Origin: Tagaea sp.
GTDB lineage: Bacteria > Pseudomonadota > Alphaproteobacteria > CACIAM-22H2
Length of the DNA stretch: 64,000 bases
Reading direction: 5' to 3'
Assembly (NCBI GenBank): GCA_965279525.1
Contig: CBDIIB010000004.1
Coordinates: 32,001-96,000 of the forward strand
The notes beneath the pieces are model-generated. The model worked only from the letters and a program-made list of their open reading frames with translations. It had not been told where the DNA came from and searched no databases. The first letter of the stretch is position 1, and each line of letters begins with the position of its first letter. Shown here in pieces: positions 1 to 64,000 of this stretch. The position numbers and the translations under genes are program-made.

Positions 1-561
1 GTCGACGGTGCTGGAATAGAGACCGCCGCCAAGACGCGTCAGCGCCTGTTCGTCGGGGAACGAGACGAGGCGGATGCGGCCCACGCGGTTGTTGCCGCCG
101 TAGATCTCGCCCTGCTTGGTGACCTCGATGTCGGTCTCGTTGGGGTTGAGGCGCAGCGGCTGGTTGTTCTGGTCGAGGAGGGCGAAGCCCTCGGCGTTGA
201 CGAGCGTGCCGTTGGCGTCGAGGCGGAAGTTGCCGTCGCGGGTGAAGCGCTGGCCGACCGGCGTGTCGACGACGAAATAGGCGTTGCCGTTGACCATCAT
301 GTCGAGCGGGGCTTCGGTCTTGACCGCCTGGCCCGGCCGCGTGTCGCGGTAGGTGCCGATGCCCTCGACGAAGGCAAGCTTGCTGGCGCCGTCGCCGCCG
401 ATGCCGGGGTTGCCCGCCTTGTTCGTCAGGTACGACGCAAAGAGCAGGCGCTCGGAACGGAAGCCCGTCGTGTTCTGGTTCGCCAGGTTGTTGGCGACCG
501 TTTCCATCTGGCGGCGCAGCGCGTGCTGGTGCGAGATCGCAAGGTATGAAGGGTTTTCCAT
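1..561 (-). CDS. flgF: Flagellar basal-body rod protein FlgF (3' end runs off window)
   Basis: Hand translation MENPSYLAISHQHALRRQMETVANNLANQNTTGFRS...RFTRDGNFRLDANGTLV: the ANNLAN rod motif and TRDGNF; not in ORF track because it is truncated. Confidence 0.9.
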   Translation of the reverse strand, partial: MENPSYLAISHQHALRRQMETVANNLANQNTTGFRSERLLFASYLTNKAGNPGIGGDGASKLAFVEGIGTYRDTRPGQAVKTEAPLDMMVNGNAYFVVDTPVGQRFTRDGNFRLDANGTLVNAEGFALLDQNNQPLRLNPNETDIEVTKQGEIYGGNNRVGRIRLVSFPDEQALTRLGGGLYSSTVD

Positions 562-619
562 CGTCTTGGTTCCGCTTGGTCCGTTGTCGATCGCCCTCTG
601 ATGGGGCACGCCTTCCCTA

Positions 620-714
620 AGCAGCCGATGTGCCACTTGGAAAACTTATGAAAATCAACATCTTGAGCGTGGGCGGCCACCCCGGAAAATGTCCGCCCGG
701 CAATTCCTGCCGGG
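620..714 (-). promoter_or_regulatory. Sigma54 promoter with IHF site and ftr-like dyad upstream of flgF
   Basis: Minus strand TGGCAC-N5-CTGCT at 620-635; AATCAACATCTTG (IHF consensus WATCAANNNNTTR) at 653-665; dyad CCCGGCAattccTGCCGGG at 696-714. Confidence 0.7.
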
Positions 715-781
715 GCGAAGCTGCCGTTTCAGCCCGGTGCGGAAGACGTTAAAGTCGGGCCAGATATTGGGGGTAAGACCG

Positions 782-1288
782 ATGGATCGGGACGTTCTGG
801 TACGACAGCTCGACGACGCCTTCGCCAACCGCGCACTCTTATACTGGGAGATCTACAACGCCTTCGCCGCCGAGGTCGGTCCGGACCGGGCCGCCGACAT
901 CCTTGGCAAGGCGATCGAGCGCCGCGGCGAAGCGGCCGGCAAGGCGCTCTTCGGGCGTATCGAAAACCCCACCCCGACGAAGGTCGCGGACGCTTTCCTC
1001 GCCGTCAGCCCCGACAATGGCCGCCTCTTTCCCCACACCCGGACGAATGCGCCGGACGGCAGCGTCCATGTCGCGGTGTCGCGCTGTCCGCTCCAGGACG
1101 CCTGGCGCAAGGCCGGCCTCGACGACGGCCAGCAGGCGCTGATGTGCCGGATCGCCGGACGCTTCGACAATGGCTGTTTCGGGGCCGCCGGGATCGGTTT
1201 CAGCGCCGAAACATGGGTTCCGGGCAAGGACGGCTGCTGCCGGTTGCACCTTCTGCCGGCCGAAACGGACGCCAAATCCGGCCGTTGA
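782..1288 (+). CDS. L-2-amino-thiazoline-4-carboxylic acid hydrolase-like protein
   Basis: MDRDVLVRQLDDAFANRA...RCPLQDAW...MCRIAGRFD...CC pattern; start moved to ATG 782. Confidence 0.65.
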   Translation: MDRDVLVRQLDDAFANRALLYWEIYNAFAAEVGPDRAADILGKAIERRGEAAGKALFGRIENPTPTKVADAFLAVSPDNGRLFPHTRTNAPDGSVHVAVSRCPLQDAWRKAGLDDGQQALMCRIAGRFDNGCFGAAGIGFSAETWVPGKDGCCRLHLLPAETDAKSGR

Positions 1289-1372
1289 ATCGCGCCGGGC
1301 GCTCGGGCATAGTCCGCGCCCGTCCGGACCGGCCCCTTCCCCGGGGGCCAAATCCAAGGCCCGGCGACCTGA

Positions 1373-1449
1373 CGGAGCGTAGCGCAGCCCGGTAGCGCAT
1401 CAGTCTGGGGGACTGGGGGTCGCAGGTTCGAATCCTGTCGCTCCGACCA
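1373..1449 (+). tRNA. tRNA-Pro(GGG), intact, 77 nt with encoded CCA
   Basis: CGGAGCG acceptor stem, anticodon loop CT-GGG-GG, GGTTCGAATCC T-loop, CGCTCCGACCA end. Confidence 0.97.
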
Positions 1450-1466
1450 AATCGACTAAATAAAAC

Positions 1467-1497
1467 AGGGCCCTGGCGAGAGATCGCCAGGGCCTTT
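1467..1497 (+). terminator. Hairpin terminator after tRNA-Pro (type A)
   Basis: AGGGCCCTGGCGA-gaga-TCGCCAGGGCCTTT. Confidence 0.75.
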
Positions 1498-1726
1498 CTC
1501 ATGCGAGACTATGTGCGGCAGGCGGGAGCGGGATGGGGTGCGTCGATTTGAATTGAACCCGCTTTCACCACGTTGCACGACCAAGCGTTTCAGGAAAGTC
1601 GTACGAGTCATTTGAGGCGGCTTTGTCGGACGGCGTGGCGAGAACGAGTTTGAGGTGGCGGGCTGCTCGCTTGATGCCGGTTTCGATGGCGATGCGCGCG
1701 GCCGCTCCATCGCGCGCCTATACGTG

Positions 1727-1897
1727 TCACAGAGGTGCCTCGCGGACAGGCGTGACGCTTACTCCGAGTTCGTCGGCAAGTTGGCGAAGGCGCAGTGTCT
1801 GTCGAGGCGGAAACCGTCAGGCCATCAGGGCTTTGCGGATGATCCGATAAATCTGCGCGCAGAGAATCTCCTTTCGGTAGGGATCAAGTTCGTTCAA
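1727..1897 (-). pseudogene. GntR-family regulator remnant (HTH only, internal stop)
   Basis: LNELDPYRKEILCAQIYRIIRKALMA*RFPPRQTLRLRQLADELGVSVTPVREAPL*. Confidence 0.8.
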
Positions 1898-2018
1898 GAC
1901 TGCCGATGAGTTCGGGACGTGGCATGCGTCCGAGCGCAACATTTGCACCCGGAGCGAAAACTTTATGCCATCGGATGTGACCATGAGGATCCGGCTCTCC
2001 AGGCACCCGATTGCCTGA

Positions 2019-2687
2019 TCAGGCGCCAGAGCGTGAATTGAAGATGCCGATCGCGCGACGCGAACGCTCGGCGATGTCTTTCCAGTTTGCCGCTTCGATG
2101 ACGTCGCGCGGTGCGAGCCACGCGCCCCCGGCCGCGAAGCAGTTTTCGAGTGCAAGATAGGTGAGGAAGTTGGCGTCACCGATCCCCCCTGTCGGGCAGA
2201 AGCGGATGTCGGGATAGAGCGGCAGCACGTGCTTCAGCGCCGCGATACCGCCGAACAGATCGGCCGGGAAAAACTTGAGCTCATGAAAGCCATGCTCGCG
2301 CGCGATCAGCATCTCCGACGGCGTGACGGCGCCGGGTATGTACGGCAACCGGATCCCGGCAGCCGCAGCGGCGAGGCGGTCGGTCAGCGCGGGACTTACC
2401 GCGAACTGTGCGCCGGCGTCGCGCGCCTGTGCCAACTGTTCGGGCTTCGTGACGGTGCCCACGCCGACGACAGCTTCGGGGAACGCCTTGCGCATCCGCT
2501 GGATCACCGCCAGCGCGCTGGCACTGCGCAGCGTCACTTCCAAGGCGACCAGTCCACCGCCGACCAGTGCTTCGGCCAACGGTTCGGCATGGTCGGCATT
2601 CTCGACATGCAGGACCGGAATGAGCGGCGGGCGCTTTCCGATCAGGGTGGCGAGCGACGGGCGATCGGTGGTCGAAGCTTCAGTCAT
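2019..2687 (-). CDS. eda: KDPG/KHG aldolase
   Basis: EVTLRS, GVGTV, FAVSP, PGAVTPSE, LKFFPA, FCPTGGI motifs; start at MTEAST. Confidence 0.93.
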   Translation of the reverse strand: MTEASTTDRPSLATLIGKRPPLIPVLHVENADHAEPLAEALVGGGLVALEVTLRSASALAVIQRMRKAFPEAVVGVGTVTKPEQLAQARDAGAQFAVSPALTDRLAAAAAGIRLPYIPGAVTPSEMLIAREHGFHELKFFPADLFGGIAALKHVLPLYPDIRFCPTGGIGDANFLTYLALENCFAAGGAWLAPRDVIEAANWKDIAERSRRAIGIFNSRSGA

Positions 2688-3041
2688 GGAAGTCTCTCTT
2701 TCGGGGAAACTCTGCGGTTTGGCGGGTCGGCCGAGGCGACTGATAGGCCTGTGCCGGAGGGCTACGCATCTTGTCAACCGTCTCCGGTCGCGCCGCAAGG
2801 GCGTAGGCCCGCACAGAATCAGACCAGGGTCGTCGAGGATAAGGTCGCCGATCGCCTGCATAGCGGCAGGCATGCCGCCGGCGAGGCTGGGGGGGGCAAT
2901 ACCTGAGCCGTCGCAGTCCCCGAAGCGCCGTTTGGCGGCACCAAGCATAGCGGCTATGGTCGCGAGGGCGGGGCTTCGGTAATCTACGAATATCTAACAC
3001 CAAGTTCGTCCACACGCGCCTGACGGCCTGACGGCGGGAAC

Positions 3042-4775
3042 ATGAGCAAGAAAATCGAACTGTCGGACCTGCGCAGCCAGCGCTGGTTCGGGGCCGCGGG
3101 CCAGCCCGGCAACCACAAGTCCTATCGCACGAAGCAGATGGGCTTCACGAGCGAGGATTTCCAGAAGAAGCCGGTGATCGGTATCCTCAGCACGTGGTCC
3201 GATCTCAACAGCTGCCATACCCATTTCCCGCAGCGTATCGAGGAAATCAAGCGAGGCGTCTGGCAAGCCGGCGGCTTCCCGGTCGTGATGCCCACACTCA
3301 GCGTCGGCGAGACGTTCGTGCGTCCCAGTACGCTGATCTACCGCAACCTGCTGGCGATCGACGCCGAAGAGATCCTGCGCTCTCACCCGATCGATGGTGT
3401 CGTGCTTCTCGGCGGCTGCGACAAGACGACGCCGGGGCTGGTCATGGGAGCCGCGTCGATGAACATCCCGGCGATCTTCGTGCCGGCCGGCGCCATGCTG
3501 CGCGGCAACTGGCGTGGCCAGACTCTTGGCAGCGGTTCGAGCACCTGGAAAGCGCTTGCCGATTTCCGTGCCGGCAAGATCGACGAGCAGACCTGGCGCA
3601 GCTTCGGCGAGGGGACGTCACGCTCGCCGGGTACCTGCAATGTGATGGGAACCGCCTCGACGATGACGAGCCTCGTCGATGTGTTGGGTTTGACTCTTCC
3701 GGGCGCAAGCTCGATCCCGGCGGTCGATTCCCGGCATTCGCAGATGGCCTCCCTGTCGGGCCGGCGTATCGTCGACATGGTGTGGGAGGACTTGCGCCCA
3801 AAGGCTTTCATCACGGCGAATAGCTTCCGAAACGCCGTCATTGCCGACATGGCGCTGTCGGGGTCGACGAATTCCCTGATCCATCTCGTCGCGATGGCCC
3901 GCCGGCTCGGGCTGGAACTGTCGCTCGATGATTTTGCATCAGCCAGCGAGACTGTTCCGGTCATCTGCAATCTGCAACCCAGCGGCAAGTATCTGATGGA
4001 AGATTTCTATTACGCGGGCGGGCTGCCTGTGCTGCTGTCGCGCCTAAAGGACCATCTCGACCTCTCGTGCATGACCGCGAATGGCCATTCATTGGGCAGC
4101 AATATTGCCGACGCGCAGGTCTACGACGACGATGTCATCCGGCCGGTCGCGGATCCCGTCTATGCCAGCGGGGGGCTTGTCGTGCTGCGCGGGAACCTTG
4201 CGCCTCGTGGTGCGGTTCTGAAGCGCGCGGCGGCCGATCCCAAGCTGCTGCAGCACACCGGCCCGGCGGTCGTGTTCAAGAATTTCAAGGACATGCTTGC
4301 CCGCGTCGATGATCCGGACCTGCAGGTGACAGCCGACAGCGTGCTCGTTTTGCAGGATGGCGGCCCGGTCGGCGGTCCCGGCATGCCGGAATGGGGAATG
4401 CTGCCGATCCCGAAAAAACTGCTGGAGCAAGGCGTGCGCGACATGGTGCGCATCTCCGACGCGCGCATGAGCGGCACGAGCTACGGCACTTGCGTGTTGC
4501 ATGTTTGCCCCGAAAGCCGCGTGGGCGGGCTGCTCGGGTTGGTGCGCGATGGAGATCCGATCCGGCTGGATACGAAGGCGCGCACGCTCGACCTGCTGGT
4601 CGACGTGGCGGAGATCGAGGCCCGTCGCAAGGTCTGGGTCGCTCCGCCGCCGCACTACGAGCGTGGGTACGGTGCACTATTCTCCGAGCACGTGCTGCAG
4701 GCCGATGAAGGCTGCGACCTCGATTTCCTCGCGCGGCCCGGCGACATCCCGGATCCCGAGGCACGCTTCTCCTGA
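3042..4775 (+). CDS. IlvD/Edd-family dehydratase (L-arabinonate/pentonate dehydratase-like)
   Basis: NSCH, GGCDKTTPG, GTCNVMGTAST, ISDARMSGT motifs. Confidence 0.92.
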   Translation: MSKKIELSDLRSQRWFGAAGQPGNHKSYRTKQMGFTSEDFQKKPVIGILSTWSDLNSCHTHFPQRIEEIKRGVWQAGGFPVVMPTLSVGETFVRPSTLIYRNLLAIDAEEILRSHPIDGVVLLGGCDKTTPGLVMGAASMNIPAIFVPAGAMLRGNWRGQTLGSGSSTWKALADFRAGKIDEQTWRSFGEGTSRSPGTCNVMGTASTMTSLVDVLGLTLPGASSIPAVDSRHSQMASLSGRRIVDMVWEDLRPKAFITANSFRNAVIADMALSGSTNSLIHLVAMARRLGLELSLDDFASASETVPVICNLQPSGKYLMEDFYYAGGLPVLLSRLKDHLDLSCMTANGHSLGSNIADAQVYDDDVIRPVADPVYASGGLVVLRGNLAPRGAVLKRAAADPKLLQHTGPAVVFKNFKDMLARVDDPDLQVTADSVLVLQDGGPVGGPGMPEWGMLPIPKKLLEQGVRDMVRISDARMSGTSYGTCVLHVCPESRVGGLLGLVRDGDPIRLDTKARTLDLLVDVAEIEARRKVWVAPPPHYERGYGALFSEHVLQADEGCDLDFLARPGDIPDPEARFS

Positions 4776-4791
4776 CCACGCGGCCGAAACG

Positions 4792-5970
4792 TCATACGCG
4801 ATGGACGTCGACCCACTTGCCGAGCTTTGTCGAGGCCAGGCACGCTTCGACGAATGCGAGGCCGTCGGCGCCCTCTTCGGCCATCGGTACGCTCGAAAAA
4901 AGCGGATCGGGCGCCATGTTGAGCCGGCGCGCGGCAACGAGTTCGGCGAAGTCCCGATAGAGATTCGCGAACGCCTCGAAGAATGCTTCCGGATGGCCGG
5001 CGGGAATGCGCGCGGCGGCGCGGGCGAGGGGATGCAGCGTGGGAAGGCCGCGCGTGCGGATCTCGGCCGGGCAGGCATTTCGCATGAAGCGCAATTCATT
5101 TGCCGTGGCCTGCTTCCAGGAAATGCCTCCGGCCTCGCCGTAAGCCTCGATCGACAGCGCGTTCTCGGCACCCGTTGCCGCTTTTGTGACGAACAGGGCA
5201 CCTCGCGCCCCGCCTTCGAGGCGGACGATCACCGATGCCGTGTCGTGTGCGGTACGGCCCGGAATGACCGCCCCGACGTCGGCAAGTACCGCCTCGATCC
5301 GCCGGCCAGTGACATAGCCGACAAGCTGATGCACGTGCGTGCCGATATCGCCGAGTACATGGCTGAGGCCGCCGCGCAGGGGATCGAGCCGCCATCGCAG
5401 CCGGTCGGGGATCTGTTCCGGATGGTCCTCGACGCGCGTGCCGAGCGAGCCCTGCAAATAGGACGCATGGACCACACGCAACTGGCCGATTTCGCCGGCA
5501 GCAATGGCGGCGCGCGCCTCGCGGACCATCGGATAGCCCGAATAGTTGTGCGTGACGCAGAGCAGGCGCTTGCGTGCCTTGGCGCGCGCGACGAGGTCGA
5601 GCGACGAGGCGAGATCGTTGGTCAGCGGCTTGTCACAGATCACGTCGAGTCCGGCATCGAGTGCGAGTGCGGCGTAGCCGTGATGGCTGTCATTCGGTGT
5701 CATGATGGCGACCGCGTCGATCCCGTCGGATCGTGCGGCTTCGCCGGCAACCATCGCCGCCACGCTTTCGTAGCCGCGCGGCAGGCCGAGGCGGGCGGCC
5801 TCCGAGAGCGCCTTATCTTTGTTCGATGACAGCGCGCCGGCGACGATGTCGAAGCATTCGTCGAGGCGTGCCGCGACGCGATGGACGGGACCGATCAACG
5901 CGCCGCTGCCGCCGCCGATGAGGCCGAGGCGCACGCGGCGGCCGAGTTTCGCAAGTGCGGGAGTCGACAT
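4792..5970 (-). CDS. Gfo/Idh/MocA family oxidoreductase
   Basis: GLIGGG, TPNDSH, CDKPL, DIGTH, GHPE motifs. Confidence 0.9.
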   Translation of the reverse strand: MSTPALAKLGRRVRLGLIGGGSGALIGPVHRVAARLDECFDIVAGALSSNKDKALSEAARLGLPRGYESVAAMVAGEAARSDGIDAVAIMTPNDSHHGYAALALDAGLDVICDKPLTNDLASSLDLVARAKARKRLLCVTHNYSGYPMVREARAAIAAGEIGQLRVVHASYLQGSLGTRVEDHPEQIPDRLRWRLDPLRGGLSHVLGDIGTHVHQLVGYVTGRRIEAVLADVGAVIPGRTAHDTASVIVRLEGGARGALFVTKAATGAENALSIEAYGEAGGISWKQATANELRFMRNACPAEIRTRGLPTLHPLARAAARIPAGHPEAFFEAFANLYRDFAELVAARRLNMAPDPLFSSVPMAEEGADGLAFVEACLASTKLGKWVDVHRV

Positions 5971-5981
5971 GTTCGGTTCTC

Positions 5982-6779
5982 TCAGCGCAGGCCGGCGTTC
6001 ACGAGAAGCATCTGTTTGGTGATCATCCGGCTGTCGTCGGCTGCAAGGAACAGTGCGGCATCGGCAACGTCCTGCTCGCGGACCATTTCAGGAATGCATT
6101 GCTGCGCGAGGATGCGGGCTGTCGATTCTGGCGTGTGCCAAAGCCGCATCTGCCGTTCGGTCATCACGGCACCCGGAGCAAGCGCGTTTACGCGGATGCG
6201 GTCGGGACCGAGCTGCCGGGCAAGAGAATTCGTCAACCCGACAATGCCGGCTTTCGCGGCGCTATAGGCTTGGAGGTCGGCGATGCCGCCGACCCATGCG
6301 CCGGAACTGACATTCACGATCGAGCCACCGCCGGCGGCGCGCATCTGCGGGGCGACGGACTGGGCGGCGAAGAAGTGGGGCCGCAGGTTGATGTCGATCG
6401 ACCGATCGAAGCTCTCGGGAGTCACCTCGGCAAAAGGCTGGCGTGAATCGTTTGCCGCGTTGTTGATCAGGATCGTCGCATTGCCGAGCCGCTTTCCGAT
6501 CGCGCCGATGGCCGCCTGGAACGCGGCGATGTCTGTCAGATCGCAATGCGTATAGGTCGGTGCCGTGTGTCCGGCGGCTGCAATTTCGTGCAGGAGCCTC
6601 TCAGCCGGCTCGTCCTGGATGTCCAAAAATGCGACGTGCGCGCCGTTCGCCGCGAACGCTCGTACGATCGCCTCGCCGATCCCCGATGCGCCGCCCGTGA
6701 CGATCGCGACACGACCTGCCAAGCTTGGATAGCGCGCGCCGCCGCCGCGCTTGTCATTTTGCTGATTCATCGGGTACAC
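5982..6779 (-). CDS. SDR oxidoreductase, resembles NAD-dependent D-xylose dehydrogenase type
   Basis: YPSL...TGGASGIG, NNAAND, YSAAK; start may be ATG at 6770. Confidence 0.85.
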   Translation of the reverse strand: MYPMNQQNDKRGGGARYPSLAGRVAIVTGGASGIGEAIVRAFAANGAHVAFLDIQDEPAERLLHEIAAAGHTAPTYTHCDLTDIAAFQAAIGAIGKRLGNATILINNAANDSRQPFAEVTPESFDRSIDINLRPHFFAAQSVAPQMRAAGGGSIVNVSSGAWVGGIADLQAYSAAKAGIVGLTNSLARQLGPDRIRVNALAPGAVMTERQMRLWHTPESTARILAQQCIPEMVREQDVADAALFLAADDSRMITKQMLLVNAGLR

Positions 6780-6971
6780 GGCTTAGTTTCCGCCAGCACT
6801 ATTGTCAACGGTCCGGCGATGCGGACGATATGCTGGCCGTCTTCCCGCCCTCGAATCATCCGAAGACCGGTCCGGAGACGAACGAGCTCATCCGGACTTC
6901 CCAGGCTCAGTCCGTGTAGGCAGCTTGGCAGCGTATTGACGGAATCCGGGAGAGGCAGCGGTAGGCGGGGT

Positions 6972-8075
6972 TCATGCGATCAAGACGCCCGTGGCCGGAT
7001 CGAAGAGGCAAACACGGCGCATATCGAGGGCAAACCGGCCACGGTCGCCGGGCTGCAGCCGTACGTCGGGCGACACGCGTGCGAGCGCACGCTCGCCGCC
7101 GAGGCGCGCGAGAACGATGGTCTCGGCGCCGGTCGGCTCAGTCATCTCGACGGGCAGTTCGAGGGTGACACGTTCTCCGCCGTGTCCGAACCGGCGATCT
7201 TCCTCCGCGATGCACTCGGGCCGCAGGCCGAGGACGACTTCGCGGCCGGCCTGTGCTGCAAATGCGGCGGGTAACGGCAGTGCAACGGCCGCCTCGCCTT
7301 GGCCGACCACTGCGCGCACTCCGTCCGAGGCGGTTTCGATGCGCGCCGGCAGCGTGTTCATCGGCGGCGCGCCCATGAAGCGCGCCACGAACAGGTTGGC
7401 CGGGCGGTTGTAGACCGTATCGGGGTCGGCGAATTGCTGGATCTCGCCCTGGTGCATCACTGCGATGCGCGTCGCCATCGTCATCGCCTCGATCTGGTCG
7501 TGGGTGACGTAGACATTGGTGGAGCGGATGCGCTGGTGGAGCTGCTTGATCTCCATGCGCATCTCGACGCGAAGCTTGGCGTCGAGGTTCGAGAGCGGCT
7601 CATCGAACAGGAACAGAAGCGGGTCGCGCACCAGCGCGCGACCCATCGCGACGCGCTGGCGCTGGCCGCCGGAGAGTTGCGAGGGCTTGCGGTCGAGCAG
7701 TTTCTCGATCTGGAGGAGGGCGGCGACCCGCGTCACGGCGGCTTCGCGCTCGCCCTTCGGCACGTTCCTGCACTCGAGGCCGAACGTGATGTTCTGGCGC
7801 ACAGTCATCGACGGATAGAGGGCGTAGGTCTGGAACACCATCGCGATGTTCCGGTCCTTGGGCGCAATGTCATTGACGATCCGGCCGCCGATCTCGACCG
7901 TACCGCCCGTCGCGGGTTCCAGACCGGCGATGATGTTCAGCAATGTCGACTTGCCGCAGCCCGATGGCCCGACCAGTACGGTGAACTCGCCGTTCTCGAT
8001 TTCCATGTCGATACCCTTGAGCACGGACATCGCCCCGAAGGACTTGGTTACACCGCTGAGACTGAGGGCCGACAT
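6972..8075 (-). CDS. Sugar ABC transporter ATP-binding protein (MalK/UgpC type)
   Basis: GPSGCGKST, LSGGQRQR, DEPLSNLDAKLR. Confidence 0.95.
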   Translation of the reverse strand: MSALSLSGVTKSFGAMSVLKGIDMEIENGEFTVLVGPSGCGKSTLLNIIAGLEPATGGTVEIGGRIVNDIAPKDRNIAMVFQTYALYPSMTVRQNITFGLECRNVPKGEREAAVTRVAALLQIEKLLDRKPSQLSGGQRQRVAMGRALVRDPLLFLFDEPLSNLDAKLRVEMRMEIKQLHQRIRSTNVYVTHDQIEAMTMATRIAVMHQGEIQQFADPDTVYNRPANLFVARFMGAPPMNTLPARIETASDGVRAVVGQGEAAVALPLPAAFAAQAGREVVLGLRPECIAEEDRRFGHGGERVTLELPVEMTEPTGAETIVLARLGGERALARVSPDVRLQPGDRGRFALDMRRVCLFDPATGVLIA

Positions 8076-8085
8076 TGAGATACTC

Positions 8086-8958
8086 CTACTTCACCGCGCC
8101 GGCCGTCAGCCCGCGCAGGAAGTATTTTCCGCCGAAAAGATAGACGAGCAACGTCGGCAATGCCGCGAGGACGACGGCCGCACTCTGCACGCCGTATTGG
8201 GGAACGTCGGCGATGGCCGCGTTGAGCCCGATTAGCGCCGCCGTCACCGGCTGCTGGCTGCCGTTCGTGAAGGTCACGCCGTAGAGAAACTCGTTCCAGA
8301 TATGGGTGAACTGCCAGATCACCGTCACGATCAGGATCGGCGGCGACAGCGGCAGCACAATCCTGAAGAAGGTACGGAAGAAGCCTGCGCCGTCGATGCG
8401 GGCGGCCTTCATCAGGTCCTGCGGAATGGAGACGTAGTAGTTGCGGCAGAACAGCGTGGTGAAGCTCATACCCTGAATTGTGTGGATCAGGACGAGTCCC
8501 GTTAGCGTGTTGATGAGGCCGATGTCGCGCAGGACGAAGGTCCAGGGAATCAGTCGTACCTGCTGCGGCAGGAAAATCCCGAGCGTGACCAATCCGAAGA
8601 TCCATGTGTCGCCGCGGAAGCGCCACAGCGAAATCGCATAGCCGGCGACCGCTCCCAGCAGAGTCGAGACGATGGTGGCGGGTATCGTCACCGCGGCCGA
8701 GTTCCACATGAAGGGCTGCAGCCCGGTGCAGGTCTGCGCGACGCAGAATTCCGACCACGCTTCGGCGTAGTTGGGGAAGGCCCAGCTTTCAGGCCATCCG
8801 ATCATCGAGCCTTGGGCGATCTCCTGCGCCGTGCGTAGCGAGTTGAGTACAACGACGAGGAAAGGCACGAGGAAGGCCAGGCCAAGGGCCCAGACCACCA
8901 CATGCGCCAGCAGCCGCCCCCAGGCGGGCATCGTGTCGGGCGTGGTCCGCTCAAGCAT
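8086..8958 (-). CDS. Carbohydrate ABC transporter permease
   Basis: TM segments, EAA-like KAARIDGAG; start MLERTT overlaps upstream stop. Confidence 0.92.
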   Translation of the reverse strand: MLERTTPDTMPAWGRLLAHVVVWALGLAFLVPFLVVVLNSLRTAQEIAQGSMIGWPESWAFPNYAEAWSEFCVAQTCTGLQPFMWNSAAVTIPATIVSTLLGAVAGYAISLWRFRGDTWIFGLVTLGIFLPQQVRLIPWTFVLRDIGLINTLTGLVLIHTIQGMSFTTLFCRNYYVSIPQDLMKAARIDGAGFFRTFFRIVLPLSPPILIVTVIWQFTHIWNEFLYGVTFTNGSQQPVTAALIGLNAAIADVPQYGVQSAAVVLAALPTLLVYLFGGKYFLRGLTAGAVK

Positions 8959-9886
8959 CGGCCGCGCGCCTCCGCCGTGCATACTTGAACAGCGCGTGCG
9001 GCACGAGCACGCCGAGCAGGGTCAGGAGCATCAGGACGGCGGCGGCCGCACCGCGCCCGATCTGGCCGCGCTGGAACATGAAGTCGTAGACGACGAGCGC
9101 GGGCAACTGGGTCGCGATGCCGGGGCCTCCGCCGGTCAGCGCGCGCACGAGGTCGAATGTCGTGATCGCCATCTGCAGCAGGATCACCAGCACGGCGACC
9201 ATGATCGGCCACAGCGTCGGCAGTATCACCCGCGTGTACATGCGCACCGGACCCGCGCCGTCGATCTGCGCCGCCTTGATCAGGTCGGGCTCCACCGAGC
9301 GCAGGCCCGCCAGCAGCAGTGCCATCGCGAAGCCGGCGGCCTGCCAGACGCCCGCGAGCACGATCGTCCAGATCGCCATCTCGCGATCCACGATCCAGTC
9401 GAACCGGAACCCGGCCCAACCGAGGTCGACGACCAGCTTCTGGATGCCCATGCCCGGATTGAGCAACCAGGACCACACGACGCCGGTGACCACGAACGAG
9501 ACCGCCATCGGATAGAGGAAGATCGAGCGCAGGACGTTCTCGCCGCGGATCCGCTGGTCGATCAGGATCGCGAGCAGCAATCCGGTCAGCATCGTGAACG
9601 CCACGAAGCCGCCGCCGAAGATGAACAGGTTGTCGAAGGCGATCTTCCAGTTCCGGGTCGCGAGAACGCTGGTGTAGTTGCGAAAGCCCACGAACTCGCT
9701 CACCGGCATCAGCGTCGAGGCTGTGAACGATATCCACACGGTCCATGCCGTGAAGACGACGATATGAGCGGCCGCGAGCAGCAGCGGTACCCATATCACC
9801 AGCAGTTCGGGCGCCCGCCGCAATGCCGCCGAAAGGGCGGATCGCGACGGGGGCCCGGCTGCAGAGGCGTGAACGTCGGCGGTCAA
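8951..9886 (-). CDS. Carbohydrate ABC transporter permease
   Basis: KAAQIDGAG loop; TTG start overlapping SBP stop (the 791-aa track ORF is an over-extension). Confidence 0.9.
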   Translation of the reverse strand: MTADVHASAAGPPSRSALSAALRRAPELLVIWVPLLLAAAHIVVFTAWTVWISFTASTLMPVSEFVGFRNYTSVLATRNWKIAFDNLFIFGGGFVAFTMLTGLLLAILIDQRIRGENVLRSIFLYPMAVSFVVTGVVWSWLLNPGMGIQKLVVDLGWAGFRFDWIVDREMAIWTIVLAGVWQAAGFAMALLLAGLRSVEPDLIKAAQIDGAGPVRMYTRVILPTLWPIMVAVLVILLQMAITTFDLVRALTGGGPGIATQLPALVVYDFMFQRGQIGRGAAAAVLMLLTLLGVLVPHALFKYARRRRAADA

Positions 9887-11178
9887 CGTGCGCTTGCCAC
9901 TGCCTCGCCGAGACGCTTCACCGCCTGATCCGGCGTGATGGCCTTGTTCTTCACGAACTCGGTCAGCACGTCGATCATAGCCGCGGTGATTCCGTTCTCC
10001 TGCGCCATGTTGTGCGCGAGACTGAGAACGGACTGGTTGATGGCGACCGACTCCTTGAGCGTGCGTGCCGCCTCGACCTGACCGGCGGACCAGCCGGCGC
10101 CCGAGAGATCGACGTCGGTGCGCACCGGGATCGAGCCGGTGATCTGCGAATACATCGTCTGGATCTCGGGCATCATGACCAGCTCGGCCATGAGCTTCTG
10201 GCCCGCCTGGAGATCGGCTTCCTTGCGCTGCCAGAAGATGAAGGCGTCCGCATTGAGCACGAAGACCGGCTTGCCGTTGTCCGTCGGCCCCGGCGCGATG
10301 ATGAAGTCGTCGAGCTTGAAGCCGCCGTTGAGCAGCACGCCCTGCGCCCAGCCGCCTTGGATCAGCATGCCCATCTCGCCGGCCACGAAGCGCGGTAGGA
10401 AAACCGAGAAGTGCTGTGCCGCAGTATTGGGATCCATCCAGTCGGCGATCTTGCGCAGTTGCGCGAACGCCGCGCGCACCTCCGGGCTGCCAAGCGCCTT
10501 GTCGTCGAGTTCCATGATCGCCTTGCGGTAGACGCCGGGGCTGATGCCCGCGAGAACGGCCTCGAACTTCTGGCCGTCGTCGGCGCGCGCGCCTCCGTTG
10601 GCGACCGGGTAAGGGACGCCGGCCGCCTTCATCTTCTCGCCGAGTTCGTTGAACTGGGCCCAGGTGGTCGGGATCTTGTCCGCCTTGGCCTTGTCCATCG
10701 CGCGTTTGGACAGGAACAGCGTGTTTGTACGGTAGACCTGCAGCGGCAGGGCCGACCATTTCCCGCCCGGCTTGTGCAGTCTCGCGAGATCGGGCGCCAC
10801 GACCTTCTCGTAGCCGGCGGCGGCTACCGTCGCGTCGAGATTCACCGTCGGCGCGATCTTGGACCACGCCGCAATCTCGGGCCCCTTGAGCTGCGAGCAG
10901 GCCGGCGGGTCGCCGGAAATGATCTGCGCGCGAAGCTTGTTCATCATGTCGGTCGTGAAGCCGGGGACAGGCGAGTGCTGCCACACGCCGCCGCGCTCCT
11001 CGAACTTCTTGCCGAGCGCGGTGATCGCGGCGCCATCGCTGCCGGCGGACCACTGGGAAATTGCCGTCAGTCGGGGCTTCACCGCCTGGGCGCGGGTGGC
11101 GAACGGCGTGGCCACCAGCGGCGCGGCCATGAGGCCGGCGGCACCGGCGAGGACGGAACGACGATGCATGGACGTCAT
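9883..11178 (-). CDS. Sugar ABC substrate-binding protein with Tat signal
   Basis: RRSVL twin-arginine signal; family-1 SBP-like; heads the ABC operon. Confidence 0.9.
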   Translation of the reverse strand: MTSMHRRSVLAGAAGLMAAPLVATPFATRAQAVKPRLTAISQWSAGSDGAAITALGKKFEERGGVWQHSPVPGFTTDMMNKLRAQIISGDPPACSQLKGPEIAAWSKIAPTVNLDATVAAAGYEKVVAPDLARLHKPGGKWSALPLQVYRTNTLFLSKRAMDKAKADKIPTTWAQFNELGEKMKAAGVPYPVANGGARADDGQKFEAVLAGISPGVYRKAIMELDDKALGSPEVRAAFAQLRKIADWMDPNTAAQHFSVFLPRFVAGEMGMLIQGGWAQGVLLNGGFKLDDFIIAPGPTDNGKPVFVLNADAFIFWQRKEADLQAGQKLMAELVMMPEIQTMYSQITGSIPVRTDVDLSGAGWSAGQVEAARTLKESVAINQSVLSLAHNMAQENGITAAMIDVLTEFVKNKAITPDQAVKRLGEAVASAR

Positions 11179-11287
11179 GGGGTTTCCTCTTCAGTTTTTC
11201 GCCAATTATTGTGACTGCTGTTGGCAAGACGAGGGTAGCGCGTAATTTGGCGGTAGCAATCGTTTTTTGGCGCAGACGACAGATTAG

Positions 11288-11588
11288 CCGATGTTCCCCA
11301 GATGCCCCTCTGGAGCGAGACGACATCCATCAGTCTGTCGGGTTCGCGAGGAGCCACAGTTTTCAGGCACGGTTTCCGCAGCCGTTAGCGGTGTTTGCGT
11401 CGTCGACTTTTCTCTTGTCTCCTCACTTTAACGCACTCCTTCCTTGGTGACGTCTCATTCGTGCCGTTCTGGTCCTAAGTTGGAGGCTGTCGTGGTCGCA
11501 GCCTGTCGATCAGCCGCAGGATGCGCTCGAGCGGCTCCTTCGGGACTGCGAACTCGGTCATCTGAAAGATGGCGTAGCGTGCGTGGCG
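11288..11588 (-). mobile_element. IS1380-family remnant (transposase C-terminus and probable right end)
   Basis: RHARYAIFQMTEFAVPKEPLERILRLIDRLRP* at 11588-11475; possible end CATCTGGGGAACATCGG at 11304-11288. Confidence 0.6.
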
Positions 11589-11590
11589 CT

Positions 11591-11770
11591 CGTCGATCAC
11601 GATGGAAGCGGAACTCTTCGTCGAGGCTCTGGAAGAAGCGCCAATCCGCTACGGCAAGCGGTAGACCTTCAACTCGGATCAGGGCCGCCAGTTAACCTGT
11701 TCCTCGTTCTTCGGCGTGCTTGCCGGCAAGCGCATTGCGATCTGCACTGACTGTAAGGGGGCGTGGCGCA
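11591..11770 (+). pseudogene. IS3-family transposase core fragment
   Basis: TMEAELFVEALEEAPIRYGKR*TFNSDQGRQL...CTDCKGAWR, a degenerate NSDQGSQF...DGKG core. Confidence 0.75.
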
Positions 11771-11944
11771 GGCTTTAGAAGCGTCCCGACGCGATAGCCT
11801 TTAGGGCGGATTTTTCGGTACGCTGTTGAGGAAGCGAGCCGTGAACCACGTGGATCCTATTCAATTGGCAGGTGCCTCTCAAACGTCGCCGAAGTTACGC
11901 ATTGACGGGTAGGGGGCTTGGCGTTCGACGCGCCTTCATTACCC

Positions 11945-12063
11945 TTGGTTTCCATTCATTTCCCTTAAATGCCGGAAATTATGGAAACGGCCATTGAAAT
12001 CATTGAATAACCGAAAGTCTGGGGGACTGGGGGTCGCAGGTTCGAATCCTGTCGCTCCGACCA
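11945..12063 (+). repeat. att junction 1: conserved arm plus tRNA-Pro 3'-half repeat
   Basis: AGTCTGGGGGACTGGGGGTCGCAGGTTCGAATCCTGTCGCTCCGACCA at 12016-12063 identical to the tRNA 3' part. Confidence 0.95.
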
Positions 12064-12080
12064 AATCGACTAGATAAAAC

Positions 12081-12111
12081 AAGGCCTTGGCGAGTGATCG
12101 CCAGGGCCTTT
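12081..12111 (+). terminator. Hairpin terminator type A, second copy
   Basis: AAGGCCTTGGCGA-gtga-TCGCCAGGGCCTTT. Confidence 0.7.
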
Positions 12112-12156
12112 CCTTTGGAAACTACTTGCCAGTTCTATTCCGCTCTGGAGCGGTAC

Positions 12157-12582
12157 TCAACCTGGCGCCTTAAATGCAACTTCCATGCGGCGATGAGCGA
12201 AGCGCCAGCCTTCCTTGCTGCGCACGTAGTCATCGAAATACTGCCCGACCATCATCGGCCCCTGCATCGGCGTCGGGCCATCTTTGGCTGGTTCGACCGA
12301 GCGGTAGAGCGTGAAATACGATGTTCCTCTGGCGTGATCGGCATCGACGACTTCGACCTGGATGTTGGTCGAGATGTGTCGCGTCAGCGACATCGCCTTG
12401 CCGTCGAGATAGCGCCTTATATCGGCGTGCCCCTTGAGCGGACCGATCATCGAGGCCCACGTGCCATCCGCTGCCCAGAGCTTCGTCAGCGCCTCGTGCG
12501 AACGGGCATCGACCAATAGACAGTAGGCGGTGACGAGGCGCGCACATGCGTGCTCGATGGCGATGCGGTCGCTCTCGGTCAT
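12157..12582 (-). CDS. NTF2/SnoaL-like protein
   Basis: MTESDRIAIEHACARLVTAY...TRHISTN...GQYFDDYVR...GWRF. Confidence 0.85.
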   Translation of the reverse strand: MTESDRIAIEHACARLVTAYCLLVDARSHEALTKLWAADGTWASMIGPLKGHADIRRYLDGKAMSLTRHISTNIQVEVVDADHARGTSYFTLYRSVEPAKDGPTPMQGPMMVGQYFDDYVRSKEGWRFAHRRMEVAFKAPG

Positions 12583-13574
12583 GTTCGATCCTTTCGGGGT
12601 GCGACGACGCACTGGGCGATTGCGCCGAAGACGCTGCAGCCCGCACGATCCAGCATCTCGATATGAAGCGTGTCGCCGGCGTCGAGATAGGCGGTGCGCG
12701 GCGCGCCGAATTCCATCGTCTCGAGCATTCGCGTTTCCGCGATGCAGGCCGTGCCGGCGCCGGCATCGCGGTTCGAGACGGTGCCCGATGCGATTAGCGT
12801 GCCGGCGCCCAAGGAGCGCGACAGGCTCGCGTGCGAGACGAGGTCTCGGAAATCGAACGACATGTCGAGACCGGCGTCGGGCCGCCCAAGCGGCTTGTTG
12901 CCGATGCGACAATGCAGCTTCAGCGATACCTTGCCGCCGTCCCAGGCGTCGCCCAATTCGTCGGGTGTGGCGACGACAGGTGCAAGCACGCCCGCCGTCT
13001 TGCCGTGGTACGAGGTCTTGCCCTCGGCCGCCTCGCGCGCGAAGACGGTGCGCAGGCTGACGTCGTTCATCAACGTGACGAGCTTGATATGGACGCCGGC
13101 CGCGTCGCGCGACGTGCCCTGCTTGACGTCGTCGACAATGACGGCGATCTCGCCCTCGATGTCGAGGCCAACGTCACCCGGCGGAAGTTCGATGGGGTCG
13201 TGCGCGGCGAGAAACGGACCTGGCATGCGCACGCTCATCAGCGGCTCGCGCCGGTAAATCTCGGGGAAGGGAGCATTGCGCAGCTTGCGCGCGCGCTCCA
13301 TGTGGGTGAGGTAGACGCTGCTGTCAATCCAGCCGAAGGCACGCGGCAGTGGTGGACCAAGCGCGCCGGGATCAAGGCGGATCGCGTCGGGCGCGCGACC
13401 GCCCTCGAGTCGATCGAATAGCGCAGCGAGCTTCGGCGCCGCCGCGTCCCAGCAATCGAGTGCGGCCTGCAGCGTCGGCGCGATCCCAGTCGCCAAGACA
13501 GCGCGCGCGAGATCGCGGCTGACGACAACCAGCCGGCCGTCACGAGATCCGTCGCGTATGGCGCCGAGCTTCAT
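12579..13574 (-). CDS. Fumarylacetoacetate hydrolase family protein
   Basis: RDGRLVVVSRDL, DIEGEIAV, NDVSLR, SGTVSN. Confidence 0.9.
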   Translation of the reverse strand: MKLGAIRDGSRDGRLVVVSRDLARAVLATGIAPTLQAALDCWDAAAPKLAALFDRLEGGRAPDAIRLDPGALGPPLPRAFGWIDSSVYLTHMERARKLRNAPFPEIYRREPLMSVRMPGPFLAAHDPIELPPGDVGLDIEGEIAVIVDDVKQGTSRDAAGVHIKLVTLMNDVSLRTVFAREAAEGKTSYHGKTAGVLAPVVATPDELGDAWDGGKVSLKLHCRIGNKPLGRPDAGLDMSFDFRDLVSHASLSRSLGAGTLIASGTVSNRDAGAGTACIAETRMLETMEFGAPRTAYLDAGDTLHIEMLDRAGCSVFGAIAQCVVAPRKDRT

Positions 13575-14747
13575 TCAGGCGGACTTTCCGCCGTGGCCCT
13601 TCGCGTCGGGCGCGCTCTTGATCGATCCAAGCCAGGTTTCGGCGTAGCCGAAGAACTCGCCGCCGGCGGGTTGGTCGGCGATCCCGAGCCCATCGAGCGC
13701 GTCGATCATCACCGAGTAGTTCTCGAAGCTCTTGGCTGGATGCGTATGCATGAAAGGCAGCACTTCAGGGTGGGGCCCGTGCGTGATGCCGCGCGGATGC
13801 AGCGTCAGCATGCCGGCGCCGATCGTGTTGCCGCGGCTGCTGAGATTGCCGCTGTGGTAGAAGATCAGTTCGTCATAGTCCTCGTTGTTGTGGAAGAACG
13901 GCAGCTTGATCGCACCAGGATCGGTCTCGATCGGGCGCGGGACGAGCGAGCAGACAACAAAGCGGTCGGCGATGAAGGTTGTGCGGGCCGACGGCGGCAG
14001 ATGAAGGCGCGGGCTGACCACCGCGCGGATATCGCGCAGGTTGAGCCGCACCGGATGGAGGTCACCCTTCCAGCCGACAGCGTCGAGCGGATTGAACGGA
14101 TAGACGATGCGGCCGATCTGGCCGGCACGCCTGACGTCGACGCGCCATTCGCCGTCACGGCGCTGGGCACGGAAGTGCTCGTCGAGTGCTGGCACGTCGA
14201 GCACGCCAGTGTCGAACATCGCGTGCCGCCCGAGCAGGCCCCGGTCTGGCAGGCGGTAGGAGCTGCCTGTTGCCTCGACCATCAAGAGTTCGACAGGCTC
14301 GACCATTTCGAGGCGCCACATCGTGCCGCGCGGCAGCAAGATGTAGTCGCCAGGCTCAAAGGCAAGGTGGCCGTAGTCGCAGAACAGGTGGCCGGTGCCC
14401 TTGTGTACGAACAGCAGTTCGTCGCCGTCGCTGTTCCGCACGAGGTGGTCCATCGAAACGACTCCGCGCCAGATACGGACTTGGACGTGCGCGTTGCCGA
14501 CGAGCGGATGTGCGGCAAGGGGGGATGCCGTCGGCTCGATCACTGACAGCGGGCTGAACGCGCGCGGCCGGATTGGCCCTTCGACGGCCAGCCATGCGGT
14601 TGGTGGATTGCGGTGGTACATGTGCGCGGCCGCGCCGAAGAACCCGTCGCGACCGATCTCGCGCTCGAACGAGTTCGCCGGGATGTCAGCATGTGCCTGC
14701 CGGGCGGCCATCCCCTCGACATGCGGCGTTGCGAGATTGGTAGGCAT
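13575..14747 (-). CDS. hmgA: Homogentisate 1,2-dioxygenase-like
   Basis: RNSDGDELLFVH, PFFHNNEDYDE, THGPHP (Fe ligands H/E/H). Confidence 0.85.
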   Translation of the reverse strand: MPTNLATPHVEGMAARQAHADIPANSFEREIGRDGFFGAAAHMYHRNPPTAWLAVEGPIRPRAFSPLSVIEPTASPLAAHPLVGNAHVQVRIWRGVVSMDHLVRNSDGDELLFVHKGTGHLFCDYGHLAFEPGDYILLPRGTMWRLEMVEPVELLMVEATGSSYRLPDRGLLGRHAMFDTGVLDVPALDEHFRAQRRDGEWRVDVRRAGQIGRIVYPFNPLDAVGWKGDLHPVRLNLRDIRAVVSPRLHLPPSARTTFIADRFVVCSLVPRPIETDPGAIKLPFFHNNEDYDELIFYHSGNLSSRGNTIGAGMLTLHPRGITHGPHPEVLPFMHTHPAKSFENYSVMIDALDGLGIADQPAGGEFFGYAETWLGSIKSAPDAKGHGGKSA

Positions 14748-14795
14748 CGGGCTGTCTCCTCGACTTGGTCAGCTCGTCCGTTTGTGGCGGGTGAT

Positions 14796-14814
14796 GACCG
14801 CAATACGGACAAAT
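14796..14814. promoter_or_regulatory. Putative IclR operator 1
   Basis: GACCGCAATACGGACAAAT upstream of hmgA; related copies at 15832 and 21773. Confidence 0.6.
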
Positions 14815-14881
14815 GTCCATAATTGAAAATAGCCGATGGAAGGCACAGCGACAAGCCCTTCGCGGGCGCCGTATGAGTTGC

Positions 14882-15679
14882 TCAGCTGCGCCAGCCGATC
14901 GGATTATCGGAGCGGACGATGATTTCCTCGATCTCGGCCGCCGCCTTCTTGAGCAGCGGCAGGACATTCTTGCCCATGTCGGCCTTCGACAGGCGCCCAG
15001 TATGGGCGCCGACGCTGAGGCCGGCTGCCACGCGCCCGCTGCGCGCACGCACCGGCACGGCGATCGCCCGCAAGCCTTCCTCGACCTCCTGATCGATCAG
15101 CGCGTAGCCGTTGGTCCGCGTCTCGTCGAGCACGCGCCGTAAATCGGCCTCGCCGATCACCGTGAAGCGTGTGTTGGGCGTGCGCTTGTGGCGGCGCAAG
15201 AATGCGTCGAGATCTTTGGGCGCAAGGTCGGCCAGCATCACCCGGCCGATCGAATTGCAGAACGCCGGCAGGCGCGAGCCGAGATTCACCTGCAGGCCCA
15301 TCAGGTGCTTGGGCGGCACGCGTGCGACGTAGACGACATCGGCGCCGTCGAGAACACCCATCGTGCAGGACTCATTCAGCGTCTCGACGACTTGTTGCAT
15401 GATCGGCAGCGGTGCTTCCCAGATGCGCAGTGACGAAAGGTAGGCAAAGCCTAGATCGAGAGTACGCGGTGCGAGCCAGAACTTCTTGCCATCCGTGCGG
15501 ACATAGCCGAGCGCTTCGAGCGTCAGCAGGAAGCGCCGCGCGGTTGGCCGCGACAGGCCGGTTCGCTCGGCTACCTCGGCGAGCGTCTGGCTCGCCGAGT
15601 TTTCACCGAAACTCTTGATGACGGTGAGGCCGCGCGCCAGCGACGTGACAAAATCCTGCGAGTCTTCGTCAATCGCCAT
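14882..15679 (-). CDS. IclR-family regulator (PcaR/PobR type)
   Basis: DFVTSLARGL, TARRFLLTL, GSRLPA, DQEVEEGLRAIAVP. Confidence 0.93.
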   Translation of the reverse strand: MAIDEDSQDFVTSLARGLTVIKSFGENSASQTLAEVAERTGLSRPTARRFLLTLEALGYVRTDGKKFWLAPRTLDLGFAYLSSLRIWEAPLPIMQQVVETLNESCTMGVLDGADVVYVARVPPKHLMGLQVNLGSRLPAFCNSIGRVMLADLAPKDLDAFLRRHKRTPNTRFTVIGEADLRRVLDETRTNGYALIDQEVEEGLRAIAVPVRARSGRVAAGLSVGAHTGRLSKADMGKNVLPLLKKAAAEIEEIIVRSDNPIGWRS

Positions 15680-15831
15680 CGGAAGATCCAGATGTTGGAA
15701 AGGGAGTTGCGATTTTGTCCAAGTCACGCGCGATAATCTACTGAATTGCGTTTCCGAATGCGCCGTTTGTGGGCGAGACTCTTGACTCGCCTGCAGGCCG
15801 TCCATACGCTTGTACGCTTAGTGGTCAAAAT

Positions 15832-15850
15832 ATCCGTATCGCGGACAAAT
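15832..15850. promoter_or_regulatory. Putative IclR operator 2
   Basis: ATCCGTATCGCGGACAAAT in the divergent iclR/SDR intergenic region. Confidence 0.6.
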
Positions 15851-15894
15851 GGCCAAAACTGGCCGGCGACTGAAGCGGGGGAAACCGGGCGACG

Positions 15895-16641
15895 ATGGGA
15901 CGTCTTGCAGGCAAAGTCGCGATCGTCACAGGTTCGGCCCGTGGCATGGGAGCGGTCGAGGCGCGGCTGTTCGCGCGTGAGGGTGCCGCCGTCGTCGTTT
16001 GCGATGTGCTCGACGAGCGGGGCCGCAAGACCGCCGCCGACATCTGCGCCGGTGGAGCCGCTGCCATCTATCTCCATCTCGACGTCACATCCCAACCGGA
16101 CTGGCAGGCACTGGCAGAACAGGCGAAGGCCTGGCGCGGCCGCATCGACATCCTCGTCAATAACGCGGGCATCAACATTCGGGGCGGTATCGACAGGCTC
16201 GTGCTCGATGACTGGCACAAGGTCCTTGCGGTCAATCTGACGGGTCCGTTACTCGGCATGAAGACGATCGCGCCTGTCATGCGCGAGACTGGTGGAGGTT
16301 CGATCGTGAACATCGCCTCGAACGCTGCCCTATTGCCGGCGGCATCGGCTGCCTATACGTCCGGCAAGTGGGGCCTGCGCGGCCTCGGCAAGGTCGCCGC
16401 GGCCGAATTCGCGCCTTGGCAGGTACGGGTCAACACGGTCTGCCCCGGCGTGGTGCCGACGGAGCTCAACGAAGGCCAGCCTTATCTCAAAACCGTCGTC
16501 GGCAAGACGCCGCTCGGCCGGATCGGGGCGGCGGAGGACGTCGCCAACGCGGTTCTCTTCCTTGCCTCCGACGAGTCGAACTTCATTACTGGCGCCGACC
16601 TGCCGGTCGATGGCGGTTTTATCGTTGGTGCGGCGCGATGA
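15895..16641 (+). CDS. SDR family oxidoreductase
   Basis: TGSARGMG, NNAG, YTSGK. Confidence 0.92.
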   Translation: MGRLAGKVAIVTGSARGMGAVEARLFAREGAAVVVCDVLDERGRKTAADICAGGAAAIYLHLDVTSQPDWQALAEQAKAWRGRIDILVNNAGINIRGGIDRLVLDDWHKVLAVNLTGPLLGMKTIAPVMRETGGGSIVNIASNAALLPAASAAYTSGKWGLRGLGKVAAAEFAPWQVRVNTVCPGVVPTELNEGQPYLKTVVGKTPLGRIGAAEDVANAVLFLASDESNFITGADLPVDGGFIVGAAR

Positions 16642-16669
16642 GGGCATATCGACAGCGAGGAGCGCAGCC

Positions 16670-17503
16670 ATGAGCGAGAAGAGCAAGAACCGCGCACCGG
16701 TCGCAGTCGTTACGGGCGGGCGCCGCGGGATCGGGCGCGCCATATCCGTGGCGCTCGTCGAAGCGAAGTTCGACGTCGTCATCGTCGATCTCGAGGAGGA
16801 TGCCGACGCACGCGCCACGCTGGCCGAGATCGCCGAGCGCAAGGGCCGCGCGAAGTTCGTTGCCGGCGACATCGGGGCGCTGGACAGGCGTGTTGAACTC
16901 GTTGACGGCATCTTCGCGGCGTTCGGGACAGTGGATTGCCTCGTCAACAACGCCGGCGTTCTGTCGGGCGTGCGTGGGCAGGACCTGCTGACGGTGACGC
17001 CCGACGTCTTCGATCGGGTGATGAATGTCAACCTGCGCGGCACGTTCTTCCTGACGCAGGAAATCGCAAAGCGCATGGTCGCCGAGGACGAGGCTGGAAC
17101 CGGTCGCCCGGTCGGCCGCAGCATCGTTACGATCACTTCGGGGGCCGTCGGCCGCGCACGGACGGATTCCCCGGAATACTCCTTCTCGAAGACGAGCCTG
17201 GCGCTCATGTCGCAGATCTTTGCGGTCCGGCTCGGTCGACATAATATTGCAACTTACGATTTGCGACCCGGCGTCACGCGTACCGAGATGAGCCGCAGTG
17301 CCTGGGGCATGTATGAGGAACTCGTCGAGGAAGGTCGTTTCCCGATCCGCCGACTCGGCCTGCCCGACGACATCGCTCGTGCCGTTGTGACGCTCGCGTC
17401 AGGCGGTCTCTCCTACGTCACCGGTGGATTCATCACAATCGACGGCGGGTTCGGCATCCCAGCATCTGTCATGCCGCGTCGCCCGCCCGCTGACAAGAAA
17501 TAG
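16670..17503 (+). CDS. SDR family oxidoreductase
   Basis: TGGRRGIG, NNAG, YSFSK; AGGAG RBS before ATG 16670. Confidence 0.92.
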   Translation: MSEKSKNRAPVAVVTGGRRGIGRAISVALVEAKFDVVIVDLEEDADARATLAEIAERKGRAKFVAGDIGALDRRVELVDGIFAAFGTVDCLVNNAGVLSGVRGQDLLTVTPDVFDRVMNVNLRGTFFLTQEIAKRMVAEDEAGTGRPVGRSIVTITSGAVGRARTDSPEYSFSKTSLALMSQIFAVRLGRHNIATYDLRPGVTRTEMSRSAWGMYEELVEEGRFPIRRLGLPDDIARAVVTLASGGLSYVTGGFITIDGGFGIPASVMPRRPPADKK

Positions 17504-17518
17504 CGGCGGCCGGCGCGC

Positions 17519-18118
17519 ATGTATTATGACCCACGCAAGAAAGACCATGGCCTGCCGCATGACCCGTTCACCGCGCTGGTCGTGCCACGCCCGATCGGCT
17601 GGATCTCAACCCTCGACCGGGAAGGGCGGGTCAATCTGGCGCCGTACAGCTACTTCAACGCGCTGTCGGGACGGCCACCCTTCGTGATGTTCTCGAGCAC
17701 GCCAGCCAAGCATTCGCAGACCAACGCCGAGGCGACAGGCGAGTTCGTCGCAAATCTCGCTACCTACGACCTGCGCAAGGAGGTCAACGCGACATCAGAG
17801 GCCGTGCCGGCCGGCGTCGACGAAGCAGCCCTCGTCGGTCTCGAGATGGTGGCGTCTGTTGCCGTCCGGCCACCGCGCGTCAAGCGCTCGCCGGTCGCGC
17901 TGGAGTGCCTCTACAACAGCAGCGTGGTACTGCGCCCGCGCGACGGGTCGACGATGTCGACCACCATTGTCCTCGGCGAAGTCGTCGGAATCCATATAGA
18001 TGACTCACTGCTCGTCGACGGACGCGTTGACTTCCTGAAGATGCGCCCGCTTGCGCGGCTCGGCTACATGGATTACGGCACACTCGATACGGTGTTCGAA
18101 ATGAAGCGTCCCGGCTGA
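17519..18118 (+). CDS. Flavin reductase-like protein
   Basis: VPRPIGWIST, NLAPYSYFN, PLARLG. Confidence 0.9.
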   Translation: MYYDPRKKDHGLPHDPFTALVVPRPIGWISTLDREGRVNLAPYSYFNALSGRPPFVMFSSTPAKHSQTNAEATGEFVANLATYDLRKEVNATSEAVPAGVDEAALVGLEMVASVAVRPPRVKRSPVALECLYNSSVVLRPRDGSTMSTTIVLGEVVGIHIDDSLLVDGRVDFLKMRPLARLGYMDYGTLDTVFEMKRPG

Positions 18119-18137
18119 CCGCGAAGGAGATGCCGCG

Positions 18138-19121
18138 TTGACAGTCTGGCTTCTCCGCCGTCTGCTTCAGGCCGTTTTCGTCATCTGGGTGATGACGCTG
18201 ATCGTCTTCGTGGCGCTGCACGTGATCGGCGATCCCGTGGATATTCTCAGCAATCCGGCTTCCGGCGAAGCCGAGCGGCTGCGCATGACGCAGTCACTGG
18301 GCCTCGACAAGCCGCTGTGGCAGCAGTACCTCGCCTTCGTCGGCGGCGCGCTGCAGGGCGACCTTGGCCGCAGCTTCATCTTCAACGACCCGGCGCTGCA
18401 ATTGATCGTCCGTCGCATGCCGGCCACCCTAGAGCTGGCGCTGACGGCTATGTTTCTCGCGGTGCTGATCGGCATTCCGCTCGGTCTCGTCGCCGGCCTT
18501 TTTCCCAAAGCGACCGCGTCGAAGGCAATCATGGCCGGCAGCATTCTCGGCTTCAGCCTGCCGACGTTCTGGGTCGGCCTGATGCTGATCATGGTGTTCA
18601 GCGTCAATCTTGGTTGGCTGCCGACGACCGGGCGCGGCAAGACGGCCGAGCTGTTCGGCATTCAGTGGTCGTTCCTGACCACCGACGGACTGAGACATCT
18701 GTTCATGCCGGCGCTCAATCTGGCGCTGTTCCAGCTTTCGCTGGTGCTGCGCCTGACGCGCGCAGGTGTGCGCGAGACGCTGCCGCTGGATTTCGTCAAG
18801 TTTGCGCACGCCAAGGGCCTCACGAAGAGACGCGTCGTGTTGGTGCACGTCCTCAAGAACATCCTGATCCCGGTCGTGACGGTCGTCGGGCTCGAGTTCG
18901 GATCGACCGTCGCCTATGCGGTCGTGACCGAGACCATCTTCGCGTGGCCCGGAATGGGAAAGCTCATCATCGACAGCATCTACACGCTAGATAGGCCGGT
19001 AATCGTCGCCTACCTGATGCTGGTCGTCGTATTTTTCACGTTCATCAATCTCGCGGTCGATCTCGTCTACACGTTCCTCGACCCGCGTGTGCGGCTTGAA
19101 ACACGAGGTAACACCGGATGA
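18138..19121 (+). CDS. Peptide/nickel ABC permease (DppB type)
   Basis: GLDKPLWQQY, PATLEL, AKGL, ETIFAWPGMG. Confidence 0.93.
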   Translation: MTVWLLRRLLQAVFVIWVMTLIVFVALHVIGDPVDILSNPASGEAERLRMTQSLGLDKPLWQQYLAFVGGALQGDLGRSFIFNDPALQLIVRRMPATLELALTAMFLAVLIGIPLGLVAGLFPKATASKAIMAGSILGFSLPTFWVGLMLIMVFSVNLGWLPTTGRGKTAELFGIQWSFLTTDGLRHLFMPALNLALFQLSLVLRLTRAGVRETLPLDFVKFAHAKGLTKRRVVLVHVLKNILIPVVTVVGLEFGSTVAYAVVTETIFAWPGMGKLIIDSIYTLDRPVIVAYLMLVVVFFTFINLAVDLVYTFLDPRVRLETRGNTG

Positions 19122-20029
19122 GCGCCGGCACGTCGACCGCAGAACTCGGCGAGGGAGTCGAGACGCCGTTCATGCGCTTCGCGCGCGACTTCACCGAATC
19201 GCGCGTCGCAACTGTGGGCTTGGCCGCATTGGCGGCCATTGCATTCCTGGCGGTTTTTGCGACCTGGGTGGCGCCGCAGAACCCCTACGATCTTGTGCAA
19301 CTCGACATCATGGACAGTCGGCTGCCGCCGGGCAGCCCCGCGTCGGCAGGGTTCACCTATTGGCTTGGCGTGGACGGACAGGGACGCGACATGTTGTCGG
19401 CGATTCTCTACGGCCTGCGCATCTCGCTTGGCGTCGGCGCCGGTTCGGCGCTCATCGCTGGCGCGATCGGCGCCAGTCTCGGCCTGCTGGCCGGCTATGT
19501 CGGCGGCTGGGTCGACGCGCTGATCATGCGGTTCGTCGATCTGCAGCTCTCCTTTCCGACAATTCTCGTGGCGCTGATGATCGTCGCGTTTCTCGGCAAG
19601 GGTGTGATGAATGTGGTGCTGGCCCTGGTGATCGTCGAGTGGGCCTATTACGCACGAACGGCGCGCGCGGCTGCCTTGGTCGAGCGCCGCCGGGAGTACA
19701 TCGAGGCCGCTGAATGCCTCGCGCTGCCGCGCTGGCGCGTGCTGTTCGTCCACATGCTGCCAAACTGTCTGCCGCCACTGATCGTGATCACGGCGATCCA
19801 GGTTGCGCGCGCGATCGCATTGGAGGCAACGCTGTCTTTTCTCGGGCTCGGCGTGCCGCCAACCGAACCCTCGCTCGGAATGCTGATTGCCAACGGGTTC
19901 GACTTCATGCTGTCGGGGCGCTACTGGGTCAGCTTCTATCCCGGTGTGGCATTGCTTGTCACGATCGTCTCGATCAACGTCGTCACCGACCAGTTGCGCG
20001 ACGTGCTTAACCCGCGCATCACCCAGTGA
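19118..20029 (+). CDS. Peptide/nickel ABC permease (DppC type)
   Basis: LGVDGQGRD, YIEAA, EATLSFLGLG. Confidence 0.93.
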   Translation: MSAGTSTAELGEGVETPFMRFARDFTESRVATVGLAALAAIAFLAVFATWVAPQNPYDLVQLDIMDSRLPPGSPASAGFTYWLGVDGQGRDMLSAILYGLRISLGVGAGSALIAGAIGASLGLLAGYVGGWVDALIMRFVDLQLSFPTILVALMIVAFLGKGVMNVVLALVIVEWAYYARTARAAALVERRREYIEAAECLALPRWRVLFVHMLPNCLPPLIVITAIQVARAIALEATLSFLGLGVPPTEPSLGMLIANGFDFMLSGRYWVSFYPGVALLVTIVSINVVTDQLRDVLNPRITQ

Positions 20030-20849
20030 ATTTTGCCGCTTCGAACCAGTCCCATTCCCACGGCACGATGGCGCGCAGCGGGCTATCGAACGACACCTGT
20101 TCGATGTCCGAGACGTCGCGCAGGCGACCGGCACGACGCAAAGCCACGTCGCGCGCTTCGCGGTCGGCGACAAATTCAAGCGGATCCTCGTCGAGATAGA
20201 GAATCGTCAAGCGGTTAGGTGCCGCGGCTGGATCGCGCGTGTTGCTGTCGGGGAAATTCCAGCTCGGTCCGCTGTCCTCGCCCCACTCGTGACGGAACAG
20301 GTCATCGGCCGCCAGTGTCCACGCTCCGGCCACGCCCCGGCACTGCAGCAGATCGGGAATACGGACTTCGTCGTACCAGCGAAACAGTGCGTGCGCACCC
20401 GGCGCCTTCGGATCGACGGTCGACAGCGTGATATGCACGCCCTTGGTCGGGCAAAACGGCAGGATGTCGGCCGTGACGGGAAGGCGCGGGCCCGCGTAGC
20501 CCTTGATCGGCGAGAACAGGCCGCGCATCGGGCGCTTCGTCCAGCGCACCTGCGGCGATCGGCCCCACTGGAACGAACGCTCCGAAAGCATGAAAAAGTC
20601 GTCGAGCGTCTCGCGGATCGGCTCGCGGAACCAGTACATGACCCCGTAGTGCGTACTTGCCAGTGACGGTGCCACGGTGCGGCTCGCCGACATGCAATCG
20701 GGCGAGCGGACCCAGCGGTCGTTCCACACGATGCCAGGCAGGATCAGGTTCTCCGGAATGTGGTCGAGCTGGTGCCATTCATTGTGCGCCCGATGTTTGG
20801 TCGGGTCGGTAATCTCGGCAAGCGAGAAATAGGCTTTGGCGGCGAACAT
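20019..20849 (-). CDS. Hypothetical protein, possible EthD-like dimeric alpha/beta barrel; paralog of next gene
   Basis: HNEWHQLDHIPENLILPG and WYDEVRIPDLLQCRGVAGAW repeats. Confidence 0.6.
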   Translation of the reverse strand: MFAAKAYFSLAEITDPTKHRAHNEWHQLDHIPENLILPGIVWNDRWVRSPDCMSASRTVAPSLASTHYGVMYWFREPIRETLDDFFMLSERSFQWGRSPQVRWTKRPMRGLFSPIKGYAGPRLPVTADILPFCPTKGVHITLSTVDPKAPGAHALFRWYDEVRIPDLLQCRGVAGAWTLAADDLFRHEWGEDSGPSWNFPDSNTRDPAAAPNRLTILYLDEDPLEFVADREARDVALRRAGRLRDVSDIEQVSFDSPLRAIVPWEWDWFEAAKFTG

Positions 20850-20854
20850 GGGCG

Positions 20855-21643
20855 TCAGGCTCCGATCCGCTGCACGTCGACGTCGAACCAATTCCAGCGC
20901 CAGGGCACGATCGTCCGCAGCGGGGCGGCGAACAGGGGTACTTCGGCCGGCGTCGTGTTTGGCAACCGGCCGGCGGCGCGCCAAGCGGATTCCCGCGTGC
21001 GCATGTCGGCCATGAAGTCGAGCGGATCACCGTCGAGATAGACAAGGAGAAGGCGCAGCACAGTGGCAGCGGGATCGCGGTTCGGCCGGAAGAGACTACG
21101 ACCGGCGAAGGTCCATGCGCCTGCCGCACCGCGGCACTCCAGTAAGTCGGGGATTCGCACCTGATCGTACCAGTGCGACACCGCTTCTGAGGCCGCGTCT
21201 CGGCCAGTCAGTCGCGACATCGACAGGTAAGCACCGCGCGCCGGCCGGAAAGCGAGGGCTTCGGGCGACACGAGGGCGCGCTGCGTGACGTAGCCTTTCA
21301 GCGGAACCAGAAGTTCGTGCAGCGTCCGTCGGCGCCATTGCGCATCGGGTTGCCGGCCGGTGTGCAGGTCGCGACATGACTGCTGATGGAACTCGCGCAG
21401 GCTGCGCTCGGCCGGCGGGCGGAACCAATGCAATCCCGCGTACTGCGTGCCTGCATGCGCGCCCGCGCTGGTGCCGCCGGCCCTCACGCAGTCGGGCGAG
21501 CGAACCCAGCGGTCGCTCCATGCGACACCGGGTTGCGCGAGCGCCTCGGGTCGACGCTGGAGATGTTCAAGTTCGTTGTAAAGCGTGTGCTTTGACGGAT
21601 CGTCGAGCTCGTCGAGGGAAAGCATCACGAGTGGCGCGAACAT
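20855..21643 (-). CDS. Hypothetical protein, paralog of 20019-20849
   Basis: Shared MFA..., DRWVRSPDC, KGY, WYDxVRIPDLLxCRG, PLRxIVPWxWxWF. Confidence 0.7.
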   Translation of the reverse strand: MFAPLVMLSLDELDDPSKHTLYNELEHLQRRPEALAQPGVAWSDRWVRSPDCVRAGGTSAGAHAGTQYAGLHWFRPPAERSLREFHQQSCRDLHTGRQPDAQWRRRTLHELLVPLKGYVTQRALVSPEALAFRPARGAYLSMSRLTGRDAASEAVSHWYDQVRIPDLLECRGAAGAWTFAGRSLFRPNRDPAATVLRLLLVYLDGDPLDFMADMRTRESAWRAAGRLPNTTPAEVPLFAAPLRTIVPWRWNWFDVDVQRIGA

Positions 21644-21772
21644 GACGGCTTCCTGTCGTGGACGATGGCCTCGACGCTATCGGCGCGGTGTGCGGAGATC
21701 AAGCGGCATGGCAGTTCACGGTCGCCATGTTGACACGTACCGGTGCAGCGCCTATCCTAAAAATGGACAATC

Positions 21773-21791
21773 ATCCGCTATGCGGACAAAT
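21773..21791. promoter_or_regulatory. Putative IclR operator 3
   Basis: ATCCGCTATGCGGACAAAT in divergent intergenic region. Confidence 0.6.
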
Positions 21792-21822
21792 GGCGAAAAG
21801 CCAGGAAATTGGGAGGAACGGC

Positions 21823-23421
21823 ATGAACGCTGTCTCGCGCGCAGTTGCGCTCTCAAGCCTTCGTCGCATCGTGCACGGTACTTGCGCCGCTTTCCTGCTG
21901 GCGCTGCCGGCCCTGGCAGCGGACCTGACGATCGGCGTGCCGATCACGCCGACGAGCATGGATCCGCACTATCACAACGTCTCGCAGAACATCAGCCCGC
22001 TGTCGCACGTGCTTGAGCCGCTGGTGTTCGTCGAGGGCACGAAGGACCTGTCGCCAGCGCTCGCTGTGTCGTGGCGCGCGATCGACGACAAGACGTGGGA
22101 ATTCAAGCTGCGGCCGGGCGTCAAGTTCCACGACGGCTCGGATTTCACCGCCGAAGACGTCGCCTTCACGCTCCGCCGCGTTCCGAAGGTCCCGAATCCG
22201 CTGGCGTCGTCGACGATCTTCACGCGCAGCATCGCGGAGATCATCGTCGTCGATCCGATGACCGTTCACCTGAAGACGATCTACCCTGACGCCGAATTGC
22301 CGGTGAACATGTCGCAGCTGCTGGTTTTGTCGCACAAGGCGGCGGCCGGTCCTGCGGCCGAAGGCAAGACGACCCAGCAGCTCAATGCAGGCGAAGGCCT
22401 GATTGGTACTGGCCCTTATAAGTTCGTCGGCTTTACGCCCGGCGAGCGCGTCACCGTCACGGCGAACCGGAATTACTGGGGCAAGGCGCCGATGTGGGAC
22501 AACGTGACGCTCAAGGTCATCACGTCGGACGCGACGCGTACGGCGGCGGTGCTGTCGGGTGAGATCGATGCAGCAATGGTACCAGGGGAGAGCCTCGACC
22601 GACTGAAAGCGAGCCCGAACGTCAAGGTAACCACCGGAGACACGTGCTTCTTCGTCTATCTGGCGATGGACCAGTTCGAGAAGACCGCGACCGTCACCGG
22701 CACGGACGGCAGGAACCCGCTACGCGATCCGCGCGTACGGCGCGCGCTGTCGCTGGCGATCGATCGAAATGCGATCTCGCAACGCGTGTTGCTGGGCCTG
22801 GCGAAGCCGACGGCCGAGCTCGGGCCGGCTTCCATCTTCGGGACCACGCCCGGCGTCACGCCCGATCCTTTTGATCTCGACCAGGCGCGGAAACTGCTCG
22901 CGGAAGCGGGCTATCCGCAGGGTTTCGGCATCACGCTGCATACCCCGTCCGGCGTATTCGTCGGCGACACCCAGATCGGCCAGGCGGTTGCCGCAATGTG
23001 GACGCGCGCTGGCGTCAAGACGACAGTCGAGAGCGTCGTCAGTTCGCAGTTCTATTCCCGTCGCAACAACCGAGACTACAGCGCTTACGCGACGAACTTC
23101 TGCCCCTACACGGGCCAGATGTCGTACTCGGTCCGCCTGCTCGGCATGACGCGCGACCTGCCAAAGGCGAACGGGACGATCAACGTGTCGGGCTATTCGA
23201 ATCCGCAAGTCGATAGGCTGATCACCGAGGCGCTCGCGACCGTCGACGACGCAAAGCGGGCGGCCCTCGTTCAGCAGGCCAGCAAGATTGTCGTCAAGGA
23301 CGAGCATGCGGTGCTTTCGCTCGTTCAACTTGGCTACGTCTACGCCACCAAGAAGAACCTGACGCTGCGCACCCGGATGGATACATATCTAACGGCTATG
23401 CAGATCACGCCGGACGGCTGA
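21823..23421 (+). CDS. ABC substrate-binding protein, family 5 (DppA-like)
   Basis: WEFKLRPGVKFHDGS, GTGPYKF; GGAGG RBS before ATG 21823. Confidence 0.92.
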   Translation: MNAVSRAVALSSLRRIVHGTCAAFLLALPALAADLTIGVPITPTSMDPHYHNVSQNISPLSHVLEPLVFVEGTKDLSPALAVSWRAIDDKTWEFKLRPGVKFHDGSDFTAEDVAFTLRRVPKVPNPLASSTIFTRSIAEIIVVDPMTVHLKTIYPDAELPVNMSQLLVLSHKAAAGPAAEGKTTQQLNAGEGLIGTGPYKFVGFTPGERVTVTANRNYWGKAPMWDNVTLKVITSDATRTAAVLSGEIDAAMVPGESLDRLKASPNVKVTTGDTCFFVYLAMDQFEKTATVTGTDGRNPLRDPRVRRALSLAIDRNAISQRVLLGLAKPTAELGPASIFGTTPGVTPDPFDLDQARKLLAEAGYPQGFGITLHTPSGVFVGDTQIGQAVAAMWTRAGVKTTVESVVSSQFYSRRNNRDYSAYATNFCPYTGQMSYSVRLLGMTRDLPKANGTINVSGYSNPQVDRLITEALATVDDAKRAALVQQASKIVVKDEHAVLSLVQLGYVYATKKNLTLRTRMDTYLTAMQITPDG

Positions 23422-23425
23422 AGCG

Positions 23426-24316
23426 ATGTCGAACAAGGTCATCCTAACCTGCGCCGTTACGGGAGCAGGCGATACGGGGCTCAAGTATCCGGCCGTACCG
23501 GTGACGCCGGCGCAGATCGCGGATGCATCGATTGAAGCGTGCCGGGCGGGGGCTGCGATCGCGCATATCCATGTGCGCGATCCCAAGACCGGCAAGCCGA
23601 GCATGGACGTTGCGCTCTATCGCGAGGTTGTCGAGCGCATCCGCGACAGCGGCTGCGACGTGGTGATCAACCTTACGACCGGGCCGGGAGCCCGCTTCGT
23701 GCCTTCGGACACGATGCGCAATACGGCGGCGGACGGTTCGAACCTTCGCCCGCCGCTCGAGCGTGTGACGCACATAATCGAGCTCAAGCCAGATATCTGC
23801 AGTCTTGACATGGGGAGCCTAAATTTCGGATCCGGCACCCTGATCAACGTCCCTCGGCACGTCGAGGTCATGGCCGAAGCGATCCGCAAAGCAGGTGTGA
23901 TGCCTGAGCTTGAGGTTTTCGATACCGGCCACATCGCGCTCGCACTGGACATGATGAAGCGCGGCCTGCTGGATAAGTCCTCGCTGTTCCAGGCCGTGCT
24001 CGGTGCTCCGTGGAGTGCTCCGGCCACTCCGGAAACTATGATGCTGATAAAGCAACTGATGCCGCCGGGTACACCCTGGGCGGCATTCGGTGTCGGGCGC
24101 TGGCAGTTTCCGATGCTCGCCCAGGCATTGCTGCTCGGCGGCCATGTGCGGGTCGGTCTTGAAGACAATCTCTACCTGGAGAAGGGCGTGCTGGCGCCGA
24201 GCAACGCCGCCCTTGTCGAGTGCGGTGTCAAGATCATGCGTTCACTCGGCTTCGAGCCGGCCACGCCGACGGAAGCTCGGCGCATTCTGCGAATTGGGAC
24301 GCCGGCGACGATCTGA
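23426..24316 (+). CDS. Beta-keto acid cleavage enzyme (Kce/BKACE, DUF849)
   Basis: ILTCAVTG, HIHVRD, GGHVRVGLED. Confidence 0.92.
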   Translation: MSNKVILTCAVTGAGDTGLKYPAVPVTPAQIADASIEACRAGAAIAHIHVRDPKTGKPSMDVALYREVVERIRDSGCDVVINLTTGPGARFVPSDTMRNTAADGSNLRPPLERVTHIIELKPDICSLDMGSLNFGSGTLINVPRHVEVMAEAIRKAGVMPELEVFDTGHIALALDMMKRGLLDKSSLFQAVLGAPWSAPATPETMMLIKQLMPPGTPWAAFGVGRWQFPMLAQALLLGGHVRVGLEDNLYLEKGVLAPSNAALVECGVKIMRSLGFEPATPTEARRILRIGTPATI

Positions 24317-24475
24317 TCTGTGATTGGGTCGGTCTGGTTGCGAGTCCCGGTTCCTTTGTGATGCCTACCTCGATATCCGCGGAGTCCTGAGGCGGCCCAG
24401 CGTCGCTCGACCGCAGTTGATTTTACGAACTGAATTGCCAGCACCTTCATGGCTTTCGACTAATTTTCATTGCTG

Positions 24476-24594
24476 TTAGTTTCCACTCGTTTCCCTTAAA
24501 TGCAGATAATTTTGGAAACTGCCATTGAAATCATTGAATAAACAGAAGTCTGGGGGACTGGGGGTCGCAGGTTCGAATCCTGTCGCTCCGACCA
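24476..24594 (+). repeat. att junction 2: conserved arm plus tRNA-Pro 3'-half repeat
   Basis: Exact 48-bp repeat at 24547-24594. Confidence 0.95.
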
Positions 24595-24600
24595 TCAAAG

Positions 24601-24634
24601 AAGCCCGCCGCCGGGAGACCGGTCGGCGGGCTTT
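24601..24634 (+). terminator. Hairpin terminator type B
   Basis: AAGCCCGCCGCCGG-gaga-CCGGTCGGCGGGCTTT. Confidence 0.7.
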
Positions 24635-24702
24635 ACCGTTTTGGGCAACCATGGGAATGTGGAAATCAATAGTTTGCCTTAGCACAATCTTGGGGAGGGG
24701 AT

Positions 24703-25245
24703 ATGTTCGAGCGGGTTTGGAAAGGATTGGCTAGTGCTATGCTGGTCGGCTTGCTGTTCGTGGCACCGATACGACCGGTGCTTGCAGACGGCACCGTCTG
24801 CGTCTGGCATGGGGATAGTCCGGCTTTCCGCGCCGACGTTGAGGGGGCCGCTAACCAGTTCCGTAACAATCCGGGCGTTCGCCGCAGCGTAGTCGGCGGC
24901 ACCGTAGATGTGGCCCACGCAGCTTTTATTGAAATGACGCGTGTTACTGAATTGCTAGCCACAATCATCGTGAACAACATCCGGGTGATCGAAGATTCCA
25001 TGACGTATGTGGCACGGGCCTCTATCCGAGCGGAGTCCGAGAAGGGCCATTTCAACGAGATAAACCTCTATAAGGGCTATTGCCGGGCCTTCCCGCCAGA
25101 TACCGAAGTGCAATACTGGGTGCAGAAGTGGACGACCGGGTGGGACGGCTTCTGCCATGGCTGGATCAAGGTCGTCGACGGATCGTGGACAAACGTCTAT
25201 CTCTCCGGCACCGTGTTCAATTCCAGTTGCTACATAGTGATTTGA
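24703..25245 (+). CDS. Secreted 4-Cys protein, paralog 1 (unknown family)
   Basis: GGAGG RBS, Sec-like signal ending VLA; CRAFP..GW..C..G..C pattern shared with 25966 and 26522. Confidence 0.8.
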   Translation: MFERVWKGLASAMLVGLLFVAPIRPVLADGTVCVWHGDSPAFRADVEGAANQFRNNPGVRRSVVGGTVDVAHAAFIEMTRVTELLATIIVNNIRVIEDSMTYVARASIRAESEKGHFNEINLYKGYCRAFPPDTEVQYWVQKWTTGWDGFCHGWIKVVDGSWTNVYLSGTVFNSSCYIVI

Positions 25246-25389
25246 ACGACATCTGGAAATTGTGCTCCGTCAGCGACATCGTTAGCTAACGGGATATTAC
25301 GGGCGCTGCCCATTGGCTCACTGCCCATGCGACGGCCTCCGCGCGACGAGTTGTACCTCCGCGGAGGCCGGTCCCTTAAAGATCAGTTG

Positions 25390-25711
25390 GCGCTGCGCAA
25401 ATGGATTGCTGCCGTCGGTGCGAAGACTGCCTACATCGAACCTGGCAGCCCCTGGGAGAACGGCTACTGTGAGAGCTTCAACGGCAAGCTGAGAGACGAG
25501 CTGCTCAACGCGGAGATCTTCTACAGCCTGAAGGAGGCCAAGACCGTCATCGAGGCCTGGCGGCGGCACTACAACACGATCCGTCCGCACTCATCGCTTG
25601 GCTATCGACCACCGGCGCCGGAAGCGCTGGTCATGCCGGTAGCCACGGCAATGGCGCAAACGGCACGACTAAACCAACATCCGTAACGGGCCACTCGGTG
25701 GGGGCCGGTCA
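25390..25711 (+). mobile_element. IS3-family remnant (integrase-core C-terminus and right end)
   Basis: YIEPGSPWENGYCESFNGKLRDE...YNTIRPHSSLGYRPPAP; ends GGGGCCGGTCA. Confidence 0.88.
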
Positions 25712-25940
25712 CCGGTGCGATCCAGGGCTGGCCAGTGCCCGAGGCGCGCCTGTTCCTGAAAGACCTCACCGAACACGCCACCCAGCTCGAATCTGTCTAT
25801 GCCCACCGCTGGCGGCTGCACGACCTGGTGATCCGGGACAGCCGGGCGGTCATGCACCGGCCCCGGCGCTACGACCACAACAAGCCCCGCGACATGCGCC
25901 GCACGACTGTCGCCGACAGCGCACCGCTGCTGGCGCGGCC
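25712..25940 (+). pseudogene. TauD/TfdA dioxygenase C-terminal fragment
   Basis: LTEHATQ..VYAHRWRLHDLVIRDSRAVMHR...RDMRRTTV (degenerate WDNR..H). Confidence 0.8.
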
Positions 25941-25965
25941 GCTCAGAGCGGCTGGGATCGCCGCC

Positions 25966-26493
25966 TCAGTTCACCTTCGCATTAGGCGAGAATTCGCAGC
26001 TGGTCTTGATCCACGGCCCGGTCATCATCATCGTGACGTCGCCCGTCATCGTCACGCCGTGGGCGCAGATTTCGTGCCAGCCGGAGCGTTCGATCTGTGC
26101 GTAGACGTTGACGGCCGTTCCAGCCGGGAACGACCGGCAGAAATACTCGGAATAGAGCAGCGTCTCCCAGTGGCTGCCCTCGCCGGGCCCTCTGATATAG
26201 GCACGCCCGGTATAGGCGTTCATGACATCGGCCATCCACACGACGCCGACGAGACCCAGATAGCCGCGCACCTCGTCGATTGCCAGCTGGTTGGCGTACA
26301 TGTCAGAGATGCCGCGGACATTTGAATTGGCGCCCGTGTTTAGGATGCACAGCCGGTAAGTGCCGGGTAGCGGTTGTGTCACACGGTTCTTCGGCCAGTC
26401 AAACGGCGTCGGAACCGTCTGCGCGTACGCACCGGCCGCGATGCCAAGAACGAGAGCGAGCGCGGCGAGCCGCGTCGTGAAAATCCGATGCAT
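25966..26493 (-). CDS. Secreted 4-Cys protein, paralog 2 (175 aa)
   Basis: AAGGAG RBS, signal ending AYA-Q; PTPxDWPKN, LLYSEYxCRSF. Confidence 0.85.
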   Translation of the reverse strand: MHRIFTTRLAALALVLGIAAGAYAQTVPTPFDWPKNRVTQPLPGTYRLCILNTGANSNVRGISDMYANQLAIDEVRGYLGLVGVVWMADVMNAYTGRAYIRGPGEGSHWETLLYSEYFCRSFPAGTAVNVYAQIERSGWHEICAHGVTMTGDVTMMMTGPWIKTSCEFSPNAKVN

Positions 26494-26521
26494 CTTTGCG
26501 GCGTCTCCTTGCGTCGGAATT

Positions 26522-27049
26522 TCAGCGCGTCAGCGTCGCCCCGGCCGAGTAGGCGCATTTGGGCGAGGCCACGTTTCCGGTCAGCATCACCGTGGTGTCC
26601 TTGTTCATCTGGAAGTCGTGGAAACAGATCTCGCGCCAACCGCCCCGATCGATCTGGGTATAGACGCTGACCAGCGTTCCGGCCCGAAAGGAACGGCAGG
26701 CATACTCGCTGTAGAGAAGCTCCACCCAGTGGCCGGTTTCGCCCGGCTGCTTCATGAAGATGCGGCCGATATACAACAACAGGGGATCCAACGCGTAGCC
26801 GGCGGCCCATGCCTCGAGATTGTTGCGCACACCGCCGATCGAGAGCTGGTTGGCGCCGAGGCCGTCGATGCCGTTCGTGGTGGTGTTCGGCCCCACGTTG
26901 AACACGCACATGCGGAAGGCTCCGTTGGCCGGTGCCGTCAGCGTGTTCTTGGGCCAGTCCTGCGGCGTGGGAATCTGCGCGTGCACGCCGGCCGCCATGC
27001 AGAAGACAAGGGAGAGGGCGAGAGTAAGTGTCGCGATCGTCCGGCGCAT
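26522..27049 (-). CDS. Secreted 4-Cys protein, paralog 3 (175 aa)
   Basis: Start MRRTIA; signal ending VHA-Q; colinear with paralog 2. Confidence 0.85.
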   Translation of the reverse strand: MRRTIATLTLALSLVFCMAAGVHAQIPTPQDWPKNTLTAPANGAFRMCVFNVGPNTTTNGIDGLGANQLSIGGVRNNLEAWAAGYALDPLLLYIGRIFMKQPGETGHWVELLYSEYACRSFRAGTLVSVYTQIDRGGWREICFHDFQMNKDTTVMLTGNVASPKCAYSAGATLTR

Positions 27050-27089
27050 TGCGGGATTCCTATTTTGAAGTTGGCATTTCTTGCAGCGT

Positions 27090-29042
27090 TCAGCGCACCA
27101 GCAGGCGTGCCGCGTCCTCGAACATGCGGCGCAGACGCGTGGGCTCGGCCCATTCCTCCAGATCGATGTCCCCGGTACGCACGCCGCGGAACAGCATGTT
27201 GCGGTCCATGTGGCGTAGCGCCAGTAACTGGTTGGGCCAAAGGCCACCTAGGTCCATGACGGCCTTAGCACGCACCTGGCGCAACGCCTCGGGTTCGTCG
27301 CGCCCGCTCTGGGCAAGGCTTCGGTCCAGCTCGCCCAGATTGGCGTCGAATCCTGTTACGCGGCGCGGCGTCAGAAGGATGATGACCGACTTGGTGTAGT
27401 CGCGCCCGGTGCGGCGCTGGAAGAAGTACTGCAGCCCGGGAATGTCGCGCAGCACCGGTACGCCGCTCGACGTCGAGGTGATCTCGCGCTCGCTGAGGCC
27501 GGACAGGATCAGCGTCTCGTCGAAGCGCAGTCGGACATTGGCCGCGACCATGTTGCGCGATGTCTGGACGGACTGCGTGAAGGTCGCCGACGCGGCCGTC
27601 GTCTCGAAGAAGGAGCGCGCCGCCTTGACGCTGACCAGCATCGAATCATCATCGATGAAGGTGGGCGTCACCGAGAGGCTGACGCCCACCGGTTTGTCGT
27701 TGATCGTGCCGCCGCCCTGCGTGCTTACCAGCGCCACCGACACAGTCGACCCTGAGAAGAACTGAGCCGCCTGCCGGTCGAGCGCGAGAAGGCTCGGCCG
27801 CGCGATGATGTCGGCACTCTGGTCCGACGCATTGGCGATGTTGAGCGAGTAGCTGATACCGCCGCCGCTGGTCGTGCCGAGCGACAGAACGTCGGCGACT
27901 GAACCGGTGCGTGTCGTCGAGCTATTCGTTCCACGCGTTTGGTTGAGCGTACGTGAGACAAAGACGTTGAGGTTGTCGAGGAGGTTTACACCGTAGCCGT
28001 ACGACGTGACGTCGTCTGAACGCAGCAGCACGGCGTCGATCACCGCCATGCGCGGCATCGCGGAGCCGCGGCATGGGGCGGGAAGGGCGGGAAGGGCGAC
28101 GGTTTCGTCGCCGGTGGGCGATGAACTGTAGCCGGATGAACTTGCACCGCCATAGCTCGGGTTCGCCTGCTGCTGGTTGATTGCCTGCTGGCAGTCGAAC
28201 CAGGCCGGCGCGACTGGACCGCCAGCCGACGCCGTCGTCGGGGCGCCTGCGGCCGCAGCGGGTGTCATGGGCGCAGACGGGGACGTCACAGGCGCTGCCG
28301 GAGCCTGGGCCAGCAACGTTTCGCGGACGCTCTGCCATTGGCCGATCCGCCTCTCCATAATCTGACGCGTCGGCTCGTCGACTCCGGCCTCGGAGAGGAT
28401 GGTGTTGCTGCGCTCTTGCAGGCCAGCGGCGGCATAGATGAGCGAAGCGCTTGCCGCGACGCGCGCATTGTCCGGCTTTGCGAGCGACCGCGCGCGTTCG
28501 GTCGCCCACAGCGCCAGGTCGAAATCGCCGGCACCGTACGAAGCGGCAGCGAGAAGTCGGAGCGCTTCGACACTGTCCCCTTCAATGTCCAGGACGTATG
28601 CAGCGACACGCTGTGCCGCGGCATGGCGACCGATCTCCAGATAGAGGCGGGTAAGCTGAATGCCTGCAGCGACAAAATCGCGGCGCTGGTCGAGGGCAGC
28701 GAGGTAGCCAGTCTCGGCGAGTTCGGCGTAACCTCGATCACCGGCACGCACGCGTAGGTGATAGGAGAGCGCGTTCATGTGGTTGAGCGCGGCATTGCGC
28801 GGGTCGTTCTGGAGCGCTAGGGAGAACGCCCGATTGGCTTCCGCCGCGTCGCCTCGGGCGATGGAGTCGAGCCCACGTTGGGCGGCCTGAGCGGCCGCTC
28901 CTCGGGCTCGCTCGATGCGGATCGGCTCAAAGTTGGGGCCGAGCGCAACCTGATCGTGCGCGCACCCGGCGAGCACCGCTACGACTGCGGTAGCCAGACC
29001 CCAACTACTGAAGATGCTTGACTTGATCGCGATTCGCACCAT
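27090..29042 (-). CDS. Lipoprotein secretin with N-terminal TPR-like region
   Basis: Lipobox LAGC; helical repeats; C-terminal ARPSLLAL, VGVSLSVTP, GVPVLRDIPGLQYFF, IILLTPR secretin motifs. Confidence 0.85.
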   Translation of the reverse strand: MVRIAIKSSIFSSWGLATAVVAVLAGCAHDQVALGPNFEPIRIERARGAAAQAAQRGLDSIARGDAAEANRAFSLALQNDPRNAALNHMNALSYHLRVRAGDRGYAELAETGYLAALDQRRDFVAAGIQLTRLYLEIGRHAAAQRVAAYVLDIEGDSVEALRLLAAASYGAGDFDLALWATERARSLAKPDNARVAASASLIYAAAGLQERSNTILSEAGVDEPTRQIMERRIGQWQSVRETLLAQAPAAPVTSPSAPMTPAAAAGAPTTASAGGPVAPAWFDCQQAINQQQANPSYGGASSSGYSSSPTGDETVALPALPAPCRGSAMPRMAVIDAVLLRSDDVTSYGYGVNLLDNLNVFVSRTLNQTRGTNSSTTRTGSVADVLSLGTTSGGGISYSLNIANASDQSADIIARPSLLALDRQAAQFFSGSTVSVALVSTQGGGTINDKPVGVSLSVTPTFIDDDSMLVSVKAARSFFETTAASATFTQSVQTSRNMVAANVRLRFDETLILSGLSEREITSTSSGVPVLRDIPGLQYFFQRRTGRDYTKSVIILLTPRRVTGFDANLGELDRSLAQSGRDEPEALRQVRAKAVMDLGGLWPNQLLALRHMDRNMLFRGVRTGDIDLEEWAEPTRLRRMFEDAARLLVR

Positions 29043-29072
29043 GGCTTATTTTCATATCAAGGAGCGAGCGTC

Positions 29073-29252
29073 ATGAACACCACCTTCGTGCTGCTGTTAA
29101 CTTTTTTCACTGCAAACAACCCACCGACGGCCGCCCTTGCGCACGAGTTTGACGGGAAGGCCGCCTGCGAGCAAGCCGGTCGAGCGGCGTCGGACGGCTT
29201 CCGACACGCGGCACACATTCAGGTCCGCTATGTCTGCGTACCGAAGGCCTGA
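29073..29252 (+). CDS. 59-aa small protein with hydrophobic N-terminus and two Cys
   Basis: AAGGAG RBS; MNTTFVLLLTFF...EFDGKAACEQAG...YVCVPKA*; below ORF-track cutoff. Confidence 0.6.
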   Translation: MNTTFVLLLTFFTANNPPTAALAHEFDGKAACEQAGRAASDGFRHAAHIQVRYVCVPKA

Positions 29253-29428
29253 ATGCATCGAACATGGCTGCGCCGGTATGCCGATTGCCGGTGGCCGAGG
29301 TGGTGATCGCTCTTTGCTGAAGGATGGGTTCTTAGCTAATTTGAGTATTCGTTCTGTTCTCGGAATCGGTTGCATTGACGCCAATCGACGAACGCGACGT
29401 CGGAGATTTTGTACATTGGAGGCGACTG

Positions 29429-29878
29429 GTGCTGGCAAAATTGAGCTGCCTTGTGATCGCGGTACTTGCGTCGTATTCGCTACCGGTTTTGGCGCAAGGC
29501 GCAGCCCAATGCCTTCGGCCGGACGTACTAAGCCGCAATCAGCGCTGCATGATGAATGTCTGCTCCCAGACCGTGACGTTGTGGCACTGCTTTCCGGACT
29601 CTGATGGGCCGCTCGGATGCGCGGCGACAGACGGTGGCGCCTTCACAGTGATTGCACCGGGCTATTGCGCGGATATGCATGTCGGCTACGAGAACGCGCT
29701 CGTCTCGAAGCCCATCCGATACTCAGCGTGTCTCGGCGCCAATACTGTCCGCCATGTGGTGCGTGGCACCAGCGTCACCTGCTCCGATCCCCAGGAGAAC
29801 GCAGGAACACGCGGTTTGCCCGCACTTCCCGGACGCCTGCCCCTGCCGGTCTACACGCATTACCATCCGCTGAACTGA
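29429..29878 (+). CDS. Secreted Cys-rich hypothetical protein (8 Cys in mature part)
   Basis: GGAGG RBS before GTG 29429; signal ending VLA-Q. Confidence 0.65.
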   Translation: MLAKLSCLVIAVLASYSLPVLAQGAAQCLRPDVLSRNQRCMMNVCSQTVTLWHCFPDSDGPLGCAATDGGAFTVIAPGYCADMHVGYENALVSKPIRYSACLGANTVRHVVRGTSVTCSDPQENAGTRGLPALPGRLPLPVYTHYHPLN

Positions 29879-29888
29879 CGACGACTAA

Positions 29889-30767
29889 ATGCGTCTTCGG
29901 TCCGTCTTTGTTGCCGTAGTGTTGGCATTTTCTGCCGGCGGAGTTCTGGCGCAGTCGCCGGACCGCCCGCCTGCGGAACTTGTACAAGGGCGTACCGAGT
30001 TCGCGCGCAAGAACTTCAACGGTGCATACTTATTGCTGCTGCCCTTCGCCCATCGCGGAAATGCCGAGGCTCAGTTTCTGCTTGGCCGGATGTCGGACGA
30101 GGGAGGGGGCGGGATCGCGCTAGATCCGCGCGAGGCCGCGCGCTGGTACCGGCAGGCGGCATCGCTCGACTATGCGCCCGCGCACTATATGCTCGCGATG
30201 GCGTATGCGACGGGACGCGGCGTGACACAGACGCCGACGCTGGCGCTCGATCATCTCGAGAAAGCGGCAAGTCTTGACTACACGCCAGCGATCCTCGATC
30301 TCGCATCACTTTACGACGATGGCCGCGGCGTCGAGCCGGATCGTCCACGCGGCTATGCCCTGTTCCGGCGCGCGGCCGATCTCGGCAATACCGAGGCGCG
30401 CTTTGTCGTCGGCGAACGGCTGACGAGCGGCGACGGGACGGATCCCAATCGGGACGAGGCGCGCCGCTGGTACCAGCTCGCCGCCGGCCGTGGCCATCCG
30501 GGCGCCATGTTCCGGTTGGCGCAGATCGGCTATGGGCTCGACAAGGGCAACGATTCACGTGTCGTCGCCTATGCGTTCCTCACTCTCGCGATGCAGCGAG
30601 GTGCTTCCTATATTCGCGGCGAGGCGCAGAAGCTGCGAGACCAGCTCGCGCGCACGATGATCCAGACAGATATCGATCAGGCAATGCAGCGCGTGCGCAG
30701 TTGGAAACCGTCTCCCCCTATGCCGGGCGACGCATTCGATCCGGACGACCCCTATAACAGTCCTTAG
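29889..30767 (+). CDS. Sel1-repeat periplasmic/secreted protein
   Basis: Signal peptide; repeated AQFxLG..G.G....A..WY..AA..G motifs. Confidence 0.92.
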   Translation: MRLRSVFVAVVLAFSAGGVLAQSPDRPPAELVQGRTEFARKNFNGAYLLLLPFAHRGNAEAQFLLGRMSDEGGGGIALDPREAARWYRQAASLDYAPAHYMLAMAYATGRGVTQTPTLALDHLEKAASLDYTPAILDLASLYDDGRGVEPDRPRGYALFRRAADLGNTEARFVVGERLTSGDGTDPNRDEARRWYQLAAGRGHPGAMFRLAQIGYGLDKGNDSRVVAYAFLTLAMQRGASYIRGEAQKLRDQLARTMIQTDIDQAMQRVRSWKPSPPMPGDAFDPDDPYNSP

Positions 30768-30806
30768 GACGCATGATGCGCGAGGCGTGATCCGATCTGG
30801 CTGCGC

Positions 30807-30925
30807 TTGGTTTCCACTCGTTTCCCTTAAATGCCGGAAAATACGGAAAATGACATTGAAATCATTGAGATTTAGGAAAGCTGGGGGACTGGGGGTCGCA
30901 GGTTCGAATCCTGTCGCTCCGACCA
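30807..30925 (+). repeat. att junction 3: conserved arm plus tRNA-Pro 3'-half repeat
   Basis: Exact 45-bp repeat at 30881-30925 beginning at the anticodon loop. Confidence 0.95.
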
Positions 30926-30931
30926 TCAAAG

Positions 30932-30965
30932 AAGCCCGCCGCCGGGAAGCCGGTCGGCGGGCTTT
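30932..30965 (+). terminator. Hairpin terminator type B, second copy
   Basis: AAGCCCGCCGCCGG-gaag-CCGGTCGGCGGGCTTT. Confidence 0.7.
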
Positions 30966-30985
30966 GAAGTCTTCGACGAAAACCT

Positions 30986-32032
30986 TCAAACGATGTTCGA
31001 GTCTATTTCGACGAGCTTCCGGGCGACATCCTCAGGCGAATTGCCAAGAAGCGTAGGGTTGGCACGTATCAGAACACGATCTCCATCGACGTCCCCTAGC
31101 ACTATGCCGGACTCCCGGGCTTTCACCTTGAAGGTCGCGACGCCGGAATTCGGCTTTAGCCAGACGCAGTTTGTTGGGGCATCTCCTACAGGGATCAATG
31201 TCGGGCCATCGGTCATAGAGAGCGAGTGCGCGAACGCATTACGCCATTCAAGGCTGCGTTTCCAGTCCGGTTCGAGCCGGTCGATTTCCGCCAGCACGAC
31301 GGCGGCGATCGGCCAGAGTTGGGGCAGCGCGCCCCCGTGGCGGCGGCGATCATGTTCGACGCCGTCGAGCAGTTCGACCGGTCCTGCGAGGACAGCGCCG
31401 AAGGGCAGGCCGAACATCTTCCAGAGCGACAGGTAGATCGTGTCGTAGTCGGCGGAGAATTCCGCCATCGACCTGCCGGCTGCCGCTGCGGCGATCGGAA
31501 GGCGTGCGCCGTCCAGATGCAGGCCGATCCCGAGCTGGCGCGCCGTCGCGATCGTGTCGGCGAGGAGGTCGGCCGGGTATGCTTCGTTCCGGCGGCGACG
31601 GACAGGCGTTTCAATGCATATAGCGCCCAGCGACTGGGCGACCTTGCCGGTCCGGGCGCTCGCGGCGGCATCGCGCACCGCCTGGCCCGGGAAGCCGGCA
31701 CCGGCGGGCGTGGCCGCGACGACGGTCAGGCCCATGATGGCGGCAAGCGAATCGCCCGTGTCGTTCATCACGTGGCTGTCTGGATGCACGAGCACGCGGC
31801 GTGCGCGCGGTCCGCAGAGCCGGTCGAGTGCGATCATGTTCGCGAGCGTTCCGGTCGGAAAGAGGACGGCGCGCGCCTTACCGAGAAGTTTTGCAAGTGC
31901 GGCTTCGCATTCGCGCACGAGCGGCCCCTCGCCATAGCTGTCCGGCGCGGCGACGCGGCCGAGAGCCGCCGACAGGCGCGGCACGAAGCTCGTGTCGGCG
32001 TAGGCGCCGTCGACGTCGAGATGGATTGCCAT
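30986..32032 (-). CDS. PLP-dependent threonine-aldolase-like lyase
   Basis: PTGTLAN, LHLDGARL, SLWK PLP lysine; start MAIHLD. Confidence 0.85.
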   Translation of the reverse strand: MAIHLDVDGAYADTSFVPRLSAALGRVAAPDSYGEGPLVRECEAALAKLLGKARAVLFPTGTLANMIALDRLCGPRARRVLVHPDSHVMNDTGDSLAAIMGLTVVAATPAGAGFPGQAVRDAAASARTGKVAQSLGAICIETPVRRRRNEAYPADLLADTIATARQLGIGLHLDGARLPIAAAAAGRSMAEFSADYDTIYLSLWKMFGLPFGAVLAGPVELLDGVEHDRRRHGGALPQLWPIAAVVLAEIDRLEPDWKRSLEWRNAFAHSLSMTDGPTLIPVGDAPTNCVWLKPNSGVATFKVKARESGIVLGDVDGDRVLIRANPTLLGNSPEDVARKLVEIDSNIV

Positions 32033-32043
32033 TCGTTGCTCCT

Positions 32044-33558
32044 TCAGATGCCCGGCCGCTTTCCGAAAGCCATCGCCGCGGCTTCCGCCGAAAGCCGCTT
32101 GCGATCCGGCTTGTTGGTCGCCGCCAGCGGAATCTCGTCCCTGAACGAGACGAAGCGGGGATGTGCGAAGGCCGGTCCGTTCGCGAGCGCGAATGCCTTC
32201 ACGTCGGCCTCCGTCGCGGCTGTGCCGGGCGTGCGGACCACGAAGGCGAAGGGAACGGTCCCCTTCACGTCGTCGGGTACCGGCACCACGCAGGCCTGAT
32301 GGATTCCGGGCATCCGTTCGAGCAGGCGTTCGACCTCGCCGGGCCAGACGTTCTCCCCGCCGACGACGAACATGTCGTCCGCGCGCCCGACGAAATAGTA
32401 GAAACCGTCCGCGTCCCGCCGGAAGATGTCGCCTGACCTGTACCAGCCGTCGCGCAGGACTTCGGCGGTCTTCGCAGGCAGGTTCTTGTAACCCTCCATC
32501 ATCATCGGGTTGCGCATGTAGAGCACACCCTCGTCGGGTCCGGGGCCCTCGCGCAGTTCGACCTGGCTGCCCGGAACAGGATAGCCGCAGGCAAGCGGCG
32601 GGCGCGGGATGCCGGCCGGATGGATGCCGAAGGGGGCCGGCCCCGCTTCGGTCGTGCCGTAGCTGTTGTTGATCAACGCCTTGGGGAAGATCGACTGGAC
32701 CTTGTCGATCAGGGCCTGGGTGAGCGGCGCCGAGCCCATCGTAACGTTGGTCACCGAAGAAAAGTCCAGACCGCCGACAAGCTCGCGCTCGCGCGCGACG
32801 AGCGCCAGCATCGTAGGCACCGAGGTCAGCCACGTCACCGCAAACCGCTCGATCGCCCGGGCATAGAGTTTGGCATCGAATGCCGGCAGCAGGACGATGC
32901 TCGACCCGGCAGCAAGGGCACCCTTGATGCTGATCGTCGCGTTCATGTGGAACATCGGTGCACCGACGATATAGCGGTGGTGCGAACGGTCACCGTAGAG
33001 CTTCGCCGAGGTCTCCAGCGACCAGCGCTGTGAATCGTGAGACAGGAGAACGCCCTTGGGCATGCCGGTCGAACCCGACGTGTAGAGGATCATCGCCAGT
33101 TCGCGCGGATCGGGCTCGACCGTGTCGAAAGGACCGGGATCCCGGAGTGCTGCATAGCTTCCGTCGTCGAAACCGAAGCCGGGCAGCCCGGCCGGTCGCA
33201 AGTCCGCGCGGTCGCGGTCGTAGAAGACCGCGCGCAGGCCGGAGTCCGAAACGATATGGGCAACAGTCTCGCGTGCGAGCTTGAACGAGATCGGGACCGC
33301 GACCATGCCTGCACGCATGATGCCGAAATAGGCGTAGAGCAGTTCGAGCCGGTTCAGCGACATGATCCCGATGGCATCGCCGCGCGCGAAGCCCTGTGCC
33401 ACGAGCCCGCGGGCCACGGCATCGCACTCGCGATCGAAACTGGCATAGGTCGCCTCGCGCGGCGCGTTCCAGTCGGCAAGATCGATCAGCGCGATCTTGT
33501 CGGGCGAAACCGAGGCATCGAAACAGCGGCCGAGATTGCGGGATGGGATAGGCATCAT
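32044..33558 (-). CDS. Class I adenylate-forming enzyme (acyl-CoA ligase-like)
   Basis: YTSGSTGMPKG, YGTTE, SGD, GRADD. Confidence 0.93.
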   Translation of the reverse strand: MMPIPSRNLGRCFDASVSPDKIALIDLADWNAPREATYASFDRECDAVARGLVAQGFARGDAIGIMSLNRLELLYAYFGIMRAGMVAVPISFKLARETVAHIVSDSGLRAVFYDRDRADLRPAGLPGFGFDDGSYAALRDPGPFDTVEPDPRELAMILYTSGSTGMPKGVLLSHDSQRWSLETSAKLYGDRSHHRYIVGAPMFHMNATISIKGALAAGSSIVLLPAFDAKLYARAIERFAVTWLTSVPTMLALVARERELVGGLDFSSVTNVTMGSAPLTQALIDKVQSIFPKALINNSYGTTEAGPAPFGIHPAGIPRPPLACGYPVPGSQVELREGPGPDEGVLYMRNPMMMEGYKNLPAKTAEVLRDGWYRSGDIFRRDADGFYYFVGRADDMFVVGGENVWPGEVERLLERMPGIHQACVVPVPDDVKGTVPFAFVVRTPGTAATEADVKAFALANGPAFAHPRFVSFRDEIPLAATNKPDRKRLSAEAAAMAFGKRPGI

Positions 33559-33566
33559 GTTCTCCG

Positions 33567-35042
33567 TTATGCGGCTGCAGCCATGCGCCCGGCGATCCGC
33601 CCGCCGACGAAACTTTCCGCGATGTTCCCGCCCGACATGTAGAGATGGCCGAATACGCTGCCTAATTCGCCAGCGACATAAAGATTTGGCACCGGACTGC
33701 CGAACGCGTCGAGGACCCGCTGTTGCGGATCGTGGGCGAGCCCACCCTGCGTGTTCGAGACGATCGGCCAGACGGCGGCTGCCGAGAAGGGTGGTGTGGC
33801 GATCGGCACCATGCTGCCGGGCGGCCGGCCATAAGCATCGTCCCGGCCGGCAGCACATGCTTCGTTCCATGCGGCGACTGTCCGCTCGAAGGCTGCTGGA
33901 TCGATGTCGAACTTCGCGGCGATTTCCGGGAGCGTGTCGGCCTGCGTCAGGATGCGGGCATCGAAATCCCGCGGCGTGCTGTCGCGATACTTCGCGGCCA
34001 CGCCGGCATCGTTCCAGGTTGGCGCGCTTAGCGGATAGCGCTCGCGGCCCTTGGCATCGATCAGCATCAGGGATGGAACGCGCGGAAAGCACTGGCGGAC
34101 CGGGTCGAAGTGTTCGAGCGCGCGATGCCCGGTATCCTGCATGTAGGGATCGTATTCGTTCATGAAGCGCCGCCCGTCGCGGTCGACGAGGATCCATGTC
34201 ATCGCGATGTCCTCGCGCAAGCCATCCGCCGGGTTCCAATCGGGCAGCCGCTTGACGCGCACACCGAATGGATAGGCCGGGTCGGGATGCCGGAAGCCGT
34301 ACGACCCGTGAAAGTGCCACATGTGCCAGAGCTGCGCGCCGGCGGCCTGCCCCATGCGGATGCCGTCGCCGGTGTTGAACGCCACGGCGGCCGACAGGAC
34401 GGGCTTCAGCACCCAGTGCTGGAGCTGCAAGGCCGGGTCGGCTTCGAAGCCGCCGCACGCGAGGACAACGCGGCGTGCCGGAATCGCCGTTCCGCCGGCG
34501 ACGATGCCGGCGGCGGCACCGCCGGCCAGGACGAGCCGCTCGACGGGCGTGCCGAGCCGTACCTCGATGCCGCGCCGTTCGACGTTGCGGCGCACGACTT
34601 CGAAAATACGCGCACCGGCCGGCGATCCGCGGACGTCCGGATAGCTCCGGGCGGGATCGAAGCCCGGGAAATCCTCGACATAGGCAAATCCGAATGTCCG
34701 GTAGCCGGGCAACGGATAATTCGCCGGCGAGGGCCGCACGTCGAGTTTCGCGCCGACCGGTTCGCACAGGGTGCGCGCAAACTCGGCAAGCCCGGCCATG
34801 CCATTCGCCAGCTCGGCAAGGACGGGCTCCGGCGTGGTCCCGGCGTTGGTGGCGACAAGATAGGCAAGTGCTTCGTCCGCGTTTCCGGCAATGCGCAGGC
34901 CGCCGGCCGAGCAGACCGAGATGCCGCCGGGAACCTTGCCTTTCTCGACGATCAGCACGCGCGCACCCGCATCGTGCGCGGCGATCGCCGCCACGCCGCC
35001 GGCAAAGCCATAGCCCACGACGATGACATCGTACCTGGTCAA
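33567..35042 (-). CDS. FAD-dependent oxidoreductase (fumarate reductase/KstD-like flavoprotein family)
   Basis: VVGYGFAG, LACGGFE, NTGDG, NTQGGL, LYVAGE. Confidence 0.88.
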   Translation of the reverse strand: MTRYDVIVVGYGFAGGVAAIAAHDAGARVLIVEKGKVPGGISVCSAGGLRIAGNADEALAYLVATNAGTTPEPVLAELANGMAGLAEFARTLCEPVGAKLDVRPSPANYPLPGYRTFGFAYVEDFPGFDPARSYPDVRGSPAGARIFEVVRRNVERRGIEVRLGTPVERLVLAGGAAAGIVAGGTAIPARRVVLACGGFEADPALQLQHWVLKPVLSAAVAFNTGDGIRMGQAAGAQLWHMWHFHGSYGFRHPDPAYPFGVRVKRLPDWNPADGLREDIAMTWILVDRDGRRFMNEYDPYMQDTGHRALEHFDPVRQCFPRVPSLMLIDAKGRERYPLSAPTWNDAGVAAKYRDSTPRDFDARILTQADTLPEIAAKFDIDPAAFERTVAAWNEACAAGRDDAYGRPPGSMVPIATPPFSAAAVWPIVSNTQGGLAHDPQQRVLDAFGSPVPNLYVAGELGSVFGHLYMSGGNIAESFVGGRIAGRMAAAA

Positions 35043-35794
35043 GTGCCGAGCGCCCGCAGTCCTACGACGAGCTCGCCGACCATTGTCGCCAGCACCGTCC
35101 GGCCCTTCTCTGCGGTCGCCGCGCGCGGGTCGCCGCGCACGCCCGAAACGCTGTGGTCGGGGCCGGCGGCGGGATCGTCGCGGAAGATCGACGGCACGTA
35201 GAAGACCGTGTTGGGCTCGCTCAGCATGTTGCCGTAATCCTCGACCGCGCGGTCGAGATGCACCCGCTCGGGTGCGATCGCCATGACGACCGACGTTTCC
35301 ATCTCGTCGGCATGCCCGCCCAGCTTCTGGCGCATCAGGCCGCGATTGGCGCTTCCGAGTGCGCGGATATTGGCAACGGGGATGCGTACGCCCTTCTTTT
35401 CGAGTGTTTCGCGCACGACGACGGTGACTGGCCCCTCGGTCGACACGCCGGTGTTCACGATGGCGATGCGTCGCGCCTTGTGCCGGATCAGCCCGTCGAC
35501 GATGTCGTGCAGCACGGCGGCGAAGGTTTCCGGGCGCAGATGCTGGCTACCGGGGTAGCCGACAAAGGCGGGGTAGTAGCCGAAATCGACGACCGGCGCG
35601 ACGAGCACGGGAAGTTCCTTCGCAACACCGTCGCACAGCGCGCGGGCGACGAGATAGTCGGTCTGCATGGGCAGATGCGGTCCGTGTTCCTTCGCGCGCG
35701 CACCGATGGGGATCAGGACGGTCGCCTGCTCGATCCGGGCGGCGACTTCCGGCCAGGTCAGGTCCTCGATCCAGGCCCCAGGTGTGTCGGTCAT
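35039..35794 (-). CDS. Creatininase-family amidohydrolase
   Basis: EHGPHLP..D, GHADEMETS. Confidence 0.9.
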   Translation of the reverse strand: MTDTPGAWIEDLTWPEVAARIEQATVLIPIGARAKEHGPHLPMQTDYLVARALCDGVAKELPVLVAPVVDFGYYPAFVGYPGSQHLRPETFAAVLHDIVDGLIRHKARRIAIVNTGVSTEGPVTVVVRETLEKKGVRIPVANIRALGSANRGLMRQKLGGHADEMETSVVMAIAPERVHLDRAVEDYGNMLSEPNTVFYVPSIFRDDPAAGPDHSVSGVRGDPRAATAEKGRTVLATMVGELVVGLRALGT

Positions 35795-36882
35795 AGGTAA
35801 AGCTCCAGGAAGCGGCGGATGTCGGGTGCCCAGATATGCTGGGCGTTGCTTTCGAACAGATGACCCTCCCATGGCAGGAAGCCATAGGGCGGGTAGATCT
35901 TCGACCAGACGATGCGGCCGTTGCCGGCCAGCGATGCCGCCAGTTCCTTGGTCGGCCGGATGCTGTAGTCGTTCTCGGCCTGGATCAGGAAAAGCGGCAT
36001 CTTCACGCGGGATGCGGCACCAAGCATCAGCTCCCGCAGCTTTGGCGTGTTGTCCCAGTTCATGGCCGCACCGGCGAAGTCGATAGCGCAGGTGAAGCGG
36101 TCGGTCTTCGAGGCGGCGAGCAGCGTGGTGGTCCCGCCGAAGGACGAGCCGAACACGCCGACATGTTCGGCGCGGATCTCCGGCATAGCTGCAACGTAAT
36201 CGAGTGCGGCAAGAATGTCGGCACTTTCGCGATCGAGGCGCGTGGAGACCTGCTCGTCGTATTCGGGCGTGCCGAAAGGGGCGCTGGCTTCCTCGCGCCA
36301 GCCGGGGCCGGGCGAATTCCCGTAGCCGCGCCGGTGCGGCAGGAACGACGCGATGCCCCACGACATCAGCAGGGCCGCCCCTTCAGGCCGGCTCACGTCG
36401 AGCGAGCCCTGCTGGATGCCGCTGCCATGATTGCGGATCAGGCAAGGAAAGGGGCCGGCGCCGGGCGGAAGGTAGAGATAGCCCGCAAGCTCGCGCCCGT
36501 CGGACATGAATTTCACCTCGCGCGGCACGATGGGCAGGCCGTGCAGTTCGACCGGCCGGATGCCGTTTGCAAGCGGTGCGTCGTCCTCGACGACGACCAC
36601 ACGGTCGAACGCGTCGATATTCGTACCCATTTCCTTGCGGACCGCCTCGAACGCCGGGCTTGCCGCGCGCGCGACCAGATCGACGTCGTGGCTGGCCTTG
36701 TCCGGAAAATCGCACTCCCACGTCACGTCCGGTACGCGGCCGGTGCTGCCTTCGGCGCGCACGAAGACGCGCCCGGAACGCAGGCCGATGGACAGGCGAA
36801 CCGCGCAGGCCCGCCGGCGGGTCGCGAGGACGGCTTCTGCGCGCCCGGGTTTGGCGAAATAGTGCGTGCGTTCGATCAGCAT
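35791..36882 (-). CDS. NIPSNAP-like domain fused to alpha/beta hydrolase
   Basis: N-term ERTHYFAKPG..VTWEC; C-term NHGSG, GSSFGG nucleophile elbow, END, EGH. Confidence 0.75.
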   Translation of the reverse strand: MLIERTHYFAKPGRAEAVLATRRRACAVRLSIGLRSGRVFVRAEGSTGRVPDVTWECDFPDKASHDVDLVARAASPAFEAVRKEMGTNIDAFDRVVVVEDDAPLANGIRPVELHGLPIVPREVKFMSDGRELAGYLYLPPGAGPFPCLIRNHGSGIQQGSLDVSRPEGAALLMSWGIASFLPHRRGYGNSPGPGWREEASAPFGTPEYDEQVSTRLDRESADILAALDYVAAMPEIRAEHVGVFGSSFGGTTTLLAASKTDRFTCAIDFAGAAMNWDNTPKLRELMLGAASRVKMPLFLIQAENDYSIRPTKELAASLAGNGRIVWSKIYPPYGFLPWEGHLFESNAQHIWAPDIRRFLELYL

Positions 36883-36892
36883 CGGGTTTCCA

Positions 36893-37827
36893 TCAGTTCG
36901 GGAAATGGCAGCGGACGAGATGGCTGGCGCGGCGTTCGGCAAGGATCGGATCCTCGACCCGGCAGCGCGCCTGCGCCTTGGGACAGCGCGGATGGAAATG
37001 GCATCCGGTCGGCCGGTCCCGCGCGCTCGGAATCTCGCCGGCAAGCGGCGGCGGCGCAATGGAATCCGCCGTCGGTTCGGGGACGGCCGCGATCAGCGCC
37101 TGCGTATAGGGGTGGGCGGGCCGCTCGAAGATGTCGGCTTCGCTGCCAAGCTCGACGATGCGGCCCAGATACATCACGGCAACCCGGTCGCCGACATGCC
37201 GGACGGCGCCCAGATTGTGCGAGATGAACAGCATGCTCAATCCGAAGCGCGCACGCAGGTCGCGCAGCAGGTTCAGCACCTGGGCCTGGACGGACACGTC
37301 GAGCGCCGACGTCGCCTCGTCGCAGACGACGATGCGCGGATTGGAGGCAAGGGCACGCGCGATCGCGATGCGCTGGCGCTGGCCGCCCGAGAAAGCATGG
37401 GGATAGCGTTCGCCGGCATCCGCCGGCATGCCGACGACCGATAGCATCTCGCCGACCCGCTGAGCGCGCGCCCCGGCGTCGACACCTGCCGCGCGCATCG
37501 GCTCGGCAACAATGTCGCGAACGCGCATGCGGGGATTGAGCGAGGAAACCGGATCCTGGAACACGGCCTGGATCTGGCGGCGCAGCGGGCGCATGCGCGA
37601 TTCGTCGAGGTCGGTGACATCCTGCCCCGCGATCTCGATGCGGCCGGCGGTGGCGGGCAGGAGCTTGAGGATCATGCGGGCAAGCGTGCTCTTGCCGCAG
37701 CCGGACTCGCCGACCACGCCCAGGGTCTCTCCTTCGGCCAGCGTGAAGCTGACGTCCTCGACGGCGACAAGCGGGCGCGCGCCGCCGCCGAACGTGCGGC
37801 CGAGGCCGCTGACCTTCAGCACGTCGC

Positions 37828-37831
<4 letters not shown>
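36893..37831 (-). CDS. Oligopeptide ABC ATPase (OppF type)
   Basis: GESGCGKST, FSGGQRQR, HPYT, GCHFHPRCP. Confidence 0.93.
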
Positions 37832-38823
<992 letters not shown>

Positions 38824-39696
38824 CTAGCGCCCCTGCAGCTTGGGATCGAGCGCGTCGCGCAGGCCGTCGCCCAGAAGATTGAACCCGATGATCGTCGTGC
38901 CGAGCGCCAGGCTGCCGAACAGCGCGAGATAGGGGTCCGTCCGCAGGGCGGGCAGGCCGTCGCGGATCATGCCGCCCCAGCTTGCCTGCGGCTCCTGGAT
39001 GCCGAGGCCGAGGAAGGAGAGTGTGGCCTCCGCCATGATGATGAAGCCCACGCCGACCGACGCGCGCACCAGCAGCGGTGCCGCGATGTTGGGCAGGAGA
39101 TGGCGCCAGAAGATCATCGCCGTCGAAGTACCTGCGACGATGGCGGCGTCGATATAGAGTTCCTCGCGGATCACGAGCACGAACGAGCGCGTCAGGCGCG
39201 TGATGCCGGGCCACCAGACGAGGGCAAGGGAGACGACGACGGTCAGCGGGCCTGTTCCCATCACGGAAGCGACGAGGATCGCGATGACGACCTCCGGGAA
39301 GGCGAGCATGATGTCGACGATCCGCATCAGGATCGAATCCGTGCGCCCGCCGACATAGCCCGCGAGCATGCCCAGGGTCGTTCCAACGGCGAGCGTGATC
39401 GCGAGAACCGCGCCTGCGACGAGCAGCGAAGTCTGCGCGCCGGCGATCAGGCGGCTGAGGATGTCGCGTCCCAGCTTGTCCGTTCCCAGAAGATTCGGGC
39501 TTCCGGGCAGGGCCCACGTATTGAAAAGGTCGGTCTCGTCCGGCGGATGCGGCGTCAGCAACGGCGCCAGCAGGGCGATCGCGACGACGAATGCGACGAT
39601 GGTGCCGCCGATGACCACGTTGCGCTGGCGGGCAAGCCGGCGTGCCAGCCGGCGCCAGTCGAGGCCCGCGGCAGGCGCCGTGGTGGCCGAACTCAT
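38824..39696 (-). CDS. Oligopeptide ABC permease (OppC type)
   Basis: LGTDKLGRD, EATLSFLGLG, GDGLRDALDP. Confidence 0.93.
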   Translation of the reverse strand: MSSATTAPAAGLDWRRLARRLARQRNVVIGGTIVAFVVAIALLAPLLTPHPPDETDLFNTWALPGSPNLLGTDKLGRDILSRLIAGAQTSLLVAGAVLAITLAVGTTLGMLAGYVGGRTDSILMRIVDIMLAFPEVVIAILVASVMGTGPLTVVVSLALVWWPGITRLTRSFVLVIREELYIDAAIVAGTSTAMIFWRHLLPNIAAPLLVRASVGVGFIIMAEATLSFLGLGIQEPQASWGGMIRDGLPALRTDPYLALFGSLALGTTIIGFNLLGDGLRDALDPKLQGR

Positions 39697-40631
39697 GCCT
39701 GCACCATGCGCTGGCGGATGCGCGGATCGATGATCGCGTAGGCGACATCGACCAGCAGGTTGATCAGCACGAAGAAAGCCGTGAACAGCATGACGATGGC
39801 CATCGCGACGGGATAGTCGCGTGCGAATACCGAATCGATCGCCATCCGGCCAAGGCCCGGAATGTTGAATATCGTCTCGACGACGAATGTTCCGCTGATG
39901 AGTCCGCCGAAGATGATGCCCATCGAGGTCAGCAGCGGGACCATGATGTTGCGCAACGCATGGCGCAGGATCACGACCGGTTCGCTCAAGCCCTTCGCCC
40001 GGGCCGTGCGGATGTAATCCTGCCCGAGCACTTCCAGCATGAACGTGCGGGTGAGGCGGGCGATATAGGCCGCACTCGGGATGGTCAGGATCAGGACCGG
40101 CAGCACGGCCTGGTCGAGACGGCCCCAACCGGCGACCGGCAGCACGCCGAGCTTGATCGCGAACGCATAGACGAGAAACGTCGCGACGGCGAAATTCGGG
40201 ATCGACAGGCCGGCAACGAGCACGAGGATGATCGCCGTGTCGGTCGCCGTGTTGCGCCGGATCGCCGCGATCACGCCGGCAAGCGTGCCGACGGAGGCGC
40301 CGAGGCCGAGTGCGGCCATCGCCAGGAGCGGGCTGATCTTCAGCCCGTCCTGCAGCACTTCGACGACGGGGATCCGGACATAGCGGTACGACATGCCGAA
40401 ATCGCCGGTCAGGATGCCGCCGACATAGACGGCAAACTGCTCCCACATCGGCCGGTCGAGGCCGTATTCGGCACGCAGCCGGGCGGCCATCTCCTCGTTC
40501 GAGGAGTGGTCGCCCAGCATCACCATGACGGGATCGCCCGGCAGCGCGTAGGTGGCAAGAAACGTCGCGACGAGCACCACCGCAAGCACCGGCACGATCA
40601 TGACCAGCCGCCAGACGACGAACCGCAGCAT
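39693..40631 (-). CDS. Oligopeptide ABC permease (OppB type)
   Basis: PGDP, DYIRTARAKGL, ETIFNIPGLG. Confidence 0.93.
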   Translation of the reverse strand: MLRFVVWRLVMIVPVLAVVLVATFLATYALPGDPVMVMLGDHSSNEEMAARLRAEYGLDRPMWEQFAVYVGGILTGDFGMSYRYVRIPVVEVLQDGLKISPLLAMAALGLGASVGTLAGVIAAIRRNTATDTAIILVLVAGLSIPNFAVATFLVYAFAIKLGVLPVAGWGRLDQAVLPVLILTIPSAAYIARLTRTFMLEVLGQDYIRTARAKGLSEPVVILRHALRNIMVPLLTSMGIIFGGLISGTFVVETIFNIPGLGRMAIDSVFARDYPVAMAIVMLFTAFFVLINLLVDVAYAIIDPRIRQRMVQA

Positions 40632-40646
40632 GTGCGGGTTACGCCT

Positions 40647-42191
40647 TTACTTGATCTCCGTCGTTATGAAGCGGTCGAAGCCGAAGGGCGTGATGGAAGC
40701 GTTCGTCACGTTGGGCTTGATGAGCGCTACGTTCGCGGGCATGGGAAGGGGGGCCGCACCCATGTCTTCGATATAGACCAACTCGGCCTGCCGGTAGAGC
40801 GCGAAGCGCTTCGGGTTGTCGACGGTGCCGACGGCTTCGTCGATCAGCGCATCATACTTGGCATTGCTCCAGCGTCCCCGGTTATACGGGCTCTTCGAGT
40901 GCCACATCTGCTGGAGATAGTACATCGCGTCCGGATAGCCCGACGTCCAGCCCCAGGGGAAGAACGCGATCTCGCCGGCGTTCATCCCGCGGATGAAGGT
41001 GGCGCGCTCCGCGACGTTGACGTTCACCTGCATGCCCAGCGTGCGGTTCAGCTCGTTGGCATAGTAGGTGAGCTCGTCCTTGAAGACGGCCGTGCAGGTG
41101 ATGTCGATCGGCGGCAGCCCCCGGCCGCCCGGATAGCCTGCTTCGGCAAGCAGCTTCTTGGCACCTTCTGGATCGTATTTCGGCTTGGGCAGGTCGGCGA
41201 AATAGCCGGCCACGCCCGGCGTCGTGACGCCGTGGAGCTGGAAGGCGGCGTTGTCGTAGAAGCCGCGGATCATCGCGTCGCGGTTGATCGCCATCGAGAT
41301 CGCCTCGCGCACGCGCTTGTCCTTGAACGGCGCGTAGACGTTGGCGTTCATGCCGAGATAGCGCGACTGCGCGCGCGGCACGACATGGCGCTCTTTCTGC
41401 TTGCTGGCGTCGCGCATCACGCGACGCAACGTGTTCTCCTGCACGTCGAGAAAGTCCAGCTCGCCGGCTTCGTACTGCGACAGTGCCGTGTCGCCGCTGG
41501 GGATGACGAGGAAGCGGATGCCGTCGATCTTGGGCGAACCGGCCCAGTACGCCTTGTTCGCCTCGATCTCGACATGCACGCCGCGGCGCCATTCCTTGAA
41601 CTTGTAGGGGCCGGTGCCGGCCGAGACGCTACGGACCCAATCCACGCCCTTTTCAGCGACGATGCCGGAATCCATGAACCAGATCGGATAGATCGGGAAC
41701 AGCACGTCGGGCTTCGTGAAGCGCACTTCGATCGTGTGGTCGTCGACGATCTTGATTCCGGTAAGCTCCTTGGTCGTCCCGGCCTTGACGGCCGCAACAC
41801 CGATGATGTTGGCGACGTAGCCGGCTCCGAGGCCCGCCTTGGTATCGGGGGCGGCGAGCTGCTCCATCGTGTACTTCACGTCCTTGGCCGTGAAGGCCCG
41901 GCCGCTGTGGAACTTGACGTTCTTGCGCAGATTAAAGCGGAACCCGTGTTCGCCCGGCAGGGCGGTCCAGGATTCGGCAAGCACGTTGATGATCTTGCCG
42001 TCCGGCGTGTAGTCCGTGAAACCTTCGTAGACATTGCGGATGACGCGGCCGGCGATGATCTCGGAATAGGTGATCGGATCCATCATGGCCGGATCGCCGG
42101 TGACGTTGATCCGGAGCGTCTTCGCGTCGACCGGGGTGGTCAGTGCCAGGGCCGCCAGCATGACGGCAAACGCGCTGCTGATGTACTTCAT
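40647..42191 (-). CDS. ABC substrate-binding protein, family 5 (OppA-like)
   Basis: Signal peptide, LRKNVKFHSG, GTGPYKF; AAGGAG RBS favours MKYIS start. Confidence 0.92.
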   Translation of the reverse strand: MKYISSAFAVMLAALALTTPVDAKTLRINVTGDPAMMDPITYSEIIAGRVIRNVYEGFTDYTPDGKIINVLAESWTALPGEHGFRFNLRKNVKFHSGRAFTAKDVKYTMEQLAAPDTKAGLGAGYVANIIGVAAVKAGTTKELTGIKIVDDHTIEVRFTKPDVLFPIYPIWFMDSGIVAEKGVDWVRSVSAGTGPYKFKEWRRGVHVEIEANKAYWAGSPKIDGIRFLVIPSGDTALSQYEAGELDFLDVQENTLRRVMRDASKQKERHVVPRAQSRYLGMNANVYAPFKDKRVREAISMAINRDAMIRGFYDNAAFQLHGVTTPGVAGYFADLPKPKYDPEGAKKLLAEAGYPGGRGLPPIDITCTAVFKDELTYYANELNRTLGMQVNVNVAERATFIRGMNAGEIAFFPWGWTSGYPDAMYYLQQMWHSKSPYNRGRWSNAKYDALIDEAVGTVDNPKRFALYRQAELVYIEDMGAAPLPMPANVALIKPNVTNASITPFGFDRFITTEIK

Positions 42192-42288
42192 CGCCATTCT
42201 CCTTGCGCGTCCGGCACGGGGGCGCCGGAAACTCGTTAAGCGCAAATACTGCGTCCTATTGTGCGGTGCGTCAACGCGCTCCTGAAGG

Positions 42289-43302
42289 TTACGGAGCGAC
42301 GATCACCTTGCCAAAAACCCCCCGTTCGTCGAGGAGCCGCATCGCATCTCCGGCGCGCTCCAGGGGGAAGCGCTCGGGGTGAAGGACGGGCGTCAGGCTC
42401 CCGTCCTTGACCATTTCCAGAAGGGCAAGCACGTCGGCGCGGCCCCAGCCGTTCGATCCGACGATATTGAGCTCGAACGTCCAGATGAAGCGGATATCCT
42501 CGGGCGGATCGTAGCCGGCTGTGGCACCGCACGTCAGCATGCGGCCGTCGCGGCGCAGTACGCGGAGCGCCTTGGTCCAGGTCTCGCCGCCGGTGAAATT
42601 GACGACCACGTCGACGCCGCCTTCGTCGCGCCGGGACGTCCGCGCGCGGCCAAACAGCCGGTGGCACTCCGCTACCCAATCCGCCGTCGCATAGTTGATC
42701 GCGACATCGGCACCCAGGGCACGCAGATGGTCGAGCTTCGCATCGCTGGAGGCGCAAGCCACCACGCGTGCGCCGGCGCGGCGGGCCAGCTGCACGCAGC
42801 AGGTTCCCACGCCGCCCGAAGCGCCCAGGATCAGGATGGTCTCGCCGGCGCGCAGTTTTCCGCGCTCCAGCACCATGCGATGCGCGGTGCCATAGGCCGT
42901 GGGCAGGGCGGCCGCCTCGGCATAGCCGATCGCCGGATCGAGCGGAATGCACATGTGCGCCGGGACGCGGACGAGTTCGGCAAGGCCGCCATCGAAGGTC
43001 TCGCCCATGAAGCCGCGCCCGACGCGGTCGATCGGGTCGACCAGCACCCGGTCGCCCGGACGCAGGTCGGTGACGTCGCTGCCGACGGCGGCAATGTCGC
43101 CGGCCGCGTCAATCCCCATAATGAGCGGAAAGGGGATCTTGATCCCGGGCATGCCCTTGCGCGAGAAGACGTCGTGGTAGTTGAGCGCGCACGCGCGCAC
43201 GCGCACGATTACGTCGCCGGGACCGGGCTGTGGATCGCGGTAGCTTGCCTCGAATGTCAGCTTCTCGAGGCCACCATGTTCGCGGATGACGACGGCACGC
43301 AT
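42289..43302 (-). CDS. MDR-family (zinc-binding type) dehydrogenase/quinone oxidoreductase
   Basis: ALNYHD, GASGGVG, FGKVIV. Confidence 0.9.
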   Translation of the reverse strand: MRAVVIREHGGLEKLTFEASYRDPQPGPGDVIVRVRACALNYHDVFSRKGMPGIKIPFPLIMGIDAAGDIAAVGSDVTDLRPGDRVLVDPIDRVGRGFMGETFDGGLAELVRVPAHMCIPLDPAIGYAEAAALPTAYGTAHRMVLERGKLRAGETILILGASGGVGTCCVQLARRAGARVVACASSDAKLDHLRALGADVAINYATADWVAECHRLFGRARTSRRDEGGVDVVVNFTGGETWTKALRVLRRDGRMLTCGATAGYDPPEDIRFIWTFELNIVGSNGWGRADVLALLEMVKDGSLTPVLHPERFPLERAGDAMRLLDERGVFGKVIVAP

Positions 43303-43315
43303 CGGCTCTCCTTAT

Positions 43316-43945
43316 CTAGGGGCTGGTGAGAACCAGCTTGCCACGCGGCGTCTCCAGTTCGGCAAGGAAACCGGCCGTGAGCGCCCGCTCGACGCGGACC
43401 GGAACGCCCAGCGCGCCGTAGATCGCCTCCAGCCGTTCGCGATCGGGATGGAGGGCGACGAAGTTCAGCAGCCGGAGGCCGCGCGGCGTCGAGCCGGACG
43501 GGTGCGGGGAGTTGCCCCAGTCGATCGCGAACGGGACCGAGTCGCCGAAGGCCTCGTCGCCGAAATAGAGGATCGACCAGTCGAGCCGAACGCCGTCGGC
43601 CCGCGTGCGGCCCATCGAGACCGGCCCGCGGATCGGGATGCCGGCCGATTCCGCCGCAAGGCGCATCGCCGCGAGATCGTCGCTGCGCACGGAGAAGGCG
43701 GTCAGTCCCGGGCGTGGCTGGGCCGCGATGCGTGCGCCGCGCGTTCCGGCGAGATCCTGTGCGGGATCCGGCGCGATGATCTCGAAATAAAGGCCGTTGC
43801 CGAGCGACAGCAGGCTGTTGCGCGTGCCGAAGCCCGCATGCACGCCGCCGCGCGCCGGTTTCACGCCGGACAGCACCGTGAAAAGCCGCTCGCCGGCTTC
43901 GAGATCGGGTGCCCCCCAGAGAATGTGATCGAGTTCCACCGTCAT
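43316..43945 (-). CDS. VOC/glyoxalase-like protein
   Basis: LDHILW, GGVHAGFGTRN, YFEIIAPDP, PFAIDW. Confidence 0.9.
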   Translation of the reverse strand: MTVELDHILWGAPDLEAGERLFTVLSGVKPARGGVHAGFGTRNSLLSLGNGLYFEIIAPDPAQDLAGTRGARIAAQPRPGLTAFSVRSDDLAAMRLAAESAGIPIRGPVSMGRTRADGVRLDWSILYFGDEAFGDSVPFAIDWGNSPHPSGSTPRGLRLLNFVALHPDRERLEAIYGALGVPVRVERALTAGFLAELETPRGKLVLTSP

Positions 43946-43957
43946 CCGCGTTTTCCT

Positions 43958-44383
43958 TCAGGTCTTGCTGAGATAGACGCCGCGCCCGCTTGCGACAAGC
44001 GCCCCGGCCTCGTCGTGGATGCGTGCCTCGGCCGTGCATAGCGTACGCCCGAGCTTGAGGACGCAGGCCTTTGCCAGAAGCGGGCCAGGCATGGCCGGCC
44101 GATGGAAGTCGACGCGCATGTCGACCGTCGGTAGGCCATGGCCGAGATGCGCCGCGATCGCATAGTCGCCGGCGATGTCGACGAGCGCGCCGAGGATGCC
44201 GCCATGCGTGTATCCGATCCCGGCGACGGAAACGAACTCGGGCCGCCAGGGCATCAGCAATTCGACTCCTTCCTTTGACAATGCGTGAAGGCGCACACCA
44301 AGCCATTGGTGAAACGGAGATCGGCGCACCATTTCGTCGAGCGCCCCGAATGCGATCGGGGGATTGTCGGCCGAGGCGGTCAT
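43958..44383 (-). CDS. PaaI-family thioesterase
   Basis: HGGILGALVD, PTVDMRVDFHRP. Confidence 0.92.
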   Translation of the reverse strand: MTASADNPPIAFGALDEMVRRSPFHQWLGVRLHALSKEGVELLMPWRPEFVSVAGIGYTHGGILGALVDIAGDYAIAAHLGHGLPTVDMRVDFHRPAMPGPLLAKACVLKLGRTLCTAEARIHDEAGALVASGRGVYLSKT

Positions 44384-44513
44384 TCCAGTCGCAAGGCCAT
44401 AGTGGCGCTACCTGTCCGCTGACATTCAGGTGGATGGAGGGAGAGAGCTTCCCCCCGTTCCGGGTGGCTTTCAATAACTTAAGCGCTTCGGCGCCTCCGT
44501 CGTCGACCTAGCC

Positions 44514-44726
44514 GACACGCCCCGCCCGACGCCGCCGATCGGGCAGCGCCCGCACGCCAGCCCCCATCACAATCTCGTGCACGCCGTTCAGGGCGTCGAC
44601 GTCGATCTTAAGGTTGCCGATGGAAGAATCGTTGCCTGTGGCGGAAAGCTCGTGACGGCCGACATTCGCGAACTGATCGCCGGAGTACATTCGATAGTGC
44701 CGGGTCTTCTGTCGCTCAGACCGTAA
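44514..44726 (+). pseudogene. C-terminal remnant of a metal-dependent amidohydrolase
   Basis: DTPRPTP...HHNLVHAVQGVDVDLKVADGRIVACGGKLVTAD...*; no upstream part. Confidence 0.55.
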
Positions 44727-44765
44727 AAAATCCCACTGCCTGGCAACCGGCGCGGGCTTTGTCGT

Positions 44766-45461
44766 TCAGGTGCCCACCATGAATCTGTAGCCCACACCGG
44801 GCTCCGTCAGGATGAAGCGTGGCGCGGCAGGATCGTCGCCTAGCTTCTCGCGAAGCTGCCGTACGTAGACCCGCAGGTACTGCGTATCGGCGACGTGCGC
44901 CGGCCCCCACACGCGCTCAAGGACCATCCGGTGTGTCAGGACCTTGCCACCCGCCTGGGCAAGCAACTTCAGCAGATCGTATTCCTTCGGCGTGAGCTTG
45001 ACGTCCTCGCCCGCCAGCCGGACGCGACGCTGAACGAGATCGATTTCGAGGTCGCCGCTGCGGATGACGGGTTCCGAACCGGATTCCTGCAGTCGATGGC
45101 GCAGGGCAGTCCGCAGGCGTGCGAGCAGTTCAGGCATGCCGAAAGGTTTTGTCACATAGTCGTCCGCTCCCTCGTCGAGGGCCCCGACTTTCTCGTCCTC
45201 GCCGGCACGCACCGACAGCACGATGACCGGTACGGCGGAGAACTCGCGGATACGCGTCAATGCCGTGTGCCCGTCTTCGTCCGGTAGGCCGAGGTCGAGG
45301 AGTACGGCATCCGGCTTCTCGCGCGCGACGGCGGCAATGCCTTCGCGGGCGGTCGCCGCCTCGATCACGGTGTCGCCCTCGGCCTCCAGCGCCACGCGCA
45401 ACAGCTTTCGCAGCTGCGGCTCGTCGTCGATGACCAGGACGCGGCGCTTGGGTGCGTTCAT
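44766..45461 (-). CDS. kdpE: Response regulator KdpE
   Basis: REC plus OmpR wHTH, TQYLRVYVRQLR; follows kdpD. Confidence 0.95.
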   Translation of the reverse strand: MNAPKRRVLVIDDEPQLRKLLRVALEAEGDTVIEAATAREGIAAVAREKPDAVLLDLGLPDEDGHTALTRIREFSAVPVIVLSVRAGEDEKVGALDEGADDYVTKPFGMPELLARLRTALRHRLQESGSEPVIRSGDLEIDLVQRRVRLAGEDVKLTPKEYDLLKLLAQAGGKVLTHRMVLERVWGPAHVADTQYLRVYVRQLREKLGDDPAAPRFILTEPGVGYRFMVGT

Positions 45462-48181
45462 CTCGGCTCCGGCCGGGCTTCGTCGGGCTGCGGATCGACC
45501 GGCAGGTCGACGATCGCGCGCGTACCGTAGCTGTCGATGATCGGGCTTTCCAGCCGAACCGTCCCGCCGTGCGCCTCCACGAGGCCACGACAGATCGCAA
45601 GCCCCAATCCGGTTCCGGCGATCTGCCGGTCGCCCCAGCGCCCATCTTCCCCGCCGCGCACGCGATAGAACTTGTCGAAGACGCGCTCGAGATCGGTGGC
45701 AGGGACGCCTCGGCCGCGGTCCTCGACGGTGATTCGCAGCCGCGAGCCGATTACGGAAATCGCAACGGAGATCGACGTGCTGTCCGGCGAGTATTTGGTC
45801 GCATTGTCGAGAAGATTGTAGAGAGCCTGTCCGAGCAGTGTCGGATCGACACGCAGCAGCGGCAGGTTCGGGCTGGCGGATACGGTCACTTCGCGTGCTG
45901 GAAGTCGCTTGCGCAGTCGCGCCACGGCGGTACCGGCGAGTTCGCGTACATCCGTCCAGTCGCGCCGAAGTGCAAGTGCGCCACCCTCCAGACGTGTCAT
46001 ATCGAGCAGGTTGCCGACGAAACGCGCGAGGCGTTCGGATTCCTCGTGGATCGCGTCAAGGAGCTGCCGGCGCGAATGTTCGTTGAGGCCGCTGCCAGTC
46101 CGCAGCGTGGAAATGGCCCCGGTGATCGTCGAAAGCGGTGTACCGAGATCGTGGCTGATCGACGAGAGCAGTGCGGCCCGCAGCTTCTCGGATTCGGCAA
46201 GCACCTTGGCCTCGCGCATTTCGGCGTCAAGCCGCATGCGGCCAATCGCGATCGCGGCCTGATCGGCAAGCGCGTCCAGCAGGCGACGCGCATCGGGATC
46301 GAGTGATTTGCCATTCGGCGGCCGGATGCCCAGTACGCCGACCGGTCCCGCCGCCGTGCGCATCGGCACATAGAGCCGCTCGGCCGACGGCAGCGTGCCG
46401 GAGCCTAGGCCAGCCGCTTCACCCTTGTCGCGAGCCCAATGGGCGGCCGCCCAATCGCCGGCTGGCAGATCGTCCTCGGGTGGATAGCCGCCGCGCACGA
46501 CAAGTCGCTCGTCCTGGCCGAGCAGCACGACGGTGCCGGCGCCGAGCATCGTCGCCACCTGATGGGCGACGATCCAGACAAGGTCGTCGAGAGCTGCAGC
46601 GGCGGCGAGTTTTCGCGCGAAGTCGTAGAGGGCCGCGGTCGTACGAAAGCGCCGGCGGGCATCGGTCGCCTGCTCGCGAACGCGGCTGGCCTGACTCGAG
46701 AGCAGGACAGCGACGACGACGAAGATCGCCAGCGCCAAGATGTCGCGCGGGTCGCCGATAGTCAGCGTCAGGTAGGGCTCGACGAAGAAGAAGTCGAAAA
46801 CCAATGTGGCCAGCAGCGAGGCATAGAGCGACGGCGACAGGCCGAAGCGTACTGCCGTGTAGATGATCGACGTGAGCAGCAGGATCGGCTCGACGTTCGG
46901 CGTGTCGAACTGCAGGCGAAGCAACCAGCACAGCCCGGCTGCAGCGAAAACGGCACCTGTCGCCTCAATGAATGGCCGTGGCCCCTGGGCCGCACGCGCG
47001 GCAAGCCGGACACGCAATGCGGCGGTGAGCCTTTCGCGCGCCGACGGGCCGTCCGATGGCACGATGTGCACGCCGATCGCATCGTTTGCGCGGATCAACT
47101 CGTGCACGAGAGACCGGCCAAGCCAATCACGCCAGCGCGGCCGTCGGGTCTTGCCGATTACTATTTGGGTGATGTTCTGGCCGCGCGCGAGATCGAGAAT
47201 CTCGGCGACGACGTCGGATGTGGGGATCACGCGCGCCTCGCCGCCGAGCCGATCCGCAAGCTTCAGCGCATCGGCAATGCGCGTCTTTGCGGCCTCGTCG
47301 AGGCTGGCGTGGTGCGGGGTCTCGAAATTGACCGCCATCCATTTGGCACCGATCTGGTCCGCCAACCGCCTGGCCGCGCGAACGATGGGGGCTGGATCGG
47401 GATACGCTGAGATGCAGGCGAGGATGCGCTCGCCCGCCGGCCACGGCCCCGGAATCGCCTGACGCAACATCAGCCCGACCATCTGGTCGTCGACTCGTTC
47501 GGCCGTGCGGCGAAGCGCCAGTTCGCGCAAGGCGGTCAGGTTGCCGGGCCGGAAGAAGTGCTCGACCGCTCGTTCGGCGTTTGCGCCCTTGTATATCTTG
47601 CCTTCCTTAAGACGCTTGATCAGGTCATCCGGCGTGAGATCGACGAGTTCGATCGCGTCGGCGCGCTCGAGTACGGAATCCGGCAGCGTCTCCTGCACCC
47701 GCACGCCGGTGATTTTCGCGACGATGTCGTTGAGGCTTTCGAGGTGCTGGACATTCAGCGTCGTCCAGATATCGATGCCGGCGGCAAGCAACTCCTCGAC
47801 GTCTTGATGGCGCTTGGGGTGACGCGATCCCGGCGCGTTCGTATGAGCGAGTTCGTCGACGAGCAGCAGGCCCGGCCGGCGGGCGAGGGCTGCGTCGATG
47901 TCAAATTCTTCGATCTCGTGCCCGCGATGCACGAGTTTACGGCGGGCGAGGACCTCGAATCCGTCGAGCTTGTCAGTGGTAGCGTCGCGATCATGTGTTT
48001 CGATGATGCCGGCGACGACATCGATCCCCTCGGCCTTGCGCGCCTGAGCTGCTTCAAGCATCGCATAGGTCTTGCCCACGCCGGGGGCAGCACCCAGGAA
48101 CACCTTAAGGCGGCCGGACCCTTCGGTCTTGGCGACCGCCAGTAGCGCATTCGGATCCGGGCGGTCGTCGGCGTTGGTCAT
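45458..48181 (-). CDS. kdpD: Sensor histidine kinase KdpD
   Basis: GAAPGVGKTYAML, VDELAHTN, SSISHDL. Confidence 0.97.
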   Translation of the reverse strand: MTNADDRPDPNALLAVAKTEGSGRLKVFLGAAPGVGKTYAMLEAAQARKAEGIDVVAGIIETHDRDATTDKLDGFEVLARRKLVHRGHEIEEFDIDAALARRPGLLLVDELAHTNAPGSRHPKRHQDVEELLAAGIDIWTTLNVQHLESLNDIVAKITGVRVQETLPDSVLERADAIELVDLTPDDLIKRLKEGKIYKGANAERAVEHFFRPGNLTALRELALRRTAERVDDQMVGLMLRQAIPGPWPAGERILACISAYPDPAPIVRAARRLADQIGAKWMAVNFETPHHASLDEAAKTRIADALKLADRLGGEARVIPTSDVVAEILDLARGQNITQIVIGKTRRPRWRDWLGRSLVHELIRANDAIGVHIVPSDGPSARERLTAALRVRLAARAAQGPRPFIEATGAVFAAAGLCWLLRLQFDTPNVEPILLLTSIIYTAVRFGLSPSLYASLLATLVFDFFFVEPYLTLTIGDPRDILALAIFVVVAVLLSSQASRVREQATDARRRFRTTAALYDFARKLAAAAALDDLVWIVAHQVATMLGAGTVVLLGQDERLVVRGGYPPEDDLPAGDWAAAHWARDKGEAAGLGSGTLPSAERLYVPMRTAAGPVGVLGIRPPNGKSLDPDARRLLDALADQAAIAIGRMRLDAEMREAKVLAESEKLRAALLSSISHDLGTPLSTITGAISTLRTGSGLNEHSRRQLLDAIHEESERLARFVGNLLDMTRLEGGALALRRDWTDVRELAGTAVARLRKRLPAREVTVSASPNLPLLRVDPTLLGQALYNLLDNATKYSPDSTSISVAISVIGSRLRITVEDRGRGVPATDLERVFDKFYRVRGGEDGRWGDRQIAGTGLGLAICRGLVEAHGGTVRLESPIIDSYGTRAIVDLPVDPQPDEARPEPR

Positions 48182-48193
48182 GCAGACTTTCGG

Positions 48194-48754
48194 CTACGGC
48201 CGCAGTGCGTCGAGGGCAAGATTGAGGCCGAGAACATCGACCCGTGGCTGCCCCAGTATGCCGAGTTCCCGGCCGTACGTGAACTGTGTCAACAGGTTCC
48301 GGACCCGGGCTTCCGGTAACCCGAGTGCGGCGGCAACCCGCGCGACCTGGCGCTCGGCGTTTGCAGGCGAGATATGCGGGTCAAGGCCGGATGCGGATGC
48401 CAGAACAGCATCTGCAGGCACCGGCTTCGGCCCTCCAAATGTTTCGACGTCGATCTTCACGCGCTCGATAAGCTTGGCCGACGTCGGCCCTAGATTGGCA
48501 CCGCCGGAAGACGTCGGGTCATAACCGCCGCTGCCGGCGGCAGACGGCCGTCCGTGGAAATATCGGCCGTTGGCGAAATTCTGGCCGATCAGTGCCGATC
48601 CGATGACACGACCGTCGCGTTCGATCAACGAGCCGTTAGCGGAATGGCGAAACGCAATCTGGCCGATACCGGTAACCAGCAGCGGATAGAGCACGCCGCA
48701 AATCACCGAAAACGCGATCAGTAGAACAAAGGCAGGGCGGACATGGACGTACAT
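48194..48754 (-). CDS. kdpC: K+-transporting ATPase subunit C
   Basis: ANGSLI, GSALIGQ, YFHGRPS, SASGLDPHIS. Confidence 0.95.
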   Translation of the reverse strand: MYVHVRPAFVLLIAFSVICGVLYPLLVTGIGQIAFRHSANGSLIERDGRVIGSALIGQNFANGRYFHGRPSAAGSGGYDPTSSGGANLGPTSAKLIERVKIDVETFGGPKPVPADAVLASASGLDPHISPANAERQVARVAAALGLPEARVRNLLTQFTYGRELGILGQPRVDVLGLNLALDALRP

Positions 48755-48762
48755 GGCAAACC

Positions 48763-50802
48763 TCACGCGAGCCCGAGGGCGGAAACGAGAATGTCGACGG
48801 CCTTGATGCCAACGAACGGAACGAGGATGCCGCCCAGCCCGTAGACGAGCAGGTGACGGCGCAGCAGTTCGCCGGCCGGCATCGGGCGATAGGCGATGCC
48901 CTTCAGCGCCAGCGGGATCAAAGCCACAATGATCAGGGCGTTGAAGATCACCGCTGACAAGATGGCGCTTTGCGGCGTGGCCAACCCCATGACATTGAGC
49001 GCGCCTAGCTGCGGGTAGGCGGCGACGAACAGTGCCGGGATGATTGCAAAGTATTTCGCGACGTCGTTGGCGATCGAGAACGTCGTCAGTGCGCCGCGCG
49101 TCATGAGGAGCTGCTTGCCAATGCCGACGACCTCGATCAGCTTGGTCGGGTTCGAATCGAGATCGACCATGTTGCCGGCTTCGCGTGCAGCCTGCGTGCC
49201 GGTCTGCATGGCGAGTCCGACATCGGCCTGGGCGAGGGCGGGCGCGTCGTTCGTACCGTCGCCGCACATCGCGACCAACCGGCCCTTGGCCTGCTCGGCG
49301 CGGATGAAAGCGAGCTTGTCTTCGGGCGTCGCCTCGGCGATGAAATCGTCCACGCCAGCCTCGGCGGCAATGGCCGCGGCGGTCAACTTGTTGTCGCCGG
49401 TGACCATCACAGTGCGCACGCCCATCCGGCGAAGCTCGGCAAAGCGCTCGCGGATTCCGGCCTTGACGATGTCCTTCAGGTAGATGATGCCGAGGAGACG
49501 AGTACCTGTGGTACCCGTCTCCGCGACAGCCAGTGGCGTGCCGCCGCTGCGCGCGATGCGTTCGACCTGTTCAGCCACCACCGTCGGCAGCGGGACGCCT
49601 GCGAACCGTACGATAGAATCGACGGCCCCTTTGCGGATCCGCCGTCCCGGCAGGTCGACACCGGAAATCCTGGTCTGCGCAGTGAAGGGGACGAACACGG
49701 CCGAAGGGTCGCCGGCGGGCGCCGCTCCAAGCCGTTCCTGGGCGAGACGGACAATCGAGCGTCCTTCGGGCGTCTCGTCGGCGAGCGAAGCGAGAAGGGC
49801 CGCCTCGGCGAGCTCCCGCTCTGATACGCCCAGTGCGGGCACGAAGGCCGTCGCCATGCGATCGCCCAGCGTGATCGTCCCGGTCTTGTCGAGCAGCAGC
49901 ACATCGACGTCGCCGGCCGCTTCGACCGCGCGGCCCGACGTCGCCAGCACGTTGAACTTCACTAGCCGGTCCATGCCCGCGATCCCAATCGCCGAGAGCA
50001 GACCGCCTATGGTGGTAGGGATCAACGTCACGAACAGCGCGACCAGAACCGTCAACGACAGGGCAGCTCCGGCGTAGGCCGCGAATGCTGGCAGCGTCGC
50101 GACGACCACGACGAAGATCAGCGACATCCCGGCGAGAAGAATGTTCAGCGCGATCTCGTTGGGCGTCTTCTGCCGAGAGGCTCCTTCGACGAGGGCAATC
50201 ATCCGGTCGAGGAAGCTCGATCCCTGTGCCGCCGTGATCTTGACCTTGATCCAATCCGACAGCACGACCGTGCCACCGGTGACGGCCGATCGGTCGCCGC
50301 CAGACTCCCGGATGACCGGGGCAGATTCGCCGGTGATGGCGCTTTCATTGACCGACGCGATGCCTTCGACGACGGAGCCGTCGCCCGGGATCGTGTCGCC
50401 CGCCTCGACCATGACGACGTCGCCAACCTCTAGCTCGGTCGCGGACACCTTCTCGTATATGTCGCCGGGGCCGTATACGATTCGCTTGGCCCAGGTCTCG
50501 GTCTTCACCTTGCGCAACGCGTCGGCCTGCGCCTTGCCGCGCCCTTCGGCGACGGCTTCGGCGAGATTGGCGAACAGGACGGTGAACCAAAGCCAGGCCG
50601 CGATCTGCCCGGAGAATCCCGCTGCCTGGTCGCCGGCAAGATCCCGGGCGAAGGTGAGAGTTGCGACGCCAGCAACCACAGCAGTGACGAAGATGACCGG
50701 ATTGCGGACGAGGCCGCGCGGATCGAGCTTGGCGAAAGCCGCGCGGACAGCCGGCAACAGGATCGCGGGGTCGAAAAGCGAGATTTCCTTGGCGCGTGCC
50801 AT
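48763..50802 (-). CDS. kdpB: K+-transporting P-type ATPase subunit B
   Basis: [17 protein letters not shown]. Confidence 0.97.
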
Positions 50803-50826
50803 GGTCGTTGTTCCTTTGCTGCGCGA

Positions 50827-52536
50827 TCAGAAGGTCTGGCCGGCAAGCATCGCGAAATGCTCGACGATCGGACCGAGAGCGAGGGCCGGGAAGAAGCTGA
50901 GGCCGCCGACGACCAGGATCGTGCCGGCAAGCAGCACGACAAACAGCGGCCCGTCGGTCGGGAATGTGCCATCGGAGGCGGGCACGCGCTTCTTGGCGGC
51001 AAGTGCACCAGCCAGGGCGAGCACCGGCACGATGATCGCGAAGCGCCCGACCAACATGGCGATCCCAAGCGTTGTATTCCAGAAGTGCACATTGGCTGTG
51101 AGGCCGGCAAAGGCCGAGCCGTTGTTGCCGACGGCCGACGTATAGGCGTAGAGCGCCTCGGAGAAGCCGTGCGGGCCGGCGTTGTTGAGCCCGTCGAGCG
51201 CGCCCGGCCAGAGCAGGGCGAGGGCCGTAAAGGCCAGAATGAGGACTGGCGGGACAAGTACGACGAGACTTGCGAGCTTGACTTCGCGCGCCTCGATCTT
51301 CTTGCCGAGATATTCCGGTGTGCGCCCGACCATCAGGCCGGCGACGAATACCGCAATCACCGCGTAGACCAGCAGGCCATAGAGACCGGAGCCGACGCCG
51401 CCGAACACGATCTCGCCGAGTTGGATCATGAACATTGGCACGAGGCCGCCGAGCGGCGTGAAACTGTCATGCATCGCGTTGACCGAGCCATTGGAGGCGG
51501 CGGTGGTGACCACGGCCCAGATCGCCGACCAGGCGATACCGAAACGGGTCTCCTTGCCCTCCATGTTGCCGTCGGCGGGATCGAGACCAAGTGCGATCAG
51601 GATCGGGTTGCCGGCGGCTTCGGCTGCATAGCAGGCCAAGAGACCGCCGAGCAGAAGTAGGGTCATCGTCGCGAGCAGGACGGTTCCCTGGCGCGAGGCA
51701 CCGACCATCCGGCCGAACGTGACGGCGAGGGCGGCCGGGATTGCCAGGATCGCCCACAACGACAGTAGGTTCGTCCACCCGTTCGGGTTCTCGAACGGGT
51801 GGGCGGAGTTGGCGTTGAAGAATCCGCCGCCGTTGGTGCCGAGTTGCTTGATCGCGATCTGCGAGGCGACCGGGCCCAGCGCGATCGTCTGTGAGGCGCC
51901 TTCGAGCGTTGTTGCCTCGACATTGGCCGAAAAGGTCTGCGGCATGCCGAACGCTACGAAGGCGATGGCCAGAACCAGCGAGACCGGAAGCAAAACATAA
52001 AGAGTCCCGCGCGTCAGGTCCGCCCAGAAGTTGCCCACGCCACGCGCTTCGACGCGCGCAAACCCGCGCGCCAGCGCCAATGCCAGTGCGATGCCGGTCG
52101 CCGCGGAAACGAAGTTCTGCGTTGCGAGACCGACCATCTGCGACAGGTGGCTCATCGTCGACTCGCCGGCATAGGACTGCCAGTTCGTATTGGTGACGAA
52201 GCTCACGGCCGTATTGAACGCCAGATGCGCATCGACCGAAGAGAGATCGTTGGGATTGAGCGGCAGCACGTCCTGTAGCCGCAGTAGCGCATAAAGCAGG
52301 ACGAAACCTGCGGCGTTGAAGGCAAGCATCGCGCCGACATAGCCGAGCCAGCCCTGATCGCGCGTCGCATCGATGCCGGCAACCCGGTAGAGACCGGCCT
52401 CGACGCGCCCGACGAGTGGGGACAAAAATGTCCGTTCGCCAGCGAAGACGCGCGCCATGTAAACGCCCAGCGGGACGGCACTGGCGAGGACCAGGCCAAC
52501 GACAAGCAGAATCTGCAGCCATCCCATCGGGGTCAT
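50827..52536 (-). CDS. kdpA: K+-transporting ATPase subunit A
   Basis: TNTNWQ, TNGGG, SNGS, NNGSAF selectivity motifs. Confidence 0.97.
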
Positions 52537-52564
52537 GGCAGGTACTCCGGTTCTCTCGTGTGTT

Positions 52565-52651
52565 TCAGAATTTCTCGGGCGCCAGCAGGGCGACCGCGAG
52601 ATAGATAAAAAGGGCGATTGCGACCGCGCTGCCCAGGATCAGCTCGAACAT
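52565..52651 (-). CDS. kdpF: KdpF peptide (28 aa)
   Basis: [28 protein letters not shown]. Confidence 0.92.
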
Positions 52652-52661
52652 CGGATATCCC

Positions 52662-52745
52662 TCACAGCCGCGTGCAGGCGCGCGCGAACAGCGCCATCGC
52701 GGCGAACAGGCCGGTCCCGAGTGCCAAATAGAGAAGGTCTTCCAT
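52662..52745 (-). CDS. 27-aa hydrophobic peptide upstream of kdpF
   Basis: GGAGG RBS; MEDLLYLALGTGLFAAMALFARACTRL*. Confidence 0.75.
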   Translation of the reverse strand: MEDLLYLALGTGLFAAMALFARACTRL

Positions 52746-52820
52746 GTCCGCCTCCAACGTTGAGGCCGGGACTATGGATCCGAGTGCCGTAGCCGTTCGA
52801 TGCGGAACTCAGGGCTGTGG

Positions 52821-52838
52821 CATAAGGATTTCATAAGG
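52821..52838 (-). promoter_or_regulatory. Putative KdpE binding site
   Basis: Direct repeat CCTTATG-aaat-CCTTATG (11-bp period) upstream of the kdp operon. Confidence 0.6.
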
Positions 52839-52852
52839 GCGATTTATTGCTC

Positions 52853-52954
52853 TTGGTTTCCACCCATTTCCCTCCGTTGCCGGAAGTCATGGAAACCGCC
52901 TCGAAATCATCGAATAGTCGAGAAACTGGGGGACTGGGAGTCGTTGGTTCGAAT
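52853..52954 (+). repeat. att junction 4 (degenerate): arm plus truncated tRNA-Pro core
   Basis: TTGGTTTCCAcccATTTCC...TGGAAAC...GAAATCAT.GAATA then CTGGGGGACTGGGaGTCGttGGTTCGAAT. Confidence 0.85.
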
Positions 52955-52985
52955 ACGGCAAATCACGGGCTCAGGCCGCGCCCTG

Positions 52986-53312
52986 TCATCGGCGGAGCGA
53001 TAGAATATACGCCACGATATCGTTGATCTCGTTTCTGGTCAGGGCATTGCTCGGCATGCGCTGATGCGGGGTCTGCAGCAGGACGTTGAGACTGATCGAA
53101 GTGGTCGAGGTAAGTGCTGCAACTGCAGCAAAAGCCGGGGCCGGATCGAGGGCACTCGATTGCCCGGATTCGCCCGTGTTGTGGCACGAGGCGCACAAGC
53201 GCTCGGATGTCTCGCGGCCGCGATCCGCGTCGCCGGCAGACTGTGCGATGGCTACCGGTGCGGACGCAATTATCGCTCCAAAGACGAGTGGAATGAGTGC
53301 GCGCTTCAACAT
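52986..53312 (-). CDS. Small c-type cytochrome
   Basis: Signal peptide, CASCH haem motif, MP distal ligand. Confidence 0.88.
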   Translation of the reverse strand: MLKRALIPLVFGAIIASAPVAIAQSAGDADRGRETSERLCASCHNTGESGQSSALDPAPAFAAVAALTSTTSISLNVLLQTPHQRMPSNALTRNEINDIVAYILSLRR

Positions 53313-53656
53313 CTTCTGTCCTGCCTGACTGCGGCCGCCAGTTTGCGTTTGCCGTTAACCGACGCTAGCGACCGGCGTTTCGGCAGTACAGGTTCGGATT
53401 CTACCCAATCCAGCCGTCAGCCAGATCTTGAACTGGCGTTCCACACTATCGGATTTCGGCGATCGGCCCCGGTGAAGTTCGGCCAGATCCAGCCTCTCGA
53501 ACCGGTCGTCGAGATGCAGCAATCTCTCATTCTGCTTGGTTCAAGAACTCGGTCAGATCATTCGTCGTGTTCATCGCGGCAAGCGAGGCGATCTGGTTCA
53601 TGAGCTGGCGACGCAGGTCGCGCGACGGCAAATGAGCGGTGGCTTCCGGAAATGAA

Positions 53657-53686
53657 AAGGCCCGCCACTTCGCAGTGGCGGGCCTT
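53657..53686 (-). terminator. Rho-independent terminator
   Basis: AAGGCCCGCCACT-tcgc-AGTGGCGGGCCTT with T-run on the minus strand. Confidence 0.8.
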
Positions 53687-53711
53687 CCTGCGTCAGGCGT
53701 GTCCGGCGAGG

Positions 53712-53954
53712 CTAGCGCCAGATCGGCCGGCCGAGATTGATCTGGCTCTCGTTCGTGAGGGCACCGGTACCGGCACCCACGGCACCGCCGATCAGCGCAC
53801 CCTCGATCGGAGCGCCGACGATGAGCCCGCCAAGCGCACCGACACCGGCACCGATGCCGGCACCGCTCATCGCGCGATCGCCCGTGCTGTTTCCGCAAGC
53901 GGACAGCGCAAGCATCAGGGCGAACAGGGATCCCGTCGATATGATGCGTTTCAT
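53712..53954 (-). CDS. Glycine-zipper lipoprotein (80 aa)
   Basis: LSAC lipobox; GAGIGAGVGA..GALIGGAVGAGTGA; GAGGAG RBS. Confidence 0.85.
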   Translation of the reverse strand: MKRIISTGSLFALMLALSACGNSTGDRAMSGAGIGAGVGALGGLIVGAPIEGALIGGAVGAGTGALTNESQINLGRPIWR

Positions 53955-54097
53955 GTTCCGTCTCCTCGTGTACTTTCCCGAACCGGGCAGGATTGCGCGG
54001 GTGTGGGGTGCAATTGCCGCTCGATGGGCAACCCTGTCTTCGATTGTCTGGATATGGTTGAACGGCCGGACCCGGCCGGATATTCCGTCCGTGCGCG

Positions 54098-54556
54098 CTA
54101 GCCGGGCAGCTTGCGGCCGGCCATGAACCCGCCGACGAGGGCGAGTGCTGCCAGCTGCATCGGCGAGAGTGACTTCGAGAGCTGGGCCAGCCCGGCCAGC
54201 GCAGGGGCGGCGGATGCCGCACCGTTGCCGGTCAGTGTGTCGATCACGGCTGCAAGGCCGTCGGTCTGGATGGCGTTGCCGGGAGCCGCCTTGGTTCCTT
54301 CTCTCAGATGCTTGCGGCAGCCGACCGCCAGTGCCGCGACCGCCGCGGCACCGACGGCGAACGCAGCGGCAAGGATAATCGCCGCTTCCGGGGCAGTGAA
54401 GCCGTCGAGCAATGCCCGATAGACGGCAAGGCTCACGAACCCCAGGGCGATGGCACCGAAGGCCCACGACGTCGCCACGACCAGAAGCCATGCGGCGCGT
54501 CGTTCGAGCCACCCGTCCATTGCATCGCGGACCGGAAGCAGGAGAGGTGCGAGCAC
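54098..54556 (-). CDS. Hypothetical membrane protein
   Basis: Hydrophobic segments; directly downstream of the ElaB-like gene. Confidence 0.55.
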   Translation of the reverse strand: MLAPLLLPVRDAMDGWLERRAAWLLVVATSWAFGAIALGFVSLAVYRALLDGFTAPEAAIILAAAFAVGAAAVAALAVGCRKHLREGTKAAPGNAIQTDGLAAVIDTLTGNGAASAAPALAGLAQLSKSLSPMQLAALALVGGFMAGRKLPG

Positions 54557-54562
54557 TGCCCG

Positions 54563-54877
54563 TCAGCCGCGCGAGCGGGTGACGAGGGCGATCGACATGC
54601 CGATGCCGAACGCGATCAGCACCGCCATCAGCGGATTGTGCTCGATCCCGGCCTCGACCTTGGCGCCGACAGCCTTGACCTGCGTCCGGGCATCTGCGGC
54701 CGTGTCGGAGATCTTGTGTCCGACATCGGAAACGACTTCGGCGACGCGAGATCCTGCGGAGCTTGCCTGATGCTGGATCATGGTGCCGACGGATTCCGCA
54801 AGCTTCCCGACTTCTTCGCGCAGGGCGGCAATGTCGTTCGAGAAGTCACCGATGGGCGGATCGATATGCTTTGTCAT
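54563..54877 (-). CDS. DUF883/ElaB/YqjD-family membrane-anchored protein
   Basis: DIAALREEV...IEHNPLMAVLIAFGIG tail anchor. Confidence 0.85.
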   Translation of the reverse strand: MTKHIDPPIGDFSNDIAALREEVGKLAESVGTMIQHQASSAGSRVAEVVSDVGHKISDTAADARTQVKAVGAKVEAGIEHNPLMAVLIAFGIGMSIALVTRSRG

Positions 54878-54968
54878 CTGTATTTCCATTCTCGGCAGCT
54901 GTTCGCTGCCGTTGCGGGGTTGAGAGTTGTTGGGGTGGAGCGGTGTGGGAACAATCGCACGTGACAAC

Positions 54969-55424
54969 TCACAAGGATGGAGCGCCGATCGAGATCCATT
55001 GCGATGTCGCGCCGTCGAAGCGGACGGCGTCGGCATTCTGGAGGGACTGCCGCGATGCCCGGATGACGAGGAGGTTGCTGTTGCGCCGGTCGGCGATCTC
55101 GACGGAATCGATCGGGATCTCGATATTCTTGTCGCCCGTACCGAGTGTCGCTCCGACGCCGACGATCAGGCCCGTGATCCGGCCGGTGACCGGCGACATG
55201 ACGACGTCGCTGACCCGGCCGATGACGATATTGCCCGTGCCATGGACATCGCGATTGAACCAGTCCAACGGTGGTGTTGCATGGATCAATTCTCCGGTCG
55301 GGAGCGCAGGACGCTGAGGCGACCGGACTTCGGTTCGCGGCGCCCATGCCGTGCGGTCAGCCGTCGCGATGTCGTCCGTGACGAGGAACACGAGGGCGAA
55401 TGCCAGGATCGTTGCCGTCTTCAT
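54969..55424 (-). CDS. PRC-barrel domain protein
   Basis: IGRVSDVV...LIVGVGATLGTGDKNIEIP. Confidence 0.75.
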   Translation of the reverse strand: MKTATILAFALVFLVTDDIATADRTAWAPRTEVRSPQRPALPTGELIHATPPLDWFNRDVHGTGNIVIGRVSDVVMSPVTGRITGLIVGVGATLGTGDKNIEIPIDSVEIADRRNSNLLVIRASRQSLQNADAVRFDGATSQWISIGAPSL

Positions 55425-55470
55425 CGACTTGCGCTCCCCCGGTTTCCGGACAGGATCGAAGCATAGGCCG

Positions 55471-56100
55471 CTAGCGGACCGCTGCGGCAGCCTCGGAAAG
55501 TACCCTATCGGCTTCGAGTGGCGGACCGACTCGTGACAAGGCATCGACCGCATGCACGTCGATGCTCGCGGGAATCGCGGAACGAAGGACGGTCCGCGCG
55601 CGTGCGATCTCGAGTCCGTCGCCATGTGCCATGACAAGGCATCCGTTGGCGTTGACTGCGAACTCGTAACGCACGACGTGTTCTCCCGGAATTCCGATGC
55701 CGCTCAGCACGGTGCCCAGCCGGGCCATCGATGCGGCGGCTCCGTCGGCGAAGTCCGTCGCCCGCCTGGCGAGATACCCCAGTGCCACGACCGGGGTGGA
55801 TGGTTCGGCGGGCGCGACATTTGCGTCGAGAAGCGTGCTTTCTATCTCACTCCAGAATGCGGTCCGATTACCAGCGTGGCGGGCCGGAGCCGCACCATTT
55901 GCAGGAGAAAGACCAGGTCCTCGCCGGGGATACCCTTTGCCGACGATGCTAAGGCTCCCCGTTCCGAAGCCGACATCGATCAGTCGCATGATGGCCGGCC
56001 CGGCTTCACGATGATCGGCAAAGATGGCGACGACGATGTCGGCGATCCTGATGGACTGGGTCGCGAGTTGGGGCGAAGCAGGGCGGCGTCGATGGGGCAC
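55471..56100 (-). CDS. General-stress-protein-like hypothetical (possibly decayed)
   Basis: VVAIFADH, LSIVGKGY, LSGIGIP, YEFAV, LVMAHG. Confidence 0.55.
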   Translation of the reverse strand: MPHRRRPASPQLATQSIRIADIVVAIFADHREAGPAIMRLIDVGFGTGSLSIVGKGYPRRGPGLSPANGAAPARHAGNRTAFWSEIESTLLDANVAPAEPSTPVVALGYLARRATDFADGAAASMARLGTVLSGIGIPGEHVVRYEFAVNANGCLVMAHGDGLEIARARTVLRSAIPASIDVHAVDALSRVGPPLEADRVLSEAAAAVR

Positions 56101-56572
56101 GTCATGTGTCTTTCGTTCGGGGAATTGTCCGACTGATCCTTAAAACAATGACAGCCACTGGAGGGTTGGCGGCAGGGTCGGAAAATACCTACGCGCGGAC
56201 CGGGTACTCAGGCCGGAGATATCCGCTGCAATTCGAGGGATTTGACGCACAGCGACTCATGCGTGTCTGTGATGCCGGTTGCGGCGCCACGACTGGAAAG
56301 CCGCGTTCGTCCGATGGAGCTCGCTCGAAGGATCGAGTCATTCGAAAGCAGGCGTGTCGTGCCGCCGCCCGCGCGATGTCGTCGGGTTTTCGGATTCACG
56401 GAACGGGCAATTTTGTGTCGCGTTCGTGCAGGAGCGTTCGGGTACTTACCTTCGGAAAGTACTCAGTCAGATTCGGCGAATATGCGCGTCAATTTCGAAA
56501 CGTGTCGTCTGTATCCGTGGTAGCCTCGCTACTCGAACGGGTATCGGCCGCGACATCAAAGAAAGAACCAGA

Positions 56573-59500
56573 ATGCGCAATGGCTCGTCCCCGGCAGGCA
56601 AGAAAGCGGATGCGGATGCGAACGCAAGGAAGCGTTCGAAGATCATCCCGCACAACACGTCTTCCCATACGACGATCGTCGGAATCGGTGCGTCGGCTGG
56701 CGGACTCGATGCCTGCCGGAAGTTCGTCGGTGCCGTACCGGCGAAAAGCCAGATGGCGTTCATTCTCATACAGCATCTCGAGCCCACACATGAAAGCATG
56801 ATGGTCGATCTGCTTTCCGACCATACCTCGCTCGTCGTTCATCAGGCCATCGACGGCGCGGAAATCGAGCCCAACACCCTCTATGTGATTCCGCCGGGGA
56901 CGTATCTTTCGATCGTGCGGGACAGGTTGCAGGTGTCGCCGCCGGACGCCCGCCACGGCGCGCGCCTTCCGTTCGACTTCCTTCTCCACAGCATGGCTGA
57001 CCAACTCGGCGCGCGTGCGATCTGCGTCGTCCTTTCGGGAACCGGGGCGGATGGCAGCTTGGGCCTGCGTGCCGTCAAGGCGGCCGGCGGGCTCGTCGTG
57101 GCACAGGATCCCGACGAAGCGGGATATGGCGGCATGCCCCGAAGCGCCATCATGACCGGTGCCGTCGATCTGGTGCTTCCCGTCGCGAAGATCCCGCAGG
57201 CTCTCATCGACAAAGGCAACATGCGTGTCTCCCGGGGCGTCCGGACAGGCATGCGTCCGGCCACGGTCGGGCCGGACGATGTCGGCGAGGTCGTCGAGAT
57301 CCTGCGGACGATGACCACGCACGACTTCTCGCTCTACAAGACGGGCACGTTGCGTCGACGGATCGAGCGGCGCATGGCGATGGCACCCGTGGGTCCGGTA
57401 AACCTGCCGAAGTATCTCGAGATGCTCCGATCCGATGCGAGCGAGCGCGACATCCTCGCGAACGACCTGCTCATCAACGTCACCCAGTTTTTCCGCGATC
57501 CGGAAGTTTTCGACCTGCTGGCCAAGAATGTCGTTCCCGATCTCCTGCATGCGCACAAGTCCGGCCAGACCCTGCGCGTATGGATCGCAGGCTGCAGCAC
57601 GGGCGAGGAGGCATACTCTCTCGCGATGGTCTTCCGGGACGCGATCGCGGCGGCGCAAGCCAACATCAAGATCCAGATATTCGCATCGGATGTCGATTCC
57701 GGCGCGATCGCCCATGCACGGGAGGGGCTGTATTCCGACACGATCGAATCCGACGTAAGCGCCGACCGGCTTTCGCGCTTCTTCACCAAGGAAGATGACG
57801 GCTACAGGGTGCTGCCCGACCTCAGGTCGATGGTTGTCTTCACGGTCCAGGACCTGCTCGCGGACCCGCCGTTCTCGCGGCTCGATTTCGTATCGTGCCG
57901 GAACCTGCTGATCTATCTGAGCCCGGAGGCGCAGGCGAAGGTGATCGCGCTGTTCAACTTCGCCCTGGTCAAGGGTGGCATCCTCCTGCTGGGCGGTGCG
58001 GAGACCGTGCGCAACCCCGACGCGCGGTTCGAGGAGATATCAAAGACCGCCCGCATTTACCGGCATGTCGGCAATCGCGACGAACCCGGGATGAGTGCGG
58101 CTTCCGTCTTCTCGGAGAGCATCCGTGCTCCGGTCCGTCCGAAGGTCGGTCAGGCCCCGTCGCGGCAGTCGATGCTTGCCGAACTTTGCCGGCGACTGGT
58201 GCTGGATAGCTTTGCGCCGGCCGCCGTGCTCATCAACCGCAACCACGATTGCCTGTTCTCGCTCGGCCCCGTCGACCGTTATCTTCGTCTGGCTCAGGGA
58301 CCACCCACGCACGATCTGCTTTCGATGTTCCGGGAGGGGACGCGGGTCGTCCTCCGGGCGGCGATCGAGCGGACGTCACGGGAGAATATCCGCGTCGTGG
58401 TGCCGGGCGGCCGGATCGAAAGGGATGGTGTCGAGACCGCATTCAGCATTTCGGCGCAGTCCGTGGTCAGCGAAGGAGAGCAGCTTTTCCTGATCTGCTT
58501 CATCGACGCGCCGAAGAGCGCGCAGAAGCGGATGCCGACTGCGACGGAGGAGAACGGGTCGCGGACCGCCGAGCTGGAGCACGAACTCGAGTCGACCCGT
58601 CTCGAACTCCAGGGTGCGATCCGCAATCTCGAGATCTCGACGGAAGACCAGCGGGCGATCAATGAAGAAGCGCTGTCGGTCAACGAAGAATACCAGTCGA
58701 CCAACGAGGAGCTCTTGACCTCGAAAGAGGAACTCCAGTCGCTCAACGAGGAACTTATCGCGCTGAACGGGCAGCTGCAGGAGACGCTCGAACGCCAGAG
58801 GACGACATCGAGCGATCTGAAGAACGTTCTCTACAGCACCGACGTCGCGACGATCTTCCTCGATCGGGACTTGAATATCCGCCTCTTCACGCCGGCGACG
58901 CGCTCGCTGTTCAACGTCATCCCGGGCGACGTAGGGCGGCCGCTGGCCGACCTGCAGTCGCTCGCGTCGGATTCGAACCTTATGGCGGAAGCACAGTCGG
59001 TGCTGGAAAATCAGGTGCCCGCCGAGCGGGAAGTCGAAACGGCGAAGCGCGAATGGTTCGTGCGCAGGATCGTGCCCTATCGGTCGCACGACGACTCGGT
59101 TCTGGGCGTCGTCATAACGTTCAACAACGTCACCGACCGCAAGAATATCGCCCTGGCACTTGAAGCGGCGAAGCATCAGGCCGAGCAGGCGAACCTCGCG
59201 AAGTCGCGTTTTCTCGCCGCCGCGAGCCACGATCTGCGCCAGCCGCTGCAGACGCTTGCACTCGTCCAGGGCCTCCTCGCCAAGACCGTCGACGCGACGA
59301 AAGTCCAGAAGCTCGTGGTCCGCCTCGACGAGACACTCGGCGCGATGTCGGGGATGCTGAACACGCTGCTCGACATCAACCAGATCGAATCGGGCATCGT
59401 GCAGGCGGAGCTCACGAGCTTTCCGCTCGCGGAAATGCTTGCCCGGCTGAGGGACGAGTTCACCTACTATTCGGAAGCGCAGGACGTCTCGCTCCGGTTC

Positions 59501-60971
59501 GTTCCGTGCAGTCTTTCGGTTTCCAGCGATCGGTACCTGCTCGAGCAGATACTCCGCAATCTTCTGTCCAACGCGCTCAAGTATGCGAAAGGCGGCAAGG
59601 TTCTGGTCGGGTGCCGCCGAAGGGCCGGGAAGGTCGTGATCGAGGTCTGCGACAGCGGAATCGGCATTCCCGAATCCGAACTCGATGCGATTTTCGAGGA
59701 ATACCACCAGGTCGGCAACGTCGCCCGCGAGCGCAATCGGGGGCTGGGCCTCGGTCTGTCGATCGTCAGGCGCCTCGGAATTCTTCTGGGACACAAGATC
59801 GCCGTCCGGTCGAAGCTCGGACATGGATCGAAGTTCTCGATCGAGATTCCGGACCGTGTCGCCGTAACGCCTGCGACGCCGGAAGCATTGCGCGGCAAGC
59901 TCGACGGCGGTGCAACCCTCAAGCGGGCCGGAACGATCCTCGTCGTGGAGGACGACCCGGAAGTCCGCGAACTGATCGAGATGCTGCTCGTCGACGAGGG
60001 GCACCGTGTCGTCGCGGCACCGGACGGTATCGCCGCACTTGAACTCGTCCGGCGCGGAACGGTGCGGCCAGATCTGGTCCTGACCGACTACAATCTGCCC
60101 AACGAGGTCGACGGGCTGCAGGTCGTGATGCAGGTGCGCGAGAAGATCCAGAGACTGGTTCCGGCGGTCATCCTGACCGGGGACGTCACGACCGAGACGT
60201 TGCGCAAGATTTCGAGCCAGAACTGCGTCCATCTCGGCAAGCCGATCAAGGCGGCCGAGCTATCGGAGCTGCTCCAGCGTTTGTTGCCTGCCCGAAGACC
60301 TTCCGAGCCTTCCGTCAATCCGCAGGCAAAGGCGGGCGGAGGCCCGGACAGCATCGTGATCCACGTCGTCGACGACGACGATGGCGTGCGCGATGCGCTC
60401 TGCGACGTTCTCGAAGGGAACGGGCATGTCGTCCATCGCTATGCGACGGGCGAGACGTTCCTTGCCGAATACCGGCCGGCCGGGCGGGCAGGGATGCCTG
60501 CTGGTCGACGCCTATCTGCCGGGCATGAACGGTCTTGAACTTCTGCTGCATCTGCGGTCGATCGGCGATCCCCTGCCGTCCATCATGATCACGGGCAGCG
60601 GCGACGTGTCGATGGCCGTCGACGCGATGAAGGCCGGGGCCCTCGATTTCATCGAGAAGCCGATCGGTGCAAGGGAGCTATCGGACTGCGTCTCGCGCGC
60701 GCTCGATCTTTCGAAGAACTCCGGAATGCTGGCGGCGTGGAAGGCCAAGGCGGCCAAGCAGTTGTCCGGCCTCAGCGCCCGCCAGCGCCAGATCATGGAG
60801 ATGGTGCTTGCCGGACACCCGAGCAAGAACATCGCTGCCGATCTCGGCCTGAGCCAGCGCACGGTCGAGAATCACCGGGCCGCGATCATGCGCAAGACTG
60901 GCGCCAAGTCGTTGCCGGCATTGGCGCGGCTGGCGCTTGCCGCCGTCCACGGCGGCGCCGAAACCCCCTGA
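56573..60971 (+). pseudogene. CheB-CheR-PAS-histidine kinase-REC-REC-LuxR fusion, frameshifted at 60472-60483
   Basis: GASAGG (CheB), AGCSTGEE/CRNLLIY (CheR), ASHDLRQPL, GLGLGL, two REC domains; second REC continues in another frame into LSARQRQ..TVENHRA HTH. In-frame ORF ends 60538. Confidence 0.85.
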
Positions 60972-61088
60972 GTAGTTTCCGAAGCTTCCGACGGGTTGCG
61001 GGCACCCTCTAAGGTGCCGACATGTCTGGATTGTCTTCGGCGGGCGCCCGCCTGCCGACACGATCGCAGGAAGAGGGTCCACCCACGC

Positions 61089-61481
61089 ATGAAACGGTCA
61101 TCGGCAGCTGCCGCGATAGCATTCGCATGTTCGGTTTTTCTCGCCGGTCCGGCGTTCGCCCAGGGAGCGCCACAGGTCATCCTGATCGAGCGCGTCGACG
61201 TCCAGAAAATGTCCGCGGGGTACCGTGCGACGAAGATCGTCGGCAGTTCGGTCGTCAATGAGGCGAACGACAAGATCGGCGAGATCGAGGACCTTCTCGT
61301 CCAGGCGAGCGACAGGGTCCTCTACGCGGTCCTTTCGGTCGGCGGCTTCATCGGGATCGGCGAGCGGCTGGTCGTCGTGCCGTTCCAGGGCCTGCGGATC
61401 ACCGACGACAGGATCATGCTCCCGGGCGGCACCAAGGCGGCCCTGCTCGAACTCGCAGAATTCAAATATGCGGTCAAGTGA
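61089..61481 (+). CDS. PRC-barrel domain protein
   Basis: Signal peptide; RATKIVG..V.N..DKIGEIEDL..YAVLSVGGFIGIGE. Confidence 0.9.
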   Translation: MKRSSAAAAIAFACSVFLAGPAFAQGAPQVILIERVDVQKMSAGYRATKIVGSSVVNEANDKIGEIEDLLVQASDRVLYAVLSVGGFIGIGERLVVVPFQGLRITDDRIMLPGGTKAALLELAEFKYAVK

Positions 61482-63945
61482 CGCCGTCCTCGCCTGCCTG
61501 CTTGCCCTCGGCCTGCTTGGCGCAGGTACGGCGGCCGCCCAACCTGCCTGGCACCGGGAACGGATCGAAGCGGTCGACGGGGCACGTCGCGGGCAGACGG
61601 CACCCGCCCTCACGATTCTCGATCGGCTCCAGCGCGAGCATCCAGACGATATCGGGGTCCTATACGACCTGATCGTCGTGTCGGTCTGGGCGCGGCAGGA
61701 CGCGGAAGCGCTGCAGCTCTACGCGCGTCTGCCGCAAGGCGTGCCTGCGGACTATGTGCTCGAAGCCGTCGGCGTGGCGCTCCGGCGGACCGGCGATCCG
61801 GCGGCGGCACTGGCCCTCTATCGGCAGGCCCTGCGCCGATCGCCCGACAACCCCGAATTCCGCGCCGGCGAGATCCGCTCGCTCGCCGATCTTGGCGACA
61901 CGGCGCCGGCCCTCGCGATCGCGGACGCCGATCTGGCCGCACGCGGCGAGCATGGCGACGTGCTGCTGGCCGCGGCCTATGCGGCCTCGAAGAGCAAGCG
62001 CCCCGTCGTCGCGTTGGTGTATCTCGACCGGGCACTCCGTCTCGACCCGGCGAACCGCGAAGCCCGCCACGACCGGATCGTCGCGATCGACGAGATGGGT
62101 GCTCCGCAGGTGGCAAGGGCGCTCGCCGAGGCCGAGCCCGGGCTGCTGTCGGCCGCCGAGCTGCGGCGTGTCGAAGGCAACGAAGCGGCTGCCCTCGTGC
62201 GATGGGGCGTGCTCGAACCGCCGAGCGAAGAGCTGCGCTTCGCCGCCAGCGACCGGGCGATCGCGGCACTCGACGCGCTGATCGCGCGCTGGTCGCTTGA
62301 GGGCGAGGCGGCACAACCCGACATTCTGCGCGCGCGCTTCGACCGGATGGTGGCACTGCGCGACCGCGTGCGGATGGACGACGTGCTTGCCGAATATGCC
62401 GCCCTGACGCGCGAAGGCGCAGACCTGCCGGGGTTCGCGACTGTCGCGGCGGCGGACGCGCATCTCTACACGCGCCAGCCGGAGATCGCGCGCGACCTGT
62501 TCCGCCAAGGGCTCGCCGTCGATCCGCGCAACCCCGAGACGCGCCTTGCCCTGTTCTACGCCCTCGTCGAACTCGACGACTTCACGGCCGCCTACGACGA
62601 GGCCGACCGCGCCGCGTCCGACCAGGCGGTGTGGCTCTATCTGAAGGGGCTCACCGATCCCGTCCCGAACCCCGATCGCGCGACCGCCGATTTGACCGCA
62701 GCCAACGCACGCCTCTTTGCCGACGAGCTCGTCGAAGCCTATCGACGCATCTCCGCGATGGCCGAGGCCGCACCCAACAATTCCCGTTTCCGCACGGCAC
62801 TGGCGAATGTCTATGCCGCACGCGGTTGGCCGCGGCTGGCGGCACAGGAATATCAGGTCAGCCGCGCGCTGGTCCCGAGGAACGTGTCGAATGAGGTCGG
62901 CGAGGCAAGGAACCTGCTACAGCTTCGCGAGTACCGGTCGGCCGAGACGCGGGTCGCGGACCTGGTCCGCCGCTTTCCCGAGAATCTCGAAGTGCGGCGG
63001 CTTGCCCGTCTCTGGGACGTCCACAACATGGCCGATCTGCGGATCAACGCCGAGCGGGGGATCCGGTCCGCCACCAGCATCCAGGGCGGCTCCGGGCTGT
63101 CGCTGGGCGCGCAGGTCTATTCCTCGCCGTTCAGCTACAACTGGCGCATGTTCGCCGCCGCCGCAATGGTCAACGAAGGCCTGCCGGCAGGCGAGGGTGC
63201 GATAAATCTGCGCCGGTCGGCGCTGGGTTTCGAGTATCGCGATCCGTCGCTCGTCGCGAGTCTGGAAGGCACCCTCAGCGTCTATGGGCCTGAAAAGGGG
63301 AACACGCTGTGGAGCGGCATCGGCGGCGGACGGGCGGGCGCGCGCGCCCAGGCGACATGGAGCACCAGCGACAAGTGGCAGGTCGGCGGGACGGCCGAAA
63401 TTTTCGCGCGCGACACGCCCCTGCGCGCATTGCGCAACGGGATAACGGCCGATGCGGCATCGGCACGGATCGGCTATCGGGAAAGCGAATCTCGCCAGTA
63501 TGTGCTCGATATTTCCGGGATGACTTTCTCCGACGGAAATCGTCGCGCCGGCATCGGCGGGCGATACGTCGAGCGCCTGTGGACGTCGCCGAGGCTTGCC
63601 ATCGACGGAACTCTCGGCGTTGCCGGAACGCGCAATAGCGCCGACGCCAACAGGCCCTATTTCAACCCGAAGCAGGACGCGCTCGTCTCGTATGGCGTGG
63701 CGATCGTGCAACCGATCTACCGGCGTTACGAGTTCGTCTACGACCACCGCCTCGTCGTCACGCCGGGCATCTACTGGCAGCAGGGCTTCGGCAGCGGGAC
63801 GGCGTTCAACGTTCTCTACGAGCATCGCGTGCGCGCCAACGACGTATTCGAAGCCGGGCTCGGCCTCAGCTACGGCCGCCAGCCCTATGACGGCAATCTC
63901 GAAACCAACATGGCGGTTCTCTTCAACACAAGAATCAGGTTCTAG
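61468..63945 (+). CDS. pgaA: Poly-beta-1,6-GlcNAc export porin PgaA
   Basis: TPR N-terminus with ARFDRMVAL, beta-barrel with YFNP and PYDG, terminal F. Confidence 0.85.
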   Translation: MRSSDAVLACLLALGLLGAGTAAAQPAWHRERIEAVDGARRGQTAPALTILDRLQREHPDDIGVLYDLIVVSVWARQDAEALQLYARLPQGVPADYVLEAVGVALRRTGDPAAALALYRQALRRSPDNPEFRAGEIRSLADLGDTAPALAIADADLAARGEHGDVLLAAAYAASKSKRPVVALVYLDRALRLDPANREARHDRIVAIDEMGAPQVARALAEAEPGLLSAAELRRVEGNEAAALVRWGVLEPPSEELRFAASDRAIAALDALIARWSLEGEAAQPDILRARFDRMVALRDRVRMDDVLAEYAALTREGADLPGFATVAAADAHLYTRQPEIARDLFRQGLAVDPRNPETRLALFYALVELDDFTAAYDEADRAASDQAVWLYLKGLTDPVPNPDRATADLTAANARLFADELVEAYRRISAMAEAAPNNSRFRTALANVYAARGWPRLAAQEYQVSRALVPRNVSNEVGEARNLLQLREYRSAETRVADLVRRFPENLEVRRLARLWDVHNMADLRINAERGIRSATSIQGGSGLSLGAQVYSSPFSYNWRMFAAAAMVNEGLPAGEGAINLRRSALGFEYRDPSLVASLEGTLSVYGPEKGNTLWSGIGGGRAGARAQATWSTSDKWQVGGTAEIFARDTPLRALRNGITADAASARIGYRESESRQYVLDISGMTFSDGNRRAGIGGRYVERLWTSPRLAIDGTLGVAGTRNSADANRPYFNPKQDALVSYGVAIVQPIYRRYEFVYDHRLVVTPGIYWQQGFGSGTAFNVLYEHRVRANDVFEAGLGLSYGRQPYDGNLETNMAVLFNTRIRF

Positions 63946-63947
63946 CC

Positions 63948-64000
63948 ATGCGCGTCATGTCCACTCTGCTTGCGATTTTCCTCGCATATTCGGTTCCGAC
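63948..64000 (+). CDS. Start of next gene, positionally probably pgaB (truncated)
   Basis: ATG 2 nt after pgaA stop, signal-like MRVMSTLLAIFLAYSVP; identity inferred from position only. Confidence 0.4.
   Translation, partial: MRVMSTLLAIFLAYSVP

Follow-up and report, generated by a model that had tools for sequence, protein, structure and literature searches.

The 3′ half of the Tagaea sp. tRNA-Pro gene recurs several times downstream of the intact gene, and between the copies lie gene sets that have nothing to do with one another. What assembled these units, and can they still move? We addressed this in a 64,000-nt stretch (GCA_965279525.1 CBDIIB010000004.1:32001-96000), hereafter the window, to which plain positions refer; C4 marks coordinates on its contig, and the genome is called G000. 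An earlier note had proposed that the locus is an integron-like array of four integrase-free cassettes served by one trans-acting integrase.

The tRNA-Pro(GGG) gene and its partial copies

The intact tRNA-Pro(GGG) gene (1373-1449, + strand) stands at the head of the array as target and attB/attL core. It is the sole tRNA gene that ARAGORN finds in the window, the single Rfam match in the window agrees, and it is the one GGG-anticodon tRNA-Pro gene genome-wide. A 35-nt piece of its 3′ part has four zero-mismatch matches (1415, 12029, 24560, and 30891), with none expected from 100 shuffles. In BLAST alignments, identity begins in the anticodon stem/loop and is unbroken over 48 nt at 12016-12063 and at 24547-24594 and over 45 nt at 30881-30925; the copy at 52926 has degenerated, with 80.8% over 104 nt, arm included. 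The exact copies at 12016, 24547, and 30881 and the degenerate one at 52926 that had been claimed are confirmed, and the resulting unit spacings are, as reported, 10.6, 12.5, 6.3, and 22.0 kb. The locus is thus laid out as a tRNA-targeted array is expected to be, with an intact tRNA and, at the island boundaries behind it, directly repeated copies of its 3′ part. Since tRNA positions 30-33 are where identity begins, the recombination crossover is shown to fall in or near the anticodon loop.

An arm of ~70 nt precedes all copies of the tRNA half, as the earlier note had recognized, and is absent upstream of tRNA-Pro itself. The copy ending unit 1 shares 91.4% identity over 116 nt with that of unit 2 and 89.3% over 121 nt with that of unit 3. 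Arm 1 (11944-12015, +) contains two direct GTTTCC-type sites, two inverted GGAAA(C) sites, and an A/T-rich CATTGAAATCATTGAATAA box; it leads into the first direct repeat (12016-12063, +), in which tRNA positions 30-77 are copied exactly over 48 nt. Arm 2 (24476-24546, +) precedes a second exact 48-nt copy (24547-24594, +) and arm 3 (30806-30880, +) an exact 45-nt copy (30881-30925, +), each followed by a T2-type terminator hairpin. Arm 4 (52852-52925, +) precedes the degenerate tRNA 3′ half (52926-52964, +). At the right end of every unit, a P-arm (two GTTTCC, two inverted GGAAA(C), and the A/T-rich box) leads into a displaced 3′ half of the tRNA, and a terminator comes last. The left ends have in common only the tRNA half and one of two short terminator-like hairpins (T1/T2), so the assertion that both ends are conserved holds for the right ends alone.

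Nor does the array stop at 52954, where it had been said to end. It continues through an arm+core copy with an 8-nt deletion at C4:121016-121149 (window-equivalent 89016-89149) and a core remnant at C4:125337-125386 (window-equivalent ~93,340); an orphan arm+core copy lies on a different contig (C5:689469-689607, minus strand). Because the right flanks of arrays are not alike between genomes, the true outer limit is uncertain. The array here totals six or more att-bounded units, or at least nine cassettes when fused ones are counted. Units measure 6-36 kb, carry genes on both strands, and bring their own regulators (IclR, KdpDE, and RpiR); the cassettes are multi-gene and span 4-15 kb.

Cargo and reassortment of the units

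The cargo overall is ordinary metabolism and transport. Unit 1 (1450-11943) opens with a T1-type hairpin and encodes a KDPG/KHG aldolase, a dihydroxy-acid/6-phosphogluconate dehydratase, a GFO/IDH/MocA oxidoreductase, an SDR, and a sugar-type ABC transporter (ATPase, two permeases, and binding protein); the same cargo forms one block in G008 and G012 and two separate loci in G019. Unit 2 (12064-24475), likewise behind a T1-type hairpin, encodes a SnoaL-like protein, an FAA hydrolase, a cupin dioxygenase (HgmA_N), an IclR regulator, two SDRs, a flavin reductase, peptide-type ABC permeases with a binding protein, and a BKACE enzyme. Its matches in 20 other genomes of the genus reach only ~70%, which is paralogue level. 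Unit 3 (24595-30805) holds an IS transposase fragment (rve_3, 119 aa, 25327-25686), a secretin with TPR (27090-29042, minus strand), and a Sel1-repeat protein (29889-30767); in G015, a unit placed directly behind tRNA-Pro(GGG) matches the secretin segment at 79% identity.

Two cassettes follow. Cassette 4A (30926-44706) encodes a beta-eliminating lyase, an AMP-binding enzyme, an FAD oxidoreductase, a creatininase-family protein, an alpha/beta hydrolase, a peptide ABC transporter (two ATPases, two permeases, and binding protein), a Zn-dehydrogenase, a glyoxalase-like protein, and a thioesterase. Cassette 4B (44731-52851, minus strand) carries kdpE, kdpD, kdpC, kdpB, and kdpA, encoding a potassium-uptake ATPase and its two-component regulator. 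Between them, a remnant of the core 3′ tail and terminator start (44707-44730, +) is placed by alignment to G019 and matched weakly by nhmmer (E = 1.1). Unit 5 begins within the window (52965-64000) with a cytochrome c, a PRC-barrel protein, a 1419-aa CheB/CheR/PAS hybrid histidine kinase, and a PgaA-like porin; it extends to C4:121015 and, past the window, includes a PgaB-like deacetylase, a GT2 transferase, and branched-chain amino-acid and peptide ABC transporters.

In G019, 4A and 4B are separate cassettes in reversed order, at 92.3% and 90.7% identity. Their junction here bears the scar of a deleted arm+core, with the core tail retained and a 9-nt microhomology at the deletion point; unit 4, judged from these alignments, is two cassettes fused through a small deletion. 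4A is an att-bounded separate cassette in G019 and att-bounded on the contig-visible side(s) in G013 and G012 (89-92% identity). On its left side, which can be seen in three genomes (G000, G019, and G012), the neighbor is a different one each time, and its right neighbors differ in the three genomes where they are comparable (G000, G019, and G013). Unit 5, moreover, contains an entire embedded G007 cassette with a decayed arm at the left edge of that cassette. By genome alignment, then, cassettes reassort between genomes at att sites, the outcome of the comparison of content and order that the earlier note had suggested. The identity of 4A/4B to G019 (91-92%) equals the 92.1% of the conserved left flank, and for that reason vertical descent with in-place rearrangement is indistinguishable from transfer. 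The farther an att site lies from the tRNA, the poorer its quality, both in G000 (Spearman rho -0.89, n = 6) and in G019 (rho -0.86, n = 7); the gradient is absent in G007 (rho +0.1, n = 5).

Integrases of the array heads in relatives

Six-frame searches of the array found no tyrosine or serine recombinase, relaxase, or transposase apart from the IS fragment at 25327-25686, which is also the sole mobility-related match in a Pfam scan of 80 ORFs of this genome. Of the 10 PF00589 matches genome-wide, even the nearest one, at C4:286341, is 190 kb past the window end. PF00239 (two matches genome-wide, both on another contig), MobA_MobL (one weak match genome-wide, on another contig), and rve (four matches genome-wide) have none in the array. 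These searches bear out the claim that no unit has a recombinase or relaxase: the units lack integration and transfer genes of their own, as cis-mobilizable elements (CIMEs) do, and neither the window nor the whole array combines an integrase with a relaxase or oriT as an integrative mobilizable element (IME) would. A cognate integrase was not found anywhere in this genome, where the best tblastn match reaches 30% over 162 aa and lies beside tRNA-Phe; the array therefore cannot be active here at present.

We compared 21 genomes of the genus (this one and 20 others) and examined five arrays closely (G019, G007, G005, G011, and G000). Among the matches listed, the arm is covered by a match in at least 11 of the 20 other genomes, mostly as several same-orientation copies downstream of tRNA-Pro(GGG). 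In G019 the sites number 10 over 100 kb; in G007, five full arm+core sites and one partial arm are spread over 120 kb. An integrase of the kind that the earlier note had suggested looking for beside the arm+core motif is present in eight of the 21 genomes (57-100% identity, one copy each), in every case directly after the tRNA and no more than about 200 bp from the tRNA-Pro core; G001 additionally carries a 40% paralogue. Six-frame PF00589 searches gave exactly one match within each array of G019, G007, and G005 and none within those of G011 and G000.

The G019 head matches Phage_integrase (1.8e-12) and MobA_MobL (1.4e-45) in Pfam; its match to NCBIfam MobQ scores 193 bits, below the cut-off of 200. 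A relaxase was found in the G007 head too by tblastn with the G019 proteins; the G005 head contains the integrase, and the same search gave no relaxase match there. By gene content, the heads of G019 and G007 are IMEs in which an integrase is followed by a MobQ relaxase. The sites closing the integrase-bearing units of G019, G007, and G005 are the same arm+core that flanks the units here, and in relatives integrase-less units with this arm come after the integrase head. Integrase-bearing heads carry GTTTCC repeats in both a P arm and a P′ arm, the latter having three direct copies at 11-bp spacing just upstream of the integrase gene; the integrase-less units are without the P′ repeats. G019 also has three arm-core-arm*-core* doublets, and in each of them the P′ triple repeat stands at the start of the second arm. 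The doublets resemble what would remain of an IME after a deletion from its P′ to its P repeats, which would mean that IMEs once sat inside arrays, and they hint at clean deletions.

The AF2 model of the head integrase (mean pLDDT 83.1) has an N-terminal domain of three strands and a helix, and its best PDB matches are to full-length lambda Int (1z1g_A, E 9e-13, 380 aligned columns), IntI (2a3v) appearing only at rank 20. Against the NCBIfam Xer/integron-integrase model the protein scores only 20 bits (cut-off 220). R228, K256, R322, H345, and Y357 are unchanged across 27 homologues. The modeled fold is thus lambda-like along the whole length of the protein. The family is small and undescribed, with 29 clusters at ≥41% identity among 5.8 billion proteins.

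Probable accretion at tRNA-Pro(GGG) and its alternatives

These comparisons make it probable that the locus is a tandem accretion array at tRNA-Pro(GGG), built through site-specific recombination by an IME-borne lambda-type integrase absent here, with passengers mobilizable in cis and the head lost. The responsible enzyme would be the arm-binding tyrosine integrase of the IME family of the same genus. Newcomers would insert at tRNA-Pro and shift older units outward. Every arm+core may serve as a usable attR, such that integrase and directionality factor could excise the head plus any number of downstream units as cis-mobilizable passengers; a head that later departed alone would leave them behind. 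With the head element apparently gone from this genome, its att-bounded units would at present be accessory operons unable to move, though the arrival of an IME of the same family could remobilize them. Several results count against accretion, among them the lack of a cognate integrase here, of P′ repeats in the units, and of a decay gradient in G007. IME decay, moreover, should leave integrase or relaxase debris, yet tblastn with the integrase (E<1e-2) and with the six further head proteins (E<1e-3) matched none of the 20 integrase-less units in the five arrays. The same zero count speaks against the decayed integrases that would have made the units ordinary degraded islands.

An integron-like platform, in which one trans-acting integrase circularizes single cassettes between two arm+core sites and reinserts them independently of an IME head, would account for the missing head-gene remnants (0 of 20 units) and for genomes with at most one integrase and up to about 10 arm+core sites. 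It would also give the 4A/4B order swap between G000 and G019 directly, at flank-level identity, when a two-site circle reinserts via its other site. Integrase-less units have T1-type left ends both here, directly after the tRNA, and in G013, G012, and G017, and ordinary chromosomal loci of other species correspond to array units here (unit 6 in seven genomes; 4A-like genes, at 75-76%, in four). However, the cassettes hold P-arm sites only, without the three P′ repeats found beside the integrase. Lambda-type integrases normally require both arms for integration. The integrase lies directly at the tRNA in all eight genomes that bear it, a placement that head insertion of lone cassettes would break, and cis hitch-hiking followed by drop-off also accounts for all the reassortment seen. 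We therefore regard such a platform as unlikely. Of the shared integrase in the earlier note, the att-flanked integrase-less units and the single cognate integrase per relative (at most one, always at the head) stand, whereas this genome has none. The likeness to integrons is not supported: the four arms form no stable attC-like single-strand hairpins (DNA folds, z = -1.65, -0.97, +0.05, and -1.96), and the relatives' integrase resembles lambda Int rather than IntI.

A slim but real chance attaches to the proposition that one IME-borne integrase, acting in trans, excises, shuffles, and reinserts operon-sized cassettes singly, and that ordinary chromosome of relatives could become cassettes. 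If true, the array would be an operon-scale analogue of an integron, working by double-stranded, arm-dependent recombination, and would remain a reusable landing pad once the integrase has left.

Alternatively, each unit may have been autonomous on arrival and lost its own integrase later, leaving a static graveyard of ordinary islands whose conserved arms are merely young. In the available part of PMC5704250, decay of autonomous elements is the textbook route to cis-mobilizable elements; the former IMEs suggested by the G019 doublets and the greater decay of distal sites fit such a history. Yet pieces of integrase, relaxase, or other head genes are missing from all 20 integrase-less units, the arrays contain no further PF00589 match, and two orthologue copies occur in none of the 21 genomes. 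Arms are 75-92% identical despite unrelated cargo, and 4A occurs in four genomes with differing neighbors, contrary to a static array, which together leave this history very improbable. That the repeats are a dispersed tRNA-derived or regulatory element, or an assembly artifact, is hardly credible, given that they occur in a single orientation, invariably pair an arm with a tRNA half, and lie only where one gene set gives way to an unrelated one, that the arm matches no Rfam family, that independent assemblies (G019, G013, and G012) have the same junctions, and that 116-nt repeats would not produce units unique in sequence.

Accretion of ICESt1/ICESt3-type CIMEs is reportedly the subject of primary papers by Pavlovic (2004) and Bellanger (2011). 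As far as PMC5704250 is available, CIMEs of this family in Streptococcus thermophilus are att-flanked, lack integration and transfer genes, and accrete in tandem with ICEs/IMEs. The units here share those flanks and that lack, in relatives stand in tandem with an integrase+relaxase element at the 3′ end of the target gene, and would by analogy be expected to undergo composite excision with cis mobilization. They differ from the CIMEs described there in host, target (tRNA-Pro GGG), and integrase family, in having up to about 10 att sites per integrase and no decay debris, and in the lack of a head in this genome. In the accessible portion of McMurdie et al. 2011 (PMC3146451), Dehalococcoides ssrA islands likewise show many direct repeats of an RNA-gene 3′ end, within ~100 kb downstream, and tandem islands with strain-specific cargo; 15 lack the integration module and 16 have it, and the authors consider those that lack it possible CIMEs. 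There, a serine recombinase module is repeated in many islands, with a 20-bp repeat, a 15-bp motif, and a tmRNA target; here, the integrase is of the lambda tyrosine type, never in more than one copy, and the arm is ~70 nt with arm-type repeats. On what these two sources contain, the layout is not unprecedented.

Prochlorococcus tycheposons and tRNA-linked islands (bioRxiv 10.1101/2020.12.28.424599) and the additive flexible genomic islands of Alteromonas (PMC4119200) also resemble the array, in that tyrosine-recombinase elements target tRNA genes, newcomers push older elements deeper into the island, partial tRNAs mark old events, and cargo serves nutrient uptake and metabolism. The passages available from both accounts include fragmented integrases among the remnants, none of which are seen here, and describe no conserved long arm or MobQ relaxase head. 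With integrons the array shares one integrase per ordered array of integrase-less cassettes, a recombination site ending each cassette, and probably older cassettes lying distally. It departs from them in that the integrase of relatives lies inside the first mobile unit; this genome has no IntI-type integrase or attI/Pc platform, and its multi-gene units, on both strands and with their own regulators, are not the mostly promoterless one-gene cassettes in one orientation that integrons collect. The locus is best read as an accretion array, orphaned and made up of CIME-like units, and as a clear further example of a kind already known.

The recognizable arm motif, small integrase family, and cultivable-looking complete genomes make this a convenient study system, suited to asking whether integrase-less units are moved only in cis with a head or also alone. 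An array can outlive its integrase: among the matches listed, no orthologue was found in seven of 12 arm-bearing genomes, two of those assemblies being 83-84% complete. For the genus, ~90 kb of accessory metabolism is arranged as exchangeable blocks at one tRNA gene, comprising sugar and aromatic catabolism, several ABC importers, the Kdp potassium pump, and PNAG-type biofilm genes.

Repeated attachment sites behind tRNA-Pro(GGG)

The only tRNA gene that ARAGORN detects in the window (C4:32001-96000 of the genome, G000) is tRNA-Pro(GGG), at 1373-1449. BLAST aligned its 3′ half (the core) to a series of downstream copies: DR1 (12016-12063) and DR2 (24547-24594) share 48-nt identity runs with the tRNA, DR3 (30881-30925) shares a 45-nt run, and a fourth copy at 52926 is degenerate. 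The runs begin in the anticodon stem and loop of the tRNA, at positions 30-33. A 35-nt piece of the tRNA 3′ part has four zero-mismatch occurrences, against none in 100 shuffles. An arm of ~70 nt precedes every copy, and the tRNA gene itself has none; arm identity is 89-91% among units 1-3, the first of the cargo blocks lying between arm+core sites. These data bear out the observation of an earlier note that the tRNA-Pro 3′ half recurs with a shared upstream arm.

Each arm carries an A/T-rich box and four short sites, two of them direct and of GTTTCC type, two of them inverted GGAAA(C). Each core is followed by one of two short GC-rich hairpins with trailing T's, type T1 behind the tRNA and DR1 and type T2 behind DR2, DR3 and DR5. 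The arm is not a known RNA, as Rfam at gathering thresholds matched tRNA-Pro(GGG) and no other RNA in the window. It is not an attC-like hairpin either: the arms show no stable single-strand folding, and the folds are not significant.

An att-site profile built from 22 arm+core copies located an arm+core with an 8-nt deletion at C4:121016-121149 and a core-plus-T2 remnant at C4:125337-125386, both beyond the window. The same search found an orphan arm+core with a degenerate tRNA half on the minus strand of another contig (C5:689469-689607). The repeats are thus as the earlier note described them, and the array that they form continues past the window.

Cargo and modularity of cassettes

We ran 80 ORFs of this genome (G000) against Pfam; some are alternative frames that overlap, one lies upstream of the tRNA, and three lie downstream of DR5. 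Unit 1 is devoted to sugar-acid catabolism and includes a sugar-type ABC importer. In unit 2, a ring-cleavage set of gentisate/homogentisate-like type is accompanied by a peptide-type ABC importer and an IclR regulator, and unit 3 encodes a Sel1-repeat protein and a secretin. Unit 4 begins with a peptide ABC importer and assorted enzymes, and kdpABCDE comes after them. Unit 5 combines a CheB/CheR hybrid kinase and pgaABC-like genes with importers for branched-chain amino acids and for peptides, and unit 6 carries an NMT1-type ABC importer. The kinase of unit 5 (56279-60538) is a 1419-aa fusion that joins CheB methylesterase and CheR methyltransferase to PAS, histidine kinase and receiver domains. 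Its position upstream of a pgaA/pgaB/GT2 (PNAG-type) cluster hints that the array carries a module for biofilm control.

The sole mobility-related Pfam match among these ORFs is a 119-aa rve_3 transposase fragment (25327-25686). Copies at 85-91% identity are dispersed in several genomes of the genus, and the fragment is the only mobile-element debris of the array. Six-frame searches of the whole genome returned 10 Phage_integrase matches (the nearest at C4:286341), two Resolvase, four rve and one weak MobA_MobL match, every one of them outside the array. The units are therefore free of integrase and relaxase genes, as the earlier note had supposed.

All-against-all comparison of five arrays resolved unit 4 into two cassettes. 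Cassette 4A (30926-44706) is 92.3% identical to unit u8 of the relative G019, and 4B, the kdp operon, is 90.7% identical to unit u7. The order is B then A in G019, with an arm+core between them, and A then B in G000. The junction in G000 sits at a 9-nt microhomology common to A's tail and the core, and it retains a core tail of ~16 nt together with the beginning of B's terminator; an arm+core was therefore deleted there. Copies of cassette 4A with 89-91% identity are also present in G013 and G012. Its left neighbor, visible in three genomes (the G013 contig begins there), is unit 3 in G000, the kdp cassette in G019 and a cassette like the first unit of G011 in G012. Its right neighbor, comparable in G000, G019 and G013, is respectively the kdp cassette, another unit and a cassette like the second unit of G011. 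Cassette order is not invariant across relatives. Genes resembling those of 4A, at 75-76% identity, occur elsewhere in four more distant genomes.

Other units are composite or dispersed as well. An 11.6-kb segment within unit 5 corresponds to an entire cassette of G007 at 80% identity; its left edge still bears a decayed arm (nhmmer E 0.33, plus alignment), and its right edge bears no remnant. Unit 1 forms a single contiguous block in G008 and G012. In G019 it is split into two halves (G019:C1:2427269-2432314 and 2127714-2133529), of which one directly follows another tRNA-Pro gene and one adjoins a different tyrosine integrase. Unit 2 has only paralogue-level matches within the genus, and unit 6 is found in seven other genomes at loci far from tRNA-Pro(GGG). 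Part of unit 3 lies directly behind tRNA-Pro(GGG) in G015, which suggested that it might be the native flank of the tRNA; we ruled this out because the G015 segment is also closed by a partial att site. With fused units counted, the G000 array holds at least nine cassettes. An attempt to trace the T1-type left end to an integrase-bearing element failed, as this end occurs only at integrase-less units, in G013, G012 and G017.

An integrase-bearing element at the head of related arrays

We searched 61 genomes with a 120-nt arm+core sequence. Among the matches listed, arm-covering ones occur in at least 11 of the genus's 20 other genomes; beyond the genus almost solely the tRNA part was matched, with partial exceptions in G022 and G026. 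In complete or near-complete assemblies, arm+core copies share one orientation and lie downstream of tRNA-Pro(GGG), with 10 sites over 100 kb in G019, five full sites and one partial arm over 120 kb in G007, and two sites in G011. A further genome has four copies of the tRNA-Pro(GGG) 3′ half over 87 kb (G009:C6:19411-106479), without the arm type seen in G000 and with no integrase orthologue found; a second arm family probably uses this tRNA in the genus.

Searches of five genomes for Phage_integrase gave 35 matches, exactly one of which falls in each of the G019, G007 and G005 arrays, directly behind the tRNA; the G011 array has none. Orthologues of the G019 integrase (57-100% identity) occur as single copies in eight of 21 genus genomes, all eight within about 200 bp of the tRNA-Pro core, and G001 has an additional 40% paralogue elsewhere. 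Seven of the 12 arm-bearing genomes have no integrase orthologue that we could find (G000, G011, G012, G013, G016, G017 and G003, with G013 and G016 just 83-84% complete); several of the seven assemblies are fragmented. The tyrosine integrase for which the earlier note proposed a search next to the motif is thus present in relatives, and G000 itself has no cognate enzyme.

Behind the G019 integrase gene follow three small ORFs without family match (candidate directionality factors), a MobA/MobL relaxase (Pfam 1.4e-45; NCBIfam MobQ 193 bits, slightly below the cut-off of 200), an HTH protein and an AAA ATPase. The G007 head is similar, at 83-91% protein identity except for one small ORF with a partial match. 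The G005 head has only the integrase and one small ORF in common with that of G019. [quoted passage not shown] When the G019 integrase and six neighboring proteins were compared by tblastn with the five arrays and the whole genome, only head copies were matched, which speaks against decayed integrase or relaxase genes in the units. None of 20 integrase-less units shows a trace of head genes, and so the usual origin of cis-mobilizable elements (CIMEs) by decay is not visible.

An AlphaFold model of the integrase, made from a 27-sequence alignment (mean pLDDT 83.1), shows a three-stranded sheet with a helix at the N terminus, along with a catalytic and a helical core-binding domain. R228, K256, R322, H345 and Y357 are invariant in the alignment. 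Among PDB entries the model matches full-length chains of lambda integrase best (1z1g_A, E 9e-13, 380 aligned columns) and Tn1549 Int next, with the integron integrase 2a3v only at rank 20. The family is small and unnamed, with 29 clusters at ≥41% identity among 5.8 billion proteins and no label other than "integrase". In G019, G007 and G005, three direct GTTTCC repeats with 11-bp spacing (P′) lie downstream of the tRNA terminator and ahead of the start codon of the integrase, and the same hexamer composes the arm (P) at the opposite end of each unit. Arm-type sites flanking the core on both sides are the signature of a lambda-type attP. The GTTTCC arm and P′ repeats around the core fit this pattern and are putative integrase sites.

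The G019 array also contains three doublets (G019:C1 ~2877450-2877752, 2892180-2892484 and 2900293-2900596), in which an arm-core is followed after ~70 nt by a second, divergent arm-core. The second arm starts with a triple GTTTCC repeat like that before the integrase gene. The doublets may be empty cassettes, or ghosts left by whole IMEs that were lost through clean deletion from P′ to P repeats.

Two further loci in G000 resemble head elements. At G000:C3:368399-373001, outside the window, an IME-like head adjoins tRNA-Phe(GAA); relative to the G019 head, its HTH gene (apparently in two pieces) is 85% identical, its AAA ATPase gene 96.5% and its integrase 30%. This integrase, from the only related locus that offers a candidate for action in trans, is not the cognate enzyme, given its low identity and different tRNA, and an accessory module seems to have been swapped between integrases of different specificity. 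At G000:C3:89801-93515, tRNA-Pro(CGG), whose last 26 nt are identical to those of tRNA-Pro(GGG), is followed after 130 bp by an integrase gene and, another 3 kb on, by a weak MobA_MobL match, the only one in the genome. It looks like a sister element at a sister tRNA.

Probable accretion at tRNA-Pro(GGG)

The simplest account of the array is tandem accretion at tRNA-Pro(GGG). An IME of this family would integrate into the anticodon-loop region, so that the 3′ half of the tRNA and its terminator are displaced to a place behind the arm of the element, and units would stack as integrations recur. The att-site profile score drops the farther a site lies from the tRNA, both in G000 (rho −0.89, n=6) and in G019 (rho −0.86, n=7), and shows no drop in G007 (rho +0.1, n=5). 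Samples this small show no more than a trend, one compatible with new units entering at the tRNA and older ones being displaced outward. The earlier note had instead read the units as an integron-like array served by one integrase acting in trans. Such a model accounts more directly for the missing head-gene debris and for the A/B order swap, but the units lack P′ sites, the relatives' integrase is lambda-like, and it always adjoins the tRNA; we consider this model unlikely.

This account corresponds to the CIME/accretion model, as outlined in PMC5704250, and this kind of structure is already known. The ssrA islands of Dehalococcoides (PMC3146451), tycheposon islands (bioRxiv 2020.12.28.424599) and the additive islands of Alteromonas (PMC4119200) are close parallels. 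A general literature search, with queries not specific to tRNA-Pro, met no description of the tRNA-Pro(GGG) array family, which is no proof that it is undescribed.

We found no conserved right-hand chromosomal flank: the flanks of the G019, G007, G011 and G005 arrays map to four different places in G000, and the 4 kb behind DR5 itself ends at a further core remnant. The orphan arm+core on C5 (in the region G000:C5:688820-698996) adjoins an AAA-ATPase homologue with 46% identity to the head protein, and it lies 4 kb from a 5.3-kb segment that is 74% identical to head-unit cargo of G005. The orphan site is probably an array fragment moved by a larger rearrangement, and its proximity to this segment suggests that the arrays also act as breakpoints in such events.

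Under tandem accretion, each arm+core would be a normal attR, and the sole attL with P′ sites would lie at the head; the integrase could therefore excise the head along with downstream units in any number. Excised units would reach another cell by relaxase-mediated mobilization, and some would stay behind when the head later departs alone. With its head absent, the array of G000 is an orphan.

Follow-up and report, generated by a model that had tools for sequence, protein, structure and literature searches.

A tandem array of integrase-less islands at tRNA-Pro(GGG) in Tagaea sp., bounded by a conserved multi-box arm that resembles the P arm of a lambda-type attachment site

Results and Discussion

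The array behind tRNA-Pro(GGG)

The window, by which we mean the whole stretch of 64,000 nucleotides analyzed here, contains a single tRNA gene, a tRNA-Pro(GGG) on the plus strand. Behind it lies a tandem array of integrase-less islands (Table 1). The att core comprises 45 bp of the gene (1405-1449), from CTGGGGG, which is the anticodon loop, to the CCA. A repeat of this core follows every arm, unchanged in copies 1 to 3 and decayed in copy 4. Units 1 to 5 measure approximately 10.5, 12.4, 6.2, 21.9, and 36 kb. The first three have att sites at both ends, with cores equal to the tRNA 3' half and intact arms; the cores of units 4 and 5 are decayed. The fifth junction (C4:121023-121134) lies outside the window on the same contig, and its core has a deletion. 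A core-only fragment is present further along (C4:125339), and a solitary decayed copy of the arm is located outside the window at C5:689477-689600.

Unit 1 begins with a class-a terminator, and the cargo of unit 2 resembles an aromatic-breakdown set with a peptide-type transporter. Other features were recorded in their own right. In unit 3 (25327-26325), an IS integrase-core fragment (rve_3, 119 aa) adjoins a TauD family gene cut to its last ~60 residues, which looks like an IS-mediated truncation. Part B of unit 4 holds a complete potassium-uptake system (kdpA, kdpB, kdpC, kdpD, and a response regulator; 44766-52536). Unit 5 encodes a 1,419-aa protein combining CheB methylesterase, CheR methyltransferase, PAS, histidine kinase, and receiver domains (56279-60538), followed by a PgaA-like outer-membrane protein (61225-63945). 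The apparently decayed core of copy 4 (52926-52970) is a GGTTCGAATACGGC-like variant in common with junctions L066, L073, and L093 of other genomes; it may be an old and separate target fragment instead of one that decayed at random.

Table 1. Features of the tRNA-Pro(GGG) array in the window.
Feature	Position	Strand	Content	Basis
tRNA-Pro(GGG), intact, head of the array	1373-1449	+		ARAGORN, sequence, repeats of the 3' part
Unit 1, island without integrase	1450-11935		KDPG aldolase, dehydratase, oxidoreductases, sugar ABC transporter	Pfam; 0 PF00589 matches
Arm 1 (P arm of unit 1)	11936-12018	+
Arm 1, box 1	11947-11954		GGTTTCCA
Arm 1, box 2	11959-11964		TTTCCC
Arm 1, box 3	11972-11978		CCGGAAA
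Arm 1, box 4	11982-11988		TGGAAAC
Arm 1, A/T-rich repeat	11992-12008		CATTGAAATCATTGAAT
Core copy 1, tRNA-Pro(GGG) 3' half	12019-12063	+	Exactly equal to 1405-1449
Unit 2, left end	12064-12122	+	Class-a terminator hairpin, then one inverted box TGGAAAC (12116-12122)
Unit 2, island without integrase	12123-24466		SnoaL-like, FAA hydrolase, dioxygenase-like, IclR regulator, SDRs, flavin reductase, peptide-type ABC transporter, BKACE	Pfam
Arm 2	24467-24549	+	Box 3 degenerate
Core copy 2	24550-24594	+	Unchanged relative to the tRNA 3' half
Unit 3, island without integrase	24595-30797		IS rve_3 fragment, truncated TauD, secretin, Sel1-repeat protein	Pfam
Arm 3	30798-30880	+	Box 4 is CGGAAAA
Core copy 3	30881-30925	+	Unchanged relative to the tRNA 3' half
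Unit 4, part A	30926-44715		Lyase, AMP-ligase, FAD oxidoreductase, creatininase, peptide ABC transporter, Zn-ADH	Pfam
A/B scar	44709-44724	+	9-base core tail TCAGACCGT (44716-44724)
Unit 4, part B	44725-52843		Response regulator, KdpD, KdpC, KdpB, KdpA	Pfam
Arm 4	52844-52925	+	Boxes intact, ATTGA repeat decayed to TCGA
Core copy 4	52926-52955	+	Degenerate past ~20 bp
Unit 5, start	52956-64000		Continues past the window to a fifth arm and core (G000:C4:121023-121134)

A Pfam scan found no tyrosine integrase or relaxase among the 62 ORFs of the window. PF00589 occurs at ten places in the genome, none of them in the array, and the closest is 160 kb away. No orthologue of the cognate integrase described below is present in the assembly (97% complete, five contigs), where the top match reaches 26% identity. 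That resident integrase (C4:286359-287324) was rejected as a server of the arms, its context being unrelated and the boxes absent. By their sequence, the units of the window have the make-up of CIMEs: integration and transfer genes are absent and att sites are found at both ends. The combination of own integrase and relaxase that distinguishes an IME was found in none of the units across the 62 ORFs.

Layout and abundance of the arm

The four copies of the arm begin at 11945, 24476, 30807, and 52853, with CTGGGGG at 12019, 24550, 30881, and 52926 (74, 74, 74, and 73 bp on). The likeness of the copies starts sharply ~83 bases ahead of the core repeat and the sequences farther upstream are unrelated, giving an arm of ~75-85 bp. 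Two direct boxes (GGTTTCCA and TTTCCC) face two inverted ones (CCGGAAA and TGGAAAC), and CATTGAAATCATTGAAT follows. Copy 2 has a degenerate box 3, copy 3 a degenerate box 4, and copy 4 a degenerate ATTGA repeat. A preliminary description of this DNA had reported four such copies 73-74 bp ahead of CTGGGGG, with paired direct and inverted boxes that are degenerate in places and with no integrase in cis. Its coordinates were all verified, the layout agrees with the sequence of each copy, and the absence of an integrase extends from the array to any orthologue in the assembly.

The motifs of the arm are rare elsewhere. CATTGAAATCATTGA, allowing up to three mismatches, has five matches in the window, where 0.51 would be expected. 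The arms account for four, three of them exact and one (52899) with three mismatches; the fifth (4276, minus strand, three mismatches) is unrelated and not an arm. GTTTCCA is found 15 times against 4.08 expected, and eight of these occurrences are within or beside arms. The direct pair GTTTCCA-N3-4-NTTTCC[AC] occurs four times in the 4.35 Mb genome, each time in an arm of the window.

Single boxes had also been described just inside the left ends of units 2 and 3, and here the outcome is divided. The box of unit 2 recurs, with an inverted TGGAAAC after the class-a terminator in five of eight class-a left ends (12116-12122 included) and after another terminator at L093. For the TGGAAA of unit 3 (24650), comparable left ends offer no equivalent, and its occurrence is probably due to chance.

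An alternative reading of the inverted boxes is that they are not protein sites but the two sides of a functional hairpin in RNA or DNA, for example a regulatory RNA, terminator, or cruciform. GTTTCCA can pair with TGGAAAC and TTTCC with GGAAA, and the DNA fold reaches -10 kcal/mol. Across 54 copies, however, the proportion of paired cells (84.3%) is close to that of shuffled alignments (83.4%; 18 of 500 reach the observed value), as is the covariation score (0.072 versus 0.063; 52 of 500 reach it). In the inner helix, 26% of cells do not pair, and the z-score of the fold is a weak -1.8. No Rfam family matches the arm at its gathering score, the top match having 21 bits against a gathering score of 80, and a search of the arm found no promoter-like site. 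We rejected the hairpin and give it very little credence.

The intact element in relatives

Relatives of the window's genome supply an integrase for these arms. In three of the five arm-bearing genomes checked, a PF00589 integrase lies within 1 kb behind tRNA-Pro(GGG). The 384-aa integrase of one relative (G047) has 12 matches at E <= 1e-20 in 11 of 50 genomes, all from the same genus. Eight of the 12 are 57-100% identical, and all eight sit directly behind tRNA-Pro(GGG). Each of these loci has three direct heptamers at an 11-bp period in the ~60 bases between the terminator of the tRNA and the start codon. The heptamer is GTTTCCA in six loci and TTTTCCA in two, and it is the box of the arm. 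With three direct heptamers at 8 of 8 integrase loci and four boxes in the arm, the same short box thus occurs on both arms.

Behind the integrase gene of G047 come a 146-aa ORF, encoded on the opposite strand, and then a MobA/MobL (MobQ-type) relaxase; 14 ORFs were scanned in the first 20 kb of the ~30-kb unit. The first 6.7 kb of this integrase module is 88-90% identical in G040. Judged by its genes, the intact head element is an integrative mobilizable element with integrase and MobA/MobL relaxase, as far as scanned (G047, first 20 kb). The arm would be the far end of the element (P arm) and the three heptamers at the integrase its P' arm.

The structure predicted for the integrase agrees with this assignment. 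The model, built from 30 sequences, has a mean pLDDT of 83 and comprises three strands and a helix (residues 13-56), a helical domain (68-148), and a catalytic domain (from 179). Its top PDB matches are full-length chains of lambda integrase (1z1g_A, E 7.6e-12, 378 aligned columns). Pfam detects the catalytic domain alone in the integrase of a relative, and it is by predicted fold only that the N-terminal domain appears to be of the arm-binding kind. The family is small, with 29 protein clusters at 41% identity or more among 5.8 billion.

The boxes might instead be operators for another protein of the element, such as a recombination directionality factor or a repressor, for instance the 146-aa ORF; the arm would still belong to an att site. 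The heptamers occupy the space where the integrase promoter must be, this uncharacterized ORF adjoins the integrase gene in G047, and a co-inherited factor would produce the same change of box with lineage as that described below. Against this, searches of Pfam, NCBIfam, and PHROGs returned no family for the 146-aa ORF, a matching N-terminal domain is present in the integrase model, and boxes on both arms and in both orientations around a core form the layout of arm-type integrase sites. We consider the operator improbable. The small ORFs beside the integrase likewise have no family match in these three databases, and with zero matches their identification as an excisionase was rejected.

Other observations were made at proline tRNA genes. 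The window's genome contains an element of ~100 kb at tRNA-Pro(CGG) outside the window (G000:C3:89801-189413), with a displaced tRNA fragment at C3:189369. Its integrase lies on the opposite strand directly behind the tRNA, and TGGCAGT/ACTGCCA boxes are found at both ends. It was rejected as a server of the arms, being a different integrase in opposite orientation with TGGCAGT-type boxes.

The T stem of tRNA-Pro(GGG) exists in two compensating versions in the genus, GCAGG/CCTGT and GTGGG/CCCGC. Both versions are also found in displaced fragments, which therefore appear to record the tRNA version of the donor or former host. In contigs labelled Telmatospirillum sp. MAG (L136, L142, and L150), displaced tRNA-Pro fragments share a ~14-base GC-rich hairpin-like insertion between anticodon stem and T arm.

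Conservation and spread of the arm

The arm and core were searched in 50 genomes of the same family, that of the window included. Among the matches listed, full arms were confined to the genus of the window (12 of 21 genomes), with none in 29 genomes from 14 other genera. Partial likeness was seen in two genomes of other genera, again among the matches listed, beyond which lie 61 weaker matches. Most arm-bearing genomes have several copies in series behind the same tRNA.

An alignment was made of 58 copies from 12 genomes, leaving out one truncated copy, one partial copy, and one from another genus. The 58 arms are from one genus and kin by descent, and the resulting profile is descriptive and carries no statistical test: mean information per column is 1.70 bits in box 1, 1.35 in box 2, 1.28 in box 3, and 1.74 in box 4, with 1.37 in the A/T repeat, 0.48-0.91 in the five spacers, and 0.32 in the upstream flank. 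Boxes 1 and 4 exceed the tRNA-derived core (1.36 bits per column).

On a broader scale, the pattern of the arm was scanned through 185,579 species, with one genome for each and ~3 chance matches estimated. It was found at 27 loci. Twenty belong to the Rhodospirillales lineage of the window (Tagaea and other Rhodospirillales MAGs), and in all of them a core or decayed core follows. The remaining seven are in unrelated taxa, where there is no core and the likeness is limited to the pattern.

These results bear on the preliminary description, which had stated that its reading would fall if the motif were widespread away from tRNA cores or if the boxes were conserved no better than the spacers in a larger alignment; neither was the case. 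Its identification of the boxes as arm-type integrase sites is upheld by the shared heptamer, the conservation of the boxes, their change with integrase lineage, and the predicted fold. Its further statement that they are kept under selection cannot be carried over to the window's genome, because without a cognate integrase the arms there may be young relics. The box-specific conservation would instead reflect selection during the mobile life of the elements.

Change of the boxes with integrase lineage and the A/T-rich element

Boxes differ between integrase lineages. An integrase relative of 38% identity at tRNA-Pro(CGG) has three copies of GTTGGAA in its P' arm, and three P arms at tRNA-Pro(CGG) junctions have an inverted TTCCAAC adjoining CATTGAT. 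One of these three junctions (L107) has a single GTTGGAA on the P' side. Relatives of 42% identity, also at tRNA-Pro(CGG), have TTTTCTAC-like repeats ahead of the gene, and the P arms of that lineage show weak likeness to this P' box. At GGG sites, a second type of arm (G039, G035, G032, and G045) keeps TTTTCCA-N28-TGGAAA(C) with the inner boxes replaced. The match of box to lineage is inexact at the first base in G042, where box 1 of the P arm is GTTTCCA as opposed to TTTTCCA ahead of its integrase. The ATTGA(A/T) beside the core is constant across the integrase lineages. A box that varies with the recombinase next to an invariant element is what would be expected of arm-type sites beside a host-factor site.

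The A/T-rich element is a direct repeat of 9-bp period between the arm boxes and the core. It was compared with WATCAANNNNTTR, which we take to be the IHF consensus; each half agrees at ~7 of 9 specified positions, a partial match. This incomplete agreement, together with the period and placement of the repeat, would also suit a pair of excisionase (Xis-like) sites in place of an IHF site. The tandem Xis sites of lambda have this same placement in the P arm. On the other side, ATTGA(A/T) stays constant in lineages with differing arm boxes, as is expected for a host factor, the TTGATW of those lineages is the exact complement of the WATCAA half, and a host gene for IHF-alpha scores above the curated cut-off. 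IHF is favored because of this constancy and the presence of its gene: the element at 11992-12008, the IHF-like repeat of the preliminary description, is a candidate IHF site, with IHF the likeliest bending protein, and excisionase is a less likely alternative whose tandem sites would suit the element just as well.

A model of the attachment site

Taken together, the arm is very probably the P arm of a lambda-type att site, belonging to a family of mobilizable islands of one Rhodospirillales genus that would insert in the anticodon loop of tRNA-Pro(GGG). Intact elements, as seen in relatives, are ordered as follows: the tRNA, the element's own terminator, three direct (G/T)TTTCCA heptamers at an 11-bp period (P'), the tyrosine integrase, a small ORF, the MobQ relaxase, the cargo, the P arm, and the displaced tRNA 3' half. 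The sequences show the anatomy, the conservation of the boxes, their presence ahead of the integrase, and their change with integrase lineage, and the model gives the predicted fold class; from these we infer integrase binding to the boxes, bending of the arm, and the exact point of crossover. The N-terminal domain would occupy TTTCCA-type boxes, of which the P arm has two direct and two inverted copies and the P' arm three, and the core-binding and catalytic domains would act on a core formed by the anticodon stem-loop. A protein bending CATTGAAATCATTGAAT between boxes and core would allow one integrase molecule to span both arm and core.

Each new insertion at the tRNA would displace the earlier island outward, its P arm and core becoming an internal junction, and a tandem array would grow in this way. 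Because the integrase-bearing head element is absent from the window's genome, the five units there are integrase-less, CIME-like islands. Their arms would be inert at present and usable again if a cognate element entered.

Do integrase-less units move?

A comparison with G047 bears on this question. Parts A and B of unit 4 are 92% and 91% identical in that genome (chromosomal flank 89%). There, B precedes A, and both are separate units closed by an arm and core of their own; in the window, A precedes B. The arm of A and most of a core have been deleted in the window at a 7-bp microhomology (CTGTCGC), so that only a 9-base core tail remains at the junction with B. In both genomes, A and B lack an integrase and start at the same bases. 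Because the order of A and B is opposite and each is bounded by an arm and core in G047, the junctions appear to be points of breakage and joining used since the separation of the two lineages. The change of order would be explained by an integrase that acted on a circle of two units; RecA-dependent recombination between the identical 45-bp cores could equally bring it about without an integrase. The opposite order suggests that integrase-less units move.

Further comparisons concern the boundaries of units. An 11.6 kb stretch within unit 5 of the window's genome is a stand-alone unit in G040. Solo att sites of ~190 bp were found three times in G047 (L054:386-478, L056:382-474, and L057:385-477) and once in G040 (L070). 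They are ordered as core, integrase-type terminator, and two or three P' heptamers fused to the rest of the P arm, followed by a variant core CCAAAGGAC. Much as in solo LTRs, the entire interior of the element has been lost. The three of G047 are more alike mutually than to other arms. Contigs from four public runs were compared with 11800-31100; they break at the repeats, and the core-core joints seen are short-sided (20-35 letters) and mostly from other organisms. A joint of 30828 to 11972 in these contigs was rejected as a core-core junction, being merely another arm variant.

A contrary explanation is that the arms are dead relics of complete elements, each of which lost its integrase by deletion, so that the units never moved and homologous recombination changed their order. 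The cognate integrase is absent from the genome, decay is seen in copies 4 and 5 and in the solitary copy, a deletion scar lies between A and B (44709-44724), and the solo P'/P fusions of G047 and G040 represent whole interiors lost by deletion. Three observations argue otherwise. No unit contains remnants of an integrase or relaxase. Integrase-less units start with terminators of classes a and b, whereas class c lies ahead of every integrase. In addition, A and B keep the same boundaries, with no integrase inside, in two genomes where their neighbors differ. We regard the relics as a serious possibility, somewhat short of an even chance.

A more far-reaching proposal, tentative and rather doubtful in our estimate, is that the tRNA-Pro(GGG) locus works as an integron on the scale of islands, with one head integrase serving integrase-less cargo units of ~6-36 kb. 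If this were true, the units, each ending in a P arm and core, would be excised singly or in blocks and re-inserted in altered order, and they would pass between strains by means of the relaxase of the head element. The conserved arms would then be selected as cassette ends and not be relics.

Implications

The analysis provides a complete att model for an integrase family not previously described, in which a core in the anticodon loop is combined with four boxes on the P arm, three on the P' arm, and a candidate site for bending. It also indicates that a freshwater genus of Rhodospirillales carries long arrays of metabolic islands at one tRNA gene, most units being without an integrase of their own. 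Among the cargo are genes for potassium uptake, for the transport of sugars and peptides, and for aromatic breakdown. Such units would be missed by island finders that demand an integrase in each unit, so the share of these genomes that is mobile or was recently mobile is underestimated. With A and B in opposite order in two genomes, there is a concrete case on which the cis- or trans-mobilization of integrase-less islands can be examined. The listed titles and abstract openings of papers under the genus name contain nothing on islands or integrases.

Comparison with known systems

The attP site of lambda has P and P' arms with arm-type Int sites and with IHF and Xis sites. The site described here is similar in that its core is flanked by arms with a short repeated box unlike the core sites. 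Three direct boxes lie on the integrase-proximal arm, boxes of opposite orientation on the other, and an A/T-rich element by the core; the predicted structure of the integrase also best matches full-length lambda Int. It differs in the sequence of the box and in having a P arm of four boxes arranged as an inverted pair of pairs. Its target is the anticodon loop of a tRNA, and the element is a mobilizable island with a relaxase rather than a phage.

As described in the accessible text of PMC5704250, CIMEs have no integration or transfer genes but keep their att sites, and arrays arise by site-specific accretion. The accretion of ICEs and IMEs there (ICESt1/ICESt3 of Streptococcus thermophilus) resembles the present case, with tandem elements at the 3' end of a target gene, att sites kept, and, in relatives, an integrase-bearing mobilizable element at one end of the array. 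Compared with that account of ICESt1/ICESt3, the arrays are much longer here, with five junctions and one core-only fragment in the window's genome. The array of G047 has ten arm-core junctions and one arm-only fragment. The host here is alphaproteobacterial and the cargo metabolic, and cis-mobilization is a possibility suggested by sequence comparison.

Islands centered on the anticodon, as found by Islander/TIGER, are alike in their insertion in the anticodon loop, the restoration of the tRNA 3' half, and the displaced fragment at the far end, to go by the accessible text of PMC4383910. Islander accepts a tandem member only with its own integrase and, in that text, reports four arrays of at least three among 3,919 islands (PMC4383910). 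Since each member needs an integrase, arrays like that of the window would be undercounted.

The closest published picture of long arrays, within the sources available to us, appears to be that of the ssrA islands of Dehalococcoides. The accessible text of PMC3146451 describes tandem islands bounded by a direct repeat of the 3' end and an adjacent conserved motif, some without an integration module and suggested by the authors to be cis-mobilizable. The likeness lies in the many tandem islands behind one small-RNA gene, bounded by repeats and an extra motif. According to the same text, the Dehalococcoides islands use a CcrB-like serine recombinase, with a repeat of 20 bp and an adjacent motif of 15 bp (PMC3146451); the islands described here have a tyrosine integrase, a 45-bp repeat, and a multi-box arm of ~75-85 bp.
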